Shown here: in pieces, positions 1-64,000 of the stretch
Layout of the letters: the number at the start of each line of letters is the position of its first letter
Numbering within the stretch: the first letter of the stretch is position 1
Source of the DNA: Deinococcales bacterium
GTDB lineage: Bacteria; Deinococcota; Deinococci; Deinococcales; JAAFIG01
Reading direction: 5' to 3'
Length of the DNA: 64,000 nucleotides
Assembly (NCBI GenBank): GCA_043778225.1
Contig: JAYWGM010000041.1
Coordinates: 1-64,000 of the forward strand
Made by a program: the position numbers and the translations under genes
The notes under the pieces: generated by a model
Told to the model about the DNA's origin: nothing
The model's input: only the letters and a program-made list of their open reading frames with translations
Databases searched by the model: none

Positions 1-186
1 CGTGCAGAGCGACAAAGAATGTATCACCCTTCTTGGGTCTTGTCAAGCAAGTCCGAAGGGTCTCGAGGATAGATGGATTATGTCGTGAAACACAGGGAAG
101 ATTTGATGCTCGAGTGATGGTTATGACCTGTGTGGACTCGAGTCTAGTTAAAAATAACTCACGAATAAGTTTTGTATAATTCTGCA

Positions 187-593
187 ATGCCGTATAGCCA
201 TTTTGGACTTGCTGAACTCGCTAAACAATTTTTGCTCGAGGTTAAAGATGCTGTCTGGCTTGAGGCGGTACCGCGAATTGAGCCATCGATTTTACTCAAA
301 ACTTGGCTAAGTCAAAATGTGGCTTTTGCAGTGGCACAATCTACCGAAAAAGCCCGAAGCGAATTCATGACTGCACCAATTTTAGCCGAAGTTCGTCAGT
401 ATTTTGCGGGTCGAGTTTTCAACCAGCGTGAAGGACAACCCTACGAACGAATTTGGGAGTTGTGACGATTGGTGATGAATGGCAATTCTTGAAACTCGAG
501 AACAGTGTTTTGTATGTGGATAGCAAGCGCTATGACCTTGAAGAACTGCCAGAGATTCTCGGTATTTTAGTTTGGATGCTCGAGACCGCTTAA
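187..593 (+). pseudogene. Disrupted PD-(D/E)XK-like hypothetical protein (family common in cyanobacteria)
   Basis: Frame 1 reads MPYS..TEKARSEF..APILAEVR..FNQREG and stops at 465. The family-like C-terminus GVVTIGDEWQFLKLE..ILGIL continues in another frame to TAA at 593, consistent with one G lost in 'tgggagtt'. The central region that I recall for this family (CDF..VEAK) appears deleted. Confidence 0.6.
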
Positions 594-621
594 AAGAAAA
601 TCCCCGAAAAAGACGGGGATT
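594..621. terminator. Putative intrinsic terminator between convergent genes
   Basis: aatccccg-aaaaaga-cggggatt hairpin with a flanking A-run. Confidence 0.55.
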
Positions 622-642
622 GGTCTGACAAATACCGAAAAT

Positions 643-1182
643 TTAGTTGCAGTTATTAATCACATCAATTCTATCGCCAAATGAACCACTCGAGGATGCA
701 CCTGCTGAGTCAAACACGGCAAGTCGCAATTCCGTAGTACCAATCACATTTGGATTGGCTGGCAACGGCTTAGGTGCTGGAACAACCACCAAGGCTTGTG
801 GTTTTAAGGATTGTGGCTGGAGCGGCGCATTCAAAGGAGCGGTCTGGGCTGGGATGGTCACGACATACTTATAGGTATCTCCGCTTTTTTCGTATAAATT
901 TGTTTGTGAGACAAGAATATCCCCAGCTGGAACTTGATAATCTCCTGTTTTCTTGCCAAATAATGTACCTTTGAATCGGGTCAATGCACCCGATTGGCGT
1001 TCAACAGCATCGAACTGAATAAAAACATCAGTATCTTTATTATCGCAAATATACGATTTTCCGCTATCACTTCGGTACTGGCTAATGAATTTAATTTTGA
1101 AAGCATCCACAAAAACCAAGCCCGTATCCAAGCAACTTGAGAGCAGTGCCGCTAATCCAACCCCTAGAAGAATCTTTTTCAT
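643..1182 (-). CDS. Lipoprotein, unknown function
   Basis: MKKILLGVGLAALLSSC signal with lipobox; TATGCT lies 7 nt before this ATG (leaderless), so the start is placed at 1182. Confidence 0.75.
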   Translation of the reverse strand: MKKILLGVGLAALLSSCLDTGLVFVDAFKIKFISQYRSDSGKSYICDNKDTDVFIQFDAVERQSGALTRFKGTLFGKKTGDYQVPAGDILVSQTNLYEKSGDTYKYVVTIPAQTAPLNAPLQPQSLKPQALVVVPAPKPLPANPNVIGTTELRLAVFDSAGASSSGSFGDRIDVINNCN

Positions 1183-1264
1183 GGGTCTTAGCATACTCGA
1201 GAATTGGGTTTTGGCATGAGATGCAGTTTAATTTGTCTTTACCTGAGCTTGAGGTGAACTTTAA

Positions 1265-1561
1265 CTAATCAAGCTCGAGAACTTCAAAAGTTTCGTTGCA
1301 AACAGTATATTCGCCATTTGCCACCACAAAGCTCGAGACATCTTGTAGTACGCCATCCAGCCAAGTGGCATCGTGGGAAATACTGACCACACCAATAATT
1401 TCCCAATCGTGAGCATTTAAGCCATCCAAGCGAGCCACCGAAACTGGAAACCTTGCTTTAAGGCGTTCGGTAACCGGGCGAATCAGGGCGCGTTTTTCTT
1501 TGAGGTTACTGACCCATGGCATCTCGAGCCGAGCCGTATAAACACCGATATAGCCAAGCAT
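1265..1561 (-). CDS. DUF503 family protein
   Basis: [43 protein letters not shown] is the typical DUF503 N-terminus. Confidence 0.8.
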
Positions 1562-1562
1562 C

Positions 1563-1772
1563 TTAAAGCATTCCAGCCAAATAGCCAACGCTTCGCACTG
1601 CTCGCAGTAAATCCATAACGGTGGCGAGGGTTGGGTCAAAACTGACTTCGATTTGTCCAGTGTGCGGATTATTGACTTCGGCTACCCCACTGACGGCTTG
1701 TAGCGAAGCCATAACTTTGGCGGCGGCTTCTTCGGTGGTTAAACCTCTGACCCCAAGTAAAACGCGATTCAT
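1563..1772 (-). CDS. Heavy-metal-associated (CopZ-like) fold protein lacking CxxC
   Basis: 69 aa HMA-like pattern (VRGL...[10 protein letters not shown]...VRSVGY) with no cysteines; TAGAAT 6 nt before ATG. Confidence 0.65.
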
Positions 1773-1835
1773 GGGTGTATTCTACACGGTCTGTAGCCCA
1801 CATCGTTCACTCATTTTATTTTTTAGACTCGAGCA

Positions 1836-3074
1836 ATGCGAATACTTGGTTTGGTTCTGATTGCACTTTCGGGCTTGGCAGTTTCACAAGGTAAGCCATC
1901 TTTTGGGCAAAACGGTACAGTGCGCCTCGAGAATACCATTGCTAAATATGTGCCTAAAGCCGTGCTGAATGCCCAAGGGCGAATTGTGCTGAGTGGTGAA
2001 ACTGCCAATAAAATGCAAACCGTGGTGCGTTTACAAGCCAACGGACAACTCGACTCGAGTTTTGGGGTGCTGCGCCTCAAGGCATTAGGGCAAGTTTTCG
2101 TGGATGCCCAAAATCGGGTGTTGGTGGTGCAAAAAAAGCAAATTCTGCGCTTCAATCTCAGCGGTGTGCTTGACTCGAGTTACGGTATAAAAGGTATCTA
2201 CACTTTTCCAACTGGCACACAAAAAACTGTTCTACCAATGCAAAAAGTGGTCTTTAATTCAGACGGCTCAATTTGGGCAGCTTTGCTCAAATCGCCTCGA
2301 GTTGCCAACGAAGACCCCGATAGCAACTATTTGACACCGCAACTGATAAAAATAACTAACCAAGGGCGCTTGGACACGGGTACTGGCAACAAAGGCTTTG
2401 TCAATACCAAACTCGAGCATCCAAATGTGCGAATTGATGCTTTGGTGCGAACCTCGAGTGGCGGGGTAGCGATGGCTTCGTCTGGCAATTTGAACAGTCC
2501 AGCAGGCGTTTCGACTTACCAACCGCCGATTTGGATTTATCGTTTTAATCAAAATGGGCAACTCGAGCCTCAACAAAAAACCGATGGATTTGAAGCCCTA
2601 ACCTGCACCAATGGTGGAGCAGTAGAATTTTTTGCAGTACGCCAAGACAATAGCGCTGTTTTTATCAACAGCAACAGTGGCGATTGCAACTATATGTACC
2701 GAATTTGGTCACTTGATGCAGCTAACCAAGTCCAAAAAGAATTTGCCCAAGAATTACCCGAGGAAGGTACAGAAGGTGCAGCCTTGGTTAAATCACAAAA
2801 TGGTACTTTACTTTTGCTTGACCCAAAAATCTCGAGTTTAAGAAAAGCCATGTTGTATCAAGATGGCAGTTTGGTTTTTTATGGTGCAAGCAACAAAACC
2901 ATTCAATTCCAGAAAATAAGTCGGTCAGGTGCAATAGATACAGTTTTTGGCAAAAAAGAAATACCGAATCCGTTCAAATCCACGGATTACACTATTCTCG
3001 AGTCCGAAGATAATAAAATACTATTGGTCGGACTCGAGAATGGCGCTTGGAGCGTCAAGCATCTGGTTTTTTAG
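1836..3074 (+). CDS. Secreted beta-propeller-like protein with delta-60-type repeats
   Basis: Signal peptide and repeated R-x-x-x-x-G-x-L-D-x-x-F/Y-G motifs ([27 protein letters not shown]). Confidence 0.65.
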
Positions 3075-4381
3075 ACTTGTTTATGTTCGCTGTCCGAGAA
3101 TTCATCTTCAAAGAATTCAAAGGCGAACTCTCCAATTTTGACGGTATCGCCCGGTTTAACCCCAGCGCGGCGCAACTGGGCGTTCAGACCTTCGCGCTTA
3201 AAGAGTTTCTCGAGGTAATCGGCTGCATCTTCTAAATGTCTCGAGAAACGGTCAATCCGAGCGCCAAATGTTCCACCTGTGACGTTCCACAAGCGTGTGC
3301 CGTCGGCGTAGAAGTCGGTGTCGGCAGTCACACGAACTGGTTCTGGTCCGGAGATGGTCTCACGCACCACAAGGCTTGGGCGTTTGACTTTGGCAGGCAA
3401 GATTTGAAATAGCGTTTCGCGCAAATCGGTTAAACCCGTCCCCTCGAGTGCCGAGACACACAAGACTGGCAGCCCAAAGTCAAACAATTCGCGTTCGTGC
3501 ATTTCACGGATTTCATCGTCTATTAGGTCGAGTTTATTTAAGATAATCATCGCGGGTAACTCGAGCAGGGTAGGGTCGTAACTCTGGAGTTCAAACCGCA
3601 AGGCTTCTAAATGTTCACGCGGCGCTTCGTTGCCATCCAGCACAAAAGCCAACAAGCGTGTTCTCGAGATATGACGCAAGAACTCAAGACCTAAGCCCTT
3701 GCCTTCATGCGCCCCTTCGATGATGCCGGGAATATCGGCAAGGGTTAAACGGCTTAACTCGTCATCGCCACGTTCGATGATACCCAAAATCGGGTTTAAG
3801 GTCGTGAACGGATAAGCTGCCACTTCGGGGTTGGCATTCGACATGGCTCGGAGCAAGCTCGATTTACCAGCGTTTGGATAGCCGACCAGACCAATATCGG
3901 CAATGAGACGCAACTCAAGCCGAACTTTCAGGTCATCACCCATCGTGCCAAGTTCGGCAAAACGCGGACTGCGGCGGGTGCTGCTCGAGAAAGCCGAGTT
4001 ACCACGCCCGCCTAAGCCACCCCGAGCCACCATTTGAACTTGCCCAACCTCGAGCAAATCGGCAATCACTTTATTGGTGGCTAAATCGATGCAAATCGTA
4101 CCAACTGGCACATCCAGAGTAAAATCTGCGCCATCTGCGCCGTGCATTAAGCGCCCCGCACCATAGCCACCATTTTCGGCTTTGAATTTGCGTTTACCAA
4201 CAATATTGGTCAGGGATTCGACCCCCTGAATTGAGCGCAAAAACAGACTGCCGCCCTTGCCGCCATGTCCGCCATCCGGACCACCTTTGGGCTGATGCGA
4301 ACCACGAAGGAACGACATACTGCCATCGCCACCTTTACCTGCGGTTAATTCAATCTCGAGAACATCACGGAACTTTGTCAA
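3071..4381 (-). CDS. obgE: GTPase ObgE/CgtA
   Basis: Gly-rich Obg N-terminus ([12 protein letters not shown]), [23 protein letters not shown]; likely TTG start after a GGTGG RBS. Confidence 0.97.
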
Positions 4382-4451
4382 ATGACCACCTACACTTGCT
4401 ATGAAAAAACATTTATGGCTGATGCGTTTCATAGCTCATGACGCATAGCCG

Positions 4452-4478
4452 AAAAAAGCCCCGCCAAAAAGCGAGGCT
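4452..4478 (-). terminator. Putative terminator after rplU-rpmA
   Basis: agccccgc/gcgaggct stem followed by a T-run on the minus strand. Confidence 0.5.
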
Positions 4479-4500
4479 CGAGAATTCAAAGCCTCATTCC

Positions 4501-4773
4501 TTAATCGTCTGCCGCAGCAGCCAATTGTTCGATATGAATAAAACGCCCAAAAGCGCCTTTATCTTGAAATTTGACTGTGCCTGTTTCTAAGGCAAACAAA
4601 GTATGGTCGCGTCCCATACCGACATTTTTGCCAGCATTGAACTTTGTGCCACGTTGACGAACCAAGATGTTACCAGCTTTGACCAATTCGCCACCAAAGC
4701 GCTTTACGCCAAGGTATTTTGGATTGCTGTCGCGTCCGTTGCGGGTGCTACCCACGCCTTTTTTGTGTGCCAT
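4501..4773 (-). CDS. rpmA: 50S ribosomal protein L27
   Basis: [16 protein letters not shown]...[10 protein letters not shown]. Confidence 0.98.
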
Positions 4774-4817
4774 AAAATTTTCAACTCCTCTTTGCGCGCC
4801 CGTGACGGCGCACAGTC

Positions 4818-5102
4818 TTACAGGCTGGTGATTTTAACGTCGGTGTACAACTGACGATGACCATTACGACGACGGTACTGAATACCGCTTTTGTACTTGT
4901 CAATAAAGATTTTCTCACCCTTGACGTGACGCAGCACTTCGGCTTTGACGTTGCCGGTGTTGAACGTTACGGTGTCGCCACCCAGCATCAGCACGGGCAA
5001 ATCGACACTCGAGCCAGCTTCGGCATTGAGTTTTTCGACACGAATAACGCTACCAGCTTCGACGCGGTGTTGTTTACCGCCAGATTTTACAATTGCAAAC
5101 AT
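4818..5102 (-). CDS. rplU: 50S ribosomal protein L21
   Basis: [14 protein letters not shown]...GHRQLYT; lies upstream of rpmA. Confidence 0.97.
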
Positions 5103-5238
5103 GATACCCCTTAATTAAGCCTCGTCTCGAGGCAGCCGAAAAAGGGTAGCATAAACCAGAAACAAGCACAAGGGTCGCAATCAGCCAATGTCTAGCAGAA
5201 ATCCTAACCTTGTGATACACTCCTGCGGTTTCAGCCAT

Positions 5239-5328
5239 GGAGGGGTGCCAGAGTGGTTGAACGGGATAGTCTCGAAAACTATTGTACTTGTAAGGGTACC
5301 GTGGGTTCGAATCCCACCCCCTCCGCCA
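5239..5328 (+). tRNA. tRNA-Ser (anticodon CGA)
   Basis: GGAGGGG/CCCCTCC acceptor stem, atagt-ctCGAaa-actat anticodon arm, long variable arm, GTTCGAATC T-loop and encoded CCA; TGaTACACT extended -10 upstream. Confidence 0.95.
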
Positions 5329-5331
5329 AAA

Positions 5332-5359
5332 GACGGGGCTTGCCATGGCAAGCCCCTAC
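5332..5359. repeat. REP-like palindrome ending in CCCCTAC
   Basis: ggggcttgccatggcaagcccc is a perfect palindrome followed by tac; it lies between the tRNA and convergent coaE. Confidence 0.65.
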
Positions 5360-5943
5360 GATTTTAGTGCGGCTAAAATGATGTTTAATTGCTGCTCAAG
5401 GCTATGAGTATCTCCAGTGTTCTCGAGAACATACGGTGTGCGCTGGCGCTTCTCGAAGGCTGGCATTTGCGCCGCATCTCGAGCCAGCACTTGTTGGCGG
5501 GTACTTCCATCTCGAGCCATGACTCGAGCGATTCGTGTCTCGAGTGGTGCATCCACCACAATAACCGCATCAAATAATTTCTCAAGACCACTTTCAAATA
5601 AAAGTGGAATATCCTGCACAACCATGGCTGCGCCCTCGAGTTGAAGTGTGCGTCGCGTCATTTCTGCCCGCACTCGAGGGTGAATAATGGCGTTTAACTG
5701 CGCTCTGGCTTCGGGTTTTTGGAAAATCAGTTCGGCGAGTTTTGGGCGGTTTAAGCCATTATCTTGCACAAACTCTGCGCCAAAAATCTGCGCTACCTCG
5801 AGTAACACGGCTTTGGAACTCGAGACTTCTTTGGCAATCGCGTCAGCATCCAATACAGGGATATTTTTCTCAAGCAACAATTTTGCGACGGTGCTTTTGC
5901 CGCTTCCAATTGAACCCGTTAAGCCAATTTGCAGCATCTTCAC
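5356..5943 (-). CDS. coaE: Dephospho-CoA kinase
   Basis: IGLTGSIGSGKST, DAD, LNRPKL, IHPRV, DIPLLFE. Confidence 0.95.
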   Translation of the reverse strand: MKMLQIGLTGSIGSGKSTVAKLLLEKNIPVLDADAIAKEVSSSKAVLLEVAQIFGAEFVQDNGLNRPKLAELIFQKPEARAQLNAIIHPRVRAEMTRRTLQLEGAAMVVQDIPLLFESGLEKLFDAVIVVDAPLETRIARVMARDGSTRQQVLARDAAQMPAFEKRQRTPYVLENTGDTHSLEQQLNIILAALKS

Positions 5944-6827
5944 GACATTTGCGCCTTTGCCAGCACATCTTGGGCTTGCGCTCGGGCTTTGAGTAAATCA
6001 TCTTGGTATTTAAGCAGCGCTCCAAACGAATCCTCGATTTTACCAACCTCGAGACTGGTGATTTCAAGTGCCATCAAACTGGCTGCCCAATCGAGCGTTT
6101 CGGCAACTCCTGGGGCTTTATACAAATCTAACTGGCGCAAACCTTGCACAAAAGCCACAATTTGCTTGGATAAAATTTCTGGGATATGCGGCACTTTTTG
6201 TTGTAAAATCCGCAATTCCTTGGAAAAATCTGGGTAATCAATCCAATGGTACAAGCAACGGCGTTTTAAGGCATCATGGATTTCTCGAGTCCGATTGCTG
6301 GTGATAATCACTACAGGTGGTTTGGTGGCTTTGATTGTGCCGATTTCGGGGATGGTAATTTGCCACTCGGCTAAAAATTCGAGTAAGTAGGCTTCAAATT
6401 CTTCGTCGGCACGGTCTAATTCATCTATTAACAATACGGGGGCTTGGTCGTTCTCGAGTTCTAAGGCTTGCAGCAGTGGGCGCTTAACCAGAAAATCACT
6501 CGAGAACACTTCACGGCGCACACGGCTGCCATCGCGTTCGCCAGTTGCTTCTAAAAGCCGAATCTCGAGCATTTGGCGGGCATAATCCCATTCGTAGACC
6601 GCACTCGAGACATCTAAGCCTTCGTAGCACTGTAAGCGAATCAGGCGGGTATTGAGAATTTGTGCCAGAACTTTGACGATTTCGGTTTTGCCGACCCCCG
6701 GTTCACCCTCGAGAAATAGCGGTCGTCCAAGTTGTTGCGCCAAAAACACCGCCGTACCAAGTGAACGCTCGGCGATGTAGCCATGCGCCTCAAGTGCCTC
6801 GAGGGTAGATTGAATCGTGGTTTGCAT
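5940..6827 (-). CDS. MoxR/CoxD-like AAA+ ATPase
   Basis: LEGEPGVGKT, RLQCYEG, LLIDELDRAD, TSNRTRE..DALKRRC; start at MQTT with TAGACT 7 nt upstream. Confidence 0.9.
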   Translation of the reverse strand: MQTTIQSTLEALEAHGYIAERSLGTAVFLAQQLGRPLFLEGEPGVGKTEIVKVLAQILNTRLIRLQCYEGLDVSSAVYEWDYARQMLEIRLLEATGERDGSRVRREVFSSDFLVKRPLLQALELENDQAPVLLIDELDRADEEFEAYLLEFLAEWQITIPEIGTIKATKPPVVIITSNRTREIHDALKRRCLYHWIDYPDFSKELRILQQKVPHIPEILSKQIVAFVQGLRQLDLYKAPGVAETLDWAASLMALEITSLEVGKIEDSFGALLKYQDDLLKARAQAQDVLAKAQMS

Positions 6828-6894
6828 GATGTCCAGTCTAACCGAAACGAACCTTGGTTTTTGTTGGCTCGAGAACCGAGGTTTAGAGAATGAG

Positions 6895-6974
6895 GCATGA
6901 TTCGTATCTGCTAGAGATTCGCATGATTCGTATCTGCTGGATATTCGCATGATTTGTCTGTATCTGCTAGACTC
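6895..6974 (+). repeat. Three tandem ~26-bp repeats ending at the rnpB promoter
   Basis: gcatgattcgtatctgctagagattc / gcatgattcgtatctgctggatattc / gcatgatttgtctgtatctgctagactc. Confidence 0.85.
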
Positions 6975-6980
6975 GGCGGC

Positions 6981-7412
6981 TGGAAAGGGGCGTGGTCGCG
7001 CATAAGGCTCGTTTACTCGAGCGCAATTGTGAGGAAAGTCCGGGCATCACAGGGCTGGATGCCAGCTAACGGCTGGGCGGCGAGTGAACCACAAAGCAAT
7101 GACACGATTGTTTTGCAGGCGCGAAGCCGACGGAAAGTGCAACAGAAAATAAACCGCCTGGCTCTTGAAAAAGAGATAAAGGTAAGGTTGAAACGGTGGT
7201 GTAAGAGACCACCAGCGCGGCTCGAGAGAATCGCGGCTCGGCAAACCCCATCTGATGCAAGGCTCGAATGCAACCAAGAGGAAACTCGAGACATGACCCG
7301 TGTCCGATGAGTTGCGAAGACAGCCGCTAGAGGTCAGTGGCGACACTGGCTCGAGATAGATGACCACGACGTGCTTTTTGCATAGGACAGAACCCGGCTT
7401 ACACCCTTTCCA
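6981..7412 (+). ncRNA. rnpB: RNase P RNA (bacterial type A)
   Basis: GAGGAAAGTCCGGGC, GGAAAGTGCAACAGAAA, GAAACGGTGGTGTAAGAGACCACCAGC, GGCAAACCCC..GCAAGG, GATAGATG, ACAGAACCCGGCTTA; terminal pairing tggaaaggg/ccctttcca. Confidence 0.95.
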
Positions 7413-7592
7413 AACCCCTCAAGTTTTAGCTGACAAGATTTTGGCATTTAGACCAGAGTGCAATTTTGAATCTTGTCTAACAGACCAGTTAGGGGTTAAA
7501 TTCTGCTTAACCAATTCATTGCACACTCATTGTGCATACGTCTTTTTGCACAGTGCATAAGAACTTTGGTCTTTTTCGTAGTCGGAGGTGAC

Positions 7593-8852
7593 ATGAGGCA
7601 ATTTCATTTAAGTTTTAGCTTACTCAGTATAGGTCTTCTCGCAGGGTGCGGTTTATATTCAGCACCACAAGTCAGTATCATCAATCCCGGCTCAATAACC
7701 AGCAATACCCTGACCGTCAATGTGGTGGCTTCTGGTGCAAATGGTATTAAAGATGTTGAGTTGTTGTTGAACGGAACTTCTGTCGGTCAAAAAACCACCG
7801 CCCCATTTAGCTGGTCAGTACCACTCAACCGCGCCCAGAATGGTACAAACACCCTAACAGCGATTGCCCGAACTCCAAGTCTTGGGGTTGCCTATGCAGC
7901 GCCAGAATCGTTTATGGTCAATATCGCACCAAGCATTAGCTTAGTCTCGAGCAGCCCAACGATTACAAGCAGCACACCAATCACCTTGACTGCTTCTCCA
8001 GACGACTCGAGTGCGGGTTTTGCCAAAGTCGAATTTTACCAAGGTACGACTTTGCTTGGTACGGATACGACTGCGCCCTTCACGCAGAATGTGTCGTTTA
8101 CCCAAGCCAGTCAGAACGGTTCATACAATTATAACGCGAAATCCTTTGATACAGCAGGGAATACCGCCACCTCGAGCTTATTGCCTATTACGGTCAGTAT
8201 TGCTGACAGCACCCTACCAACCGTGGTTTTGACCGCCATTAGCTCGAGTTCTGGAATTACTCTGAGTGCCACAGCAAACGACGATGTTGGTATCGCCAAG
8301 GTCGAATTTTATAATGGCACAACTTTAATCGCCACCGACACCACCGCACCTTACAATGCCAGTTTAGGGGTAGCCATCGGCAATCTGTTTTCAAATTACA
8401 CCGCCAAAGCCTTCGATGCCACTGGTAATGCAACCACTTCAAATGCAATCCAAGATGTCTGGGAAAGCAATAACACCACAGCTACAGCCCTGATGCTCGA
8501 TGCCATGCCAGTCCGAACCCAAGGCGGCGTAACTTTAGGTGGGTCGCTTGACGGCACAACCCCTGATGTTGATTACTATGCAGTTACCCTAACTTTTGCC
8601 CAAGTCCTAAAAGTTCGCACTTACTCGAGTACAGGCACGGATACGGTGCTGCGTCTTTACAATGCAGCTGGCGCTCAACTTGCCTTTAACGATGCAGCAG
8701 GAGATTACAACAACACCGATTCGGCTGTGAACTGGCGAGCTTCTGACAATGGTGTCTATTACATTGCGGTTTCTGCCTATACCGATGGTGTCACCCCAGC
8801 CATACAAGATGCAAGTAAACAATACCGTGTAACGGTTCAGGTGGGTGATTAA
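7593..8852 (+). CDS. Lipoprotein with tandem bacterial Ig-like domains and a C-terminal PPC-like domain
   Basis: LLAGC lipobox; repeated KVEFY.GTTL..TDTTAP(F/Y) and AFD..GN.ATS units; DVDYY..DTVLRLY..ND; GGAGG RBS. Confidence 0.8.
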   Translation: MRQFHLSFSLLSIGLLAGCGLYSAPQVSIINPGSITSNTLTVNVVASGANGIKDVELLLNGTSVGQKTTAPFSWSVPLNRAQNGTNTLTAIARTPSLGVAYAAPESFMVNIAPSISLVSSSPTITSSTPITLTASPDDSSAGFAKVEFYQGTTLLGTDTTAPFTQNVSFTQASQNGSYNYNAKSFDTAGNTATSSLLPITVSIADSTLPTVVLTAISSSSGITLSATANDDVGIAKVEFYNGTTLIATDTTAPYNASLGVAIGNLFSNYTAKAFDATGNATTSNAIQDVWESNNTTATALMLDAMPVRTQGGVTLGGSLDGTTPDVDYYAVTLTFAQVLKVRTYSSTGTDTVLRLYNAAGAQLAFNDAAGDYNNTDSAVNWRASDNGVYYIAVSAYTDGVTPAIQDASKQYRVTVQVGD

Positions 8853-8853
8853 A

Positions 8854-11523
8854 ATGCGTAAATCCTTTTCTCTTTTAGCAGTTTTAACCGTTGGTGTCTT
8901 AGCGGGTTGTAATTTATACAGCACGCCGCAGAACATTCAAAAAAGCACAGCAAGTCTCGAAGTGGCAACTGAACAAAGCGCCACACGCTGGTTTATTGGG
9001 GTCGAAGGTCAAGTGGCGGTGCAGGGTTTGTCGTTACAAAGCGTCCAAACACAACAGGCTCGAGTGCTGAATGCAATGCGTGCCAGTGGGGTTAAATTCC
9101 AAGTCCAGAACCAATTCTCGAGACTCTGGAGTGGGTATGTGGTCAAGGCTTCGGCTGCCGAAGCGCAAAAACTACGGTTTGTAGCTGGGGTGAGTTCGGT
9201 TGACCCTGTTTTGAATATCCCAATTCCAGAAGTGACCCGTGGTGATACGCCAGACTTGACCACCAGCACAGGGCAGATTCAAGCGCCTTTGGCTCGTAAT
9301 GTCTATAGCGTCAATGGGACTGGAATTAAAGTTGGTATTATTGATACGGGTATTGATGTGCAGCATACGGCTTTCGCGGGTCGAATTGCGGGTGGTACAG
9401 ACTTTGTGGGCGATGCTTACAATGCCAATATTGATGGCAGCCTTCCCGTGCCAGACAACGACCCTGATGATTGTGGTGGACATGGTTCGCACGTGGCTGG
9501 CATTGTCGGAGCAAACGATACAGTTACACCATTCCAAGGGGTTGCGCCAAATGTGAGCTTATATGCTTATAGGGTTTTTGGTTGCGAAGGTTCAACTGCT
9601 TCTGATATTCCGATTGCCGCAATGGAACGTGCCGTAGCCGATGGTGTGGATATTGTTAATTTAAGTCTGGGCAGCAACTTTGGGACAAGCGCCGGACCAA
9701 GTGCGATTGCCGTGGATCGTTTGTCTTTAGCTGGTATTACTGTGGTGATGTCGGCGGGTAACTCAGGGGCAGTTGGTTTGTACGCCCACGGCTCACCGGG
9801 TTCTTCGGAATCGGCAATTTCTGTGGCAAACGTCGAGAATGTTGGGGTTTACCAGAGTTCTTTTAGCATCTCGAGAACCGGTTTTACCACCACGGCTTTT
9901 GGGTATGGTGGAATGGCAGCCAGTCCGACTGTGCCGCTTACGGGTGCATTTCCAATTGTGCGTTTAGGCGCACCGCTTTCGCCAGAAGCTCAGGCTTGTA
10001 CCTCAGGGGCAACACCAAGACCAATCGCTGCGAATTCTTTAACTGGTAAAATTGTGCTGATTCAACGCGGAGGCGGCTGTTCGTTTTACGAAAAAGTCAG
10101 GAACGCCGAGGTTGGTGGTGCAGTCGCGGCTGTGATTTACAACAACGCAGCTGGTTTTATCAGTTCAACTGTAGCTGGCGTTCCAGCCACCACGATTCCA
10201 TCGATCACCATGCTCCAAGCCGATGGTAATGCCCTAGATGTAGTCATTAACAATGCCAGTCCAACCACTTTAACTTGGACTGCCTTAAAGACTACAGTGG
10301 CAAACCCTGCTGGTGGTTTTATTGACACCAGCAGTTCTTATGGTCCAATGGACGACCTGAACCTGAAACCAGATGTGTCCGCGCCCGGTGGAAGTATCTA
10401 CTCGACGTATCCACTCGAGAAAGGTGGTTACGCGACCTTGAGCGGCACAAGCATGGCTTCGCCGCACGTGGCTGGAGCAGTGGCACTCTTAATGCAGGCT
10501 CGCCCAGAATTAAAAGGCAATCCTCGAGCCATTCGCGCCATTTTACAAAACACTTCTGTGCCGTTTAACTCACGGGCTGTGGCTGGTTTAGAACACGTCC
10601 AACGCCAAGGTTCGGGCTTGATTCAAGTGCTGAACGCCTTATCCACTAAACAAAGCATTAGCCCTTCGCGCTTACCGCTTGGTGAACTTGAATCTGGCAG
10701 CAAAACCGTGACCTTAACCGTCAAAAACACCAGCAGCAGCCCAATTACCTATGCCATTACCCACGCAGGGGCTTCGAGCATCCTCAGCGATGCCTTGCCT
10801 AGTGGTCCAGCCCCAGCTACGATTACCGTGCCAGCTTCGACGGCTGTTCCAACGGCTATCCTCAGCACCTCGAGTCTGGTTGTTGCAGCTAATGCCACTG
10901 CCACTTTTGATGTGACCATTACCGCACCGGCAGCTTTGGCTTTGCATGGTTACTTTGGTGGCTATGTGGTCTTGACCCCAAACGTTGGTTTGCCACTTCG
11001 TGTGCCGTACACGGGGTACAAAGGCGATTACCAATTTGTCAAAGCCATTCCGATTTGTGCTAGACAATTTGAATCAGGTGTTAATCCAACTGCTTGTACC
11101 AATGCCAGTACCCCCGGTATCTTCCTAACCGAAGCAAGTTTAACCAATATTTATACCGGAGATGGTGCAACCTTTAACATGAGCAGCCCAGCCACTATTC
11201 CCGCCGTTGCGTTCACTCGAGTCCGCCCAATGCGCCGCGTGATTGTCGAAGTCGTCAAGGCTGACGGTAGCGCCGTTGACCCTGTAATTAACAAAGTAGC
11301 GAGTGCTGACTACCTTGGGCGTTCATCGCATCAATTCTCATACACCGTTATTCCACTAACCGATGGTAAAGTTTTTGCCGGAAAAGGGACTGGAAACACA
11401 ACCTTGCCAAACGGAACATACCGCTTTAAGTTACGTGGCTTAAAAGCCCTAGGCGACGAAAACAACCCTGCTCACTGGGAAGTATTCACTTCGCCGACTT
11501 TTGAAATAGCCCGCCCAATCTAA
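8854..11523 (+). CDS. S8 subtilisin-like serine protease with PA domain (lipoprotein)
   Basis: IIDTGID, GHGSHVAG and SGTSMASPHVAG catalytic motifs; GKIVLIQRG PA domain; VLAGC lipobox. Confidence 0.93.
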   Translation: MRKSFSLLAVLTVGVLAGCNLYSTPQNIQKSTASLEVATEQSATRWFIGVEGQVAVQGLSLQSVQTQQARVLNAMRASGVKFQVQNQFSRLWSGYVVKASAAEAQKLRFVAGVSSVDPVLNIPIPEVTRGDTPDLTTSTGQIQAPLARNVYSVNGTGIKVGIIDTGIDVQHTAFAGRIAGGTDFVGDAYNANIDGSLPVPDNDPDDCGGHGSHVAGIVGANDTVTPFQGVAPNVSLYAYRVFGCEGSTASDIPIAAMERAVADGVDIVNLSLGSNFGTSAGPSAIAVDRLSLAGITVVMSAGNSGAVGLYAHGSPGSSESAISVANVENVGVYQSSFSISRTGFTTTAFGYGGMAASPTVPLTGAFPIVRLGAPLSPEAQACTSGATPRPIAANSLTGKIVLIQRGGGCSFYEKVRNAEVGGAVAAVIYNNAAGFISSTVAGVPATTIPSITMLQADGNALDVVINNASPTTLTWTALKTTVANPAGGFIDTSSSYGPMDDLNLKPDVSAPGGSIYSTYPLEKGGYATLSGTSMASPHVAGAVALLMQARPELKGNPRAIRAILQNTSVPFNSRAVAGLEHVQRQGSGLIQVLNALSTKQSISPSRLPLGELESGSKTVTLTVKNTSSSPITYAITHAGASSILSDALPSGPAPATITVPASTAVPTAILSTSSLVVAANATATFDVTITAPAALALHGYFGGYVVLTPNVGLPLRVPYTGYKGDYQFVKAIPICARQFESGVNPTACTNASTPGIFLTEASLTNIYTGDGATFNMSSPATIPAVAFTRVRPMRRVIVEVVKADGSAVDPVINKVASADYLGRSSHQFSYTVIPLTDGKVFAGKGTGNTTLPNGTYRFKLRGLKALGDENNPAHWEVFTSPTFEIARPI

Positions 11524-11533
11524 ATCCAGCACA

Positions 11534-11571
11534 AACCCGCTCGAGCCAATGGCTCGAGCGGGTTCTTTTTT
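11534..11571 (+). terminator. Intrinsic terminator whose stem contains two CTCGAG sites
   Basis: aacccgctcgagcca-a-tggctcgagcgggtt followed by ctttttt. Confidence 0.8.
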
Positions 11572-11573
11572 GC

Positions 11574-12869
11574 TTACATATTTTTAATTAGAGCCGTACC
11601 GAATTCAGAGCATTTCAATAACGTTGCACCGTCCATAAGTCGGTGAAAATCATAAGTCACGGTTTTTTGGTCTATGGTCTTTTTGAGGCTCGAGACGATT
11701 AAATCGGCTGCCTCAGTCCAACCAAAGAAACGCAACATCATTTCGCCCGATAAAATCACACTGGAAGGATTGACTTTATCCTGCCCAGCATATTTCGGGG
11801 CTGTGCCATGGGTCGCCTCAAAAACCGCATGACCAGTCATGTAATTGATATTTGCACCGGGCGCAATACCAATCCCGCCAACTTGGGCAGCCAACGCATC
11901 GGATAAGTAATCGCCGTTGAGGTTTAGGGTTGCCACCACATCGTACTCGGCAGGACGAAGCAGAATTTGTTGCAAGAAGGCATCGGCAATCGCATCTTTA
12001 ACCAAAATTTTACCCGATTTTAGGGCAGCGTCTTGTTCGGCATTGGCGGCAGGTTCGCCACTTGCCGCTTTGGTGCGTTCCCACTGCGCCCAAGTGTAAA
12101 AGTGTTCGCCAAATTCGCGTTCGGCAAGTTCATAGCCCCAGTTTTTGAACGAACCTTCGGTGAACTTCATGATGTTGCCTTTGTGAACCAGCGTTACGCT
12201 CTTGCGCTTATTGGCAATCGTGTACTCGAGGGCAGCGCGAACTAGGCGTTCTGTGCCTTCTTTCGAGACTGGTTTAATGCCAAGACTCGAGGAATCTGGA
12301 AAACGGATATTCTTAACGTTCATTTCATTTTGCAAAAAGTTAAGTAACTTCTTGACTTCGGGTGTTCCCGCTTGGAATTCGATACCCGCATAAATATCTT
12401 CGGTGTTCTCGCGGAAAATTACCATGTCCACCAGTTCGGGTTGCTTGACTGGGCTTGGTACACCATCAAAATACTGCACTGGGCGCAAGCAAGCGTACAA
12501 ATCCAGAATTTGGCGTAACGCCACGTTAATGCTGCGGATACCGCCGCCAACGGGTGTGGTCAGTGGACCTTTAATGCCAATTAAAAACTCACGGATGGCA
12601 TCGTTGGTTTCTTCGGGCAGCCAAACAATTTCGCCGTACACATCATTGGCTTTATCGCCCGCATAAACTTCCATCCACGAGATTTTTTTTGTGCCGCCAT
12701 ACGCCTTCTCGACGGCTGCATCCAGCACCCGCACCGAAGCTGCCCAGATGTCTGCGCCCGTGCCGTCACCTTCGATAAAAGGCACAATTGGATTATTGGG
12801 AACGTTCAGAACACCGTTTTGCATCGTAATTTTTTCGCCAGCAGGAACAACTATTTTCTTAAATGCCAT
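11574..12869 (-). CDS. icd: NADP-dependent isocitrate dehydrogenase
   Basis: [60 protein letters not shown]. Confidence 0.97.
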
Positions 12870-12946
12870 AAAATTCTCCTTTGGTAAGCAAAATAGAATA
12901 CCATCCCAGCCAACTCGAGACCCGAGACTCGAGCAGTGACAAGTTT

Positions 12947-13537
12947 TTAATCAAACCGAATAGATTTCTGCCAAGTTTTGAATCTGCGCCAAGTACGTTG
13001 TATTTGCGTTTCGGTTCGTTCAACAATTGGTAAGCCAAGTTGCTGCAATAAGTCTCGAGCCAAAGTTTCGACTGGAACATGGTCGGTAGATATTTGCTTG
13101 GTAAAGATTGGGTTTTGTAGTGCTTCAACATTGCGTTCAAGGTTTTGTAAAGCAAATTGATTGCGTCCGTCGCCGCGCTGATGCAGTCTGCGTTTAATGG
13201 TTTGGCTGGTGGCTATCAGTGCAAAATGTCGAATGTCCACACCTCGAGTTCGTAATTCTCCAATGATTTCCTGAAAATAAGTAGGATTCACAAGGGTCAT
13301 GGGAATAATAATTGGACAAGTTTGATTTTTCGCCAGATGCTCGAGTGATACCCATACCAATTCACGCCAAAGTATCACATCCTGAAAATCCTGGTTTAGC
13401 ATTGGTTTATGGGCGCGACGCAAACCAAAACCTATTTCTTCAGGGTCAAAAATTAGGGCGTTCGGGTGCAGGGCTTGCATTTCAAAAGCAAGACTGGTTT
13501 TTCCAACGCCAAAAGTACCATTAAGCCAAATCAGCAT
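12947..13537 (-). CDS. P-loop ATP-binding protein (TmrB/AAA_33-like)
   Basis: [33 protein letters not shown]. Confidence 0.75.
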
Positions 13538-13612
13538 GAGTCGTATTCTGCAAAAAGAATCTGAGGTTTGATGAGACTATTAGTATGCCAGCCCTGTGGT
13601 ATTTTCTCGAGT

Positions 13613-14152
13613 ATGAATGTGGCTCTTAAAGAATGGGATGTGCAGTGCCAAGCGCTCGAGCTAGGGCGCACGGCTTTGTTGCTTCGCAAAGGCGGAATTA
13701 TCGAGCAGCGCGGCGAATTTAGCCTCGAGCATGAGCGGTTCTGGTTGTATCCGACGTTTTTGCATCAGAATCTTGGCGAACTGCGCTCAGATTTCCATGA
13801 CTTGCTGCGTCAGAATCCAGAAGTTGGCTCGGTTGTACTCCGTAGTTTTGCGATGGTCGAAAAAATCTGGAAACTCGAGGATTTAACCCAGATTCGTGGT
13901 CTCGAGCCAGACAATGCCCTGACCGCCGATGCCTTGGAGCGCAAATACCAATACCGCAATAAGCCATTTGTTCATGCCTTGCTGTTGCGGGTCTACACTT
14001 GCCAGCCAGTGAGAATACTCGAGACTCCAGAGTACGCAGGTTGTGTTTCTTGGGTCAATTTTGAGAGCAAACTCGAGCCAATTCATGCCCAAGCGGTTTT
14101 GCCCGACCCAGAATTTTTGGCTTTCAAAACACAACTCGAGGCAAAATTATGA
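13613..14152 (+). CDS. DUF1802 family protein
   Basis: ALKEW...LLRKGGI.E...F.LYPTF.HQ and Y.GC.SWV. Confidence 0.8.
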   Translation: MNVALKEWDVQCQALELGRTALLLRKGGIIEQRGEFSLEHERFWLYPTFLHQNLGELRSDFHDLLRQNPEVGSVVLRSFAMVEKIWKLEDLTQIRGLEPDNALTADALERKYQYRNKPFVHALLLRVYTCQPVRILETPEYAGCVSWVNFESKLEPIHAQAVLPDPEFLAFKTQLEAKL

Positions 14153-15012
14153 GTTATTTAATGGCGGGTCATGCCGCAAATCTGACCCTGCGGGTCTTTG
14201 CTGCCAAGACCACAAAATTAGTGGCACAAGCTCGAGTCAGCCATAATTTAAGCCCGACTGCAACCGCCGCCCTTGGGCGTTCCTTGACTGGGGCGCTGCT
14301 GCTGACCCAAGTGCTTTCTAAGCGCGACGAAGACCGAATAACGCTGCGAATTCAGGGGGATGGTCCAATTGGCTATATCGTCGCCGAGGGCGGACAGGAC
14401 GGCGCAGCCCGAGGCTATGTCAAATTCCCCGATGCCGACTTGCCACCTCGAGCAACCGATGGCAAACTTGATGTTGGTGCTTTGGTCGGTAAAAATGGTG
14501 ATTTTGCAGTCATGCGGCTGCTCGAGAACACCGAGCCGTACACAGGCAGTGTGCCACTGGTTTCGGGCGAAATTGCCGACGACCTAGCGGCTTATCTGTT
14601 GCAATCCGAGCAAATCCCCAGTGCGGTGCTGCTTGGGGTGCATCTTGACTCGGGCGGCGTGACTCAGGCTGGAGGCATTTTAATCCAAGCCATGCCGGGG
14701 GTCTCGGACAGCACCTTAGCCCAACTCGAGCAGAACATCGCGGGCTTAGGGCAACTGACCAGTGCCATGAAAAACATCGGGCTGCTTGGCGCAGTCGGAC
14801 AAATTTTGGCTGGACTCGACCTCGAGATGCGCCAAGAAACGCTTGCCCTCGAGTGGAAATGCCGTTGCAGTTTGGAGCGCAGTTTAGCCAGTTTGGTGTA
14901 TTTTTCGCCGTCCGAGCGCCAAGAGATGATTGAAGCGGGAGGGCAAGAAGTGGTCTGCCATTGGTGCGGCAAGAAGTATCAGATTAGCCCAGAGGAAATT
15001 CGGCTGATTTGA
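14149..15012 (+). CDS. hslO: Hsp33 redox-regulated chaperone
   Basis: GDGPIG, SGEIADDL..YL.QSEQIPS, CRC...CHWC zinc motif. Confidence 0.93.
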   Translation: MSYLMAGHAANLTLRVFAAKTTKLVAQARVSHNLSPTATAALGRSLTGALLLTQVLSKRDEDRITLRIQGDGPIGYIVAEGGQDGAARGYVKFPDADLPPRATDGKLDVGALVGKNGDFAVMRLLENTEPYTGSVPLVSGEIADDLAAYLLQSEQIPSAVLLGVHLDSGGVTQAGGILIQAMPGVSDSTLAQLEQNIAGLGQLTSAMKNIGLLGAVGQILAGLDLEMRQETLALEWKCRCSLERSLASLVYFSPSERQEMIEAGGQEVVCHWCGKKYQISPEEIRLI

Positions 15013-15047
15013 GTTTCCTCATGGTTTTACGGTATCGTAAAAATCGT

Positions 15048-15347
15048 ATGTCTCAACCTACCCAACCCAATCCCCTAAAGTCCTTACAGCAAGGCACAAT
15101 GATGGCAATGGCAACCGATATGAACAACGCCCAAGCTGTGGCGGCTGGCTTATTGCCCTGCTTTGGTTTTGAAATCACGGCTGCCAACGAACAGTTCCAA
15201 GTCAATGTTGCCGAGCTAAATACTGGACACGATATTCGTCTGGCTCGAGAAGTTGCATCGGGTATTCAAGAAGCGATGCGCCAGCTTGTTGAAAAAATAG
15301 ATGGTCATATTGCTCAGCAAGACAGTGCGCCAACCAACGCAAATTAG
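15048..15347 (+). CDS. Hypothetical protein
   Basis: About 99-aa ORF in a gene-sized gap; no recognised motif. Confidence 0.5.
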   Translation: MSQPTQPNPLKSLQQGTMMAMATDMNNAQAVAAGLLPCFGFEITAANEQFQVNVAELNTGHDIRLAREVASGIQEAMRQLVEKIDGHIAQQDSAPTNAN

Positions 15348-15409
15348 GCAAAAGAGAGTTCTCGAGCCTTGAAAACTCGAGAACCAAAACCCGAGGCGAT
15401 GGCAGTAAT

Positions 15410-16237
15410 TTAGTGTTTTCCAAGCACATCGGTCAATAAATGCACCAATTTATCGCGCAGGGCAATAAATTGGCTCGAGCGGGTCAGTTCGGCTCGAGGG
15501 CGCGGACGGGCAAATGGGACATCGATAATTTCTTGAATTCTGGCTTTGGGACCATTGCTCATGACCACAATGCGGTCGGATAGATACAGTGCTTCGTCTA
15601 TGTCGTGCGTTACCATCACGACGGTTTCCACGCCGCTTTCGCCAGTCCACATCTCGTTGAGTTTGTCTTGTAGTGTGCCGCGTGTCAGGGCATCCAATGC
15701 CCCAAAAGGCTCATCGAGCAGCAAAACCTTAGGGTGAGTCGCAAAAGCTCGAGCAATCGCCACACGCTGCTTCATACCGCCCGAGAGTTCGCTCGGGCGC
15801 TTGTCCTTGTGGGTCCAAAGGCTGACCGCCCGCAGAAAAATTTCGACCCGGGCTTTGACCTCGAGTGACGACAAGCTCGGACGGGCTGCCTCGAGTGCTT
15901 CAGAAACATTTTGATAAACACTAAGCCACGGCAACAGCGAGTAGTTCTGAAAAACCACCGCACGGTCTGGGCTAGGCTTTTCGATTTCTAAGCCATCGAG
16001 TTTGAGACTGCCTGTACTTGGCAACTCGAGACCCGCAATCAAAGACAAAAGCGTGCTTTTACCGCAACCAGAATGCCCAATTAAACTGACAAACTCACCT
16101 GTCTTAATCTCGAGGTTGACGTGTTCAATAGCCGTATACGACCCAAACGACTTAGAAACTCCACTAATCTCGAGTCCTTTGGCGCGTTGCAGATGGGCAG
16201 CCGTCAGCACGGCACTGGTGGAAATATCGCTGTACAT
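15410..16237 (-). CDS. Nitrate ABC transporter ATP-binding subunit (NrtC/D-like)
   Basis: IGHSGCGKST, VVFQNYSLLPW, LSGGMKQR, LLDEPFGALDALTR. Confidence 0.9.
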   Translation of the reverse strand: MYSDISTSAVLTAAHLQRAKGLEISGVSKSFGSYTAIEHVNLEIKTGEFVSLIGHSGCGKSTLLSLIAGLELPSTGSLKLDGLEIEKPSPDRAVVFQNYSLLPWLSVYQNVSEALEAARPSLSSLEVKARVEIFLRAVSLWTHKDKRPSELSGGMKQRVAIARAFATHPKVLLLDEPFGALDALTRGTLQDKLNEMWTGESGVETVVMVTHDIDEALYLSDRIVVMSNGPKARIQEIIDVPFARPRPRAELTRSSQFIALRDKLVHLLTDVLGKH

Positions 16238-16254
16238 TATAGCTCCTTCGGAGC

Positions 16255-16347
16255 GGTGAAAAGGTCAAAGGGTCAAAAGGTTAAAAGTAAAAAACCGTGG
16301 TTCTTAACTTTTTACCCTTTCTACTTTTTACCTTTTCCCCCTGCCTT
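16255..16347. repeat. 8-bp-period purine-rich/pyrimidine-rich inverted tandem repeat
   Basis: ggtgaaaa ggtcaaag ggtcaaaa ggttaaaa ... aacttttt accctttc tacttttt accttttc. Confidence 0.8.
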
Positions 16348-17174
16348 TATACTGTGTAGGTGACTTTTTTCTGCGCCCATTCAAAAACTTTATCGAGCAG
16401 TAAGCCCGTGATGCCAATCACCAAAATGGCACTGATGACCTTTTCATAGGAGAGAGCGTTGTATGAATCCCAGACAAAAAAACCAATCCCACTTGCGCCC
16501 GAGAGCATTTCGGCAGCCACAATCACCATCCATGCGACACCAAAGGATAAACGCAAACCAGTTAAAATATGCGGTAAGGCAAATGGAATCAGCACTTGGC
16601 GGACATAGCGGTCTGGGGTAAAACTAAAGACTCGAGCCACATTTTTATAGTCTTTTGGCACACTGGCAACCCCAAAAGCGGTGTTTAAGACTGTAGACCA
16701 CAGACTGGTAATAAAAATAACAAAAACCAAAGCGTTTGGCGTGGATTTCAGCGTGACTAAGGCAATCGGATACCAAGCCAGTGGCGAAACCGGACGCAAG
16801 ACTTGGACAATTGGGTTCATCAGGCGCTGCATAAACGGCACACTGCCCATGACCATCCCAAGCGGAATCGCCACCAGACCACCAAGCAACCACCCGACCG
16901 AAACTCGAGCCAAACTCGACATCAATAAACGCCCAATACCTTGGTCGTTTGGTCCACCATAATGAAACGGGTCTTTGACCAAATCCCAAAAAACCACCGC
17001 CGTGGCTTGTGGTGTTGGCAAATCTGCGCCAACAAAATAACGAACAATGTACCAAAACCCAAGCACCATACCGATGCTTAACGCGCCAATCCCAAGGCTC
17101 GAGACAAACACAGGAATTTTGACTGGCTTAACCGCTTTGGTCTCGAGTGCCGTGGTGCTGATTTGCTGGTTCAT
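16347..17174 (-). CDS. nrtB: Nitrate ABC transporter permease (NrtB)
   Basis: GPNDQGIG, LRPVSPLAW.PI, LNTAFGV, W.VIVAAEML. Confidence 0.9.
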   Translation of the reverse strand: MNQQISTTALETKAVKPVKIPVFVSSLGIGALSIGMVLGFWYIVRYFVGADLPTPQATAVVFWDLVKDPFHYGGPNDQGIGRLLMSSLARVSVGWLLGGLVAIPLGMVMGSVPFMQRLMNPIVQVLRPVSPLAWYPIALVTLKSTPNALVFVIFITSLWSTVLNTAFGVASVPKDYKNVARVFSFTPDRYVRQVLIPFALPHILTGLRLSFGVAWMVIVAAEMLSGASGIGFFVWDSYNALSYEKVISAILVIGITGLLLDKVFEWAQKKVTYTV

Positions 17175-17190
17175 ATCACTCCTTTTGCGA

Positions 17191-17312
17191 AGGTTAAAAG
17201 GGAAAAAGTAGAAAAGCGACCATGCCCGATAGGTGTGTGCTTATAGTCAAAGGGTTAAAAGGATTACAGCTTTTTTTACTTTTAACCTTTTTACCCTTTG
17301 ACCTTTTAACCC
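17191..17312. repeat. 8-bp-period inverted tandem repeat containing a nested 35-bp unit (17216-17250)
   Basis: ggttaaaa gggaaaaa gtagaaaa [gcgaccatgcccgataggtgtgtgcttatagtcaa] ... ttttaacc tttttacc ctttgacc ttttaacc. Confidence 0.8.
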
Positions 17313-18526
17313 TAAATACTCTTGAGATACGCGGCTGGGTTGTTGGGGTCAAACTTGGTGCTGTCCAAACTGGTGCTAAAAGGTTTCATGTCGTCGGTTG
17401 GAATTGCAATGTTCATTTCTTTAGCGACATCTTCGTAGAGGTCTTGCATAATCAGTTTGCTGGCGATGGCTTTATAGTCTGGAGCGGTTTTTAAGTAACC
17501 AAAGCGCTGGTACTGCGCCAAGAACCAAATCGCATGGCTGAGGCGCGGGTAGGGGGTTTTACCGCCTCTAAAAAACTGCATTCGGTCATCGAGAAATTGC
17601 TTGACCCCAATTCCAGCCCCCATGTCGTAGCGTCCCTCGAGCCGCCCGCCAATCACGTCTGGGCTGGCATTGACATATTGGGCTTGTCCGATGGTGGCGG
17701 CGGCTTTGCGGATATTGGCAATGTTATCCAGCCATTGCCCAGCCTCGAGAATCGCCTTCATCAGTTTTTTGACGGTATCGTCTTGTTCGGCAAAGTCTTT
17801 ATTAAGAACCAAGGCTTTTTCGGGGTGATGCTTCCAGATTTCTTGGCTGGTGATGGTTGTAAACCCGATGTCCTGAGCCACACCAACCCCGTTCCACGGC
17901 TCGCCAACGCTGTAGCCAATCATGTTGCCGACTTTCATATTGGAAACCATTTGCGGTGGTGGAATGGTGATGATTCTTTGTTTGCCACTGACGGTTGCAT
18001 CTATGTCGGCAGCCGCCAGATAATTTCGCAACCAAATATCGTGTGTGCCACCCGGGAAAGTCATCGCAAAAGTCGTGTCTTTGCCTTCAGCAGCCAGTTT
18101 CTCGAGGGCAGGTTTGAGTTTTTTCGGGTCGCGCCCGACGCTGCTCAGGGCTTTACTGAGGGTAATGGCTTGACCGTTGTTGTTGAGAATCATGGCAATT
18201 TTCATCTCTTTGCCAGCTTGCCCACCAATGCCGGTATAAACGCTAAAGGGCATTCCAAATAAGCAGTGTCCACCTTGAATATCACCGTTGAGGATGCCAT
18301 CGCGCAGGGCTGCCCACGAGGCTTGTTTGACGATTTCAACATCCAAGCCGTATTTCTTAAAGTAGCCCAGTTCTTTTGCCATAACCAAACTGGCACAGTC
18401 AGTCAGGGCAATAAACCCCAGCCGAATGGTTTTTTGGGCTGAACCGCGAGAAAAAATTTGCGGCACTGCAAAAGCAGCACTGGCAGCCGCAGCCGTTTTC
18501 ATGAATTGCCGACGATTGATACTCAT
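17312..18526 (-). CDS. nrtA: Nitrate ABC transporter substrate-binding protein (NrtA/CmpA family), Tat signal
   Basis: NRRQFMK twin-arginine signal; LGFIALTDC, AMTFPGGTH, IPPPQMV, GEPWN, HPEK. Confidence 0.9.
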   Translation of the reverse strand: MSINRRQFMKTAAAASAAFAVPQIFSRGSAQKTIRLGFIALTDCASLVMAKELGYFKKYGLDVEIVKQASWAALRDGILNGDIQGGHCLFGMPFSVYTGIGGQAGKEMKIAMILNNNGQAITLSKALSSVGRDPKKLKPALEKLAAEGKDTTFAMTFPGGTHDIWLRNYLAAADIDATVSGKQRIITIPPPQMVSNMKVGNMIGYSVGEPWNGVGVAQDIGFTTITSQEIWKHHPEKALVLNKDFAEQDDTVKKLMKAILEAGQWLDNIANIRKAAATIGQAQYVNASPDVIGGRLEGRYDMGAGIGVKQFLDDRMQFFRGGKTPYPRLSHAIWFLAQYQRFGYLKTAPDYKAIASKLIMQDLYEDVAKEMNIAIPTDDMKPFSTSLDSTKFDPNNPAAYLKSI

Positions 18527-20652
18527 GTTTGACTCCTTATGGGCTTAAAAACAACAACTTCGGGTTGGTGAGGCGCAGCGAGCGAATCCACCAAGCGTTC
18601 AAGTCTGGCTGGCGTGACCTTAAAATCGGGCATTTTGCTGGTTGGGTCGAGGGTGCTTTTAGTCAGTCGGTTGGCATTCTCAAGACCCGCATAATGAAAA
18701 GTGCTAAAAACCGTATCTTCGCGGATGCCATCTTTAATCAGCACTTCAAATTCGGCACTGCCAGCCTCGGTCAGCACCCGCACTCGCTCGCCCGTTACAA
18801 TGCCGTACCTCTGGGCAAGATTGGGGTGAATCTCGAGAACCGCATTTGGAGCTTTGGGATTGAGTTTTGGGTTGCGACGGGTTTGTGTGCCACTTTGATA
18901 CTGATGAGCGTTGCGACCAGTGGTAAAAAAGACAGGGCGTTCAAAGCTGGCAAGCTCGGCGGGTAAACGGTACGCGACTGGCTCGAGGTGCGCCAAGCCA
19001 TCTGGGTGAGCAAAACGAATCTTAAATGGCTCGGGCGTTCCAGCATGACCCAAGTCGGTACACGGATAAAAAATACCATTTGGCTCGAGTTTTTCGTAAG
19101 TAATGCCCGAATAATCAGCTTTTGAGCCTTTGGTGGCGGCGGCTAATTCTGTAAAAATTTCTCGAGGGTTAGCAAAGGCAAACTTTTCTGGCACACCAAG
19201 CAGCGCCGCCAAATCACAAAGAATTTGCCAGTCGGCTCGAGTTTCGCCCGGTAAATCGGCTACCCGCCGCCTTCGCAAAACCCGCCCCTCGAGGTTGGTC
19301 ATTGTGCCATCTTCCTCGAGCCACATACTGCCGGGCAGCACCACATCGGCAAGTTGGGCGGTTTCGGATAAGAAAAAATCAATCACCACCAAATGCGCTA
19401 AGCTGCCTAAGTTACGAGTAATGACCGTGCTGTTGGCGGCACTGACGACGGGGTTTGAGCCAATCACCAATAAGCCCTGAATTTTTGTGCCACACGCCTC
19501 GAGTAATTCCTGAGCGCTCAAGCCTTTGCGCGGTAATTCGGACTCGGTAATGCCCCAAAAATCGGACATCAAGGCTCGAGCCATCGGGTCTTCGATCAAA
19601 CGGTAGCCCGGTAACTGGTCGGCTTTCTGCCCATGTTCACGCCCGCCCTGACCATTGCCTTGACCAGTCAGAGGTGCATAAAAACCACCCATCGCCAGTG
19701 CCAAATTGATTAGCGCTTTAATCGTCTCGACTCCTCGAGAAGACTGCTCTGGACCACGCCCCGACAAAATCAGCAATTGAGTGGCGCTGTTGCCCATGAC
19801 TCTGGCGGTTTCGAGAATGGTAACTGCATCTAAGCCACAACGGGCGGCTGCCCAAGCTGGCGTGCAGTAGCGGACACTGGTTGCTACTGCTTCCCAGCCA
19901 GAAACTCGAGCCTCGAGAAACGCTATATCAATCAGGTTTTCAGTCAACAAAACATGGAGTAAACCCAGTGCCAACGCCAAATCGCCGCCGGGTTGAACGG
20001 GCAAATGCAGTGTGCCAAGTTTGGTGCTTGGCGTGGCTCGAGGGTCTATAACGATAATTGGCGCACCATTTTTACGCGCCCGAGCCACAAACTGCGAAAC
20101 TGGCGGCAGGGTTTCGGCTAAGTTACTGCCCCACAGCACAATGCAGCTTGCTTCGGCAACCTGCTCGAGTGGAAACGGCAGCCCCCTGTCCATGCCGTAG
20201 ACTGCCCGCATGGCTGCGCCAGCGCTGCTCATGCAGTAGCGCCCGTTGTAGTCTATATTGGCGGTTTTTAAGGCAACTCGAGCAAACTTGCCAAGCAAAT
20301 ATGTTTTTTCGTTGGTCAGGCTGCCACCACCAAAAATCGCAAAAGCATTGCGCCCGTGTTGGCTTTGAATGCGCTGTATGTTGCTCGAGACTCGAGTTAA
20401 AGCCTCTTCCCAAGTGGCGGCTACAAGTTCGCCATTGTGGCGCACCAAAGGCGTGAGCAAGCGTTCTGCATGGTGTGGTTCTTCGAGGGCTGCCAAGCCT
20501 TTTTTGCAGACCGAACCTCGAGCCACAGGGCAAGCGGGAGTACTGCGAAGCGCCAGTAGCTCGTTGCCTTGGTGTTCGATTTCAAAAGTACACTGCACCG
20601 CGCAGTATGGACAGGTGGTTAAAGTGACTTGTGTGGGTTGCTCGAGGGTCAT
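18523..20652 (-). CDS. Assimilatory nitrate reductase catalytic subunit (molybdopterin oxidoreductase)
   Basis: CPYCAVQC...CKKG 4Fe-4S motif, NGRYCMSSA, LTGQGNGQGGRE, TTGR..Q, DP.SKMP.FK. Confidence 0.9.
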   Translation of the reverse strand: MTLEQPTQVTLTTCPYCAVQCTFEIEHQGNELLALRSTPACPVARGSVCKKGLAALEEPHHAERLLTPLVRHNGELVAATWEEALTRVSSNIQRIQSQHGRNAFAIFGGGSLTNEKTYLLGKFARVALKTANIDYNGRYCMSSAGAAMRAVYGMDRGLPFPLEQVAEASCIVLWGSNLAETLPPVSQFVARARKNGAPIIVIDPRATPSTKLGTLHLPVQPGGDLALALGLLHVLLTENLIDIAFLEARVSGWEAVATSVRYCTPAWAAARCGLDAVTILETARVMGNSATQLLILSGRGPEQSSRGVETIKALINLALAMGGFYAPLTGQGNGQGGREHGQKADQLPGYRLIEDPMARALMSDFWGITESELPRKGLSAQELLEACGTKIQGLLVIGSNPVVSAANSTVITRNLGSLAHLVVIDFFLSETAQLADVVLPGSMWLEEDGTMTNLEGRVLRRRRVADLPGETRADWQILCDLAALLGVPEKFAFANPREIFTELAAATKGSKADYSGITYEKLEPNGIFYPCTDLGHAGTPEPFKIRFAHPDGLAHLEPVAYRLPAELASFERPVFFTTGRNAHQYQSGTQTRRNPKLNPKAPNAVLEIHPNLAQRYGIVTGERVRVLTEAGSAEFEVLIKDGIREDTVFSTFHYAGLENANRLTKSTLDPTSKMPDFKVTPARLERLVDSLAAPHQPEVVVFKPIRSQT

Positions 20653-20670
20653 ACAGCACCCCGAAACTCA

Positions 20671-20912
20671 TAGGAGCGAACCTTGTGTTTCACATATTCC
20701 AACTCACATGATGTGGCATTTGGTTTTTGTCCTCCCCGCGAAACAGGGGAGGTGGCGAGCGAAGCGCGTCGGAGGGGTCTTGTACCGCGTAGCCTTGGTG
20801 CAAGACCCCCGCCGCTTAGACGGCGACCCCTACTTCGCAGGGGTAAAAATTTTGCGTTGCACACGAATTTCTTGATTAAGTCGAAGTATACGGGGACAAG
20901 CCCCTCCCCTAC
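20671..20912. repeat. Composite structured repeat in the nirA-nitrate reductase spacer
   Basis: cctcccc..ggggagg and ggggtcttgtacc/ggtgcaagacccc stems, a gagcgaagcg core and a flanking REP-like ...cccctac end. Confidence 0.7.
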
Positions 20913-20952
20913 GGGATTATTTGGCTCATTTTGTAATTCGGCACGGCAAGGC

Positions 20953-22494
20953 TTAATCATCAGCTGCCTCGAGTTCTGGGGCTAACAAATGCGGCAAGTG
21001 TTCTCGAGTCAGCGCAATCAATTTTTCGGGCAGTTCAGAAATCGCTACTCGCTCGAGAATTTTTGTGGCAAGTTTAGCATTGCGTCCAATCATGCCACCG
21101 ACATAAATATCGACCGCTTCGACCATCACGCCATTGTGTTTGACCTTCGTGCCTTGCAGCCCAAAATCGCCGATGTGATGACTGGCACAAGCGTGTTGAC
21201 AACCGCTCCAATGAATCCGAATTGGCTCGAGCAGTGGCAAGGCATTTAACAATTCGGTCTCAAGGATGTGGCTGACTTCAAGCGCTCGGGTTTTGGTTTC
21301 GATGACTGCCAATGGGCAAAATTCAATACCCGTACAACTGACCACACCTTCGACAATTTTATTGGGGTAGGGCGTGTGGCGAACAAAAAACGGGTGTGCC
21401 AAAACCGTCTCGAGGTCAGCGGTTTTGATGTTTGGTAAAATTAGATTTTGCTCGATCGTAAAACGGGCTTCGCCAGTCCCAAATTGCTCGGCAAGGTCGG
21501 CTAACTCGAGCAAAGCTGTACCTGTGGTGCGCCCGACGGGTACATGAACGCCAATGTAATGTAAGCCCTCTTGTTTTTGCCGATTGACCCCAAGGTGCAA
21601 GCGCGGCGTGCCTTCAATCCGTAAATCTTCGCCAGCCGTTTCGAGGGTTTGCCCAAGGTGAGTCTCGAGCTCAGTACGGAATTTTTCGATGCCCCACAGC
21701 TCGAGTAACCATTTGAGGCGGGCTTTATGGCGTTCTTCGCGCAAGCCGTGCAGATGATAAATTTCGACAATGCCGCGTGTGATTGCAAGGGCTTGTTCGG
21801 GCAGTATCCACACATTCAATTCTCGAGCCAACATTGGGTGTTTGCCGCCAACTGCGCCACCAATCATGACGTTAAACCCCAGCACACCATTTTTTCGGGC
21901 GGGATACATTCCAATATCGTTGGTGCTTGCGCCCGTATCGTGAATATGACCAGTGATATGAATGTTCATTTTGCGCGGCAGATTAGCAGTCGCGGTGTTG
22001 CCTTGGTCAAAATTGGTAATCCAATCAGAAATCTGGCGGCAAATTGGTAAGGCATCTATCAATTCGCCAGCATCCAGTTGTGCCACGCTCGAGGTCACGA
22101 CATTGCGGATGCTGTCCATACCATTTTGTAAACTGGTCAGGCGCACATCCCATAAGCGTTTATAGACTTCGGGGATATGACTGGTGTCGAGCCAGCGCAA
22201 TTGGACTTGTTGGCGGGTGGTGATGTCTACTAAGTCGCGCCCAAAATCTTTAGCGATATTTGCCATGACCCGCAGTTGAGCGCTCGAGGCTACGCCACCA
22301 GCCACGCGAATACGCTGCATTAAGGTTGGTGGCTCGGTCTGTCTGTACCAAAAACCAAGCCATTTAATGCGCTGCTGGTCGTCTTTAGAAAGGTCATTCA
22401 CAAGTGTGGCAGCCAAACGAGGAAACTCGTGCAGTAGCTCGAGTCCAGGTTTTTCGGTTTTAAGATGTTCAATTGGATTCATGACCCAGCGCAC
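20953..22494 (-). CDS. nirA: Ferredoxin-nitrite reductase
   Basis: DITTRQQVQL, LPRKMNI, CTGIEFC and SGCQHAC siroheme/4Fe-4S motifs; the start may be 22482. Confidence 0.9.
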   Translation of the reverse strand: MRWVMNPIEHLKTEKPGLELLHEFPRLAATLVNDLSKDDQQRIKWLGFWYRQTEPPTLMQRIRVAGGVASSAQLRVMANIAKDFGRDLVDITTRQQVQLRWLDTSHIPEVYKRLWDVRLTSLQNGMDSIRNVVTSSVAQLDAGELIDALPICRQISDWITNFDQGNTATANLPRKMNIHITGHIHDTGASTNDIGMYPARKNGVLGFNVMIGGAVGGKHPMLARELNVWILPEQALAITRGIVEIYHLHGLREERHKARLKWLLELWGIEKFRTELETHLGQTLETAGEDLRIEGTPRLHLGVNRQKQEGLHYIGVHVPVGRTTGTALLELADLAEQFGTGEARFTIEQNLILPNIKTADLETVLAHPFFVRHTPYPNKIVEGVVSCTGIEFCPLAVIETKTRALEVSHILETELLNALPLLEPIRIHWSGCQHACASHHIGDFGLQGTKVKHNGVMVEAVDIYVGGMIGRNAKLATKILERVAISELPEKLIALTREHLPHLLAPELEAADD

Positions 22495-22571
22495 TCCCCA
22501 TGCGCTGCTATGTTAGCCATAGTTTATGCAAATTGTCAATTCAAAATAAAACACTACGACTGTTATGATTG

Positions 22572-22633
22572 TACATTTTACAAAAAAATTGATCTATTTT
22601 GTAAAGTGTATTCAGTTTTTTGGACACTTTACA
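22572..22633. promoter_or_regulatory. Candidate operator upstream of nirA
   Basis: tacattttacaaaa-N11-ttttgtaaagtgta inverted repeat plus a third acactttaca copy. Confidence 0.55.
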
Positions 22634-22727
22634 GAGCAAATTTTCGCAGAACGTGCGTTTGATTTTGGTTTTTGTGGCAAAAAAACAAAACATTGGACTC
22701 GAGCCAAATCCGAGTTTTGATTTAGAC

Positions 22728-22758
22728 TTGACATCGGGTTTACCCGACGTTGCATCCT
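22728..22758 (+). promoter_or_regulatory. MerR-type promoter (19-bp spacer containing a dyad)
   Basis: TTGACA-tcgggt tt acccga cgttg-CATCCT, immediately upstream of a MerR gene. Confidence 0.65.
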
Positions 22759-22781
22759 AAAAAAGCCAAAAGGAGGCAGAT

Positions 22782-23438
22782 ATGAATGGAATCAGCACAA
22801 CCAAAGCCGAACTCGAGCAGATGCTTTTGCAGTTCAAGAATTTACTCGAGAACCCAGCTACCCAAGGTGTAGTCTTGGTGCTTTGCGACAACAACCAAGC
22901 CTTGGCACAGCAATTTATTGACTCAAACGATGGGCTTGGAATTGGTGAATTTTCTGAAATGGCAGCCGTCAGTCTCGAGACGGTGCGTCATTGGGTCGAG
23001 ATGGGTCTGATTGAACCCCACAGCCTCAACGGCAAATTTAAGTTCTTGCCACCCAACTTGCTCGAGCTTCGCAGTGTCCAACAATGGCAAAAACTGGGTT
23101 TAACGCTTGAGGAAATTAAAAACCGTAAAAAGAATGGCACAATTTTTGTTCAGGAATCACCAATTCAAATTGGCTCGGAGACCATACCGCACGCCACGAT
23201 TCAAATGCTACGAGACGACAACCCAGAAGCTCAGAAATTATTAGCCCAAACCACCAACGAAACCAATTTCGTGCGGTATTCCGAAGAAGAATCCGAAGCT
23301 CGAGGCATTCACCTCAATCATCTTCGATTAGATTACGACGCACAAATCCAGAAACTCGAGCAAAAGCAAATCGAGCTAAAAGCCCAACTCGAGAACGCAA
23401 AAAATTTGCGAGGCAAGTTGAATCAAATCACGCCATAA
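22782..23438 (+). CDS. MerR family transcriptional regulator with N-terminal extension
   Basis: LGIGEFSEMAAVSLETVRHWVEMGLIEP, LGLTLEEIK, C-terminal coiled coil; AGGAGG RBS. Confidence 0.8.
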   Translation: MNGISTTKAELEQMLLQFKNLLENPATQGVVLVLCDNNQALAQQFIDSNDGLGIGEFSEMAAVSLETVRHWVEMGLIEPHSLNGKFKFLPPNLLELRSVQQWQKLGLTLEEIKNRKKNGTIFVQESPIQIGSETIPHATIQMLRDDNPEAQKLLAQTTNETNFVRYSEEESEARGIHLNHLRLDYDAQIQKLEQKQIELKAQLENAKNLRGKLNQITP

Positions 23439-24423
23439 GTTTGTGGTGTACGGCTTTAGCCAGAACCTCAAGTGTCGAATCTGGAAAAGGTGAAACGCAA
23501 CTAACGTTAATTTCGCACAGCACAAAAGAATCCTTGTCCATGTCAGAAAAAAGAAAATCTGCATCCCAAATCATTGGTAAATCTGTGGCTTTAATCTCGA
23601 GAATTTGACACAATTGCTGTAACCATTGGCTTTCCATAGATTGCCGAATCGCTTGGAATTCGACTTGATTCTCGGGGTAGTAAAGGCGCTCAGTGGGTAA
23701 TCGTGCCACTTCGCCAAAAGGCATAGGGTAAAGCGCATTGATTTCTTGGTATCCAAAGCCAACCACTTTGTCTTGCACAAGGTAACAACGCACCATACCT
23801 TCGGTTAAACGATACTGGTACGTTTGGTCTATGATTTTTCCAGCATTGGCAAAGTATGGTTCTAACATCTGATAAAACGCTGCGAAACTCATGTCTATTT
23901 CAAGATTGGCTCGAGGCGCATGACGTACCCGTAACAAAGTGGCATCGGCGGGATGTGCTTGGACTTTCCAAACGCCAATTCCATCGTTGCCACGGTATTG
24001 CTTTAAGACTCGAGAACCCTTTTTTAAGTGATTCGGTAATTGCAATTGCAACTCGAATAGGGTGCTGTAAAGATGCGTTTCACAACCCCAAGTCATGTCT
24101 TTGGTTTTGAATAAAACTTCTTTTGTGCCTAGTTTTAGAATCATATCAGGATGCGTACTGACGTACACACCAGCCATTGCAATTTCACGCAGCATGACAT
24201 CCAGTATGTGGCGGTTGCTGTCTTGTTGTAACGGATTAACCCAAACCAAAACAGCTTGTACTTGGTGTAATTGAATCTTAACTTCTGCGGCAACGACATC
24301 GTTATAAATAACACCAATTGGCTCGAGTCCAACGGCGCGTAAGGCTTGTGCCACAGCTTGGTAACGGCTTTGCTCGAGTGGCGGGGAATGTTCATCACCA
24401 GACCAGACAATGGCGACTTTCAT
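23428..24423 (-). CDS. Cj0069-family / ATP-grasp-like protein
   Basis: VLVWVNP, STHPD.ILKLGTKEVL, RVLKQ.RG, WDADF, LCEINVSCV. Confidence 0.7.
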   Translation of the reverse strand: MKVAIVWSGDEHSPPLEQSRYQAVAQALRAVGLEPIGVIYNDVVAAEVKIQLHQVQAVLVWVNPLQQDSNRHILDVMLREIAMAGVYVSTHPDMILKLGTKEVLFKTKDMTWGCETHLYSTLFELQLQLPNHLKKGSRVLKQYRGNDGIGVWKVQAHPADATLLRVRHAPRANLEIDMSFAAFYQMLEPYFANAGKIIDQTYQYRLTEGMVRCYLVQDKVVGFGYQEINALYPMPFGEVARLPTERLYYPENQVEFQAIRQSMESQWLQQLCQILEIKATDLPMIWDADFLFSDMDKDSFVLCEINVSCVSPFPDSTLEVLAKAVHHKLMA

Positions 24424-24788
24424 ACAGCTTCTGGTTGGTTAATCTGCGCGATAATCCCATCTGGGTGACGCAAAAATGCCATATGGACGCGACTATTTTC
24501 GTTAAAAAATGCCTCGCGCTCGTAGACGTACCCATCCTCCAGCAACTTTGCACAGGTGGCTTTTATATCGTCCACCACAAAAGCCATGTGCAGTAAACTT
24601 GGGGCTGGCATTCCAGAGACTTCGATAAGCTCGAGGTCTATGCCCGTGGCTGGATTGGTAATAAATGCAGTTGGCATCTGGTTGGAGTAGTGCTTACCGC
24701 GTCCGCGCAGCGTAAAGCCAAGAGTTTGATACAGAATAATTCCAGCTTCAACATTGTGGATGCCAAGGGCAACATGGTGTAATTTCAT
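24420..24788 (-). CDS. VOC/glyoxalase family protein
   Basis: LHHVALG, LELIE, HMAFVVDDI, FLRHPDG. Confidence 0.85.
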   Translation of the reverse strand: MKLHHVALGIHNVEAGIILYQTLGFTLRGRGKHYSNQMPTAFITNPATGIDLELIEVSGMPAPSLLHMAFVVDDIKATCAKLLEDGYVYEREAFFNENSRVHMAFLRHPDGIIAQINQPEAV

Positions 24789-24822
24789 ACCAGATTATAC
24801 GTCAAAGCGGTAGACTCGAGCC

Positions 24823-26415
24823 ATGTTTGACCTCTTGATCAAAAACGCCCGAATTGTAGACGGCAACAACAACCCGTGGTTTTGGGGCGAAGTGGCGCTA
24901 ATGGCGGATAAAATCGTCGCCATTGGACACCCCAATAGCCTTGGGCAAACTCGAGCCACGCTGGATGCAGCAGGCTTGGTGCTTGCGCCCGGTTTTATCG
25001 ATATTCAAAGCCACAGCATTGTGCCTTTAATGCGCGATGGGCGCTGCTTGGGCAAGATTTTTCAGGGGGTAACGCTCGAGGTCATGGGCGAAGGTTGGAC
25101 TCCAGCCCCGTTTGGTGGACAACGCCAAACGCCTATCCCCTCGAGTTACCCTGTGCCAGACTTCTGGCTCGAGCAAGCCAAAACATGGACTCGATTCTCC
25201 GATTGGCTCGAGGCATTAGAAGGACAAGTCAGCCTCAACGTGGCTTCGTTTTTGGCAGGTGGCACACTGCGCGAATATGTTTGTGGAATGCGAATGGGCG
25301 AGGCTACCGCAGCCGAACTCAAGGCAATGCAGAATCTGACGGCTCAAGCCATGCAGGACGGGGCGATGGGCGTGGCATATGCACTCATTTATCCGCCGGA
25401 TACCTATTGCAGCACTGCTGAAATTATCGAGGTTTGCAAGGTGGTGGCGCAATATGGTGGGATTTACATTACGCATTTACGCTCCGAGGGCGATTTATTT
25501 CTCGAGGCGCTGGATGAAGCGATTTTGATTGGACAACAAGCCCATATTCCGGTCGAGGTCTACCACTTAAAAGCCAGTGGTCAGCGCAACTGGCACAAAA
25601 TGCCGCAAGCCCTTGAAATGTTTAAGGCGGCTCGAGACTCTGGGGTGGACATATCAGCTGATATGTACCCCTATGCCGCTTCGGGAACAGGTTTGGATGC
25701 GCTGCTTCCAACTTGGGTCAGCGCCAATGGGTTGTTTTGGCAGAACCTCGAGAATGCCGAGATTCAAGCTCAAATCCGTGCCGAGGTCTTGGCTGGCACA
25801 GGCGATATGAACACCAGCCGCCCGGAACAAATCATGCCTGTCGGTTTTCGTCGCCCAGAACATTTAGCTTATGTCGGTCTAAAACTTTCAGAAATCGCCG
25901 CCGCTCGAGGGCAGCACTGGATAGATATGGTGCTTGAGTTGCTGTTGCTCGAGCGCCAACGGATTGGCACAATTTATTTCACCATGACCGAGGAGAACTT
26001 GCGCTTACAGTTGCAACAGCCATTTGTCAAAATTTCTTCGGATGCTGGCGGACACGACCCAAGCACAGCCCTCGAGGCAGTTCATCCACGCGGCTATGGG
26101 ACATTTCCTCGGGTGTTAAGTCGCTATGTACGCCAAGAAGGTTTACTGACGCTCGAGAATGCGATTCATAAAATGACGGGGATGGTGGCACAGCGCCTTG
26201 GGATAAAAAATCGCGGACAGATTGCGGTTGGCGCGTATGCCGATTTGGTCTTGTTTGACCCAGACACGATTACCGACTTAGCCACTTTCGAGCAGCCACA
26301 TCAGTTAGCAGTCGGGGTGCAGGATGTCTGGGTCAATGGGGTGCGGGTTCTCGAGAATGCCGTACATACGGGCGCGACCCCCGGGCGGTTTGTGCGCGGC
26401 AGTGGCGCTAATTAA
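24823..26415 (+). CDS. N-acyl-D-amino-acid deacylase (amidohydrolase)
   Basis: APGFIDIQSHS, THLRSEG, DMYPY, HPRGYGTFPRVL, ADLVLFDP. Confidence 0.9.
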   Translation: MFDLLIKNARIVDGNNNPWFWGEVALMADKIVAIGHPNSLGQTRATLDAAGLVLAPGFIDIQSHSIVPLMRDGRCLGKIFQGVTLEVMGEGWTPAPFGGQRQTPIPSSYPVPDFWLEQAKTWTRFSDWLEALEGQVSLNVASFLAGGTLREYVCGMRMGEATAAELKAMQNLTAQAMQDGAMGVAYALIYPPDTYCSTAEIIEVCKVVAQYGGIYITHLRSEGDLFLEALDEAILIGQQAHIPVEVYHLKASGQRNWHKMPQALEMFKAARDSGVDISADMYPYAASGTGLDALLPTWVSANGLFWQNLENAEIQAQIRAEVLAGTGDMNTSRPEQIMPVGFRRPEHLAYVGLKLSEIAAARGQHWIDMVLELLLLERQRIGTIYFTMTEENLRLQLQQPFVKISSDAGGHDPSTALEAVHPRGYGTFPRVLSRYVRQEGLLTLENAIHKMTGMVAQRLGIKNRGQIAVGAYADLVLFDPDTITDLATFEQPHQLAVGVQDVWVNGVRVLENAVHTGATPGRFVRGSGAN

Positions 26416-28300
26416 AAACTCGAGTCGCCACGACTTTTGGCGTAATCGGTAAGCCTTTCCAAACTTCTGGGGTCTCGAGTAACTCGAGTTTTGCCAGTTC
26501 TTTGTCCGCCGAGATATTCACCCCCCAAGTTCGGTAGCTCTCGGATTTAAGAGGATTGGCTGCATTTGGATTGATGTCTGGACTAAACCAACCACGAAAG
26601 CCAGTTTGCAAAACAATCGATTGCTCACTCGAGTCTTTGAAAGTGATTTTTAAGCTGTAATCACAACCACTGTTGCGGCAATACCATGGGTTTTGGCTGG
26701 TATCGGGGACAATAGAAGCCAAGTCGGCTGGGTTTTTGGGGTCTATCACACGGCGCAGATTGCCTGAGTAAGCAATTGGTTCGTAAATCTGAGTGGTCTC
26801 TGGGTGATAAGTAATGGTGTCTTGGTAACTGAGTTTAGGTTGCCCAGCAACTTCTGTAAACGTATCGGCAATGCTGGCAATGTTCGCCGTGACAATAATT
26901 GTTCGCACTGGCACGTCTCGGGTGATTGGTAAGCCATTGTCTAAACCATACAAGCCCTTATTGGTGGTTTTGGCTTCGACTGGCACAAAGCGCGAATCTA
27001 AACTGTCCCAACGGCTATAGCCAGTCGGGGTTACAAAAACCCGACCGCCATTATAGGTGCGTTGGTTGTTGCTGACCGTGGTTGTACCTTCAAAGTATTG
27101 CTGGATTAAACTGGCATTAAAATCCGAGAACATCGTGTATTTGTCGCCAGCCGCTTGGTCTCCAGCCCCAGACTGCATTGGGTCTTGTTTGATACAACGG
27201 TTTTCTTGGTCAAACTGCCGACCCATTGGAAAATTATCGGTAGCACAGTTCTTAAAGGTGCTGGCAGAACTTGGCACAATCGGGGCTAAAAACTGGTTTT
27301 TAAGTTGATCAAAGCCCCAACTCGAGCCTTTTAAGCTACCGCCAAGATATGGATATGTACCCGCCTGAAAACCATCGTTGGCATGGGGCATTCCAAAAGC
27401 ATGACCAGCCTCGTGGACAAAAATACCAGCGTAAGCATAATCACCAGTGCCAAGGTTGCCACCGCCTAAACCACCGCCAGGGCTACTGTACTGACCAGCT
27501 TGGTTTGCCATCAGCAGTGGTGCATAATAATGACTACTCAACGACTCATCACCGTTTGCTTGCCGCATTGCCCCAAGGGTATCTAGAATCGCACTCATGA
27601 CCGCATAAGCATCGCCTTGTTGTTCTTTATACAAGACTTTCTGGGCGGCTCGCCCGTCGCGTGGCTCGACAACAATATACGACCAGACGACTTTTTGTGC
27701 CGCGTGGTTCTGAATTTGCAAAATAGAAACAGGATGTTTAGCAAAGTATTCATCCGTGGTGGCTTGGTTGGCAGTGGCGGTGAGCGCCAATGGCACAGCC
27801 GTTTCATTCAAACCAAATAAGTAAAACGGCAAGGTCAGCATTGTAAATTCGCTTGGCGCACCAACCCGAATGGCTTGTGGCAAAGAAACCAACCCACCAA
27901 CCCGAACCCGTAACTCGAGACCGGGTTGAACCCAGTTTTTCTCAAGCCGTGCCGAATACGCCGTACTGCTGTAGGCTGTACCGTTGCTTTCGGTTTTGGC
28001 TAAGGCACTTGGCGGATTCAGCGCCACTTCACCCAGTTTTTGACCACCCACCAAGGCTTCTAAGATAGGGTTGGTTTGGCTTACGTCAAAATCAATCAGC
28101 ACCAAGGCTTGGCGGTTTCCAACCAAATGCAAGTTATATTTTGCCAATTTATCGCCAGTCCAGCTTTTGCCTTGGGGCGGAACGACATGGGTCTGGGCAA
28201 GCTCGAGTTGGCGAATAATTGGGGCGCTGCCCGTTGGCGATGGACTACAGGCGGCAACCAAAGCAAAAAAACCTAAGCCAAAAATAATGGATTTGAACAC
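26408..28300 (-). CDS. M66-family (StcE-like) zinc metalloprotease lipoprotein
   Basis: VAAC lipobox, LAQTHV, GGLGGG, HEAGHAFGMPH, WGFD, KQDPMQ. Confidence 0.8.
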   Translation of the reverse strand: MFKSIIFGLGFFALVAACSPSPTGSAPIIRQLELAQTHVVPPQGKSWTGDKLAKYNLHLVGNRQALVLIDFDVSQTNPILEALVGGQKLGEVALNPPSALAKTESNGTAYSSTAYSARLEKNWVQPGLELRVRVGGLVSLPQAIRVGAPSEFTMLTLPFYLFGLNETAVPLALTATANQATTDEYFAKHPVSILQIQNHAAQKVVWSYIVVEPRDGRAAQKVLYKEQQGDAYAVMSAILDTLGAMRQANGDESLSSHYYAPLLMANQAGQYSSPGGGLGGGNLGTGDYAYAGIFVHEAGHAFGMPHANDGFQAGTYPYLGGSLKGSSWGFDQLKNQFLAPIVPSSASTFKNCATDNFPMGRQFDQENRCIKQDPMQSGAGDQAAGDKYTMFSDFNASLIQQYFEGTTTVSNNQRTYNGGRVFVTPTGYSRWDSLDSRFVPVEAKTTNKGLYGLDNGLPITRDVPVRTIIVTANIASIADTFTEVAGQPKLSYQDTITYHPETTQIYEPIAYSGNLRRVIDPKNPADLASIVPDTSQNPWYCRNSGCDYSLKITFKDSSEQSIVLQTGFRGWFSPDINPNAANPLKSESYRTWGVNISADKELAKLELLETPEVWKGLPITPKVVATRVFN

Positions 28301-28424
28301 GTTTATAACTCCTTGATAGCTCGGGCAGTTTATAATTTCTCAAAAAGTTGTGTCTGTGAAATTTCCATAATTTTATGCCAAAACATCAAAGCGAGAAATC
28401 GCTAAACCGCGTATACTGTATTTT

Positions 28425-30329
28425 GTGAGCCAACCGAATCCACAATTATTGGTCGAACTGTACGAGTACAAGGTGGCTGATATGCTCGAGCGCCGTGACC
28501 CACGTGGCGGTAAGCAATCGGTGCGCGAATTGCGCGATGTCTTGAGCAGCACCACCTTATCCAGCCAATTGCTGCGGCGTTTTCGCACAGCCGACCGCAC
28601 GCTGCGTGAAAAAAGTGCTGTACCAAGCAGCACGATGCACGTGATTGAACCCCAAGGTCTCGAGGTTGGAATTGGCGAAGGCTTTTTATTGACCGAGGCT
28701 GCTCCAGCCAACATCAACGAAGTGCCAGAAGTACCTGAATTTTTGGACGAAGAAGGCGAAGTCTTGCGGACTTTGGGGATGCGTATTTGGCGTGCCGAGT
28801 TATCCGAAGAACTGCTCGAGCAAGGTAAAAAATGGCGCTCCGAGAGCAATCGCTCAGTGCTGCGCTTGGTCTATGCGGTGCTGCATAACCTTGACCAGTA
28901 TGCTGAGCAAGCCACCTTTGTTTCGGACTTAAATTTATCGAAATTAAAAGTCGCTTCGGCTGTGCCAGACCCCAACGACAATGTGATTCGGCTTTCAGAC
29001 AGCGAAGCCGTGGATGGCTTAATGAGTTCCTTACTGCATCATATTTGGGATTTTTCGGTCGAGTACCCCAAGATTCGTCTGCCAGAAACCGAGGTCTTAG
29101 CCTACTTACGGCGTTTTGCGATGGCAGTAGCCAACGACCATTTGGCAGGCGAGCCACCGCCACCGATTCAGCCCAGCCCACGAGAAATCACCAGCACCAT
29201 GGATCAGGTACGGCGCGAGAACATGAACCCCGAAGCCAAATCCGAAATGCTGGCTAAGCTCAATCGGCAACTCGAGCAAGCCGCCGCCAAAGAGCGCGAA
29301 CAAGCCCAGAACTTGCAAAACGAACGCAAAATGCTGTTGGCAGCCGTGGAAACTTTGTTTACTTATTTAATCGAACGCCTGCCAGCCCGTTATGGCGGCA
29401 AAGACAAAGACGTGGGTTATCCAGTTCAGGTCTACGGCGCTCAAGCCGAATCGCGCCGCCTCGAGACCATTTTGCCCGATGCTCGGCAAGTGGTGGTACG
29501 TTTATCGCGCAGCACCGAATTTATTTTTGGACAAGTCAATTTGCAACTCATAAACCGCCCCGAGGGTTGGGTCGTGGCGCTTGGCGAAGCCGAGTACCCG
29601 ATCCAAAATGGGGCAGTTGTGCCACTCGAGGGACGTGAAATTCGGCTTTTTACCGATAACGCTGGCGTAACGCCTTATGTCCTGATGCAACTGCACGACC
29701 GCGATGGTGGCGGCTTATGGCACTTGTTAGCGATTGCCAAATGCACCGCCGTACTGCTCGACCCATCTTATAGCTTTATGAATATGCGCTTGATGCGAGC
29801 CACCGTTTCTTGGATTCGAGACCGCCGCATCGAACCTCGAGAATACCATCCCGAGACTGGCACAACCTATGCCACCGCCCCAGAAGAAAACCTCTTAAAA
29901 TATGCTCGCAACGCCTCGGAAAAAATCCTCGAGCGTTTACAGCGTTCGCCGGCTGGTACTCTCGAGAAAAGTTTTGCCACCGCCGCCGAAGTCCTCAACG
30001 AAGACGACAGCCACAACCGTGCTGACGTACTGGCACGAATTTTTGCCCAAGCCATGAAAACCCAAGCTGGCGAATTTATTGAAGGCTTGGAGTTACGTAC
30101 CCCCGATGAAGTGATTTTGGTTTCCTACCGAGGCGAACCGATCACGGTTCGCATCATGGGACGCGCCTTTACGATTCGCACCGATAACTTAGGCAAGATG
30201 TACGCTTTTGCGCCCGGTTCGGGTGGGCGAGCTTTTGAAGATGTGCTGTCGTTGCTTGTACCTGGTGGATTTGTGATGTTTGCTCGAGATGGCTTACGAA
30301 TCGCAGTTGGGTTTTTGCCGACACCTTAG
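28425..30329 (+). CDS. Conserved hypothetical protein (Deinococcota-like), coiled-coil
   Basis: 634-aa ORF with native codon style; TATACT 7 nt before GTG. Confidence 0.75.
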   Translation: MSQPNPQLLVELYEYKVADMLERRDPRGGKQSVRELRDVLSSTTLSSQLLRRFRTADRTLREKSAVPSSTMHVIEPQGLEVGIGEGFLLTEAAPANINEVPEVPEFLDEEGEVLRTLGMRIWRAELSEELLEQGKKWRSESNRSVLRLVYAVLHNLDQYAEQATFVSDLNLSKLKVASAVPDPNDNVIRLSDSEAVDGLMSSLLHHIWDFSVEYPKIRLPETEVLAYLRRFAMAVANDHLAGEPPPPIQPSPREITSTMDQVRRENMNPEAKSEMLAKLNRQLEQAAAKEREQAQNLQNERKMLLAAVETLFTYLIERLPARYGGKDKDVGYPVQVYGAQAESRRLETILPDARQVVVRLSRSTEFIFGQVNLQLINRPEGWVVALGEAEYPIQNGAVVPLEGREIRLFTDNAGVTPYVLMQLHDRDGGGLWHLLAIAKCTAVLLDPSYSFMNMRLMRATVSWIRDRRIEPREYHPETGTTYATAPEENLLKYARNASEKILERLQRSPAGTLEKSFATAAEVLNEDDSHNRADVLARIFAQAMKTQAGEFIEGLELRTPDEVILVSYRGEPITVRIMGRAFTIRTDNLGKMYAFAPGSGGRAFEDVLSLLVPGGFVMFARDGLRIAVGFLPTP

Positions 30330-30354
30330 AGCGGGTCAAAAGGGGAAAGGTTTT

Positions 30355-30765
30355 ATGAGTGTGTCTTTGCATCTGAAAGCCAAACTCGAGATGGTGCAAA
30401 ATTGTCTCGAGCCTTTGCTTTTGTCAGACTCGAGTGCGGTGCTTGTGCCGCGTTTGGAGTGGGTTAGTGTTTATGCCGAGCAACTCTCTGACGACATCGG
30501 CGACATCGAAGAATTGGCTTTGCCACTCTCAGAAATGAGCGAAGTGATTGCTGTTGTAGAAGAGCGAGTCTACCGTTTTGTCAAAGGCGCACTCCAAAAT
30601 CTCGAGCAAACCCCCAACGAACTACCCAAAGAAGCGCTTGCCGATTTTAGCACCATTCAAGCCCTTGCTCAAGCCGGATTGTTACCAATTGGCACAATGA
30701 CCCTCGAGAACGAAGCCGAAAAGCCCAGTTTAGCCGAATTTTTCGGGCGCAGCCAAGACGAGTAG
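30355..30765 (+). CDS. Hypothetical acidic protein
   Basis: ORF follows the previous gene on the same strand. Confidence 0.6.
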   Translation: MSVSLHLKAKLEMVQNCLEPLLLSDSSAVLVPRLEWVSVYAEQLSDDIGDIEELALPLSEMSEVIAVVEERVYRFVKGALQNLEQTPNELPKEALADFSTIQALAQAGLLPIGTMTLENEAEKPSLAEFFGRSQDE

Positions 30766-30897
30766 GGCAAGGGGAAAAGGGCAAGGGGGGAAAGGGCAAG
30801 GGGGGAAAGGGCAAGGGTTAAAAGGGGAAAAGGTTAAAAGGTCAAAAGTAGGAGGGCTTCACTTTTAACCTTTTCTACTTTTAACCTTTTAACCCTG
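30765..30897. repeat. G-rich 8-bp-period inverted tandem repeat
   Basis: gggcaaggggaaaagggcaaggggggaaagggcaagggggg...ggttaaaaggtcaaaa / ttttaaccttttctacttttaaccttttaacc. Confidence 0.85.
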
Positions 30898-30899
30898 CT

Positions 30900-32464
<1,565 letters not shown>

Positions 32465-32465
<1 letters not shown>

Positions 32466-33595
32466 TACGAAATTCTACTATTTTTCCACATCTCGAGGAG
32501 TTCTGTTACGGTTTGGGTATTGGTGGCTTCAATAAGGCTACGCCGTGGAATCTCGAGCGGCGTGTCGGTCATGAGGTGTGGCAGGATTTCGCTGCTTTGG
32601 GGTTGCCACGTCTCGAGCCATGTTTGCGGCACAGCATTTGGCAATTGGATATGCTCGAGGGCTGCGTACAATTCTGCCCAGATTCGCGGCACAGCATGAA
32701 GCGTGGCATAACCACCGCCGCCCGTAGCAAGTATTTTTCCATTGGTGTACTGGGCTGCCAGTTGCACAATTAAGCGGTAGGCTTTGGCGTAGCCTTGGGT
32801 GGTCAGACCCAAATCTGCCAGTGGGTCAAATTCATGTGCATCTGCGCCACCTTGCAACACCAGCACATCGGGCTTAAACCATGAAAGCGCCGGCGTAAGA
32901 ACCCGCTCTAATACCTCAAGAAACGACTCATCTTGGGTGTACGGCTCGAGCGGCACGTTGAGGCTGTAGCCCATGCCAGCGCCGCGTCCGAGTTCATAAG
33001 TTGCGCCAGTCCCCGGAAATAAATAGCGCCCCGTTTCGTGCAAAGAAATCGTTAAGACATTGTTTTCGCTGTAATGCAGCCATTGCACACCATCGCCGTG
33101 ATGTGCGTCTATATCGAGGTACGCGACCCGTAAACCTTGCGCCGTCAAATGCCGAATCGCAATAGACAAGTCGTTGTAGACACAAAAACCACTGCCTGAA
33201 GCCAATTGCGCGTGATGCAAGCCACCAGCTAAACTCAGCACTTTTTGGGCAATGCCAGAAGCAATCAGCCGTGCGCCCTCGAGTGTGCCACCACAAACCG
33301 AAGCTGTGGCATTGTGCATTCCAGCAAAAATTGGTGTGTCGGACGTTCCAATGCCGTACTCGAGCGCATCTGGCACAGACTCAAGGTTCGAGGCTCGCAT
33401 CACGCGCTGCACATAACCACGCGAATGGGTGGTCAAAATATCTTCAAGACTGGCTGGTAAAAAATCTTTGACCAAAAGCGGCACACCAAAGCACTCAAGT
33501 AAATGCTTAACGGCCTCAGGGCGAATACTCTTGAACGGATGATGCTGCCCAAGGTCGTAAGAAAGCGTGACAGGATTAAATAAAAAGGTCGTCAT
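32465..33595 (-). CDS. acuC: AcuC-like zinc-dependent deacetylase
   Basis: HPFK..R, GGLHHA, SGFCVYND, DIDAHHGDGVQ, GADAH..DPL, GGGGY. Confidence 0.88.
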
Positions 33596-34203
33596 CCGCG
33601 CAGCCCACCTTCGAGAAAACGCAAACGGTCAAATTCTGCTTTTAATTCTTCGCTTGCGCCCTCACCCACTCGAGCCATGAGGGAATTACCGGGATAGTAG
33701 GCAATTTCGGGGTCATCGGTCTTAAAAATCTGAAAGCCAACACTGCCATACATCCGCTCGAGTAATTTGCGGTAAGCATGGCTGGTCAAACCCGTGTTAT
33801 CCAAATCAAAATGCCACTGGTAAATCGTGGCTATCACAATTTTATTGTTGTACCGCCCAGTCCCAATACCAACCTCGAGCAGTGTCCGCGCCAAATGCCG
33901 CCCACGATGGGTTTTACTGGTCTCGACCGCCCCCAACTCGAGCAAGCCAGCCACTCGAGAACCGCTCCAACGTTCAATTTCATCTGGTGGATGAAAAGTC
34001 GCATAGCCAATAATCCGATGTGCCAATTTAGCAATGCAAACGCAACTATCGTCAGAATTAGCAATGCTGACCAGCGCTTCTTTTTGCAATTCGGGTTCTC
34101 GAAAAACATTGAGGCTTTGTTCCATCTCGAGCCGCGCAATTAAATTCGGGTCGGCACAAGGCAGCACTTCGATACTGCCATACGGACTCGAGATTAGACG
34201 CAT
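33592..34203 (-). CDS. acuA: AcuA-like GNAT acetyltransferase
   Basis: IIGYATFHPPDE.ERW, LELGAVE, Y.WH.D, TDDPEI; adjacent to acuC. Confidence 0.8.
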   Translation of the reverse strand: MRLISSPYGSIEVLPCADPNLIARLEMEQSLNVFREPELQKEALVSIANSDDSCVCIAKLAHRIIGYATFHPPDEIERWSGSRVAGLLELGAVETSKTHRGRHLARTLLEVGIGTGRYNNKIVIATIYQWHFDLDNTGLTSHAYRKLLERMYGSVGFQIFKTDDPEIAYYPGNSLMARVGEGASEELKAEFDRLRFLEGGLRG

Positions 34204-34207
34204 AAGG

Positions 34208-35035
34208 CTATTCTACTGTTTTAATTGGTCTCGAGTCGTCCGAAACCCAATCTGACCAACTGCCTGCATAGAGTTTCGCACCGTGCAGCCCACCAAGCTC
34301 GAGCGAAAGCAAATTGGCACAAGCACTGACCCCACTACCGCAATACACAATCGTGTCCGCAGCAGTCTCGAGGTCAAAGCGTTGGCGTTGGGCGTTGGCA
34401 TCTTTCCAAAAGCCATTTTCCAGAGCGCTTGCCCAGACTATATTTTGGGCATCTGGGATATGCCCAGCTTTTTTATCGAGCGGTTCGATTTCGCCACGGT
34501 AACGTTCTGGCGCTCGAGAATCAATTAAAATTGTGCCAGTTGCTCGAGTTGCCACATCCTCGGCACTTGCTAACATCTCTGGGCGCACTCGAGGAACAAA
34601 AAGGCTTTTAGGATGTGCTGGCGTGTCAGTCTCGAGCGAACCCGTCCACGCACCAATCCCACCATCCAAAACTTTTACTTGGTCATGCCCAAGGTAACGC
34701 AGCAACCACCACAAATGCGCCGCGTAAAACCCCTGCCCAGAACTTGGGTCGTCGTAAGCCACAATTAAATGCTGGTTGCCAATGCCAAGGCTCGAGAGTC
34801 GGGCTGCCAAAATTTCTGGGTTTGGCAGAGGATGCCGCCCTCCTGTGCCATTTGGGTGTTTGGCACTCGAGAGGTCGGTTTCTAAGTCCAAAAAAATGGC
34901 GTTTGGGATATGCCCAGCAAGGTACGCCTCGAGACCTACCGAAGGTTTGCCCAGCCAAAAACGTGTGTCCACAATCCGAATATCTGGGTTTCTAATGTTC
35001 TCGAGCAGCCAAGTTGAACTTACGAGTGGATTCAT
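34208..35035 (-). CDS. Tandem-rhodanese sulfurtransferase (SseA-like)
   Basis: GHIPNA, GRHPLP, VLDGG, YCGSGVSAC, LYAGSWSDW. Confidence 0.92.
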   Translation of the reverse strand: MNPLVSSTWLLENIRNPDIRIVDTRFWLGKPSVGLEAYLAGHIPNAIFLDLETDLSSAKHPNGTGGRHPLPNPEILAARLSSLGIGNQHLIVAYDDPSSGQGFYAAHLWWLLRYLGHDQVKVLDGGIGAWTGSLETDTPAHPKSLFVPRVRPEMLASAEDVATRATGTILIDSRAPERYRGEIEPLDKKAGHIPDAQNIVWASALENGFWKDANAQRQRFDLETAADTIVYCGSGVSACANLLSLELGGLHGAKLYAGSWSDWVSDDSRPIKTVE

Positions 35036-36486
35036 GCTTTATTATGCACAATTTCTGCCCATGCCGCCAAATAATCTACCGTCCAGTGCATTAGTTTTTC
35101 GACGCTACCGACTGTAAAATACTCGTCGGGCGCATGAGCGCGGTCGCCGTGTCCCGTCCCCGCTATCGAAAACGGAATTTGCTTCCCGAGTGTGGTCAGT
35201 AAACTGGCTGGACAACAATTATTGGCAATTGCCCAAACCGAAAGCGGTACTTGGTGGGCGGCGGCGACCACTCGAGCTGCTTGGAGCAAAGTGTCATCGG
35301 CTTCGGGCAGCGCGGCGGCGGCGCTATAACCACGCAACTGGCGCAACTTGACCATATTGTGACCGCGCTTATTCAAATGCTCTTGCACCAAATCTGCCAC
35401 CTCTTCTGGGGTCACTCCCGGCGGAAAACGAATGTCCACTTTGGCTCGAGCCTTGCCTGGCATATTGGTGTAGTACACATCGTCTTGGTAGCCGCCTTGC
35501 ACACCCTGAACATTGATTGTGGCTGCCAACATATAGTGGGCTAAATGCTCGGAGAGGCGCTTGCCACCTAAAAACTTTTTGACATTCAAGTTGTGCAACA
35601 TATTGGCTTCCCACTGCGGGTTATCCAAAAATAATTGCTCGAGTTGCTGTACTTCGGGGCTATCGGGCTGGACTGGAAGCTCGAGGCGTTCGGTCAAACC
35701 ATCCACAGTCAGGCGCTGCTCGTCGGTGTAGAGCGTGCCAAGGGCTCTGACCAAGCGCATTAGGGGCGCATCTATCCAAGCGCTGTTGCCCGCCCAGACG
35801 TGGCGCGAATCAGCCGTACCGCCCCATGCTCCGCCGTTGCACTCGAGGGTCGCAAAGAGTGTTCCCTTAAAAGCCCGGCGCAGCGTCATTGTGCCAGCGC
35901 TGTTTTGCTGCATACAAGGCAGCCATGCACCCTGAGCTTTCTCGAGGAGTTCGCGGTGCTGTTCGACAAAAGCCGCCATGCTGGGGCTGCCAATTTCTTC
36001 TTCGCCTTCGATTAAGTAAATTAAGTTTACTGGCATTTCTGTGCCGCTCTCGAGGATGGCAGCCACACCAAGAATACTTGCCAACACGGGTCCTTTATGG
36101 TTATTCGCGCCGCGCCCAACCACAATCTGCCCAAGGTGCGGCAATAACCCAAGGTCAGCAGCTTCAACAATCCGCGCCTCGAGTGGCGGCACAGACCATT
36201 CTTCTTCCCAAGTCGGGGTGATGTCGTACAAGCCATAAACCAGTAACCACGGTGCATTGGGGTTACTCGAGCGAACTGTCCCCATCACCATTGGATGCCC
36301 AGCCGTTGGGTAAACGGCTGCATCTGGCGCGATGCGTTGCAAAAGATTCTTGGCGTATTCCGCACCCTCGAGTATTCCCACGCCCGTATCGGAAAAACTT
36401 GGTACGCGAATCCAGTCGCGCACCGCCTCGAGTGATTCGGTGGCTCGAGACGTAATTAAATCGTGGGTGATTTTATAATCATTCAT
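35032..36486 (-). CDS. M20/M25/M40 family metallohydrolase
   Basis: LVYGLYD, GRGANNHKG, EGEEEIGS, AHAPDEY; the metal-ligand motifs diverge from the usual YGHYD and DDKG. Confidence 0.8.
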   Translation of the reverse strand: MNDYKITHDLITSRATESLEAVRDWIRVPSFSDTGVGILEGAEYAKNLLQRIAPDAAVYPTAGHPMVMGTVRSSNPNAPWLLVYGLYDITPTWEEEWSVPPLEARIVEAADLGLLPHLGQIVVGRGANNHKGPVLASILGVAAILESGTEMPVNLIYLIEGEEEIGSPSMAAFVEQHRELLEKAQGAWLPCMQQNSAGTMTLRRAFKGTLFATLECNGGAWGGTADSRHVWAGNSAWIDAPLMRLVRALGTLYTDEQRLTVDGLTERLELPVQPDSPEVQQLEQLFLDNPQWEANMLHNLNVKKFLGGKRLSEHLAHYMLAATINVQGVQGGYQDDVYYTNMPGKARAKVDIRFPPGVTPEEVADLVQEHLNKRGHNMVKLRQLRGYSAAAALPEADDTLLQAARVVAAAHQVPLSVWAIANNCCPASLLTTLGKQIPFSIAGTGHGDRAHAPDEYFTVGSVEKLMHWTVDYLAAWAEIVHNKA

Positions 36487-37394
36487 TTTTTATCAATCCC
36501 TAATTGGTTGCGCCATTGTGCAATACTTTTTCCAAGTACCTGATTTTGCAGTGTTTTGGGGTAAAAGATTGTATTAATTTGAGAGTCGTAAATACGCCAG
36601 ATTTTACCAAAATTATCTGATTCTTTTTCAAAAACTGTGCCTTTCAGTTGATAGGCAACACTTTTTGTTTTGGTTTTATTCAAAGCAGCTTCGGCAGTAG
36701 GAGGAAGTTCGATTCGCCTAGCAGCCGAAACGTTACCTTGGTTAAATTCTCGTACACCACCTGCTAACCAGATGTTATCACGGCGCTGGGCTAAAGCTCG
36801 AGCATTGCCAATATAGGGTTCTAAAAGTTTTGGCGTACCAGAAATAAGTTTGGTCATGCACCACGGAAAAAGTACCAGCAGGGAATCATCACGAATAAGA
36901 TTGGGCGCAGCTTCAAAGCGAGCCGTAATGTCGTCAATTGCAAATACAAACCATGATTTTATTTCGATAGATAAAAGAAAACGCTTATGCTGACGGTCAA
37001 CCAAGTATAAATCTGGGAATTGTACTGCGTTGCGAACAAATTCTAAATTAGGGTCGGTTGTCCAACTGCTTTTCAAAGCAGAATTCAGTTGTGTACCAAT
37101 AAGCTCTTCAATACCTTGCCCAACGTAATTGTTAAAGCGATTAAGCAACCCAAGATACCCTTTGCATTGTTGAGCCAAAGTTTCTTCTTCATCATTATGG
37201 CTTGCCAAATTTGCTGTCTCCAATTCAATCGCTTCAAACCGAGGCATTGAAATCTCGAGGTCATCATGTAAAAGCATTCCCGCCAAACCAAAAATCGCTT
37301 TTTTTATTCGTGCAGTCATGTCTGGATGGGTAGACTCGAGTAATCCAGTCGCAAAATGGTATTCGGTTTGTTGAGTCAAACTCAGTGTTTTCAT
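36483..37394 (-). CDS. Putative type II restriction endonuclease (PD-(D/E)XK)
   Basis: QFPDLYL...SIEIKSW motif; AT-richer; next to an HTH gene and a DNA methyltransferase. Confidence 0.65.
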   Translation of the reverse strand: MKTLSLTQQTEYHFATGLLESTHPDMTARIKKAIFGLAGMLLHDDLEISMPRFEAIELETANLASHNDEEETLAQQCKGYLGLLNRFNNYVGQGIEELIGTQLNSALKSSWTTDPNLEFVRNAVQFPDLYLVDRQHKRFLLSIEIKSWFVFAIDDITARFEAAPNLIRDDSLLVLFPWCMTKLISGTPKLLEPYIGNARALAQRRDNIWLAGGVREFNQGNVSAARRIELPPTAEAALNKTKTKSVAYQLKGTVFEKESDNFGKIWRIYDSQINTIFYPKTLQNQVLGKSIAQWRNQLGIDKK

Positions 37395-37636
37395 ACGATT
37401 TCCTCTATGTACTCGAGAATGTCGCTAACTTGAATGGTTTTACCAGTCAATTGCCGTAAGCCCAAAATCACAAGGGACAGGGTACTTAAATCAACTCGAG
37501 TTGGTTCTTGTCCAATCCGTACTAAACGATAAATTGTATTTGGACGGGTTTTTTCAGCAAGGATACGGGCTAGTGCGTAAGCACTTTTTCCTTCTTGCTC
37601 GAGCAAAGAACGAAGTTTCCAACGGGTTTTTGGCAT
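37391..37636 (-). CDS. Small Cro/XRE-like HTH regulator (controller-protein position)
   Basis: WKLRSLLEQEGKSAYALA...NTIYRL...VDL.TL...VSDILEY; overlaps the endonuclease start. Confidence 0.75.
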   Translation of the reverse strand: MPKTRWKLRSLLEQEGKSAYALARILAEKTRPNTIYRLVRIGQEPTRVDLSTLSLVILGLRQLTGKTIQVSDILEYIEEIV

Positions 37637-37705
37637 GATACACAGTAACCGACACGCTTTATCTGTTACCAGTTGCGCTATTTGTTACCATGATATGATG
37701 GTTGT

Positions 37706-38740
37706 ATGTCCGTTTCTGTGCTGACTCAAGCAATGCCAAGCCGTTTTGAACCCCAAACCATTCAAAGCGCCCAGGTGTTTTTAGCTGATGCCTTGGATGT
37801 TTATTCGCTTTGGGCAACTCCGACCATTATTTTTTCAGATGGAGCGTATGGTATCGGTGGTTTTGCTGGCGACCCCGTTCAGCCATCGGGTTTACGAGAA
37901 TGGTACGAACCTCATGTGCGTCAATGGTCAGCCAAAGCCAATGGTCAAACAACCCTTTGGTTCTGGAATACCGAAGTTGGTTGGGCAACTGTTCATCCCT
38001 TGCTACTCGAGTATGGCTGGGAATACCGTGGCTGTAATATATGGGATAAAGGCATTGGACATATTGCTGGAAATGCCAATACCAAAACCTTACGAAAATT
38101 TCCTGTTGTCACCGAAGTATGCGCTCATTACACCAAAGCAGTTCGTTTTGATTTTCAGGGACAGCAGCTTTCGATGCAGCAATGGTTACGCGCCGAGTGG
38201 TTACGGACAGGCTTACCGTTAAGTAAAACTAATCAGGCTTGTGGTGTGGTAAATGCGGCTACCCGAAAATACTTTACCAATTGCCACTTATGGTATTACC
38301 CTCCCGTAGAAATGTTTGAAAAAATTGTTGAATATGCCAATCGTTACGGAGAGCTTTCCCAACGACCCTATTTTTCAGTCAATGGTCTCGAGCCACTATC
38401 GGCTTTAGAATGGGGGCAAATGCGAGCAAAATTTAAGCTCGAGTACGGGATTACCAATGTTTGGTCTACACCACCAGTGCGTGGCACGGAACGACTCAAA
38501 AACAGTCATGGTACACTCCACGCCAATCAAAAGCCACTTTCTTTAACTGAACGTTTAATTCTTGCAACTTCTGAACCCAACGACATCATTTGGGAACCAT
38601 TCGGTGGACTTGCCACCGCAGCCCTAGCCGCAATTCTCAATGACCGTCAGTGCCTAACTGCCGAGATTTCAGAATCTACCTATAAAGACGCAATTCAAAG
38701 ACTACGGCTCGAGTCAGAGCGCCTTGCTTTGAATTTCTAA
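37706..38740 (+). CDS. Amino-DNA methyltransferase (N4-C/N6-A, beta-class order)
   Basis: N-terminal SDGAY (DPPY-position variant), H.NQKP, C-terminal WEPFGGLAT SAM-binding motif. Confidence 0.85.
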   Translation: MSVSVLTQAMPSRFEPQTIQSAQVFLADALDVYSLWATPTIIFSDGAYGIGGFAGDPVQPSGLREWYEPHVRQWSAKANGQTTLWFWNTEVGWATVHPLLLEYGWEYRGCNIWDKGIGHIAGNANTKTLRKFPVVTEVCAHYTKAVRFDFQGQQLSMQQWLRAEWLRTGLPLSKTNQACGVVNAATRKYFTNCHLWYYPPVEMFEKIVEYANRYGELSQRPYFSVNGLEPLSALEWGQMRAKFKLEYGITNVWSTPPVRGTERLKNSHGTLHANQKPLSLTERLILATSEPNDIIWEPFGGLATAALAAILNDRQCLTAEISESTYKDAIQRLRLESERLALNF

Positions 38741-38760
38741 TCTTTGAATTTAGGTCTGGT

Positions 38761-39936
38761 TCATAACGCCTCGGCAGCCGCAAAACCAGCTTCAAGGTCT
38801 GCCCAGAGGTCTTCAGGATGCTCGAGTCCAATGCTCAGGCGAATCAAATTTTTAGGCACATCAAAACGCACAAATGGATTGAGCGAGTCGCGCCGTTGAA
38901 AGCCCAGTACCGCCGGAAAAACCAGACTCTCAAAGCCGCCCCAACTGACCCCGAGCTTAAAATACTCGAGCCGATTAATAAAGCGCTTGATTGCGTCAGT
39001 ATCGGCTTTAATTTCAAAACTCAATAAGCCACTTGTGCCATCTAGCCGTGCCGCCAAGTCGCGTTGGGCAAAACTTTTTAAGCCCGGATAGTTTACTCGA
39101 GCTACCAGAGCATGAGCTTCTAAGCGCGAGGCAAACTCGAGCGCACTTTTTTGGTGGGCTGCCATCCGCAAGGGTAAGGTTCGTAAGCCGCGCAACAACA
39201 ACCAAGCCTCGAATGGCGCAAGTTTCCCGCCCAGCACCGTATACTCGAGCGCGTTGATGCGTTTAATGTCGGCACTGCGCCCGACCAGCACACCCGCCAC
39301 AGTATCCGAATGTCCACCAATGTATTTGGAGGCGCTGTGCAGTACCATGTCTATGCCGTACTCGAGCGGACGCTGGAAAATCGGAGTTGCCCACGAATTG
39401 TCTATGATGGTAAAGACCCCGTGTTCTTTGGCTAAGGCTGCCACAGCACTTAAATCTTGCAAATGAAAAAGCAGACTACTTGGACTCTCGAGGTAGAGTA
39501 AACTCGCACCAGGCAAGGCTCGAGCAATCGCATCTAAGTCGCGTCCGTCTACAAACTCAACTTCGATGCCGTAGCGTGGCGCAAGTTGGGTCAGGAACTT
39601 AAAAGCATCGGGGTAACAGCCCTCGACACAAACCACCCGTGACCCTGTTTGGGTCTGTGCCAAAATGGCGGTGCTGATGGCTGCCATGCCGCTCGAGAAG
39701 GCTCGGGCTTGTTCACCACGCTCGAGTTCAGCCATTTTCTGCTCGAAGACCTCGACGCTTGGGTTGTTACCACGTGAATACAGATGATGGCTGTCCGAGT
39801 CTACAAAGGCGGATTCCATTTGCTCAAAGGATTCAAACGTAAACAACGAAGTCTGATAAATCGGTGGGACAACCGCTCCAAACGGGTAGCTCGAGTCGTG
39901 TGCCAGAATTGTTTGTGGATGACTCGATTTAGCCAT
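38761..39936 (-). CDS. PLP-dependent trans-sulfuration-family lyase (Cys/Met metabolism)
   Basis: VVPPIYQTS, YSRG.NP, FSSGMAAI, DNSWATP, HSASKYIGGHSD, RLSIGLE. Confidence 0.9.
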   Translation of the reverse strand: MAKSSHPQTILAHDSSYPFGAVVPPIYQTSLFTFESFEQMESAFVDSDSHHLYSRGNNPSVEVFEQKMAELERGEQARAFSSGMAAISTAILAQTQTGSRVVCVEGCYPDAFKFLTQLAPRYGIEVEFVDGRDLDAIARALPGASLLYLESPSSLLFHLQDLSAVAALAKEHGVFTIIDNSWATPIFQRPLEYGIDMVLHSASKYIGGHSDTVAGVLVGRSADIKRINALEYTVLGGKLAPFEAWLLLRGLRTLPLRMAAHQKSALEFASRLEAHALVARVNYPGLKSFAQRDLAARLDGTSGLLSFEIKADTDAIKRFINRLEYFKLGVSWGGFESLVFPAVLGFQRRDSLNPFVRFDVPKNLIRLSIGLEHPEDLWADLEAGFAAAEAL

Positions 39937-39938
39937 GT

Positions 39939-41003
39939 TTACGAGCCTGCCCCGGCAATGGGAGCGTGCAACTGACGCAACAGTGCATACTCGTCAAAGA
40001 CCGTCCACTCGCGCACAACCTTACCGCCCTGCAACCATGTGTGGGTCATCCCGAGCAAGCGTATCGGGCGACCACTAACTGGACCATACGCTCCAGGACC
40101 TTCGTGTGTACCTCGCAGTGTCCAGCGCGTCGCCACGCGCCAGCCGCGTGTTACATTACCGAGTACCGCAAGATGATCAATGGTAAGGCTCAAATCAGGA
40201 AACTGCGCCAGCAATCCCAGCACATAGCCCTCGTAATCGCCGTGTCCGTACAGCGCCCGCCCGCCTGGAACCCAAGCAACCATGCCGACAGCAAAATGTT
40301 CGCGCACCAAGTTGATCATCCGTGCATTAAAAATGTTATGCAGCAAAGCCCGCACAAAGCCCTCGGGGTTCTCGGAACTTGGTACATCCAGAAATGTCGG
40401 CGCAAACTGCCCAAGCCTCTGACCACTTTCGCTGGCGGGCAGCGCAGGGAGCGGCGCGGAACTCCGAGCCAGAGCCAGTGGGTCGTACCCAAGTTGGCGC
40501 AGTTCTGCACCCATGTCCGAAGCAATCCATTCCTCATAGATGCGGTTCTCGCGTATGGCGCAGTCAGCTACCACCCACCGTCCAATGCGGCGGTTGGTGG
40601 GCGGTCCAAAATCGGTGTGACCTGTATTCACACCAACCGTAAAAATGCGATGCGAAGTATAGAACCCACCCTGACCATCAGCGCACCAAATCACATCGTC
40701 GGCAAACGAACGGTAATCGCTAAAAGCCGCCAGCCGCTTCAAAGTTCCACGCACCACCGCCTCCGCGCCGTAAGTCAGACCGAGCGTGCTGTGCATTGTG
40801 ACATTACTGGCATAATGGGTGTAGATTAAGCCCACAGCCCGTTCCTCCCAGATGCGGTGCGTGCAGCGCACAATGTAATCCACAATGTCAACATAATGCG
40901 CCTCGAAACCCTCGAGTGCTTGGTGTCGTTCTGTGCCCGTTGCCAATGCAAAATCAGAGATGTCGGGATGATTGGCAAAGTCAAAATTGATTTCGTCACT
41001 CAT
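39939..41003 (-). CDS. Tandem SnoaL-like ester cyclase domain protein
   Basis: VDYIVRCTHRIWEE, two NTF2-like halves, RW.L.GTH.G. Confidence 0.75.
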   Translation of the reverse strand: MSDEINFDFANHPDISDFALATGTERHQALEGFEAHYVDIVDYIVRCTHRIWEERAVGLIYTHYASNVTMHSTLGLTYGAEAVVRGTLKRLAAFSDYRSFADDVIWCADGQGGFYTSHRIFTVGVNTGHTDFGPPTNRRIGRWVVADCAIRENRIYEEWIASDMGAELRQLGYDPLALARSSAPLPALPASESGQRLGQFAPTFLDVPSSENPEGFVRALLHNIFNARMINLVREHFAVGMVAWVPGGRALYGHGDYEGYVLGLLAQFPDLSLTIDHLAVLGNVTRGWRVATRWTLRGTHEGPGAYGPVSGRPIRLLGMTHTWLQGGKVVREWTVFDEYALLRQLHAPIAGAGS

Positions 41004-41968
41004 TTGTGGTCTCCTAAGTGAGCAAATAAATCTACGCCAAACTGCAAGAATAGATTGGGCAAATCAATAATCACCCAGTTTTCGGCTAATAAATTCTGCT
41101 CGCGCCGCCAAAAATCCATGACCCGCATACTGATTTCCTTACCCGTGGCTGGTGTTCCAAGGTACGTCCCAAGGTGGGTTGCGCCCAAACTTGGATAGCC
41201 ACCCGAAGCCACATAATGCCCCTCGGCGATTAACCCAATGCGTTTGACACTCGAGAAATTGCCGCTTCGGTCTGGGAAGGCTTGCAAAAAATGGGCTTGA
41301 TGGTACTGCTCAAAACCCGCCAGACCTCTGCCTGTGCCGATACCACTGGGTCCGTACCACATCATCTCTGGAGACCAGAAACGGTTCATTCCCATCGAGG
41401 CTAAGGTTTTTTGGTCGTACTGCCCCAGACCATTTGCCATGGCAATCACCAAATCACGGCTTTGCTGACTGGCTGCTGGGTCGGTCATTTCAAAGCGCAC
41501 ACCATCGTGGGTGCGTGGCGCTAAGACCAGCCCCTCTGCCCCAGCCCCTTGCAAAGGCGAAAACCCAACTTGGCGCATCAGGTCTAAAAAATCGAGTAAA
41601 ATATAGGCTTTGCTCACCTTCCCAGCCTCGAGTTTGTAAAATTCTCCGTAACGCAACCGTACTGCCCCTTGATTAGCTGGAATACCAAACAGGTCTTGGC
41701 TAAACGTACCAACATAATGCCCATGTGCTGCCACCAGCAAATCGCCTTTTGGGTTCTCGCCAACTAAAAAAATATCATCGTGCCGCTCTAAATCTGGCAA
41801 ACTTTCTTGCAGTGGCTCGAGCCACGAAGTCTGCACGGCTTTGATGCCCACAAGGGTATTGATTGGATGTGAGACACAAAATTCAACTTCGGGGGTCAGC
41901 ATTTGTTCGAGCGACTGAACTGTCAAAGAATGTAACCATGCCCAGAGGCGCTGCTTATGATCAATCAT
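41000..41968 (-). CDS. Tandem SnoaL-like ester cyclase domain protein
   Basis: SHPIN, WYGPSGIGT, FL.AFPDR, MRVMDFWRRE...ENWV.ID. Confidence 0.75.
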   Translation of the reverse strand: MIDHKQRLWAWLHSLTVQSLEQMLTPEVEFCVSHPINTLVGIKAVQTSWLEPLQESLPDLERHDDIFLVGENPKGDLLVAAHGHYVGTFSQDLFGIPANQGAVRLRYGEFYKLEAGKVSKAYILLDFLDLMRQVGFSPLQGAGAEGLVLAPRTHDGVRFEMTDPAASQQSRDLVIAMANGLGQYDQKTLASMGMNRFWSPEMMWYGPSGIGTGRGLAGFEQYHQAHFLQAFPDRSGNFSSVKRIGLIAEGHYVASGGYPSLGATHLGTYLGTPATGKEISMRVMDFWRREQNLLAENWVIIDLPNLFLQFGVDLFAHLGDHK

Positions 41969-41978
41969 TTAAGACCAC

Positions 41979-42821
41979 CTAACCCTTAACCGCTCCAGCA
42001 GTTAAGCCCTTAATCAAGAATTTTTGTAAGTACAAGACAATAATTACCATTGGAATCGCAATGCTGATTGCTCCAGCCGCCGAAATACTCCAGTAGCGCA
42101 AATCCTCCGCCCCAAATTGTGAAATCGCCACGGGCATGGTCACGGCGTTGGTGGCGGTTAGAATCAGGGGAATTAGAAATTCGTTGTAAGCCAGTAACAT
42201 ACTAAAAATACTGGCGGTGACGATGCCCGGTCCCATAATTGGCACAATCACATACCAAAAGGCTTGAAAGCGGCTGCAACCATCCACCATCGCGCTTTCC
42301 TCGAGTGAGTCTGGAATTTCTTGGAAAAAACTGCGGAGCATCCAGATCGTAAATGGCTGGTTAATCGCCACCAGTACCAGAATCAGCAGCAGTTGGGTGT
42401 CGTGCAGACCAGTAAGGCGTGCCAAGTAATAAAACGGCAGTAAAAAAGTTAGGCGTGGCAAAGCGCGAAAAACAAAGGCAGCAAATAAAATCCAGAACCC
42501 AGCCGCACGGTTGTACCGCGCCAGTCCGTAGCCAGCAAAGCAACCAACGGTAATTGAAATGGTGACTGTGCCAAAGGTAACAATTGCACTGTTGATTAAA
42601 TACTTACTAAAACCTTCTTCAATCCATAACGTTTGGTACGCCACCAAAGTTGGCTTAAAAACCCAGACGGGCGGCAATGCAAAAGCATCCACGACTTCCT
42701 TGATGCTGATTAAAAAAGTCCAGAAGAATGGAAAAATGGCGAGAATTGTCCAGACCGACAAAACCGCGTAAGCAATAGCAGAAAAAAGCGCTTGGCTCGA
42801 GGTGCGGCTGTGTGATTTCAT
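41979..42821 (-). CDS. Carbohydrate ABC transporter permease
   Basis: IPDSLEESAMVDGCSR EAA loop; GLTAGAVKG C-terminus. Confidence 0.9.
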   Translation of the reverse strand: MKSHSRTSSQALFSAIAYAVLSVWTILAIFPFFWTFLISIKEVVDAFALPPVWVFKPTLVAYQTLWIEEGFSKYLINSAIVTFGTVTISITVGCFAGYGLARYNRAAGFWILFAAFVFRALPRLTFLLPFYYLARLTGLHDTQLLLILVLVAINQPFTIWMLRSFFQEIPDSLEESAMVDGCSRFQAFWYVIVPIMGPGIVTASIFSMLLAYNEFLIPLILTATNAVTMPVAISQFGAEDLRYWSISAAGAISIAIPMVIIVLYLQKFLIKGLTAGAVKG

Positions 42822-43726
42822 TTTTTCCCCACAATATCAAAGTACGTTTGCCGCAGAAACGGGTAGAGGAGCGTGATAATCACTATCACGGCTAAGACAA
42901 TCGAAGCACTGGCACGCCCAAGCAATTGTTCTTGAAACGCCACGCTGTAGGTGTAATACATGATGGTTGCGGTGGCGTTGCCGGGTCCGCCTTGGGTCAT
43001 GACCGCCACGCTATCAAAAAGCCTGTAGGCATCCATGATGTTGACCATGCCAATAAAAATAAAAATTGGACGCAAGTACGGAATCATCACAAAACGCACC
43101 CGTTGCCACCAAGTCGCACCATCCATAATTGCCGCTTCGATGGGGTCGGCTGGCATGGCTTGTAACCCCGCGTAAAGCATCAGCATGATAAACGGCACTG
43201 CGCCCCAAATACCGTAACCAATCAGCAGCCCTCGAGCCGCCGTCGCATCGGCATACCACTGGATATTGACCCCGATGTTCGAGAGCAGCCACGTAATCAC
43301 GCCTCTGTCCTTAAAAAGCCAACTGATGGCGAGTGTCCCAACGACCGGTGTAACGATGTACGGCACAAGATACAAACTGATAAAAAAGCGCTTTAGGGCT
43401 GTGATTTCGTTGAGAATTAACGCCAAGCCAAAACCCAGTAAAATCTGAATTGGAATACTGACCACCATATAAAAAAGTGTAAAACCCAAGGCAGACCAAA
43501 AACGGCTATCCTCGAGAATCCGCGTGTAATTTAAGAAGCCAATAAATTTAGGTTCGACCCCAAAATTGAAATTAAAAAAACTGAGGTAAATGGTGGTGAA
43601 AAGTGGAAAGACCATTAAAACAGTCATGACCACCACGCTTGGCGAAACAAAAGCCCAGAATTCTCGAGGTTTCAAATCATCACCTACTTTTAAGGAAGAG
43701 GGTTCTCGAGAAAGGAATGGTTTCAA
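42818..43726 (-). CDS. Carbohydrate ABC transporter permease
   Basis: LYAGLQ..P..IEAAIMDGA, MTQGGPG. Confidence 0.9.
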   Translation of the reverse strand: MKPFLSREPSSLKVGDDLKPREFWAFVSPSVVVMTVLMVFPLFTTIYLSFFNFNFGVEPKFIGFLNYTRILEDSRFWSALGFTLFYMVVSIPIQILLGFGLALILNEITALKRFFISLYLVPYIVTPVVGTLAISWLFKDRGVITWLLSNIGVNIQWYADATAARGLLIGYGIWGAVPFIMLMLYAGLQAMPADPIEAAIMDGATWWQRVRFVMIPYLRPIFIFIGMVNIMDAYRLFDSVAVMTQGGPGNATATIMYYTYSVAFQEQLLGRASASIVLAVIVIITLLYPFLRQTYFDIVGKK

Positions 43727-43791
43727 TCACTTTCCGATTTAGGAATGTTGGACAGTCCCTAAAAATAGACAGGAACAATTTCTAAAAAAAC

Positions 43792-43857
43792 AGGGCGGAC
43801 ACGGGCGACCATGCCCGCTAGGTGCGTGTTTATGGTCAAGAAAGGGTCCGCCCCTAC
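43792..43857. repeat. REP-like hairpin with a nested 35-bp unit (43805-43839)
   Basis: agggcggacac..[gcgaccatgcccgctaggtgcgtgtttatggtcaa]..gggtccgcccctac. Confidence 0.8.
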
Positions 43858-43885
43858 GAAAATGGAACTTGGTTTTTGCTACATT

Positions 43886-45190
43886 TTATTTAATAAAACC
43901 TTGGACTCGCATTTCGTCCTCGGTCTTTTTGGCAGCCAAGTCAAGCGCCGCTTTGAGGTCGGTTTTATTGACCAGTGCAAGGCGCAATTCGTTGCCCAGA
44001 ATGGTGGTGGCAATGCCTTGGTACGGCACGGCTGGGCGCAGTGCGACAGCCTGACGGGCATTGCTGGCGGCGGCGACCCATGCACGGTTTTTAGCCACCA
44101 AACTTGGATTGGTGGCAATGCTATCGCGGCTGACCATACCAAAATTAGCCGCGTTGGTTTGGTTACTTTTACCAAGCATTTCCATAATCACACGGAAAGC
44201 CAAATCAGCATCCACTTTGCTCGAGGCAGCGATGGCGAGCGCATCACCTTCGGCAGTGTTTGCACCAAGTCCACCAGCCACAATCTTAAAGGCTGGGGCA
44301 TAGTCAATTTTACCAACCACTCGAGAAACTTTTTCGTCTTCCATGGCGGAGGCTCGAGTAATCCAGATTTTAGAAAGCGCGATGTCGCCTTGTTGCAAAC
44401 CAACCATGACATCATCGTTGGAGTAATTCAGCACAGCAGGAGGCATAAACTCAAGCCATTCACGAATGGCTTGGGCAGCTTTCAGACCATTGGCATTGTT
44501 AAAAACTGGTTTACGGTTCTTATCAAACCACACGCCACCAAGCGCCGCATAGTTGCTGTGGAATTCGCCAGCCAAACCGCCACCGCCCAAAGCCAATGCC
44601 ATTGGGTACTTGGTTTTACCAGCTTTTTTGAGCGTCTCGAGTCCAGCGCTGAGTTCATCAAGGGTTTTAGCGGGTTTTAAGTTCAGTTCGGCAAAAATAT
44701 CCTTGCGGAAAAACTGGACTTGGGTATTAAAGTTGACGGGAATGGCAAATTGACGCACCCCCAAAGTGGTATTGGCAATCAATTTATCGCTGATGTCGTC
44801 GAGATTATAGGTGCGCTTATACTTGGCAATCAAAGAATTTAAGGGCAATAACCAGCCTTTAGAACCCCAGTCTGCGACCAAGCGTGGATTGACGTGTAAA
44901 ATCTGATATGGCGAGCTACCCGTTGCCAAGGCAGTATTAACTTGGGTTTCATACTGAGCGGGTTGTAAGAAACTGGTTTTAACACTGATATTACCTTTGC
45001 TACAGGCTTCGGCAGCATTAAAGTAATACTCCATCATTGGGAAACGAAACCCAAACACATTGATGGTTGTTGGATTGCTCGCGTCTTTTAGGGTGCAAGC
45101 GGCGGCTGTTTGCTGCGCCGAACCTAAACTGAGGGCTGCTGTAATTGCCAAGGTGCTGACTAAACCTAAACCGACCAAACGTTTTTTCAT
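43886..45190 (-). CDS. Sugar-type ABC transporter substrate-binding protein
   Basis: Signal peptide, LLPLN, AIP..N.Q..FFRKDIF..L.L.P.KT.DE; GGAGG RBS. Confidence 0.85.
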   Translation of the reverse strand: MKKRLVGLGLVSTLAITAALSLGSAQQTAAACTLKDASNPTTINVFGFRFPMMEYYFNAAEACSKGNISVKTSFLQPAQYETQVNTALATGSSPYQILHVNPRLVADWGSKGWLLPLNSLIAKYKRTYNLDDISDKLIANTTLGVRQFAIPVNFNTQVQFFRKDIFAELNLKPAKTLDELSAGLETLKKAGKTKYPMALALGGGGLAGEFHSNYAALGGVWFDKNRKPVFNNANGLKAAQAIREWLEFMPPAVLNYSNDDVMVGLQQGDIALSKIWITRASAMEDEKVSRVVGKIDYAPAFKIVAGGLGANTAEGDALAIAASSKVDADLAFRVIMEMLGKSNQTNAANFGMVSRDSIATNPSLVAKNRAWVAAASNARQAVALRPAVPYQGIATTILGNELRLALVNKTDLKAALDLAAKKTEDEMRVQGFIK

Positions 45191-45274
45191 ACATTCCTCC
45201 AACCTCTTTATCGAGGGGTAAAACCATTTGTACTAAGCCAGTTGGCTCGAGACTCAATTTGACGACTGGCTGAC

Positions 45275-45303
45275 ATTCTAATGCAAGCGTATGCAATTTG
45301 CAA
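45275..45303 (-). promoter_or_regulatory. Sigma70-type promoter with a LacI-type operator in the spacer
   Basis: Minus strand TTGCAA-attgcatacgcttgcat (17 bp)-TAGAAT. Confidence 0.7.
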
Positions 45304-45310
45304 AGTACCC

Positions 45311-46588
45311 CTAAAGTAAACCCTGTTTTTTCAGGCGAATATCGCACGAAAGCGCATGACCAAACATCAATTCGGCTCGAGCCACCGCCGCCGCATGCGG
45401 CGCAACGGTGCGGCTGCCTTCTTGGGTACAACGCTGATACGTAACCGTTTTGGTGAATTTACCAACCCACAAGCCGCCGGTGTACCGCGCCGCGCCACCG
45501 GTTGGCAGGACATGATTTGTACCAATCGCCTTATCTGAATACGCTACGGTTGCCTCGTGACCCAAAAACACCGAGCCATAATTTTGTAAGCGTGCCAAGA
45601 ACCAGTCTGGGTCTTGGGTTTGCACCTCGAGATGCTCTGGAGCAAACTGGTCAGACACAAGCACCATTTCATCATCCGATTCGCAAACAATAATGCTGCC
45701 ACAGTCACGCCAAGCCACTTGTGCGACATCGCGGGTAGGATAATCAACCAGAATTTTTAGCACCAATTGTTCAACCTCGAGTGCCAAAGCTCGAGAAGTC
45801 GTAATCAGTGTGGCAGGGCTGTTTAAGCCGTGTTCAGCTTGCCCCAGTAAATCTATGGCGACCACTTCAGGGTCGGCGCTCGAGTCGGCAATAATTAAAA
45901 TATCGGTTGGACCCGCCAATAAATCTATGCCACAAACCCCAAATAACTGGCGCTTAGCTTCGGCAACATAGGCATTGCCCGCCCCCACAATCATGTCTAC
46001 TGGTGCTAACTCGAGTTCTGGCACACCAAACGCCATTGCCGCCATCGCTTGTACCCCACCGATGCTGTAAATTTCATCTGCGCCTGAAGTGTGCATGGTA
46101 AATAATTGGGCGGCGTAAATCCCCAAGCCGTCCTTAGGCGGCGCACTTGCCACCACCCGTTTGACACCCGCGACTTTTGGCACAACCACGGTCATGGCAC
46201 TCGAGGCAATCAGCGGATAACGCCCACCGGGACTGTAACTACCGACACTCGAGACTGGAATTTGTTTCTGCCCCAGAATAATTCCGGGATGCGTCTCGAC
46301 CTCAAATTCAGTCAGGGTGGCTTTTTGCAATTCAGCAAAGCGCCTGACTTCGGTTTGTAGCCAGCCAATGTGCATTTGCCAATCTTCGGGGGTGTTCTCG
46401 AGGGCTGATTTAATATCCTCTTGCGAAACCCGAAAACTGGGCGGCGACCATTTGTCAAAGCGTTCCGAGTAACGGCGCACCGCAGCAAGCCCTTCGGATT
46501 CAACAGCTAAAATAATTTCCGAAACGGTGTCCTTAATTTCTCGAGCAACGGCTTTGGGTGTGGGCGGCGGTTTTTTAATGTATTCCAT
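45311..46588 (-). CDS. Histidinol dehydrogenase paralogue (HpsN-like)
   Basis: PGGRYPL, GNAYVAEAKRQL, IDLLAGP, DLLGQAEH, APEHLE, GTNHVLPT; not in a his operon. Confidence 0.85.
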   Translation of the reverse strand: MEYIKKPPPTPKAVAREIKDTVSEIILAVESEGLAAVRRYSERFDKWSPPSFRVSQEDIKSALENTPEDWQMHIGWLQTEVRRFAELQKATLTEFEVETHPGIILGQKQIPVSSVGSYSPGGRYPLIASSAMTVVVPKVAGVKRVVASAPPKDGLGIYAAQLFTMHTSGADEIYSIGGVQAMAAMAFGVPELELAPVDMIVGAGNAYVAEAKRQLFGVCGIDLLAGPTDILIIADSSADPEVVAIDLLGQAEHGLNSPATLITTSRALALEVEQLVLKILVDYPTRDVAQVAWRDCGSIIVCESDDEMVLVSDQFAPEHLEVQTQDPDWFLARLQNYGSVFLGHEATVAYSDKAIGTNHVLPTGGAARYTGGLWVGKFTKTVTYQRCTQEGSRTVAPHAAAVARAELMFGHALSCDIRLKKQGLL

Positions 46589-46603
46589 GAATTCCTTATG
46601 AAC

Positions 46604-46637
46604 TCCCCCTCGCTTCGCTCGACCCCTCTTTGACGGG
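46604..46637. repeat. Partial copy of the gagcgaagcg-core repeat family
   Basis: ccccctcgcttcgctcgacccct resembles the 20731-20845 element. Confidence 0.5.
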
Positions 46638-46663
46638 TGCTTAGTTCAGAGGTCAAGTGTTTT

Positions 46664-47395
46664 TTACCGGGCAGTCCAACCACCATCTACGAGCAGGCTT
46701 GTACCCGTGATTAAATTGGCTTTGCTCGAGGCTAAAAATGCAACAGCGTGCGCCACATCCTCGGGCGTACCAAGATGACCGAGTGGGATGCTCGAGACAA
46801 CCATGTTTTGGAAATCTGGATTCTCGAGCATCGGACGGGTTAAATCGGTTTCAATGAAGGTTGGCGCAACACTGACCACCCGAATTTTATGCGGGGCAAG
46901 TTCGACCGCCAAGGCTTTGGTCAGACCCTCGAGGGCGTGTTTACTGGCACAATACACACTGCGGTTAGGCGCACCAACATGACCCATCTGCGAAGAAATG
47001 TTAATAATCACACCGCCATTATTTAACTCGAGCATTTTTTGCACCGCGATTTGCGTGGCAAAAAAAGTGGTTCTCAGATTCAAATTAAAAATCTGGTCAA
47101 AATGCGCCTCTGTGACCTCGAGAAACGGTTCGGGAATGTTTGTACCAACATTATTGACCAATACATCCAGACGCGGCAAACCACCAAGCACGATTTTTAA
47201 TTGCTCGAGATTTGAGGCATCGGTTTGTAGAATAAAAGTATTGCAGTTGAGGGCTTGTATTTCGGCTGCTACGGTTTCTAAAGACTCAAGATTACGCCCA
47301 ATCAAAGCCACATCAAAACCATCTTTGGCAAGTTCCAAAGCACACGCCCGACCAATGCCTCGAGACGCGCCGGTAATCGCAGCAATTTTAGTCAC
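46664..47395 (-). CDS. Short-chain dehydrogenase/reductase
   Basis: TGASRGIG, NNVG, ISSQMG, YCASK. Confidence 0.92.
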   Translation of the reverse strand: MTKIAAITGASRGIGRACALELAKDGFDVALIGRNLESLETVAAEIQALNCNTFILQTDASNLEQLKIVLGGLPRLDVLVNNVGTNIPEPFLEVTEAHFDQIFNLNLRTTFFATQIAVQKMLELNNGGVIINISSQMGHVGAPNRSVYCASKHALEGLTKALAVELAPHKIRVVSVAPTFIETDLTRPMLENPDFQNMVVSSIPLGHLGTPEDVAHAVAFLASSKANLITGTSLLVDGGWTAR

Positions 47396-48501
47396 AGTTC
47401 ACCTGCGGCTGGAGCATGGATTTGTTTAAGAAGAGCAAATTCATCAAAAACCGTGTATTCTCGAGCAACCCTACCATTCTCGAGTTCAAGGTGGCTAATG
47501 CACAAAAGTTTAATCCTTTGCCCTGTAGCATCGCCGTACCAGCCCGTTCCGAGGTGCGTGCCTTGGAATGTCCAGCGCACGGCAATTTTGAGATTTGCGC
47601 CACTGCCAATGTAGCAAATGTGGTCTACACTGACACCAGCGTCGGGGAAGGCAGCCAGTAAACTGAGGACAAAATGTTGGTAGGCACTGATTCCCTCGAG
47701 TTTACGGGCGGTGGACACAAAAGCAGTTGGGGACTGGGTATAATAGTCTTTAACTCGGTTTAATAAGCGCCAATTCCAGATTTCTTGGAACATCGAATGC
47801 ACAAAGTCGGTCACATCAAAATCGTGACTCGAGCGAAGAGGCAATTTAGGCGGAAGTTGCCCTTCGAGGCGGTCTATTTCGGGTACACCAATTTGCACTG
47901 GGCTGGTGGCATTGCGGATTGCATCGGCTTTTGCCATGCGTTTAGCAAGGTCTATTTCGTTAAAACCAAGTTGCCGCACCAGTGCCAGTTCGTCACGCAC
48001 CAACCATTCTTCGGTGATGCGATTTTGGCGCACAAAACAATGGGCAATACCACGGCGTAAAATGCGTTTATTGGTCGGCGCTCCGTACTGGCTGTAGCCT
48101 GTGTTGCGGGCTGTCCAAGTAATGCGGTGACTCGAGTGAAAACCATCTGTTTCGTTGCCGCTCCAAATCACTTCGTCGCCGTGTAGCCTTGCATCTGGGA
48201 AGGCTGCCAAAGTTTTTAGTGTGCCTTCGACCACCGCCTCGCGCCCATAAATGGTTGCGTCGGTCATGTAAATTGGGCAGTTATGGGTGTAATGCGTATA
48301 AATTAAACCTATCGCTTTTTCTTCCCAAATTTTATGAGTACAACGAATAATATAATCCACAAAGTCTGGATAATCGGCATCAAAGCCTTGCAGTGCTTGG
48401 CGGCGCTCGAGTGGGCGGTCAGGGCTACTAAAACTCGAGATGTCGCGCCCATTCACCATAATTTGGCTGCGCTCGAGCAATTCTTGTTCTGATGGTTTCA
48501 T
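47392..48501 (-). CDS. Tandem SnoaL-like ester cyclase domain protein
   Basis: VDYIIRCTHKIWEE; paralogue of 39939-41003. Confidence 0.75.
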   Translation of the reverse strand: MKPSEQELLERSQIMVNGRDISSFSSPDRPLERRQALQGFDADYPDFVDYIIRCTHKIWEEKAIGLIYTHYTHNCPIYMTDATIYGREAVVEGTLKTLAAFPDARLHGDEVIWSGNETDGFHSSHRITWTARNTGYSQYGAPTNKRILRRGIAHCFVRQNRITEEWLVRDELALVRQLGFNEIDLAKRMAKADAIRNATSPVQIGVPEIDRLEGQLPPKLPLRSSHDFDVTDFVHSMFQEIWNWRLLNRVKDYYTQSPTAFVSTARKLEGISAYQHFVLSLLAAFPDAGVSVDHICYIGSGANLKIAVRWTFQGTHLGTGWYGDATGQRIKLLCISHLELENGRVAREYTVFDEFALLKQIHAPAAGEL

Positions 48502-48513
48502 GATTTCACCTTA

Positions 48514-49533
48514 TTAACCTTTTGCCCTTTTTCCCTTTTGCCCCTGCCCTTTGACACTGCCGCGTTCGATGAGCGACCCCGGAATAAAACGTAAATTGCT
48601 ACCAAGTGGTGCGTTTTCGATCGCCTCGAGTAAAATCTGCAAGCTCGAATCAATCATCGTTTCAACAGGTTGGCGAATTGTGGTCAGGTTATACGCCCCC
48701 CATGCTGCCATTGGAATATCGTCAAAGCCGACGATGCTAATGTCTGTGCCGACTTTAACCCCAGCTTCCCGAGCCGCATCTATTGCGCCAATTGCGGTAA
48801 TATCATTGGCGCAAAAAATAGCGTCGGGTGCGTCCGAACGTGCCAATAAACGCTGCATGGCAGCAAAACCAGCCTCATAAGTAAAATTGCCAGTTTCGCG
48901 CTGCACGGTGTAACCAGCCTCCTCGAGCCGTGATGTATAACTGCTTTCGCGGTCACGGTTGGTGCTGGTGTTCTCGCGCCCAGCAATGTAGGCGTAACAG
49001 CGGTGCGGGCGCTTGAGCAGGTATTCTGCAACCATCCGCCCACCACCACGGTTATCACAGCAGACAGCGCTCGAGGAGGCATCGGCGGCATAGCGATTGA
49101 ACAACACCACTGGCGTACCATGGCGACTGAGGGTTTCTGCCATGTGGCTGGATAAACTCGCCGAGGCAATCAGTAAGCCGTCGCATTGGTACTCGAGAAC
49201 AAGCGGCAGCAAATCGTCCACTTCGTGTTCGGCATCGGTACTAAAAAGCAGCACCCGCCAGCCCAGCGCATGAAGTTTAGAGGTCAGTTTTTCTAAGACA
49301 AACGGATAAAACGGACTGGTCATCTCGGACATCACAATGCCAATCAAACGGCTTTGCTGGGTGCTTAAACTCCGCGCCATAGCGTTGGGGGTGTAGCCTA
49401 ATTTCAGTGCCAAATGCTGGACTTTTTCACGGGTTTTGGTGGCAATCCGCACATCGTTAGACAATGCCCTCGAGACGGTACTTTGGCTAATGCCAAGTTC
49501 CTGCGCCAAATCCACACTGGTGACTCGAGCCAC
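48514..49533 (-). CDS. LacI family transcriptional regulator
   Basis: DLAQELGISQSTVSRAL, Y.PN..ARSL, AIFCAND, VGFDD, LTTIRQP. Confidence 0.95.
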   Translation of the reverse strand: MARVTSVDLAQELGISQSTVSRALSNDVRIATKTREKVQHLALKLGYTPNAMARSLSTQQSRLIGIVMSEMTSPFYPFVLEKLTSKLHALGWRVLLFSTDAEHEVDDLLPLVLEYQCDGLLIASASLSSHMAETLSRHGTPVVLFNRYAADASSSAVCCDNRGGGRMVAEYLLKRPHRCYAYIAGRENTSTNRDRESSYTSRLEEAGYTVQRETGNFTYEAGFAAMQRLLARSDAPDAIFCANDITAIGAIDAAREAGVKVGTDISIVGFDDIPMAAWGAYNLTTIRQPVETMIDSSLQILLEAIENAPLGSNLRFIPGSLIERGSVKGQGQKGKRAKG

Positions 49534-50321
49534 TAATAACCACCCGCCTGTTTTTGACTTGAGCCGCTTCTAAACGTCTCGAGCGCAGTTTTAGCGGCAG
49601 CAGCCAGCATTCTCGAGTCGCTTGATAAAACCAGAAAACGATAACCAATTGCTTGCATTTGCAACCCATATTCAGGGCTGCCACAAAAAATACCAACCTG
49701 CTTACCTGCGGCACGGGTTTTAGTAGCAATAGTCTCGAGAATACCCAAGAATTCTGGCGCGAGACTATCGAGTTTTGCACCGTTACCCAAAGACTGATTT
49801 AAGTCCGAAGGTCCAACAAAAATACCATCCAAGTCTGGAATCTCGAGGATACTTTCTAAATTCTCGAGACCTTGGCGGGTCTCAATCATCGCCAACGTCA
49901 AAATTGTATCGTTGGCTTGTTGTCCATATTCCGCGCCGTACACCAGTGCTGCTCGAGTTGGACCAAAACTGCGAATTCCACGCGGCGGATACCGACAAGC
50001 CGCCACAAAAGCCTGTGCCTCGAGTGCTGTATTGACCATTGGGCAAATGATTCCCAGCGCACCAGCATCCAAGAATTTCATGATTTCGGCAGGGTCATTC
50101 CAAGCCGAACGCACAAACGGCACAGCCGCAGTTCTCGAGACTGCGCCGACCAAACCTAGAGCAGTATCCATAGCGTAAGGCGCGTGTTGATGGTCAATCA
50201 CCACCGCATCAAAACCTTGTAGCGACAATAATTCTGCCACAAATGGATGTCCAAAATGCAGCCAACCCGCCGTGGCGGCGAGGTCTTTTTGCCAAATGGT
50301 TTTAATCGGATTTTTGGTCAT
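49533..50321 (-). CDS. HpcH/HpaI family aldolase
   Basis: IDHQHA, LDAGA.GII.PMV, YPPRG.RS, MIET, FVGPSDL. Confidence 0.9.
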   Translation of the reverse strand: MTKNPIKTIWQKDLAATAGWLHFGHPFVAELLSLQGFDAVVIDHQHAPYAMDTALGLVGAVSRTAAVPFVRSAWNDPAEIMKFLDAGALGIICPMVNTALEAQAFVAACRYPPRGIRSFGPTRAALVYGAEYGQQANDTILTLAMIETRQGLENLESILEIPDLDGIFVGPSDLNQSLGNGAKLDSLAPEFLGILETIATKTRAAGKQVGIFCGSPEYGLQMQAIGYRFLVLSSDSRMLAAAAKTALETFRSGSSQKQAGGY

Positions 50322-50358
50322 GAGTAATTCTACTGTGTTGGGCGAGGCAAGCCTACGA

Positions 50359-51072
50359 TTATTTTTTCTTTTTGGTGACTCGAGTCTTTAAGGTTTTGGC
50401 TTTGGGACGCGCCTTTAGGCTTTTACGCACGGCTTTCTCGAGTTTTGCACCTAATTTAGCTTTACGGGCGGCGTAATCCTCGGGTTTGACCATTCTGCCA
50501 CTGGCATCGGCTTTGAAACCCAGTTTGGCGGCGGCTTCTACAATGCGTTCAGACCAGTACGGGTCTTTGCTTCTGAATTGGTCATGCGGGTCAAGCACCG
50601 CAAAGCACCACGCGGGGGTATCGGAGATATTCTCAAAGCCACGCCAAAGGTGCATTGGCAACGAAATACTGTCCCACGGCTCGAGAATCGCTTCGCCTTC
50701 GGGTGCGCCTTCGGGGTCGTTGCCCCAGTAAAAACGCCAGCGCCCCGACATCACAAAAAACATTTCGCAATAATCGTGGCTGTGATACGCCGGTCCAGAA
50801 TTGGGTGGGCAGCAAAGCATTCCAATTTGAAATTTGTGCGGTGCGGTAATGGCGGCTTCAAAATCCGAGTTTTCGGAGGCTGTATCGCCAATCACGGCAT
50901 AGTTCATGCGCTGATGATTGGGTAGGCTCGAGTCTATAAACATCAGTGGAATACCGTTTTTGACAAGGTTATCAAAACGCACAATTCGCGCTTCAACTTC
51001 GGCATTTTCGATGCGGTACGAACCAAGGGTTTTCTCGAGTGCAGGCTTTTTGGCGACTGTTTTTTTTGCCAT
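50359..51072 (-). CDS. Cupin domain protein
   Basis: GPAYHSHDYCEMFFV..G.W, D.ISLP...WRGFEN. Confidence 0.8.
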   Translation of the reverse strand: MAKKTVAKKPALEKTLGSYRIENAEVEARIVRFDNLVKNGIPLMFIDSSLPNHQRMNYAVIGDTASENSDFEAAITAPHKFQIGMLCCPPNSGPAYHSHDYCEMFFVMSGRWRFYWGNDPEGAPEGEAILEPWDSISLPMHLWRGFENISDTPAWCFAVLDPHDQFRSKDPYWSERIVEAAAKLGFKADASGRMVKPEDYAARKAKLGAKLEKAVRKSLKARPKAKTLKTRVTKKKK

Positions 51073-51121
51073 TGAACACATCCTTAAAAAACGTCTCGAA
51101 ATGGTCTCGAGCGGCAGATAA

Positions 51122-51137
51122 TTGCATAGGTATGCAA
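51122..51137. promoter_or_regulatory. LacI-type operator upstream of the catabolic cluster
   Basis: TTGCATAGGTATGCAA near-perfect palindrome that matches the 45281-45296 site. Confidence 0.65.
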
Positions 51138-51175
51138 AAGATTCTGCTACGACCAGGCGGCGGCTGTCAAGCCCA

Positions 51176-51601
51176 TCATCTTTCTATCGGTTCTTGAAGG
51201 CGCAACGCTGCCTCTTGAAATGCCAAGCGTGATTGTCTGATGGTCTCGCGATGCTGTTCCGCCCAATGCCAAACACCACAAAAAGCCTCTCCAAGACTGC
51301 TTCCAAGCTCAGTCAAGCGGTATTCTACTCTGGGTGGTACAACCGCAAAAACAGTGCGGACAATCAGTCCGTCGGCTTCCATTTGGCGCAGCGTTTTGGT
51401 CAACATCTTTTGGCTGATTTCGCCAATCAATTCACCAAGGCGTGTAAATCGCAACTGACCATGTTCCTCGAGAACCTCCAAGGTCAGCATTGTCCACTTA
51501 TCGGCAACTCGCTCGATGATTTCTCTAACCAATTTATCGAGTTCGGGGTCATTGTAGTCCGGTAGATTTGTGGTTTTTTGATAGGTGCTGAGGTTTGTCA
51601 T
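51176..51601 (-). CDS. HxlR family winged-helix regulator
   Basis: DKWT, ISQKMLTKTLR..E.DGL, VPPRVEY.LT. Confidence 0.92.
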   Translation of the reverse strand: MTNLSTYQKTTNLPDYNDPELDKLVREIIERVADKWTMLTLEVLEEHGQLRFTRLGELIGEISQKMLTKTLRQMEADGLIVRTVFAVVPPRVEYRLTELGSSLGEAFCGVWHWAEQHRETIRQSRLAFQEAALRLQEPIER

Positions 51602-51628
51602 CTTTTCACTCTCTTTTGGGTAAGTATA

Positions 51629-51642
51629 GCACTTTTAAGTGC
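51629..51642. promoter_or_regulatory. Candidate HxlR operator
   Basis: gcactt-tt-aagtgc palindrome between the divergent hxlR and SDR genes. Confidence 0.55.
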
Positions 51643-51695
51643 CTACTTCACTTTTTTCTATTTCTCTTTTACAATTACCACCGAGGTCAATACTG

Positions 51696-52460
51696 ATGAA
51701 TATCCAAAACAATACAATTCTTATCACTGGTGGCGGTTCTGGTATCGGACGCGCTCTCGCCGAGGCTTTTTATGCTAATAATAACCAAGTCATTATTGTG
51801 GGTCGCCGTCAAGCCATGCTCGAAGAAACTGTTGCCGCCAACCCAGGCATGAAATTTAGGGTGCTTGACCTCGAGAGTGCCACCGCCATTCAGCAATTCG
51901 CCGAGCAAATTAAGCTCGAGTATCCAGCCTTAAATGTTGTGATTCACAATGCTGGCATCATGAAAAACGAATCGTTACAAGATGGCACACTCGAAGCTGC
52001 CGAAGCCACCATTACTACCAATCTGCTTGCGCCCATCCGCTTGAACGCTGCCTTGCTGTCCCATCTCGAGCAGCAACCACAAGCAACGATTATGACTGTT
52101 TCTTCGGGCTTGGCATTTGTGCCAATGGCGAGTACACCAACGTATTGTGCCACCAAAGCAGCCATCCATTCTTATACGCAATCGCTGCGCTATCAGTTAA
52201 GCAATAGTTCGGTGCAGGTTCTCGAACTGATTCCACCTTATGTACAAACCGAATTACAAGGTTCACGCCAAGCAAACGATCCGCACGCCATGCCTCTGAA
52301 GGACTTTATTGCCCAAACCATGAATATCCTCAAAAACTCGCCCGAGACGACTGAAATTTGTGTTGAACGGGTTAAGCCATTGCGTTTTGCCGAAACGAGT
52401 GGCGACTACGACACTTTTTATAAACGGTTTAACGACACAATGGCAGCCTCAGCCCATTAA
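51696..52460 (+). CDS. SDR oxidoreductase (DltE-like)
   Basis: ILITGGGSGIG, NAGI, VSSGLAFVP, YCATKAAIHS. Confidence 0.9.
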   Translation: MNIQNNTILITGGGSGIGRALAEAFYANNNQVIIVGRRQAMLEETVAANPGMKFRVLDLESATAIQQFAEQIKLEYPALNVVIHNAGIMKNESLQDGTLEAAEATITTNLLAPIRLNAALLSHLEQQPQATIMTVSSGLAFVPMASTPTYCATKAAIHSYTQSLRYQLSNSSVQVLELIPPYVQTELQGSRQANDPHAMPLKDFIAQTMNILKNSPETTEICVERVKPLRFAETSGDYDTFYKRFNDTMAASAH

Positions 52461-52478
52461 TTCGTGCCAAGATAGGCT

Positions 52479-53201
52479 ATGTCATCCATTCCAGTTGTCT
52501 TACTGCACGGTCATACCCTCGACCGTCGAATGTGGCAGCCGCAACTCGAATTTTTTAAGCCCTGTCAAGCCCCGACTTTGCGCGGCTATGGTGGCTCGAG
52601 TCCTCCCACAACCCCGTTTTCTTTTGCCGAAGATGTCCACAATTTACTCAAGGGATACCAAAAAATTCATTTGGTCGGTTTAAGTCTGGGTGGCAATGTT
52701 GCGCTTGAAATGGCAATTCGTTACCCAGAACGAATTCAAACCCTAACCCTGCTTGACTCGAGCCTCAAGGGTTTTACGCCAGACCAAGCCCAAATTGAAG
52801 CTGGAGCAACTGTGCAAACTGCCTTTGAAAATGCTGGACTCGAGGCAGCCAAACAAACTTGGTTGGACTTACCGCTTTTTGCCTCGGCTCGAGAAAATCC
52901 TGTACTAGAAAAGCAACTGGGGGCTTGGGTAGCCGATTATTCGGGCTGGCATTGGGTGCAAAATATCAGCCCATCGGCAGCCATTGCCGATGTCTCGAGC
53001 CGATTAGAAGAAGTCAAAGCCAAAACCCTAATTGTGGTTGGCGCTCGAGATGTGGCTTATTTTCAGAATGTGGCACGGTACTTGCACCAAAAGATTGCTG
53101 ACTCGAGACTCGAGGTTGTGGCGGGGGCTGGGCATCTGGTCAATCTCGAGCAGCCAGAAGTGGTAAACGCCTTACTCGAGTCTCATTTCTTGGCTTGGTA
53201 G
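52479..53201 (+). CDS. Alpha/beta hydrolase
   Basis: LLHG, GLSLGG nucleophile elbow, AGHL.NLE. Confidence 0.9.
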   Translation: MSSIPVVLLHGHTLDRRMWQPQLEFFKPCQAPTLRGYGGSSPPTTPFSFAEDVHNLLKGYQKIHLVGLSLGGNVALEMAIRYPERIQTLTLLDSSLKGFTPDQAQIEAGATVQTAFENAGLEAAKQTWLDLPLFASARENPVLEKQLGAWVADYSGWHWVQNISPSAAIADVSSRLEEVKAKTLIVVGARDVAYFQNVARYLHQKIADSRLEVVAGAGHLVNLEQPEVVNALLESHFLAW

Positions 53202-53216
53202 AGTAGACTAGAAACC

Positions 53217-53735
53217 ATGTTGTTATCCAAAGCTGACATTATCTCAGCATTGACTCGTCTTGGTGAGTTTGCCGCATCAGATGGGCAACATTTGCGCTTA
53301 GTCATTGTTGGTGGGGCAGTCATGACACTCGCTTATGATGCTCGAGACAGCACAAAAGACATAGATGCGCTTTTTCTTACACCGCCAGAAGCAAGTCAAA
53401 CCCGAGCATGGGCAAGTTTGGTTGCATCTGAACTTAATTTAGCCCAAGATTGGTTAAATGATGGAGCAAAAGGCTTTCTCAATGGTGTGACTCGAGGTGA
53501 TCAACTCATCAATTCACGGGGAATAGAAGTTTGGCAAGTCGCACCTGAACAAATGTTAGCCATGAAACTGAGCGCTTGGCGAGACGATACTGATATAAAT
53601 GATGTAAAACGATTATTACAAGAATTTAAGCAATCTACACTCGAAGAAATTTGGTTATTACTCGAGCCATATTTAATTCGTGGAAAAGAACAAAAAGCTC
53701 GTTATGCTTTAGAGGATGCGTGGGCAGATGTCTGA
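53217..53735 (+). CDS. Nucleotidyltransferase-fold protein (DUF6036/AbiEii-like)
   Basis: IVGGA, R.STKDID, WLN, LAMK..A.RD. Confidence 0.75.
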   Translation: MLLSKADIISALTRLGEFAASDGQHLRLVIVGGAVMTLAYDARDSTKDIDALFLTPPEASQTRAWASLVASELNLAQDWLNDGAKGFLNGVTRGDQLINSRGIEVWQVAPEQMLAMKLSAWRDDTDINDVKRLLQEFKQSTLEEIWLLLEPYLIRGKEQKARYALEDAWADV

Positions 53736-54081
53736 CCTTGAAATTCTGGCACAAGCCGCAGCACAACGCGACAGTTTGCAACTCAGGGCTTTGACACTCG
53801 AGTTTTTAGAAAACCATAAAACTTTCGAGCATATTGTCATGCCAAACGTTCAAGATAAAAAATTACTAGCTATTGCAGCAGGGCTACTCGAGTTATTCGC
53901 GGCTCGGCAAGGGCAGCAAGCACCGTCTTGGGTTCGTACAATTGGCAGTACAGAACCATTTTTTTTGGTGGCAGCCGCCGAAAGAATGCCACGATTACGA
54001 GAATTATGCTTGACAGAATCACCACCAGAATTGCAAAAATACGGTTTGTATGCACCACCGAATTTTCTCGAGTTCGTGTAA
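53728..54081 (+). CDS. Hypothetical partner of the nucleotidyltransferase
   Basis: Overlaps the preceding gene; P.W, PFFL, ESP.E motifs. Confidence 0.6.
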   Translation: MSDLEILAQAAAQRDSLQLRALTLEFLENHKTFEHIVMPNVQDKKLLAIAAGLLELFAARQGQQAPSWVRTIGSTEPFFLVAAAERMPRLRELCLTESPPELQKYGLYAPPNFLEFV

Positions 54082-54159
54082 AATTAGGATATAGATTAGG
54101 AATTTTGAGTTCAAAGAATCCATAAAGTTTGAATTAACGATATGCTGTTGGTAATTATC

Positions 54160-57100
54160 ATGTCAAAGAAAAATAAGCAGCCTCGCAAATCGCAAGCTCG
54201 AAGCCTTGAAAATTCTTTACGGGTTTTTGGTATCCATGAAAAAAGTGTCGCAGTTAAAATCAATAGTCGTACTTCCGTCATACAACGAGAGCGCAATAGC
54301 ACACATACATTAGTGCGAAATGCCAAACAATATATTCGCACAGTAGTTCATCCTGATTTATATGAGCAGGTTTTAGATTGGTATCAATCAGCTTTTAGAT
54401 TGCCTATAGATGAAGTGGCTATTAAAGTTCAAAAATCCATTGAACTACTTTCACCTGATACAGCATTCGGGGCATTACCACTTCGTAGTGAACTCTTTTG
54501 GGCAGCAACTATGCTGTCTAAAAGAGTTGAGCATCTTATCAAATTCCTAAACTTGTCATCTTCATTTTCTGATGCAATTATGTCTGGTGATAAAGCTTTA
54601 GCAGAAGAGCTTCTAGTCAAGGTTGAACTAATAACAGGGCAATCTTTCTGGCTAATAGAAGCAAAATTAGCTTTCCTTCAGTTTGAATATGGACTTGAAC
54701 AACAAAAAGCATATGCAAACACTTTTCAAGAATCTGCGCCTGCCAGTTTTGCGGCTTTTGTAGCCCATTATATCAGCCAACGGAATGAAGAAAGCGTTTC
54801 ACCGACAAGAATGTCCACTGCATTTCGGCAAAAACTGGATTCATGGAGTATGGCATCTGATTTACGCGATTATGTCGAATATCGAGTAATAGGAGATTTA
54901 CCAACTTCACGAACTTCTCTGGCTAACATTCTTGTAATTGAAGGCGAAATGTCTATCATTGACCTATTAGACACATTTTTCCGTATTGCTACTGTACTAT
55001 CAGTTGAAGGGGACGATACTGACAAAAATCTAATTGCCACAATTTTGACAAAGTTCCCCAAGCTACCAGATATTCGATTTAGCGTACTTGCCCAAGTTGT
55101 GGGTTGCTCCTATGTACCACTTCCTCCAGCAAAAACTGAACTTATTCTTGCAACTAATGCCTATTTAAGTGGTCAAATTTCTATTGCTCGAGATATATTG
55201 AATGGGTATCTACTTTCTTATCCTTCCGACGTACTAGGTTTATTTGAAGCGGCTCGAGTTGGTGTTTATTTTGACCCGCTCAAGCCTTCCAATTTACAGG
55301 AAACTATGTTGCAGTTGATGACAGATACGTTTCGGCGAGACATTGAACTGAATCTAGCACTATCAAAATTAGATAAATTATCTCGAAACTTCCGTTTTCT
55401 AAATATAGGATTACCACTACAAGCCTTAGTTCAACAGTTTGATTTTATAAATCCAAAAAAGCACAAGCAACTTGAAACCATGTTATTTATTGCTACACCT
55501 GCTATACATCCTAGTCATGCAATCGGACTGAATGGGGAAAATCGTAGCATTTTTATAAATAAATGTTCAGAACACTTTACCCAATGTTCAACGCTAGAAT
55601 TTGCTCAAATTACTATTGGTCAGAAACCCCTAGGTTCTAATCTAAGTATAGACAATTACATATGGGCGCAATATCATTTTGCGCTTCAAAAGTCTGATAA
55701 AAAGGAAATAATTAATTGCCTAAATCAGCTTTCTCAAAGCTCTGATTCCATTTCAAAACGTGCTGCTATTAGTGAAAAAATTTTAGCACTTTCAGTTATG
55801 CAACAACTTGAAGAAGCGATAAAACTAATTGCCACTACAATTGTTTCAGACCCGCTTTGTCAGCGTTCACTACCCTTACAAGCAGTATTCGCAGAGAAAA
55901 CCTATTCACAGCTTGAAGTATTTCGGTTTGAACCATATGTACATATTGGACTCATGGCGTATTTTCAACAGTCGGATGACAAAGATGCTTTTGACAGCCT
56001 CCGTTCTTTATGGGACGAGTTTATTGATTCGAGAGGTATATTTGATTTATCTGATTTAGAGTATTACTGCGAGCAATTTTCTAAAGAAGTTACGATTTAC
56101 TTTCTACGCTATGTTTGTATTGAAGACGTGATGGATATAAGTACATTATTTTCAACCTCTATTGAAGTCAGTATTCAGCGTTCAAAAATCTGTGAGAGAT
56201 TAATGGATTTAGACCCAGAAAATGCGCCCGAATACCGCCAAGAAATTGTTGAAACCTCAAAGCAAATGAAAGTCCTTGAAGGGTTGCAGCATTTTGACCA
56301 GAGTCGAGTGTACGTTAATGGAGAAGCACTATTTCGTTGGGGAAATCGAGAATTGATTGAGCCATTTGATCGCTATACTCGTCTTATTGAAGCAGGCTTA
56401 GGAGGGTCAGAAGAAGAATTTGAAGAAGCTATCAAACAATACACGAATACTGGCAACGTATTGCCAAAAAAATTCCTTGAAATACCCACAACTGAGTCTA
56501 TAGCTTTGCTGCTTGAGATGATTGATCGTTTTTGGAGTGAATATAGATACCATCCCTTGCATGGACTCGATAGCTATCTTAGTTTACGCATACGTCATGG
56601 TTCGTTATCAGGTCATTTAAGAGGACCTTTTGAACAAGATAAACTTCTTATCACAGAGGATGAATCCGAGGAAAGTCTTAATAAACTCAGATTATGGTTT
56701 GATGAAGAAGCAGAGATTAGTGAATTAAAAATTACTGAAATAATACAAATCTTCAAAAAATTTTCGGATTCTTTTCAGAAAATAATTAGTCGGTTGAATC
56801 ACGACTTACTCCAAATTAGAAGTGACATTAAACCTAATGGATTATTCCTAAATACTATTCAGGAGAATTACTTACGGTATATTAAGAAAAAAACAGACCA
56901 GCCACCGAATCTCGAAGAGTTCTTGACTGCTTGTAGCATTGTTTTTGAGCTAGTCATTCGTGAAGCTATGACACATATACGAACTGAGCTTACTGAAAAT
57001 ACTATGCTTGCAGTCGAACAATGTGTTGGATGCTTTAAAGACTCACTAAATAATATACTTACGGAAAATGAGTTCAGCAGCTTACGTGCTGCTATCTCCC

Positions 57101-57702
57101 ATAGGTTTACAGATTTTCAAACAGCTATTACGCAAGTTTCAGAATGGTTCAAAGGTGATGTACGAGCGTTTGCTGCTGTGAGTTTTACATTTGATGAGAT
57201 ACTAGATGTGGCTGTGGATGTAATTCGTCGAACACATCGTGGTCGTAATTTCGAGTTGATTCGTAAGATTGACATTGAAGAGCGTCAAGGTATGGATGTT
57301 TTACAAGAAGTGGTAGATATTTTATTTATTGTTTTCGCCAATGCTTTGACTCATTCCAAAATTTCAGATAATTTGTGCATTGAAATACTTGCTAGTAAGG
57401 TCGAGTCTAACCATACCTTAAAAATACGAATCAGTAATAATGTTTCGCCTGACGTAAAAACACCAGACTGTATCGAAAAACTCAACTCGATTCGCATGTC
57501 AATAGAATCAGAAGAGTATCTTGGTCATACGCATTTAGAAGGGGGTACAGGACTAAAGAAACTAAAAAAAATCGCATCTGCACACCAAAACCATAATCTT
57601 AGTTATGGTTTTGGTGATGAAAATACTTTTTTCGTGGATCTGGAACTGGCAATGCTTAGTACCCCAGTTGCGCCAGTCGAAATCCCGAATATCGAGGTGT
57701 AA
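54160..57702 (+). CDS. dtcA: Detocs DtcA-like sensor: large helical region plus C-terminal histidine-kinase-like ATPase
   Basis: LS.RIRHG (candidate phospho-His), FANALTHS N-box, EGGTGLKKL G-box; followed by REC and REC-PNP genes. Confidence 0.75.
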   Translation: MSKKNKQPRKSQARSLENSLRVFGIHEKSVAVKINSRTSVIQRERNSTHTLVRNAKQYIRTVVHPDLYEQVLDWYQSAFRLPIDEVAIKVQKSIELLSPDTAFGALPLRSELFWAATMLSKRVEHLIKFLNLSSSFSDAIMSGDKALAEELLVKVELITGQSFWLIEAKLAFLQFEYGLEQQKAYANTFQESAPASFAAFVAHYISQRNEESVSPTRMSTAFRQKLDSWSMASDLRDYVEYRVIGDLPTSRTSLANILVIEGEMSIIDLLDTFFRIATVLSVEGDDTDKNLIATILTKFPKLPDIRFSVLAQVVGCSYVPLPPAKTELILATNAYLSGQISIARDILNGYLLSYPSDVLGLFEAARVGVYFDPLKPSNLQETMLQLMTDTFRRDIELNLALSKLDKLSRNFRFLNIGLPLQALVQQFDFINPKKHKQLETMLFIATPAIHPSHAIGLNGENRSIFINKCSEHFTQCSTLEFAQITIGQKPLGSNLSIDNYIWAQYHFALQKSDKKEIINCLNQLSQSSDSISKRAAISEKILALSVMQQLEEAIKLIATTIVSDPLCQRSLPLQAVFAEKTYSQLEVFRFEPYVHIGLMAYFQQSDDKDAFDSLRSLWDEFIDSRGIFDLSDLEYYCEQFSKEVTIYFLRYVCIEDVMDISTLFSTSIEVSIQRSKICERLMDLDPENAPEYRQEIVETSKQMKVLEGLQHFDQSRVYVNGEALFRWGNRELIEPFDRYTRLIEAGLGGSEEEFEEAIKQYTNTGNVLPKKFLEIPTTESIALLLEMIDRFWSEYRYHPLHGLDSYLSLRIRHGSLSGHLRGPFEQDKLLITEDESEESLNKLRLWFDEEAEISELKITEIIQIFKKFSDSFQKIISRLNHDLLQIRSDIKPNGLFLNTIQENYLRYIKKKTDQPPNLEEFLTACSIVFELVIREAMTHIRTELTENTMLAVEQCVGCFKDSLNNILTENEFSSLRAAISHRFTDFQTAITQVSEWFKGDVRAFAAVSFTFDEILDVAVDVIRRTHRGRNFELIRKIDIEERQGMDVLQEVVDILFIVFANALTHSKISDNLCIEILASKVESNHTLKIRISNNVSPDVKTPDCIEKLNSIRMSIESEEYLGHTHLEGGTGLKKLKKIASAHQNHNLSYGFGDENTFFVDLELAMLSTPVAPVEIPNIEV

Positions 57703-57704
57703 TC

Positions 57705-58181
57705 GTGAATCTACTTCTTGTGGAAGATGATCTACCTAAACGAATTCAGATTGCCGAATGGGTCAACGAATTCCTACCTGACGTTGTATTAACAATTGAA
57801 TATTCCGTAAATGCAGCAATGCGGGCTATTAAAAATAATCTATTTGATTTAATCATTTTAGATATGTCATTACCAACATATACACCGATGGGCAACGAAT
57901 CTGGAGGAAGACCACAGGGCTTTGGGGGGCAAGAAGTTTTACGTTTATTAGACCGACGCAAGCTGTCTCCAGTCGTTGTAGTTGTGACTCAATTTCAAAC
58001 ATTTGGTACTGGTAGTGAGTTAGTAACTTTAGAAATGCTTGCAGAAAGTCTTAATACAGTCCATCCACAAACATTTCGCGGTATTGTGTTTTACGAAGGA
58101 GCAAATGGGTCATGGAAAAACGTACTTCACGAAAAGATATTTAGTGCTATACAACTTGGAGAGTCAAAGAATGAAATTTAA
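57705..58181 (+). CDS. dtcB: Detocs DtcB-like stand-alone response regulator receiver
   Basis: LLLVEDD, LIILDMSLP, VVVVTQF. Confidence 0.78.
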   Translation: MNLLLVEDDLPKRIQIAEWVNEFLPDVVLTIEYSVNAAMRAIKNNLFDLIILDMSLPTYTPMGNESGGRPQGFGGQEVLRLLDRRKLSPVVVVVTQFQTFGTGSELVTLEMLAESLNTVHPQTFRGIVFYEGANGSWKNVLHEKIFSAIQLGESKNEI

Positions 58182-59391
58182 GGTTTTAGTTGTTGATGAT
58201 ACCTCTGCGAAGATTGCTCAAATTATTGATGTTTTACAAATAGGCAATATAGAACGTGCCAATATTGAAACTGCTCAAACAGGTATTGAGGCACTTAGGC
58301 AACTTCAACAAAACAAGTTTGACCTTATGGTTCTTGACCTTGCGCTACCATTTCGTGCTGAAAATCAGCCTTCTCTTAAAGGAGGAATCGAACTTATAGA
58401 GGAGTATATTAAACACAGCAAATATCATAAGCCAACACACGTGATTGGATTAACTGCTTATGAAGACCTCAAGGATGAATCAAAAAATTATTTTGATGAG
58501 CGTTGTTGGTCATTATTAAGCTACAGTGCTACAAATCAATGGAAACGAAGACTGTCGGAGTATGTTGAATATGCAGAAAGTGCAAGTAAGAGTCTCGAAG
58601 ATGCGTCTTACGTCACGGACTTGTGTATAGTGACTGCCCTCCCTACTCCAGAGTTACAAATGGTTAGGCAACTCAATTGGAATTGGTCACAGGCTTTACC
58701 AATGGACTCTACTACTATGGTGTATAGGGGGACTATTTCAATAAATGGGCAAGAGTTTACTGTTGTAGCTGCTTCAAGTTTACGAATGGGCATGGTTGAG
58801 AGTGCGCTTTTAACATCGAAACTTATTGCAAAATTTCGTCCTCAAGTCGTGGCAATGTGTGGAATTTGTGCCGGAGTTTCAAATTCAGTAAATATTGGTG
58901 ATGTAATACTGGCGGATGCAACATGGGATTATCAGAGTGGTAAAAGGACAATTTCTAATTCAGGTTCGGAGTTATCTGTTGCTCCTGACATTATTTCCGT
59001 TTCCGATAATGTAATATCACGGTTTCAAGAACTTGCTAATCGCACAAATATCTGGAGTGATATTGAAAATAAATGGCTGGGCGAAAAACCAACTCATTCA
59101 CTTCGTGCCAAAATTGGTCCTATTGCATCGGGGTCTTCGGTCGCAGCAGATGGGGAAACTATTGTAGAAGTTCGAGAACAACATCGTAAACTTCTTGGTA
59201 TTGATATGGAAATATATGGTGTTTATGCTGCAAGTCGGGCTGCTTTAATTCCAAAACCAATGACCTTCGCTCTTAAATCCGTATGCGATTTTGCAGATGG
59301 GCAAAAAGATGATAAATTCCAAGCGTATGCTGCGTTTACAAGCGCGAAAGCCCTAGAAGCATTGGTTGAAACATTATTGCCCTATTTGTAG
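58171..59391 (+). CDS. dtcC: Detocs DtcC-like receiver fused to a PNP/nucleosidase effector
   Basis: VLVVDD...LDLALP receiver, then GICAG, IGDV, WDYQSGK, IASGS, GIDME, KSVCDFAD. Confidence 0.82.
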   Translation: MKFKVLVVDDTSAKIAQIIDVLQIGNIERANIETAQTGIEALRQLQQNKFDLMVLDLALPFRAENQPSLKGGIELIEEYIKHSKYHKPTHVIGLTAYEDLKDESKNYFDERCWSLLSYSATNQWKRRLSEYVEYAESASKSLEDASYVTDLCIVTALPTPELQMVRQLNWNWSQALPMDSTTMVYRGTISINGQEFTVVAASSLRMGMVESALLTSKLIAKFRPQVVAMCGICAGVSNSVNIGDVILADATWDYQSGKRTISNSGSELSVAPDIISVSDNVISRFQELANRTNIWSDIENKWLGEKPTHSLRAKIGPIASGSSVAADGETIVEVREQHRKLLGIDMEIYGVYAASRAALIPKPMTFALKSVCDFADGQKDDKFQAYAAFTSAKALEALVETLLPYL

Positions 59392-59503
59392 CTTATTGAA
59401 CTAGCCTTCATATGTAGTTTGATGGGAATACACTGCTTCGAGTTTCGGTGCTTGAAGTATTGGCTTAAAATCTTTGTTTAGAATGTTCGAGTATACTCAA
59501 GGT

Positions 59504-59812
59504 ATGGACATCAGTACCCGTCAACCCAACCCAAACGATTCAAAATTTGCCACTCGAGGCGAGAGGATTACATTTACCAGCCAACCGCTCGAGAAAGAAG
59601 TTCTCACCACGCAAGAAGCGGCAGACTGGTTGTGTATATCACGTCCGCATTTTCTGCGCTTGCTCAAGCGTGGGCGATTGCCTTTTCATAAAGTTGGTAA
59701 TCAACGCCGTGTGAATTTTGCAGATGTAAAAGCCTTCCAAAAGAATCGCCGTGAAGCCGCTCTGAACGAACTAACCGCGCTCAGTCAAGAAATGGGTTTG
59801 TACAACCTCTAA
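59504..59812 (+). CDS. Excisionase-like HTH_17 DNA-binding protein
   Basis: [33 protein letters not shown] 6 nt before ATG. Confidence 0.85.
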
Positions 59813-61083
59813 CCTGCTTGAAATTTCTTTCGTAATCCCTCGAGTCTACCCTTAACTTTTTCTTCCCAACCTTCGCCTGAAGCATTGTAAAATTCGTGCT
59901 GCTCGAGTTCTAGCGGCAAGTAACTCTGCTTAAAACTGCCTTCTGGGTCGTCAAAATAATAGGCGTAGCCTTGTCCATACCCAAGGCTTTTCATGTAGCC
60001 CGTTGGTGCATTCCGCAGGTGCAAAGGCACGGCTGCGCCAGTATGTTGCTGGGCGGTCTCGAGGGCGGCTTTCCAAGCGCTGTAAATCGCATTTGATTTT
60101 GGGGCGAGGGCTAGGTAAACCACGGCTTGGGCGAGGGCTAAATCGCCTTCTGGACTGCCCAGAAATTCAGTACTGTCTCGAGCCGCGATTGCTAGGCGCA
60201 ATGCTACTGGGTCTGCCAAGCCAATATCCTCGGATGCCATTCGCACCAAGCGCCGCGCCACATAGAGGCTGTCCGCGCCACCAGCAATCATTCGGGCAAG
60301 CCAGTACAACGAAGCATCCACGTGGGAGGCTCGCACCGATTTATGCAGGGCACTAATCAGGTTATAAAAATCCTCGCCATTTTTGTCCATCGCTGGGGTT
60401 TGCGCCCCGAGGGCTTCGCGGATTCCCTCGAGTGTGATGTGGTCATCAGCTTCGGCAGCCACTTCAAGGGCAGTCAGGGCTTTTCGGGCATCGCCATCCA
60501 CGGCTCGAGCAAGCGCTTCGAGTGCGTCAGGGTCGGCTTTGGCATTGGGTAAGCCTCGAGCATCAGTCAGGGCTTTGTGCAGTAAGCCCAAAATCTGGTC
60601 TGGTGGAATTGGCTCGAGTTTTAGGGTTCGGGTTCTCGAGCGCAAAGCTGGATTGACTTCAAAACTCGGATTTTCGGTGGTTGCCCCAATCAGAATTAAA
60701 AGCCCAGACTCGACGTGCGGCAGGAGTGCATCTTGTTGGGCTTTATTAAAACGGTGAATTTCGTCCAAAAACAAGACCGTGCGCTGCCCAAAGCCTCTGG
60801 CGGTTTCGGCGTGTGTCACCACATCGCGCACATCCTTGACCCCAGCATTAACAGCCGATAAACCAACAAATTGGGCGTTGGATAAACTCGAGATTAACCG
60901 CGCCAGTGTGGTTTTACCACAGCCCGGTCCGCCCCAAAGTATCAGGCTCGAGAGTTGCCCACGCTCAAGCATTTGGCGCAGGGGTTTGTTTGGGGCAGTT
61001 AAGTGTGGTTGTCCAACGACTTCATCTAAGGTGCGGGGGCGCATTCGCTCGGCAAGCGGGGCATTGGGGGCAAAGAGACTCAT
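59809..61083 (-). CDS. rarA: Replication-associated recombination protein A
   Basis: [50 protein letters not shown]. Confidence 0.95.
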
Positions 61084-61113
61084 GCCGAAGAGTCTAATTC
61101 AATTTCACATGGC

Positions 61114-61851
61114 TTAAAACAACAACCGCAAGCCACCCAGCAAAGCTAAACCCAAAGCAATATTATTAAAGACTTGCTGCTCGAGTTTCTGCATTGCCCA
61201 GCGCCCGATAAAAACCCCAAGCCAGACCACAGGTATGAGGTAGAGATTCAGTTCTAAACTCTGGATGTTGACTAAGCCTAAGCCCAACATAAACGGCAAC
61301 TTAAAAAGATTGACCACACAAAAAAACCAAGCAGTTGTGCCGACAAATTCGTTTTTGGGTAAACGCATTGCCAGTAAATACAGCGCCATAATTGGACCAG
61401 CCGCATTGGCAATCAGGGTCGTAAAACCGGCAATAATTCCAGCCAAGCCAGCCGCAATCGGATGCTGCACCAAGCCCAACCCTGCTTGGCTGTTGCTCGA
61501 GCGCCAAAATTGCAACCCGCACAGCACCAAAATAATCACACCCATCAGACGTTTGACCACCGCATCATCTATTTGCCCAAGCAGCAACGCCCCAAAGACC
61601 ACGCCAAGCGCCGCACTTGGAAAAATCCGCCACAGTTCGCGCCAATTGGCAGAATTGCGAAATAACAAAACCGCCACCACATCGGCAGCAATCAAAAGCG
61701 GCAAAAGCGCTCCAGTCGCAACTTTGGTGGGCAGCACTTGAGCAAACAGCACCACCGCCATGATATTGATGCCCGGCAAACCGCCCTTGCTCGAGCCAGC
61801 CACCAATGCCCCAAGCGCCAACAGCACCCACTCGAGCCAAGTCAATTGCAT
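61114..61851 (-). CDS. TauE/SafE family membrane protein
   Basis: G.SKGG.PG, LPLL..AD, ANAAGP, F.GT.AWFF..VN..K. Confidence 0.85.
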   Translation of the reverse strand: MQLTWLEWVLLALGALVAGSSKGGLPGINIMAVVLFAQVLPTKVATGALLPLLIAADVVAVLLFRNSANWRELWRIFPSAALGVVFGALLLGQIDDAVVKRLMGVIILVLCGLQFWRSSNSQAGLGLVQHPIAAGLAGIIAGFTTLIANAAGPIMALYLLAMRLPKNEFVGTTAWFFCVVNLFKLPFMLGLGLVNIQSLELNLYLIPVVWLGVFIGRWAMQKLEQQVFNNIALGLALLGGLRLLF

Positions 61852-62843
61852 TAAAAAGTTTTCTCGTGCCAGCGCAACACACTGGCAGCCCAGGTCAGAC
61901 CCGCGCCAAACGTGACCATCAGCAAATGGTCGCCGTCCTTAATTCGCCCGTCGTCTATGGCTTCGCGCATCGCCAGACCAATGCTGGCGGCACTGGTGTT
62001 GCCATAACGGTCAACATTGGCAACCACACGCTCTTCGGGCAATTTTAAGTATTCTCGAGCCGCGTCAATAATTCGGTAATTGGCTTGGTGCGGAATAAAC
62101 TGGGCGATGTCCTCGAGCGTTAAACCCGCCTCGAGAACCGCTTGTTCGGTGGCGGTGTGCATCACCCGCACGGCAAACTTAAAAACCTCGCGCCCGTTCA
62201 TCGAAACAAATTCGGAAAGTGGGTTGCCATCGGGCAGGGTTTTATTGATACAGCGCATATTCAGGTGCTTGCCGCCAGCCCCATCTGTCCCCAGCACAAA
62301 ACTCTTAAAGCCATAGTGGGCTGGCACAGCTTCAACAATCCCAGCGCACGCCCCATCACCAAACAGCACCAAAGTGGTGCGGTCGGACCAATCAAGAATT
62401 TTGGTCAAGGATTCTGCGCCTATCGCCAGAACTTTTTTACGGATGCCACTTTTGGTATAAGCCGCCGCCACCGAAAGCGCATAAAGCCAGCCAGGGCAAG
62501 CCGCCAATAAATCAAAAGCCCCAGCCTCGAGACCAAAATGATGCTGGACCAAAGCTGCTGTTTGTGGAAAAAGCGCATCTGGGGTGCTGGTCGCCACAAT
62601 CACCATGTCCACACCATCCAAGACATTTGCACCATAACGCCGCACCAAGTCCTCGACTGCGCCAATACACAAATGACTGGTGAATTCGTCGGCTCGAGCA
62701 AAACGCCGTTCTTTAATTCCAGTACGGCTCTGAATCCACTCGTCCGACGTTTCTACCCCACGCCGCGCCAAATCGTCGTTGGTCACGATTTCTTCTGGAA
62801 CATACGCGCCAAGTGCGGTTAAACCAACAAAACTCGAGTTCAT
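61851..62843 (-). CDS. fabH: 3-oxoacyl-ACP synthase III
   Basis: WI.SRTGIKERR, AAC, LFGDGA, MNGREVFK, PHQAN, GNTSAAS, FGAGLTW. Confidence 0.95.
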   Translation of the reverse strand: MNSSFVGLTALGAYVPEEIVTNDDLARRGVETSDEWIQSRTGIKERRFARADEFTSHLCIGAVEDLVRRYGANVLDGVDMVIVATSTPDALFPQTAALVQHHFGLEAGAFDLLAACPGWLYALSVAAAYTKSGIRKKVLAIGAESLTKILDWSDRTTLVLFGDGACAGIVEAVPAHYGFKSFVLGTDGAGGKHLNMRCINKTLPDGNPLSEFVSMNGREVFKFAVRVMHTATEQAVLEAGLTLEDIAQFIPHQANYRIIDAAREYLKLPEERVVANVDRYGNTSAASIGLAMREAIDDGRIKDGDHLLMVTFGAGLTWAASVLRWHEKTF

Positions 62844-62865
62844 GTAAGGACACAGTATACGCCCA

Positions 62866-62953
62866 AGGGCAAGGTGAAAGGGTCAAAAGGAGAAAAGGTG
62901 AAAAGGTCAAAGGGTGAAAAGCAAGAGTTACTTTTGACCTTTTTGTTCCTTTG
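62866..62953. repeat. 8-bp-period inverted tandem repeat
   Basis: ggtgaaag ggtcaaaa ggagaaaa ggtgaaaa ggtcaaag ggtgaaaa ... ttttgacc. Confidence 0.8.
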
Positions 62954-62988
62954 CGCTCATCACCCAAATATGAGTAGAATAAGCCCAC

Positions 62989-63741
62989 ATGGTCAAAGTC
63001 ATCGCCATCGGAGACATTCACACAGACTGGGGTTTGCTTTACGGCGCACTCAAAGCCTCGTTTGCAATGGATGCTCAAGGCAACCCGACTGCGCCAGTTC
63101 TTGATGGGCGCTACAAAGTCATTTTGATGGGTGATTTGGTTCACCCCAAAACAATTGCCCGCTATGAGGAAATTACTGGGCGCGAAGGCTACGATTTCCG
63201 TGACCCCGACCACTTAAAAAGCGCTTCTCGGGCGCAGACTCGAGAACTCTATAAAATTAAAGAATATGTCGAAAAAGCGGCTGGCAACGTTGAAATTATT
63301 TTAGGCAACCACGACGATGCTGCCCTCGAGCATAAGTTTTTACTGGGCAACGCCATGGGCGTGATTCATGCCGAATTTGACCCCAACAAAAGCGGTACGC
63401 CACTGCCCGAAGACCTACAAGACTGGATTCGTGGCTTTAAGCGCTATATTCGCATTGAAGGGATTCATTTTTCGCACGCCGGACCGCTGCCGGGGATGAT
63501 GTACTTTGACGACTTTTTTTACAACGACCGTGATTCCAAGCACTGGTGGCACGAGAAACCGCACTACCTCAAAGACGCTGGGCATACCTTTGGGGTCTAC
63601 GGACACACCGTCATGAAAGAGGGGATTGTGCTAAACCTCGAGTCTGGCTTTGCGATGATTGATGCCCTCGAGAAGCGCCAATACCTCGAAATGCTGATTG
63701 GCGACGACGGGCAATTTCAGGCTCGAATCGCAAATTTTTAA
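62989..63741 (+). CDS. Calcineurin-like metallophosphoesterase
   Basis: IGDIH, MGDLV, GNHD, HAG, GHT. Confidence 0.88.
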   Translation: MVKVIAIGDIHTDWGLLYGALKASFAMDAQGNPTAPVLDGRYKVILMGDLVHPKTIARYEEITGREGYDFRDPDHLKSASRAQTRELYKIKEYVEKAAGNVEIILGNHDDAALEHKFLLGNAMGVIHAEFDPNKSGTPLPEDLQDWIRGFKRYIRIEGIHFSHAGPLPGMMYFDDFFYNDRDSKHWWHEKPHYLKDAGHTFGVYGHTVMKEGIVLNLESGFAMIDALEKRQYLEMLIGDDGQFQARIANF

Positions 63742-64000
63742 GGCAGTACCGCAATCACTTCGACCTCGAGCCGAACTTCGGGGCTACCCAGCGAAGCCAC
63801 AATTAAACCCGTGTGCGGTGGGCGGTGCAAACCAAAAAATGCCAGCCGAGCTTCGGTGACGGCTTTAGATTCGGTGCTGTCCACCAGATACGTCGTGATT
63901 TTAACTACGCTTTCCCTTGGGAAACCAGCCGCCTCGAGAACTGCTGCTAGATTCTGGTACACCTGTTTGGCTTGGGCAGCCGCATCAAAAGGCGCAACCA
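63738..64000 (-). CDS. RidA/YjgF family protein (5' end lies outside the window)
   Basis: NL.AVLEAAG..VVK.TTY...P..T...V..L..P...LEVE.IA. Confidence 0.8.
   Translation of the reverse strand, partial: VAPFDAAAQAKQVYQNLAAVLEAAGFPRESVVKITTYLVDSTESKAVTEARLAFFGLHRPPHTGLIVASLGSPEVRLEVEVIAVLP

Follow-up and report, generated by a model that had tools for sequence, protein, structure and literature searches.

The window, by which we mean the whole stretch of 64,000 nucleotides that was analysed, comes from a Deinococcales genome and carries an RNase P RNA gene, a carboxyltransferase gene, a DNA methyltransferase gene and an imported defence island; the palindromic hexamer CTCGAG is scattered along it but is missing from the island (Table 1). 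Three public sequencing runs are listed; the stretch is present in two of them, in both cases as assembled contigs and not as raw reads, and no RNA run is listed as containing it. An earlier note on this DNA had described CTCGAG as hyper-abundant throughout, from a hand count of about 21 copies in the first 3 kb, with tandem clusters near 20384 and 53102. The description is accurate: 21 sites start at or before base 2997, both clusters are present as CTCGAGACTCGAG and the 370 copies compare with 8.2 ± 3.1 (maximum 16) in 100 dinucleotide-preserving shuffles, a 45-fold excess. Inside the ORF-proxy genes there are 347 copies and outside them 23; the frame counts are 200, 82 and 67. The four copies in the RNase P RNA gene occupy loops, a joining stretch or inserted segments that the family model lacks.

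Table 1. Features of the window and their coordinates.
Feature	Position	Strand	Remarks
CTCGAG set	1..64000	.	370 copies, 5.8 per kb
RNase P RNA gene	6980..7417	+	4 CTCGAG, at 7016, 7221, 7285 and 7350
CTCGAG pair, 7 bases apart (CTCGAGNCTCGAG)	19905..19917 (starts 19905/19912)	.	
CTCGAG pair, 7 bases apart (CTCGAGACTCGAG)	20384..20396 (starts 20384/20391)	.	First tandem cluster of the earlier note
Carboxyltransferase gene (Pfam Carboxyl_trans)	30900..32465	-	10 CTCGAG; gene used for ortholog comparison
N6_N4-class DNA methyltransferase gene	37706..38740	+	No recognisable nuclease neighbour
CTCGAG pair, 7 bases apart (CTCGAGACTCGAG)	53102..53114	.	Second tandem cluster of the earlier note
Island genes	54142..59391	+	1,186-aa protein is a PADLOC PDC-M60A match
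Island 450-aa protein, receiver and PNP_UDP_1 domains	within 54142..59391	+	PDC-M60C match
CTCGAG-free gap	55253..59552	.	4,300 b, second longest of the genome; GC 39-42%; within the imported island
Island 158-aa ORF	57705-58181	+	

In the whole genome (4,029,277 bases, in contigs of at most 154 kb) CTCGAG occurs 24,877 times, i.e. 6.2 per kb or once per ∼160 bases, and is the top-ranked hexamer by count (the median hexamer count is 796). A second-order Markov model with the motif masked predicts 339 copies, giving a 73-fold excess. The gene set used to divide the genome is an ORF-based proxy, whose 3,439 genes take up 87% of the sequence; by this division the density is 6.21 per kb in coding and 5.90 per kb in non-coding DNA. 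The non-coding copies number 3,036, against 73 expected from a first-order Markov model (42-fold), and intergenic segments of 30-400 bp carry 6.3-6.6 per kb. Within genes the word is read as CTC GAG 13,055 times, as xCT CGA Gxx 4,361 times and as xxC TCG AGx 4,454 times; within-gene shuffling of synonymous codons gives 1,656, 373 and 311 copies in the same order, corresponding to excesses of 7.9-fold, 11.7-fold and 14.3-fold (9.3-fold with all frames pooled), and permutation of whole codons leaves 1,005 copies in total, a 22-fold excess. The enrichment had been called frame-independent in the earlier note, which staked that view on survival under codon-preserving shuffles and on the word not being limited to one frame; the excess does survive, and it is found in three of three frames as well as in intergenic DNA.

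The bases around the sites are near random, with frequencies of 0.17-0.31 at the ten positions on each side, and the word is therefore the hexamer by itself, with no longer repeat around it. Over the same ten positions we saw no conserved sequence beyond the core word that would be the signature of a dispersed repeat or mobile element; nor are the sites the cores of longer palindromes, palindrome extension being below chance. The repeat families of the window contain no CTCGAG, for which reason dispersed intergenic repeats were dropped as an internal clock of site gain and loss. The counts are close to random along the genome (variance/mean of 0.82-1.0 in intervals of 250-1000 b), and regular spacing was rejected, the gap distribution being approximately exponential except for too few short gaps and a tail of long ones. 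In the deficit, sites 8-20 bases apart occur at 0.2-0.5 of expectation at distances that are not multiples of 3, and in non-coding DNA the dip spans 8-10 bases. Pairs with a 7-base offset occur 123 times genome-wide, with an unbiased middle base. The long tail includes 14 gaps exceeding 1.8 kb, and the 16S rRNA gene forms a 1.5-kb gap.

Counting over further Deinococcota genomes, as the earlier note had proposed, separates one family from the rest of the order. All 19 genomes of the source family, from five genera, carry 4.3-6.8 CTCGAG per kb, and the density is the same throughout the 45-62% GC range of the five family genomes sampled for composition, whereas the 22 outgroup genomes from the other four families have 0.03-2.9 per kb. 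The ratio of observed to synonymously shuffled counts is 3.8-9.1 in the family (9.3 in the source genome) versus 0.1-1.8 outside. CTCGAG is a lineage-wide ‘iterated palindrome’ found throughout the chromosomes of this one uncultured Deinococcales family, and we found no published report of its hyper-abundance there in the literature. All of the named relatives of at least 81% identity are MAGs. One of the neighbouring families without the word avoids CTCGAG. A Trueperaceae MAG (G019) with 1.45 per kb was discarded as a clear intermediate stage, having a shuffle ratio of only 1.6 and frame counts of 74, 6 and 27; one small low-GC Trueperaceae locus holds 15 copies in 5.9 kb. Scanning 2 of the 64 parts of a viral collection for three CTCGAG within ∼80 bases returned at least 126 stretches, and the family's full signature was in none of the 80 viral loci of at least 4 kb from these two parts. 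The densest of these loci are GC-rich, and most of them either have further GC-rich words beside CTCGAG at the top of the ranking or contain many GAGCTC as well.

The sites are also kept between species, far beyond what amino-acid constraint accounts for. At ∼79% DNA identity, 268 of 414 CTCGAG site comparisons are conserved (65%) versus 28% of 61,511 comparisons of other hexamers, and one-difference states make up 9.4% versus 36%, although the comparisons are not independent of one another, the six relatives being kin that share the same sites. Where Leu-Glu is kept, 177 of 224 motif cases (79%) show no change in any of the six bases, compared with 6 of 53 (11%) when Leu-Glu is written with other codon pairs and 38% over the remaining conserved dipeptides. 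Such conservation does not separate selection from biased conversion. The proteins themselves carry the mark of the word: Leu-Glu has the highest observed/expected ratio of the 400 dipeptides (2.31, with Glu-Leu at 0.97), it is written as CTCGAG in 69% of cases versus 2.1% expected, and at 10 of the 12 in-frame site positions of the carboxyltransferase gene the commonest outgroup dipeptide is not Leu-Glu. The word fills 43-69% of the places where the protein sequence permits it synonymously, and the force that creates it has pushed proteins towards Leu-Glu. An imprint of this size (69% of Leu-Glu as CTCGAG, 2.3-fold over-use) indicates to what extent a DNA-level force can override protein optimisation. 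The word is enriched in all frames and in intergenic DNA, is kept beyond protein constraint and is missing from the imported island, and protein-level selection therefore cannot explain it. The force acts on the DNA word itself and not on codons, peptides or a repeat element, creating and keeping the exact hexamer; it is finite, because neither 16S rRNA nor imported DNA contains CTCGAG.

CTCGAG in the Deinococcales is a denser counterpart, in another phylum, of cyanobacterial HIP1. HIP1 (GCGATCGC) and the alternate HIPs are likewise short GC-containing palindromes that are over-represented tens of times in all frames and between genes, are conserved between related genomes, are scarce in imported DNA and have their one-base variants most often at the outer positions. 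We took at least 15-fold over-representation genome-wide as the mark of a HIP1-type palindrome, and CTCGAG surpasses it with a 45-fold excess in the window and a 73-fold one genome-wide. The two words differ in phylum and in length (eight letters in cyanobacteria, six in the Deinococcota), in density (roughly 1 per kb for HIP1, PMC4390886, against ∼6 per kb) and in the strong Leu-Glu imprint of CTCGAG; HIP1 also has DmtA and DmtC, whereas no conserved methyltransferase was found among six genomes of the CTCGAG family. HIP1 raises transformation efficiency, its effect on non-homologous DNA requiring methylation (bioRxiv 10.1101/2024.09.10.611283); it correlates with pilus and competence genes but not significantly with methyltransferases (PMC13756078); and it is reported to be periodic at 10-90 kb (Xu et al. 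2018). On Elhai's (2015) account, any genome rich in the word should have a methyltransferase specific for it or for its core.

CTCGAG also resembles the uptake sequences USS and DUS in being a lineage-specific, genome-wide word that is costly to proteins and rare in foreign DNA, in a lineage with competence genes (ComEC in 18 and DprA in 18 of the 19 family genomes) and with a molecular-drive explanation available. The USS of Pasteurellaceae and the DUS of Neisseriaceae are non-palindromic words of 9-12 letters with a density of about one per kb, and terminators often hold them as inverted pairs; CTCGAG, unlike them, is palindromic, has six letters, is six times as dense and does not belong to longer palindromes. 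ComEC and DprA also match in the control genomes of Thermus and Deinococcus outside the family, so their presence does not discriminate. The recognition word of XhoI restriction-modification is CTCGAG as well, and elsewhere in the order some genomes (5 of 23 in one family, 1 of 27 in another) encode an XhoI-family nuclease next to an N6_N4 methylase. Restriction sites are normally avoided, however, and here the word is enriched 73-fold; the XhoI-family nuclease (PF04555) is in none of the 19 family genomes by a search that works, as its 6 positives among 102 other genomes show.

The reading we prefer, and hold tentatively, is that CTCGAG is a self-DNA word read in natural transformation or in the recombination that ensues. 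The word would tag the cell's own kind of DNA, and DNA bearing it would be preferentially taken up or integrated; variants gaining CTCGAG would then spread, while those losing it would be replaced, and, unlike HIP1, the tag would work without a conserved methyltransferase. Molecular drive of this kind is the accepted explanation for uptake sequences. In favour are the absence of the word from the imported defence island, the presence of ComEC and DprA and the lack of a conserved methyltransferase, together with what is known of HIP1, for which such a role is now proposed: its effect on transformation efficiency and its correlation with pilus and competence genes rather than methyltransferases. 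Such specificity would need a conserved protein that reads CTCGAG, and it counts against the reading that no such protein was identified in the family. Also against it, drive with cheap placement should load intergenic DNA more heavily, yet the densities are equal; the spacing is near random; known uptake sequences are longer than 6 bases and about six times less dense than CTCGAG at 6 per kb; and the effect of HIP1 on non-homologous DNA needed methylation, for which no conserved methylase was found here. Somewhat more doubtful, though possible, is a fuller version in which CTCGAG is an independently evolved HIP-type word without a conserved methyltransferase, a putative family-specific protein reads the unmodified word as self-DNA in uptake or recombination, and drive has filled about half of the synonymous opportunities and reshaped the proteome.

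Several features of the distribution would also suit binding sites of an abundant dimeric nucleoid or chromosome-structuring protein, with selection keeping up a density that organises or compacts the chromosome, as Xu, Lawrence and Durand propose for HIP1. Genes, short spacers and the surroundings of gene ends all have the same density, as though the number of sites counted for more than their placement; the scarcity of sites 8-20 bases apart (8-10 in non-coding DNA) matches the length of DNA that a bound protein covers; a palindrome is a fitting target for a dimer; and conservation has been taken as evidence of selection in the case of HIP1 (PMC5861425). We nevertheless think this rather unlikely: no candidate protein was found, the spacing is otherwise near random, and both the 16S rRNA gap and the 14 longer ones are tolerated. 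The self mark might instead operate inside the cell rather than at uptake, as a Chi-like signal that halts helicase-nuclease degradation and starts recombination; a palindrome would look the same to an enzyme arriving from either side, imported DNA lacks the word, and of the two mechanisms that Kamoku and Nielsen put forward for HIP1 one is Chi-like. The PDDEXK_1 domain (AddAB/RecB type) is patchy in the family (8 of 12 genomes, the source genome not among them) and present in 12 of 12 genomes in each of three neighbouring families, so a nuclease of this type was set aside as the family-specific reader. The known Chi words are, to our knowledge, neither palindromic nor nearly as enriched as CTCGAG, and we regard a Chi-like role as very improbable. 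An explanation of the excess by codon, dipeptide or base composition, or by dispersed copies of a repeat or mobile element, is refuted by the shuffles, the flanks and the intergenic density, and has practically no probability left. The GC-rich neighbouring families do prefer the codons CTC and GAG, and CTCGAG reaches 1-2.9 per kb there, mostly in frame; in the source genome, outside Leu-Glu contexts, CTC accounts for 9% of Leu codons and GAG for 22% of Glu codons, the excess is 9.3-fold over synonymous shuffles, 22-fold over codon permutation and 42-fold in non-coding DNA, and the density does not change from 45% to 62% GC.

Elhai's model for HIP attributes the word to a dedicated methyltransferase together with methyl-dependent or very-short-patch repair that turns near-matches into it; for CTCGAG this is improbable. 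The source genome has ∼22 DNA methyltransferase genes, and the one-base variants are most frequent at the outer position (3,058 at position 1, 1,778 at position 2 and 2,098 at position 3), as Elhai found for HIP1 (PMC4390886); none of the variants is strongly depleted (observed/expected 0.6 to 2.5), which tells against conversion. Five Pfam DNA methyltransferase families were searched in six family genomes, one of them closed, which together represent the five genera. No group (at least 35% identity, 60% coverage) was common to more than two of the six, although enzyme specificity is not readable from sequence and non-orthologous methylases of the same specificity are possible. The C5 family DNA_methylase (PF00145) has no match in G010, which is 91% complete, N6_N4_Mtase has none in the closed genome G013, and none of the 19 family genomes yielded the Vsr endonuclease of Dcm/Vsr-type repair. 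The methylases that accompany XhoI-type nucleases in other families of the order share only 23-28% identity with the methyltransferases collected from the family, none of which is a close relative. The methyltransferase encoded in the window has no counterpart in the five other family genomes and is therefore not a family-wide partner of the word. A TaqI-like adenine methylase of the source genome (650 aa, contig C65; N6_Mtase, Eco57I and a TaqI_C specificity domain) was rejected as the partner enzyme, being in 3 of the 19 family genomes with one further weak match among 121 genomes searched; it is flanked by a PIN-domain gene and an ORF without a family match, and its closest solved structures are generic adenine methylases. 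The HIP1-like interpretation in the earlier note is borne out by frame independence, intergenic presence, conservation between species and absence from the island; the methyltransferase-directed conversion attached to it is not supported, and its two other options, a nucleoid-protein site and a DNA-uptake signal, may still apply.

What HIP1 does has been argued over for three decades, always within one phylum, and a second, independent case would turn it into a comparative problem: any explanation must cover both words, and for CTCGAG it must do without a conserved methylase, which bears on methylation-centred models. In genomes of the family, CTCGAG distinguishes native from imported DNA, and it offers a simple assayable handle for XhoI digestion, methylome reads and oligonucleotide pull-downs, in a family that spans a sampled GC range of 45-62% and has neighbouring families lacking the word for comparison.

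The palindromic hexamer CTCGAG occurs 370 times in the window, against 8.2 +/- 3.1 (maximum 16) in 100 dinucleotide-preserving shuffles. An earlier note, made from the sequence alone, had counted about 21 copies by hand in the first 3 kb and had picked out tandem pairs (CTCGAGACTCGAG); both are borne out, with 21 sites starting at or before base 2997 and the pairs found at the positions in the table. The assembly (4,029,277 bases in 107 contigs, GC 48.7%), in which the window makes up bases 1-64000 of contig C41, holds 24,877 copies, or 6.17 per kb, making CTCGAG its most frequent hexamer by a wide margin (hexamers have a median of 796 copies). Training a second-order Markov model on the genome with CTCGAG masked gives an expectation of 339, and the genome-wide excess is thus 73-fold. 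Each of the large contigs has 5.5-6.6 copies per kb, and every contig has at least 4.0 per kb.

The excess is real, extreme and common to the whole of f1, the family to which the window belongs. All 19 f1 genomes, from five genera, carry 4.3-6.8 CTCGAG per kb (genome sizes rounded); in 22 genomes taken from the order's four remaining families the density is 0.03-2.9 per kb. In samples of 40-120 kb it is the top hexamer in all f1 members sampled, at GC contents of 44.8% to 62.4%. Ratios of observed to synonymously shuffled counts are 3.8-9.1 in four f1 genomes and 1.6, 1.8, 0.8 and 0.1 in four outgroups, the last of these belonging to f3, a family that we take to be Deinococcaceae and that shuns the word (one site in 100 kb). 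The f3 genomes G020, G024, G028, G036 and G040 have 128-942 copies each. Among 40 loci counted, the seven from the closest relatives (Deinococcales or Deinococcota MAGs) have 4.1-9.0 copies per kb and those of Trueperaceae, Deinococcus, Thermus and Meiothermus have 2.8 or fewer; the close relatives seen are MAGs throughout. The 16S rRNA of G013, a closed f1 genome, is 84-87% identical to that of three outgroup families.

Long ORFs of the window's genome, scored by codon usage, served as a gene proxy (3,439 genes, 87% of the genome). The density is 6.21 per kb in coding DNA and 5.90 per kb in the remainder, where 3,036 copies compare with 73 expected under a first-order Markov model; intergenic segments of 30-100, 100-200 and 200-400 bases have 6.39, 6.63 and 6.31 per kb, respectively. 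Within genes, 13,055 copies are read as CTC GAG, 4,361 as xCT CGA Gxx and 4,454 as xxC TCG AGx, compared with 1,656, 373 and 311 after a within-gene synonymous-codon shuffle that preserves the protein and the codon usage, the latter itself already inflated by CTCGAG; whole-codon permutation gives 1,005 expected in genes. The excess therefore persists under codon-preserving shuffles and appears in all three frames, and neither of the two outcomes that the earlier note had named as refuting it is seen. The ten flanking bases on each side are near random (frequencies of 0.17-0.31), and extension of the sites into longer palindromes is slightly below chance. The unit of enrichment is the bare hexamer, and the excess is not due to codons, peptides or a repeat.

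The word occupies much of the room that synonymous coding leaves for it, and it has left its mark on the proteins. CTCGAG encodes 13,055 of the 18,862 Leu-Glu pairs (69%), although codon usage outside such contexts predicts it for just 2.1%, and it lies within 4,361 of the 7,728 [S/P/T/A]-Arg-[V/A/D/E/G] triplets (56%) and 4,454 of the 10,456 x-Ser-[Ser/Arg] triplets (43%). In this proteome Leu-Glu is the most over-used of the 400 dipeptides, with an observed/expected ratio of 2.31 against 0.97 for Glu-Leu; the proteome is shifted along with the DNA word. The Leu-Glu ratio is 2.2-2.6 in f1 and 0.96-1.41 in the outgroups (40-120 kb samples, the ORF proxy being noisy at high GC). CTCGAG stands to its 18 one-base neighbours as 24,877 to 13,793, against 339 to 9,142 under the masked model; by simple arithmetic the ratio is shifted about 50-fold, which under a simple two-state model would correspond to a scaled advantage near 4. 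The force on the word has its limits. In G013 neither of the two 16S rRNA genes has a CTCGAG in 1,505 bases, against 14-15 in their 3 kb flanks, and the four copies in the window's RNase P RNA each fall in a loop, insertion or joining stretch.

Alignments of the window with six genomes of the same genus cover 6.8-14.3 kb of it per genome, at 78-80% identity. The figures are given without P values, since the same sites recur from one comparison to the next and the six genomes are related to each other. CTCGAG is kept in 268 of 414 site comparisons (65%), against 28% of 61,511 comparisons of other hexamers; a single difference is found in 9.4% and 36%, respectively. Altered CTCGAG sites mostly show two or three differences, so the word tends to be either wholly present or wholly absent. 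Leu-Glu written as CTCGAG is retained in 224 of 255 comparisons, with the same bases in 177 of the 224; written otherwise, it is retained in 53 of 87, with the same bases in six and CTCGAG in the relative in 26. For all other conserved dipeptides the DNA is identical in 38% of comparisons. A carboxyltransferase gene (72-94% identity across the order) was compared in eight f1 and 21 outgroup genomes, leaving out a partial f1 gene (L141). The f1 genes have 7-11 sites, except for two in G010 (91% complete), and the outgroup genes 0-4. Site positions are patchily occupied, a given position carrying CTCGAG in one to six of the eight f1 genomes, and the outgroups most often have a dipeptide other than Leu-Glu (for example Leu-Arg, His-Asp, Leu-Asp or Pro-Glu) at ten of the 12 in-frame positions aligned. 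CTCGAG is more conserved in density than in position, and the process involves changes of amino acid as well.

Gaps between sites average 160.6 bases (median 117). No two sites are 6 bases apart, since that would produce GAGCTC, a word with just 24 copies genome-wide. Pairs 7 bases apart number 123, or 0.8 of the expected count; spacings of 8-20 bases, multiples of three aside, are at just 0.2-0.5 of the count expected, and past 20 bases a three-base periodicity prevails. In non-coding DNA the short-distance deficit is confined to about 8-10 bases. The variance/mean ratio of counts is 0.82 at 250 bases, 0.88 at 500 bases, 1.0 at 1 kb and above 1 in larger windows, which indicates that sites are spaced nearly at random, except that very close neighbours are excluded and density varies somewhat from region to region. 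At the starts and ends of genes the density stays flat, with three small exceptions: a dip, to 4.4 per kb, over a gene's opening 20 bases, 8.2-8.7 per kb from 60 to 20 bases ahead of the stop codon and about 7.5 per kb directly past it. Fourteen CTCGAG-free gaps exceed 1.8 kb in the genome; the second-longest lies in the window and is imported DNA without the word.

A full-text literature search (with the terms palindrome, over-representation or Deinococcus) found no published report of CTCGAG abundance; the matches inspected concern its methylation in other organisms, and the available text of Elhai's HIP paper (PMC4390886) mentions neither CTCGAG nor Deinococcus. We consider CTCGAG best classed as a variant, in a second phylum, of the iterated-palindrome phenomenon typified by HIP1 of cyanobacteria, to which the earlier note had likened it. 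In f1 the word is denser than HIP1 and is without the methylase link. One study of HIP1 describes its conservation and a periodicity of 10-90 kb and interprets the word in terms of the nucleoid (Xu et al. 2018, PMC5861425), another an increase in transformation that is in part methylation-dependent, with uptake or Chi-like roles suggested (Kamoku and Nielsen 2024, bioRxiv 10.1101/2024.09.10.611283), and a third a correlation with pilus and competence genes, not significant for its methyltransferases DmtA or DmtC, with a proposed role as an uptake sequence (Rodriguez-Cruz et al. 2026, PMC13756078).

Our leading reading, put forward tentatively and at less than even odds, is that CTCGAG serves as a self-DNA word in uptake or recombination. 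ComEC and DprA are each present in 18 of the 19 f1 genomes, which makes transformation plausible; the named control genomes also carry both. A site for a nucleoid protein, as read for HIP1, comes second and is rather unlikely. Generation of the word by methylation-directed repair, which the earlier note had named first among its examples, we rank third and think improbable. About 22 DNA methyltransferase genes, from five Pfam families, are present in the genome, and no partner enzyme for CTCGAG was found. When these five families were searched in six f1 genomes representing all five genera (one closed), an all-against-all comparison placed no methyltransferase group in more than two of the six, in drafts that are 57-94% complete and with the proviso that unrelated enzymes could share a specificity; the Pfam search gave no C5 methylase in G010, and in G013 it gave none of the N6_N4 class. 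Vsr and XhoI-family nucleases are each found in none of the 19 f1 genomes. The latter search is capable of finding the nuclease, as it matched five of 23 genomes of family f4 and one of 27 of f2; the adjoining methylases are of the N6_N4 class and just 23-28% identical to any collected f1 enzyme. A Chi-like signal, last in our ranking, is a shade less probable still; AddAB/RecB-type nuclease domains are patchier inside f1 than outside.

The best a priori partner, a TaqI-like adenine methylase, was rejected as it is present in just three of the 19 f1 genomes. The five f4 matches are nuclease and methylase pairs in a family that does not avoid CTCGAG, and a search of 26 genomes of the CTCGAG-avoiding f3 turned up no XhoI-family nuclease. 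In the window's genome (window included), 32 of the 64 palindromic hexamers have an observed/expected ratio below 0.1, against 73 of 4,032 non-palindromes, with medians of 0.10 and 1.04; AGGCCT, GACGTC and GGGCCC have one copy each, GGCC 131 and GATC 2,061. This depletion is a sign of heavy, changing restriction pressure. For some of the avoided words the genome has a corresponding system: GATATC occurs 13 times, and an EcoRV-family nuclease and methylase lie on contig C66. An EcoO109I-family pair is on contig C99.

Positions of individual features (G000, genome of the window; G021, a related genome; C, contig)
Feature	Position	Remarks
Tandem CTCGAG pairs	window 20384/20391 and 53102-53114	
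CTCGAG-free low-GC island	window 54142-59391	proteins matching PADLOC candidate defence system PDC-M60
Second-longest CTCGAG-free gap	window 55253-59552	4,300 bases, GC 39-42%
Dispersed intergenic hairpin repeats	window 16256-16350, 17193-17314, 30775-30905	AAAAGG-type units and complement
GC-rich, apparently structured element	window 20715-20880	about 170 bases, between two reductase genes
Region of unusual AT skew	window 40001-44000	skew +0.139
DprA/D12-class locus (L031)	G000:C89:21497-24828	
XhoI-family locus (L374)	G021:C1:73699-77256	

At the L031 locus, 1.6 kb separate DprA, on the upstream side, from a divergent D12-class methyltransferase-like gene (380 residues), and an uncharacterised 277-residue ORF lies between the two. 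The low-GC island resembles the Detocs two-component defence system; its matches to PDC-M60 components A (1,186 residues) and C (450 residues, with receiver and nucleoside-phosphorylase-like domains) are separated by a 158-residue ORF. Neither the hairpin repeats (27-92 BLAST hits genome-wide) nor the structured element (about ten genomic copies at about 88% identity) contain CTCGAG; the element has no Rfam match at the gathering score. The region of unusual AT skew has just ten CTCGAG in 4 kb and encodes, among other proteins, one that carries two SnoaL-like domains.

Follow-up and report, generated by a model that had tools for sequence, protein, structure and literature searches.

Detocs is a three-gene anti-phage system described in 2023 and reported to block infection through destruction of cell ATP (Rousset et al., bioRxiv 10.1101/2023.01.24.525353; later in Cell 2023, as cited in PMC11811056). 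According to the preprint, protection by the Vibrio alginolyticus system through cleavage of ATP and dATP needs a sensor His, a receiver Asp and an Asp of the PNP domain, and mutation of the DtcB Asp is toxic. The PNP effector type is given there for 80% of Detocs operons. The PNP domains of DtcC and of Cap17, the type III CBASS effector of E. coli KTE188, are reported in the same preprint to release adenine from ATP and, in smaller measure, dATP, but from none of the other NTPs and dNTPs. A literature search from 2023 on found no solved Detocs or Cap17 structure. The family also carries a second name: in supplementary file 5 of PMC11811056, where PDC-M60 occurs 35 times and Detocs 70 times, the same protein trios are called Detocs by DefenseFinder and PDC-M60 by PADLOC, a dual naming seen in two rows.

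A Detocs operon in a Deinococcales bacterium

The window analysed here is a 64,000-nucleotide stretch of DNA from a Deinococcales bacterium. Near its right end we find an operon that we read, with a probability of about 0.87, as an intact Detocs operon of the PNP/ATP-nucleosidase type that arrived recently by horizontal transfer at a variable site by mgsA in this uncultured host. The reading rests on the observed gene structure, profile matches, folds, key residues, foreign composition and variable locus. Within its known family the operon is ordinary, and it leaves what is known of Detocs unchanged. Its three genes are:

54142-57702, + strand: dtcA, 1186 aa, ATG start (ORF call and PADLOC PDC-M60A)
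57705-58181, + strand: dtcB, 158 aa, GTG start of the GVG type (PADLOC PDC-M60B)
58171-59391, + strand: dtcC, 406 aa, beginning MKFKVLVVDD (PADLOC PDC-M60C)

The first-pass annotation of this DNA had described three tightly packed, AT-rich genes, and so they are: only 2 nt separate the dtcA stop from the dtcB GTG, dtcB and dtcC overlap by 11 nt, and GC is 0.36-0.39 per kb. GAGGTG lies just 5′ of the dtcB GTG and GGAGAG 7 nt 5′ of the dtcC ATG. Because of these Shine-Dalgarno-like motifs and the overlapping gene ends, the sequence indicates that translational coupling has been preserved. A second in-frame ATG of dtcA at 54160, the one chosen in the first-pass annotation, is an alternative start, and for dtcC, whose open frame spans 58039-59391 (+), the ATG at 58171 is the most likely start. 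The genes are adjacent and co-oriented across 54142-59391; the MacSyFinder rule for Detocs allows at most one foreign gene between dtc genes (bioRxiv 10.1101/2023.01.24.525353). The assembly is sound, with per-run contigs from two DNA runs of one study, possibly the source samples of the assembly itself, crossing both junctions with 0 differences. These two are the only sequencing runs listed as containing the stretch, and no RNA run is listed.

All three proteins matched in the PADLOC profile search that had been proposed as a check. PDC-M60A (PDLC04723) covers DtcA residues 39-1172 with profile positions 24-1151 of 1161 (4.2e-147), and PDC-M60B and PDC-M60C cover DtcB (3.3e-42) and DtcC (1.6e-136) over essentially their full lengths; PDC-M60, a PADLOC candidate system, is merely that tool's name for the Detocs of DefenseFinder. 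Four other PADLOC M60A models align with just the C-terminal half of DtcA, from about residue 526-648 on, because the N-terminal part of DtcA diverges fast. The gene order dtcA-dtcB-dtcC suggested earlier, the domain layout and the conserved His, Asp and Asp all agree with Detocs as the preprint describes it. The order recurs elsewhere. We collected 15 DtcC-related loci in named genomes, among which the V. alginolyticus Detocs is absent; two begin at a contig end, and all 13 with upstream DNA run from a large ORF through one of 151-195 aa to one of 402-427 aa. The large ORF is 1101-1194 aa long in 12 of them and 853 aa in L023, where a contig end cuts it.

The V. alginolyticus UCD-32C Detocs, as far as its preprint describes it, shares with our copy the gene order, a TPR and kinase sensor with a conserved His, a receiver that stands alone, and an effector in which a receiver is joined to a PNP domain. 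In both, the DtcC receiver Asp lies near position 56-58, and about 33-34 residues separate the catalytic Asp from the C-terminus. It differs in belonging to another phylum, as the window copy is from Deinococcota. By conservation and distance from the protein ends only, H819, D56 and D373 here would correspond to H645, D58 and D353 of the Vibrio proteins. As the His is numbered 645 in the preprint and 819 here, the Vibrio DtcA may have a shorter N-terminal part, or its residues may be counted in another way. The Enterobacter cloacae JD6301 Detocs is described with the same DtcA-DtcB-receiver logic and a transmembrane alpha/beta-hydrolase as effector, in place of the PNP domain seen here.

A classical two-component system, with a HisKA and HATPase_c kinase and a DNA-binding regulator, was also considered and rejected: DtcA has no Pfam family at E <= 0.01, and in place of a DNA-binding output the regulator has PNP_UDP_1.

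Sensor protein DtcA

Three regions can be distinguished in DtcA:

DtcA ~110-720: TPR-like helical repeats (AF2 model with Foldseek and VIA)
DtcA 727-1003: helical region with the invariant H819 in the motif GLDSYLSxRIRH (alignment and model)
DtcA ~1006-1174: GHKL/HK-type ATP-binding domain (model; N1067, G1137 and K1140 invariant)

H819 is the sole invariant His in 21 of 21 aligned DtcA sequences, which also share N1067, G1137 and K1140. Local Pfam-A, NCBIfam and PDB sequence searches gave zero matches to DtcA; a precomputed label, PF27260, stands on all of its relatives. The AF2 model (pLDDT 81.1, pTM 0.74) matched TPR solenoids in Foldseek, as well as RetS (6dk7, probability 1.00, target TM 0.50) and the AgrC CA domain (4bxi, TM 0.54). 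With VIA, residues 1006-1174 matched HK and BCKDK ATP-binding domains at a middling Z of about 8, and the HATPase_c G1 box (DxGxG) is not conserved across the family alignment. Structure prediction thus returned TPR and HK folds for DtcA and an MTAN fold for DtcC. The roughly 1180-aa protein with a C-terminal kinase-like ATPase that had been described from the letters is in fact 1186 aa long with a GHKL/HK ATP-binding fold in the model, and the model is consistent with the DtcA layout of Detocs, a TPR-type N-terminal region and a C-terminal kinase domain with a conserved His.

The closest relative of DtcA is 38% identical and the others are at or below 32%. Judged by alignment, this divergence is typical of the family: the median identity of the window DtcA to the others is 22.5%, and the family range is 19.5-26.9%. 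The first-pass annotation had suggested that the long N-terminal sensor may recognise a distinct phage trigger; this region is homologous to that of other DtcA proteins. We rejected the idea that it is some other domain than in the rest of the family, as W170, E216, D274 and further residues in the N-terminal half are conserved in 21 of 21 sequences. A metagenome scan did not recover the sister pair P0004/P0017 (on a 12.5-kb JGI contig) and returned only 5 more distant loci.

Receiver DtcB and effector DtcC

DtcB is a 158-aa receiver with no other domain and with its receiving Asp present, as expected of a Detocs DtcB. The stand-alone receiver recognised earlier is upheld by its strong PDC-M60B match, though its Pfam Response_reg score (24.7 bits) falls under the 30.2 cut-off. 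In a 14-sequence alignment E7, D8, K12 and D53 are invariant (E7, D8 and D53 kept in 14/14), T95 is nearly so, and an ESGGRPQGFGG loop is conserved; D53 is the predicted phospho-acceptor position. An invariant Lys after strand 5 is absent from the receivers of both DtcB (n=14) and DtcC (n=30).

DtcC consists of two parts:

DtcC 1-about 140: receiver (D9, D10, D56)
DtcC about 148-406: PNP/MTAN-like nucleosidase domain (GICAG 231-235, M346-E347, K369, D373)

The receiver fused to a PNP-family domain that the first-pass annotation had reported is clear here, with Pfam Response_reg at 36.1 bits, PNP_UDP_1 at 59.8 bits and an MTAN-like fold; D56 and PNP_UDP_1 provide the N-terminal receiver Asp and fused effector of a Detocs DtcC. 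PADLOC's 'Effector PN-superfamily' profile (PDLC00759) also matches residues 143-392 (7.5e-22). D10, D56, E347 and D373 are kept in 30 of 30 aligned DtcC sequences. In a phmmer alignment to S. aureus MTAN, D373 falls on the VSD motif and E347 on the ME motif; the domain retains its putative catalytic Asp, D373. The AF2 model (pLDDT 91.2) matches MTAN in Foldseek with E 3e-17 and a target TM of 0.82.

MTA/SAH nucleosidases (MtnN/MTAN; PDB 3bl6, 1nc1, 6dyu) share with DtcC the fold and the positions of the catalytic Asp and Glu. Unlike them, DtcC begins with a receiver and is encoded in a foreign defence operon, and identity is only about 20%. DtcC reaches 67 bits against a cut-off of 169 for the NCBIfam MTAN equivalog and is the weakest of the six PNP_UDP_1 matches in the genome, being outscored by all 5 others; for these reasons it appears not to be a housekeeping enzyme. 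The DtcC domain may be of the same immune ATP-nucleosidase kind as that of Cap17, which, as described, serves CBASS; the PNP domain in the window is fused to a phospho-receiver.

Since DtcC comes nearest to MTA/SAH nucleosidases among solved folds and in sequence, and since it is only 36-53% identical to relatives whose own function is read from their sequences, the signalling could be Detocs-like while the PNP domain cuts a substrate other than ATP or dATP (AMP, an NAD-derived or a methylthioadenosine-type compound), with an outcome that differs from ATP depletion. We consider this very unlikely: the DtcC profile is matched end to end, 29 other DtcC-type proteins have every one of the invariant active-site residues, and the PNP domains of DtcC and Cap17 that have been assayed show the ATP and dATP preference reported in the preprint (10.1101/2023.01.24.525353).

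Proposed mechanism

For the ATP-nucleosidase Detocs, we infer kinase activity, phosphotransfer, ATP cleavage, phage protection, a trigger and expression in the host by analogy. Going by the V. alginolyticus system, DtcA would detect phage infection with its TPR-like N-terminal region, and its C-terminal GHKL ATPase domain would phosphorylate H819. The phosphate would pass from H819 to D56 of the DtcC receiver, and phosphorylation of D56 would turn on the MTAN-like domain (D373), which would cut adenine from ATP and dATP, leading to arrest and aborted infection. D53 of DtcB may act as a phosphate sink that stops leaky signalling from killing uninfected cells.

Foreign composition and expression signals

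The dtc cassette is foreign and probably a recent import, as indicated by its low GC and GC3, its depletion of CTCGAG and the failure to find DtcA in the 40 relatives searched. It lies in the following segment:

54082..59473: compositionally foreign insert (low GC, low GC3, nearly free of CTCGAG)

The low GC holds across 54-59 kb, compared with 0.43-0.56 elsewhere in the window and ~50% in the chromosome. GC3 of the dtc genes is 0.26-0.28 versus about 0.47-0.52 in neighbouring host genes. CTCGAG occurs 2 times in the 5392-bp insert, where 33.9 are expected from the rest of the window, and no non-overlapping stretch of that length has fewer than 15. DtcA was found in this genome (G000) only of the 41 searched, which comprise this genome and 40 relatives. 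The horizontal acquisition proposed from the letters is thereby supported, and Obg homologues support the Deinococcota host proposed with it. This host, a member of the Deinococcales, belongs to an uncultured freshwater-biofilm lineage, and CTCGAG is a hyper-abundant word in it. In this genome, missing CTCGAG cleanly outlines a recent import.

Signs of a mobile element were sought around the insert. No integrase or transposase family was found among the flanking ORFs with Pfam or NCBIfam, the sole tRNA of the window lies at 5239-5328, and there are no convincing direct repeats around the insert, the best flanking pairs being 16-22 nt at 73-84%.

The mismatch between a GC3 of 0.27 and a host value near 0.5 may hold expression back. 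Sigma-70-type promoter sites numbered 19 against 17.5 expected, which is chance level. Over 53000-60000 there were 9 terminator-like sites against 5.2 expected (sd 2.6), which is not clearly above chance; none of them lies in the gap from the dtcC stop to the HTH_17 gene that follows. Such a recent import, with mismatched codons, no recognisable host promoter and DtcA found in one genome of the 41 searched, might be a true Detocs by descent that is a silent or non-functional passenger in this host. This is unlikely in our judgement, as the promoter scan covered the sigma-70 consensus only, translational coupling appears preserved, and the three frames are open with every family-invariant residue kept; the description of the system as intact therefore stands.

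The variable site beside mgsA

The operon is flanked as follows:

53217..53735, + strand: DUF6036-family nucleotidyltransferase, 172 aa (Pfam DUF6036 1.1e-8; weak PADLOC AbiEii 3.8e-4)
53716..54081, + strand: 121-aa family-less protein, overlapping the nucleotidyltransferase gene
54075..59817: variable segment of 5743 bp between the conserved nucleotidyltransferase/121-aa pair and mgsA (BLAST break-points, congeners G001:C348 and G003:C86)
59474..59812, + strand: HTH_17/excisionase-family DNA-binding protein, up to 112 aa (Pfam HTH_17 2.8e-11; TIGR01764 5e-15)
59809..61083, - strand: mgsA/rarA AAA+ ATPase, housekeeping, the right anchor (Pfam MgsA_C 8.8e-62)

The nucleotidyltransferase gene has 83% DNA identity in congener G001 and lies outside Detocs. 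The 121-aa protein is probably its partner; it has no Pfam, NCBIfam or PADLOC match, and the protein atlas gives only unnamed clusters of 118-119 aa. On the other side, the HTH_17 gene is host-like in composition (GC 0.47, 2 CTCGAG), and in G007:C34 an 80% identical DNA copy of it has a PIN_3 gene after it. The HTH_17 gene is no conserved part of Detocs: nothing similar stands 3′ of dtcC in the other dtc loci. mgsA is conserved in 7 of 7 congeners searched.

The same break-points in two congeners (G001:C348 and G003:C86) hold a different 4481-bp cluster of four genes, whose products are a type II-like methylase, a weak-PIN protein, an AAA_22/BrxC-like ATPase and one unknown protein of 331 aa. 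In two further congeners, foreign genes of low GC adjoin mgsA, one for a Schlafen/AlbA_2 protein and one for an unknown 287-aa protein. We propose, as a tentative reading that is more probably wrong than right, that members of this Deinococcales genus swap defence cargo at the mgsA 3′ flank without an integrase. Separately, and no more firmly, the DtcA lineage could sense a trigger outside the studied Detocs. If the flank is such a swap site, the DUF6036 nucleotidyltransferase pair would mark or help the exchange, and the uncatalogued four-gene cluster would be a new defence system.

Another reading would make these genes a plain regulatory two-component system for adjusting purine or nucleoside salvage, with no part in defence. 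The parts themselves, a kinase-like protein, receivers and a nucleoside-phosphorylase-family enzyme in a genome with 5 other PNP-family genes, would fit it. We regard it as highly improbable, given that DtcA has a TPR solenoid for its N-terminal part and no membrane or small-molecule sensor domain, that the cassette is foreign and strain-specific and occupies a segment where congeners hold a methylase-containing cluster, and that a family member is reported as proven anti-phage and toxic when deregulated (10.1101/2023.01.24.525353).

Significance

With this locus, a defence family whose characterised members are so far proteobacterial gains a Deinococcota example. Its value lies in a correctly annotated defence locus and in a divergent DtcA sensor for panels that seek the phage trigger of Detocs.

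Gene layout and family of the operon

The Detocs operon of the window consists of three open frames on the forward strand.

54142-57702, +, dtcA, sensor kinase-like protein, 1186 aa
57705-58181, +, dtcB, stand-alone receiver, 158 aa, GTG start
58039-59391, +, open frame of dtcC, receiver-PNP effector, 406 aa from the likeliest start with an MKFKVLVVDD N-terminus

The dtcB start codon lies 2 nt past the end of dtcA with GAGGTG just upstream, and dtcB and dtcC share 11 nt, GGAGAG lying 7 nt upstream of the dtcC ATG. We place this dtcC start most plausibly at ATG 58171, as relatives begin likewise with an N-terminus of the same type. GC per kb is 0.36-0.39 over 54-59 kb versus 0.43-0.56 in the remaining window. 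Given this packing, the frames and the GC profile, the first-pass annotation was correct in describing three tightly packed AT-rich genes; its dtcA start at 54160 is the second in-frame ATG, and the open frame begins at 54142.

The proposed Detocs identity was upheld by profile search, in which the three proteins matched PADLOC PDC-M60A (DtcA, 4.2e-147, residues 39-1172), PDC-M60B (DtcB, 3.3e-42) and PDC-M60C (DtcC, 1.6e-136). PDC-M60 is a candidate-system name in PADLOC, and two rows of supplementary file 5 of PMC11811056 give identical protein trios the name Detocs by DefenseFinder and PDC-M60 by PADLOC; PDC-M60 occurs 35 times in that file and Detocs 70 times.

We compared 15 DtcC-related loci in named genomes, 2 of which begin at a contig end. 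In all 13 loci with upstream DNA the gene order is identical: a large ORF (spanning 1101-1194 aa in 12 of them; in locus L023 the contig end cuts it to 853 aa), then a protein of 151-195 aa, then a DtcC-type protein of 402-427 aa. One of the 13 belongs to a Meiothermus MAG, and Detocs therefore occurs elsewhere in Deinococcota; that operon has the same order as the window copy but is not close to it (46% identity in DtcC, 27% in DtcA). The DtcA family is large: exhaustive searching with phmmer yielded 2192 DtcA-like cluster representatives at E <= 0.001, and still 1017 when the limit is E <= 1e-30. Most measure ~1000-1190 aa and align along the greater part of their length, and a minority are fragments or two-stretch matches. 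The closest DtcA relative is the sister P0004 at 38% identity, all other listed relatives being at <=32%, and for DtcC a single relative reaches 53% while hundreds lie at ~40-47%.

Predicted activities of the three proteins

No Pfam family matched DtcA in a local Pfam search. A precomputed Pfam label, PF27260, is found on 13/13 DtcA-like proteins listed, and a family covering DtcA is apparently present in a newer Pfam release. The AlphaFold model of DtcA (pLDDT 81.1, pTM 0.74) has helical repeats at ~110-720, a helical region at 727-1003 and an alpha/beta domain at 1014-1170. In Foldseek the repeats match TPR solenoids (IFT-A subunits, SKI3, Naa15, Ctr9), and the C-terminal part matches histidine-kinase regions of RetS (6dk7/7n0e), AgrC (4bxi) and ZraS (9jfj), all with prob 1.00. 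VIA-align gives residues 1006-1174 a Z of ~8 against the ATP-binding domains of DesK, CpxA, HK853, EL346, CheA and the related BCKDK/PDK kinases, a score that is middling but one-sided in family. The predicted structure agrees with a kinase-like ATPase domain at the DtcA C-terminus. In a 21-sequence DtcA alignment, H819 is the sole invariant histidine (GL[DE]xYLSxR[IV]RH), N1067 is invariant in an N-box-like NxxxHS motif, and G1137 and K1140 are invariant within EGG[ST]G[LF]xK.

The possibility that the N-terminal sensor is a different domain was weighed on the same 21-sequence alignment. Identity of the window DtcA to the other members is 19-25% over residues 1-720 and 17-31% over residues 721-1186 once the sister P0004, at 35% and 40%, is set aside. 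With a median of 22.5%, the window DtcA falls inside the 19.5-26.9% spread of the other members, and conserved positions occur throughout the N-terminal half too (W80, W170, E216, D274 and others). By these two observations the sensor is not a different domain but a fast-evolving part of a homologous one, which may or may not recognise a distinct phage trigger.

The two receiver regions are as follows.

57705-58181, +, receiver of DtcB
58171-58590, +, receiver of DtcC

DtcB matches Response_reg below the Pfam threshold; its E7, D8 and D53 are kept in 14/14 aligned sequences and T95 in at least 90%. A conserved ESGGRPQGFGG insertion follows the phospho-acceptor Asp. CheY-type receivers carry an invariant Lys after strand 5; the alignments of DtcB (14 sequences) and of the DtcC receiver (30 sequences) have none.

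DtcC is, as first annotated, a receiver fused to a PNP-family domain (Response_reg and PNP_UDP_1 in Pfam), and its model (pLDDT 91.2) superposes on MTANs (E 3e-17, TM 0.82 on target). D10, D56, G231, C233, G235, M346, E347, K369, D373, K379 and D381 are kept in 30/30 sequences, and the VSD and ME motifs of S. aureus MTAN align with D373 and E347, respectively. DtcC is probably not a housekeeping MTAN: it scores 67 bits on the MTAN equivalog model against a cut-off of 169, and the five other PNP_UDP_1 genes in the genome all score above dtcC.

For the V. alginolyticus system, bioRxiv 10.1101/2023.01.24.525353 describes protection that requires the DtcA His, the DtcC receiver Asp and the PNP Asp, a PNP domain that frees adenine from ATP and less readily from dATP, infected cells whose growth ceases and from which no phage progeny emerge, and a DtcB Asp mutant whose toxicity depends on PNP. 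Carried over by conservation, each step of this mechanism would apply to the window operon.

Host and other features of the window

A Deinococcota host is supported by Obg (3071-4432, -), whose best named match is a Deinococcales MAG at 83%, with Deinobacterium and many species of Deinococcus following at ~60%; all named rows among the 120 matches listed fall in this group.

A divergent gene pair at 36483-38740, in a GC dip (0.43-0.46), is probably a type II restriction-modification unit.

within 36483-38740, -, 303-aa protein, PADLOC REase_II 1.5e-8
within 36483-38740, +, 344-aa N6_N4 DNA methylase, MTase_II 1e-17

An HxlR regulator (51176-51601, -) and a short-chain dehydrogenase (51639-52460, +) lie between cupin and alpha/beta-hydrolase genes. 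The pair is missing in congeners such as G003 (contig C11) and G005 (contig C191), where the flanks are ~160 bp apart, which makes 51031-52506 a second strain-specific indel. A short sequence (~40-80 nt) at ~62865-62944 recurs at 75-100% identity on numerous further contigs of this genome (~30 places) and looks like a dispersed intergenic repeat.

Foreign composition and the variable mgsA flank

The most frequent hexamer in the window is CTCGAG, at 370 copies in 64 kb (~1 per 173 bp), 3x as many as the runner-up. Just 2 copies fall within 54082-59473 versus 33.9 expected from the remaining window (Poisson 1e-12), and non-overlapping windows of the same size have at least 15. GC3 is 0.26-0.28 in dtcA, dtcB and dtcC versus 0.47-0.52 in neighbouring host genes. 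DtcA was found only in the window's own genome among 41 searched, many of them incomplete (besides this one, 7 congeners, a further 11 from the family and another 22 from the order). Together with the low GC, these results support the suggested horizontal acquisition.

When the DNA of the 7 congeners is searched, homology to the window ends at 54074 and restarts at 59817, next to the housekeeping ATPase gene mgsA. Between the same two break-points G001 and G003 have 4481 bp with four other genes, a cluster in which PADLOC matches none but the methylase and which is possibly an uncatalogued defence system.

L011 (G003, contig C86) 2090-6465 and L012 (G001, contig C348) 291-4666, four-gene cluster at the Detocs position
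type II-like methylase, 463 aa, PADLOC MTase_II 8.6e-59
275-aa protein, weak PIN match
AAA_22/BrxC-like ATPase, 395 aa
331-aa protein, no family

Beside mgsA, G006 has an ApbA-family gene with a low-GC Schlafen/AlbA_2 gene beyond it, G007 a low-GC gene for a 287-aa protein without family, and G002 DUF4397 and BacA genes. The flank is therefore variable in the genus, with defence-type or foreign cargo in at least 3 genomes. Flanking ORFs, a tRNA scan of the window and a repeat comparison revealed no integrase, tRNA or flanking repeat accounting for the insertion. Both junctions are spanned without difference by contigs assembled separately from two runs, which may be the window's source and thus not independent; these contigs argue against a binning or co-assembly chimera.

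Two gene sets adjoin the insert 54082-59473. At 53217-54081, overlapping genes encode a DUF6036 nucleotidyltransferase (172 aa, weak AbiEii match) and a 121-aa protein of an unnamed yet widespread family. They border the variable segment on its left, show 83% DNA identity in G001 and are partly retained in G003 and G005. By appearance they form a pair of toxin-antitoxin type. Adjoining mgsA is an HTH_17/excisionase-family gene (59474-59812). At locus L014 of G007 (contig C34, 2220-3283) a DNA copy 80% identical to it precedes a PIN_3 gene; as the PIN partner is missing in the window, the gene here may be an orphan antitoxin-like regulator.

The window operon is an ordinary, intact and divergent Detocs that belongs to an already known kind of system. 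Only its local context, a CTCGAG-free import at the variable mgsA flank, is a mildly new element.
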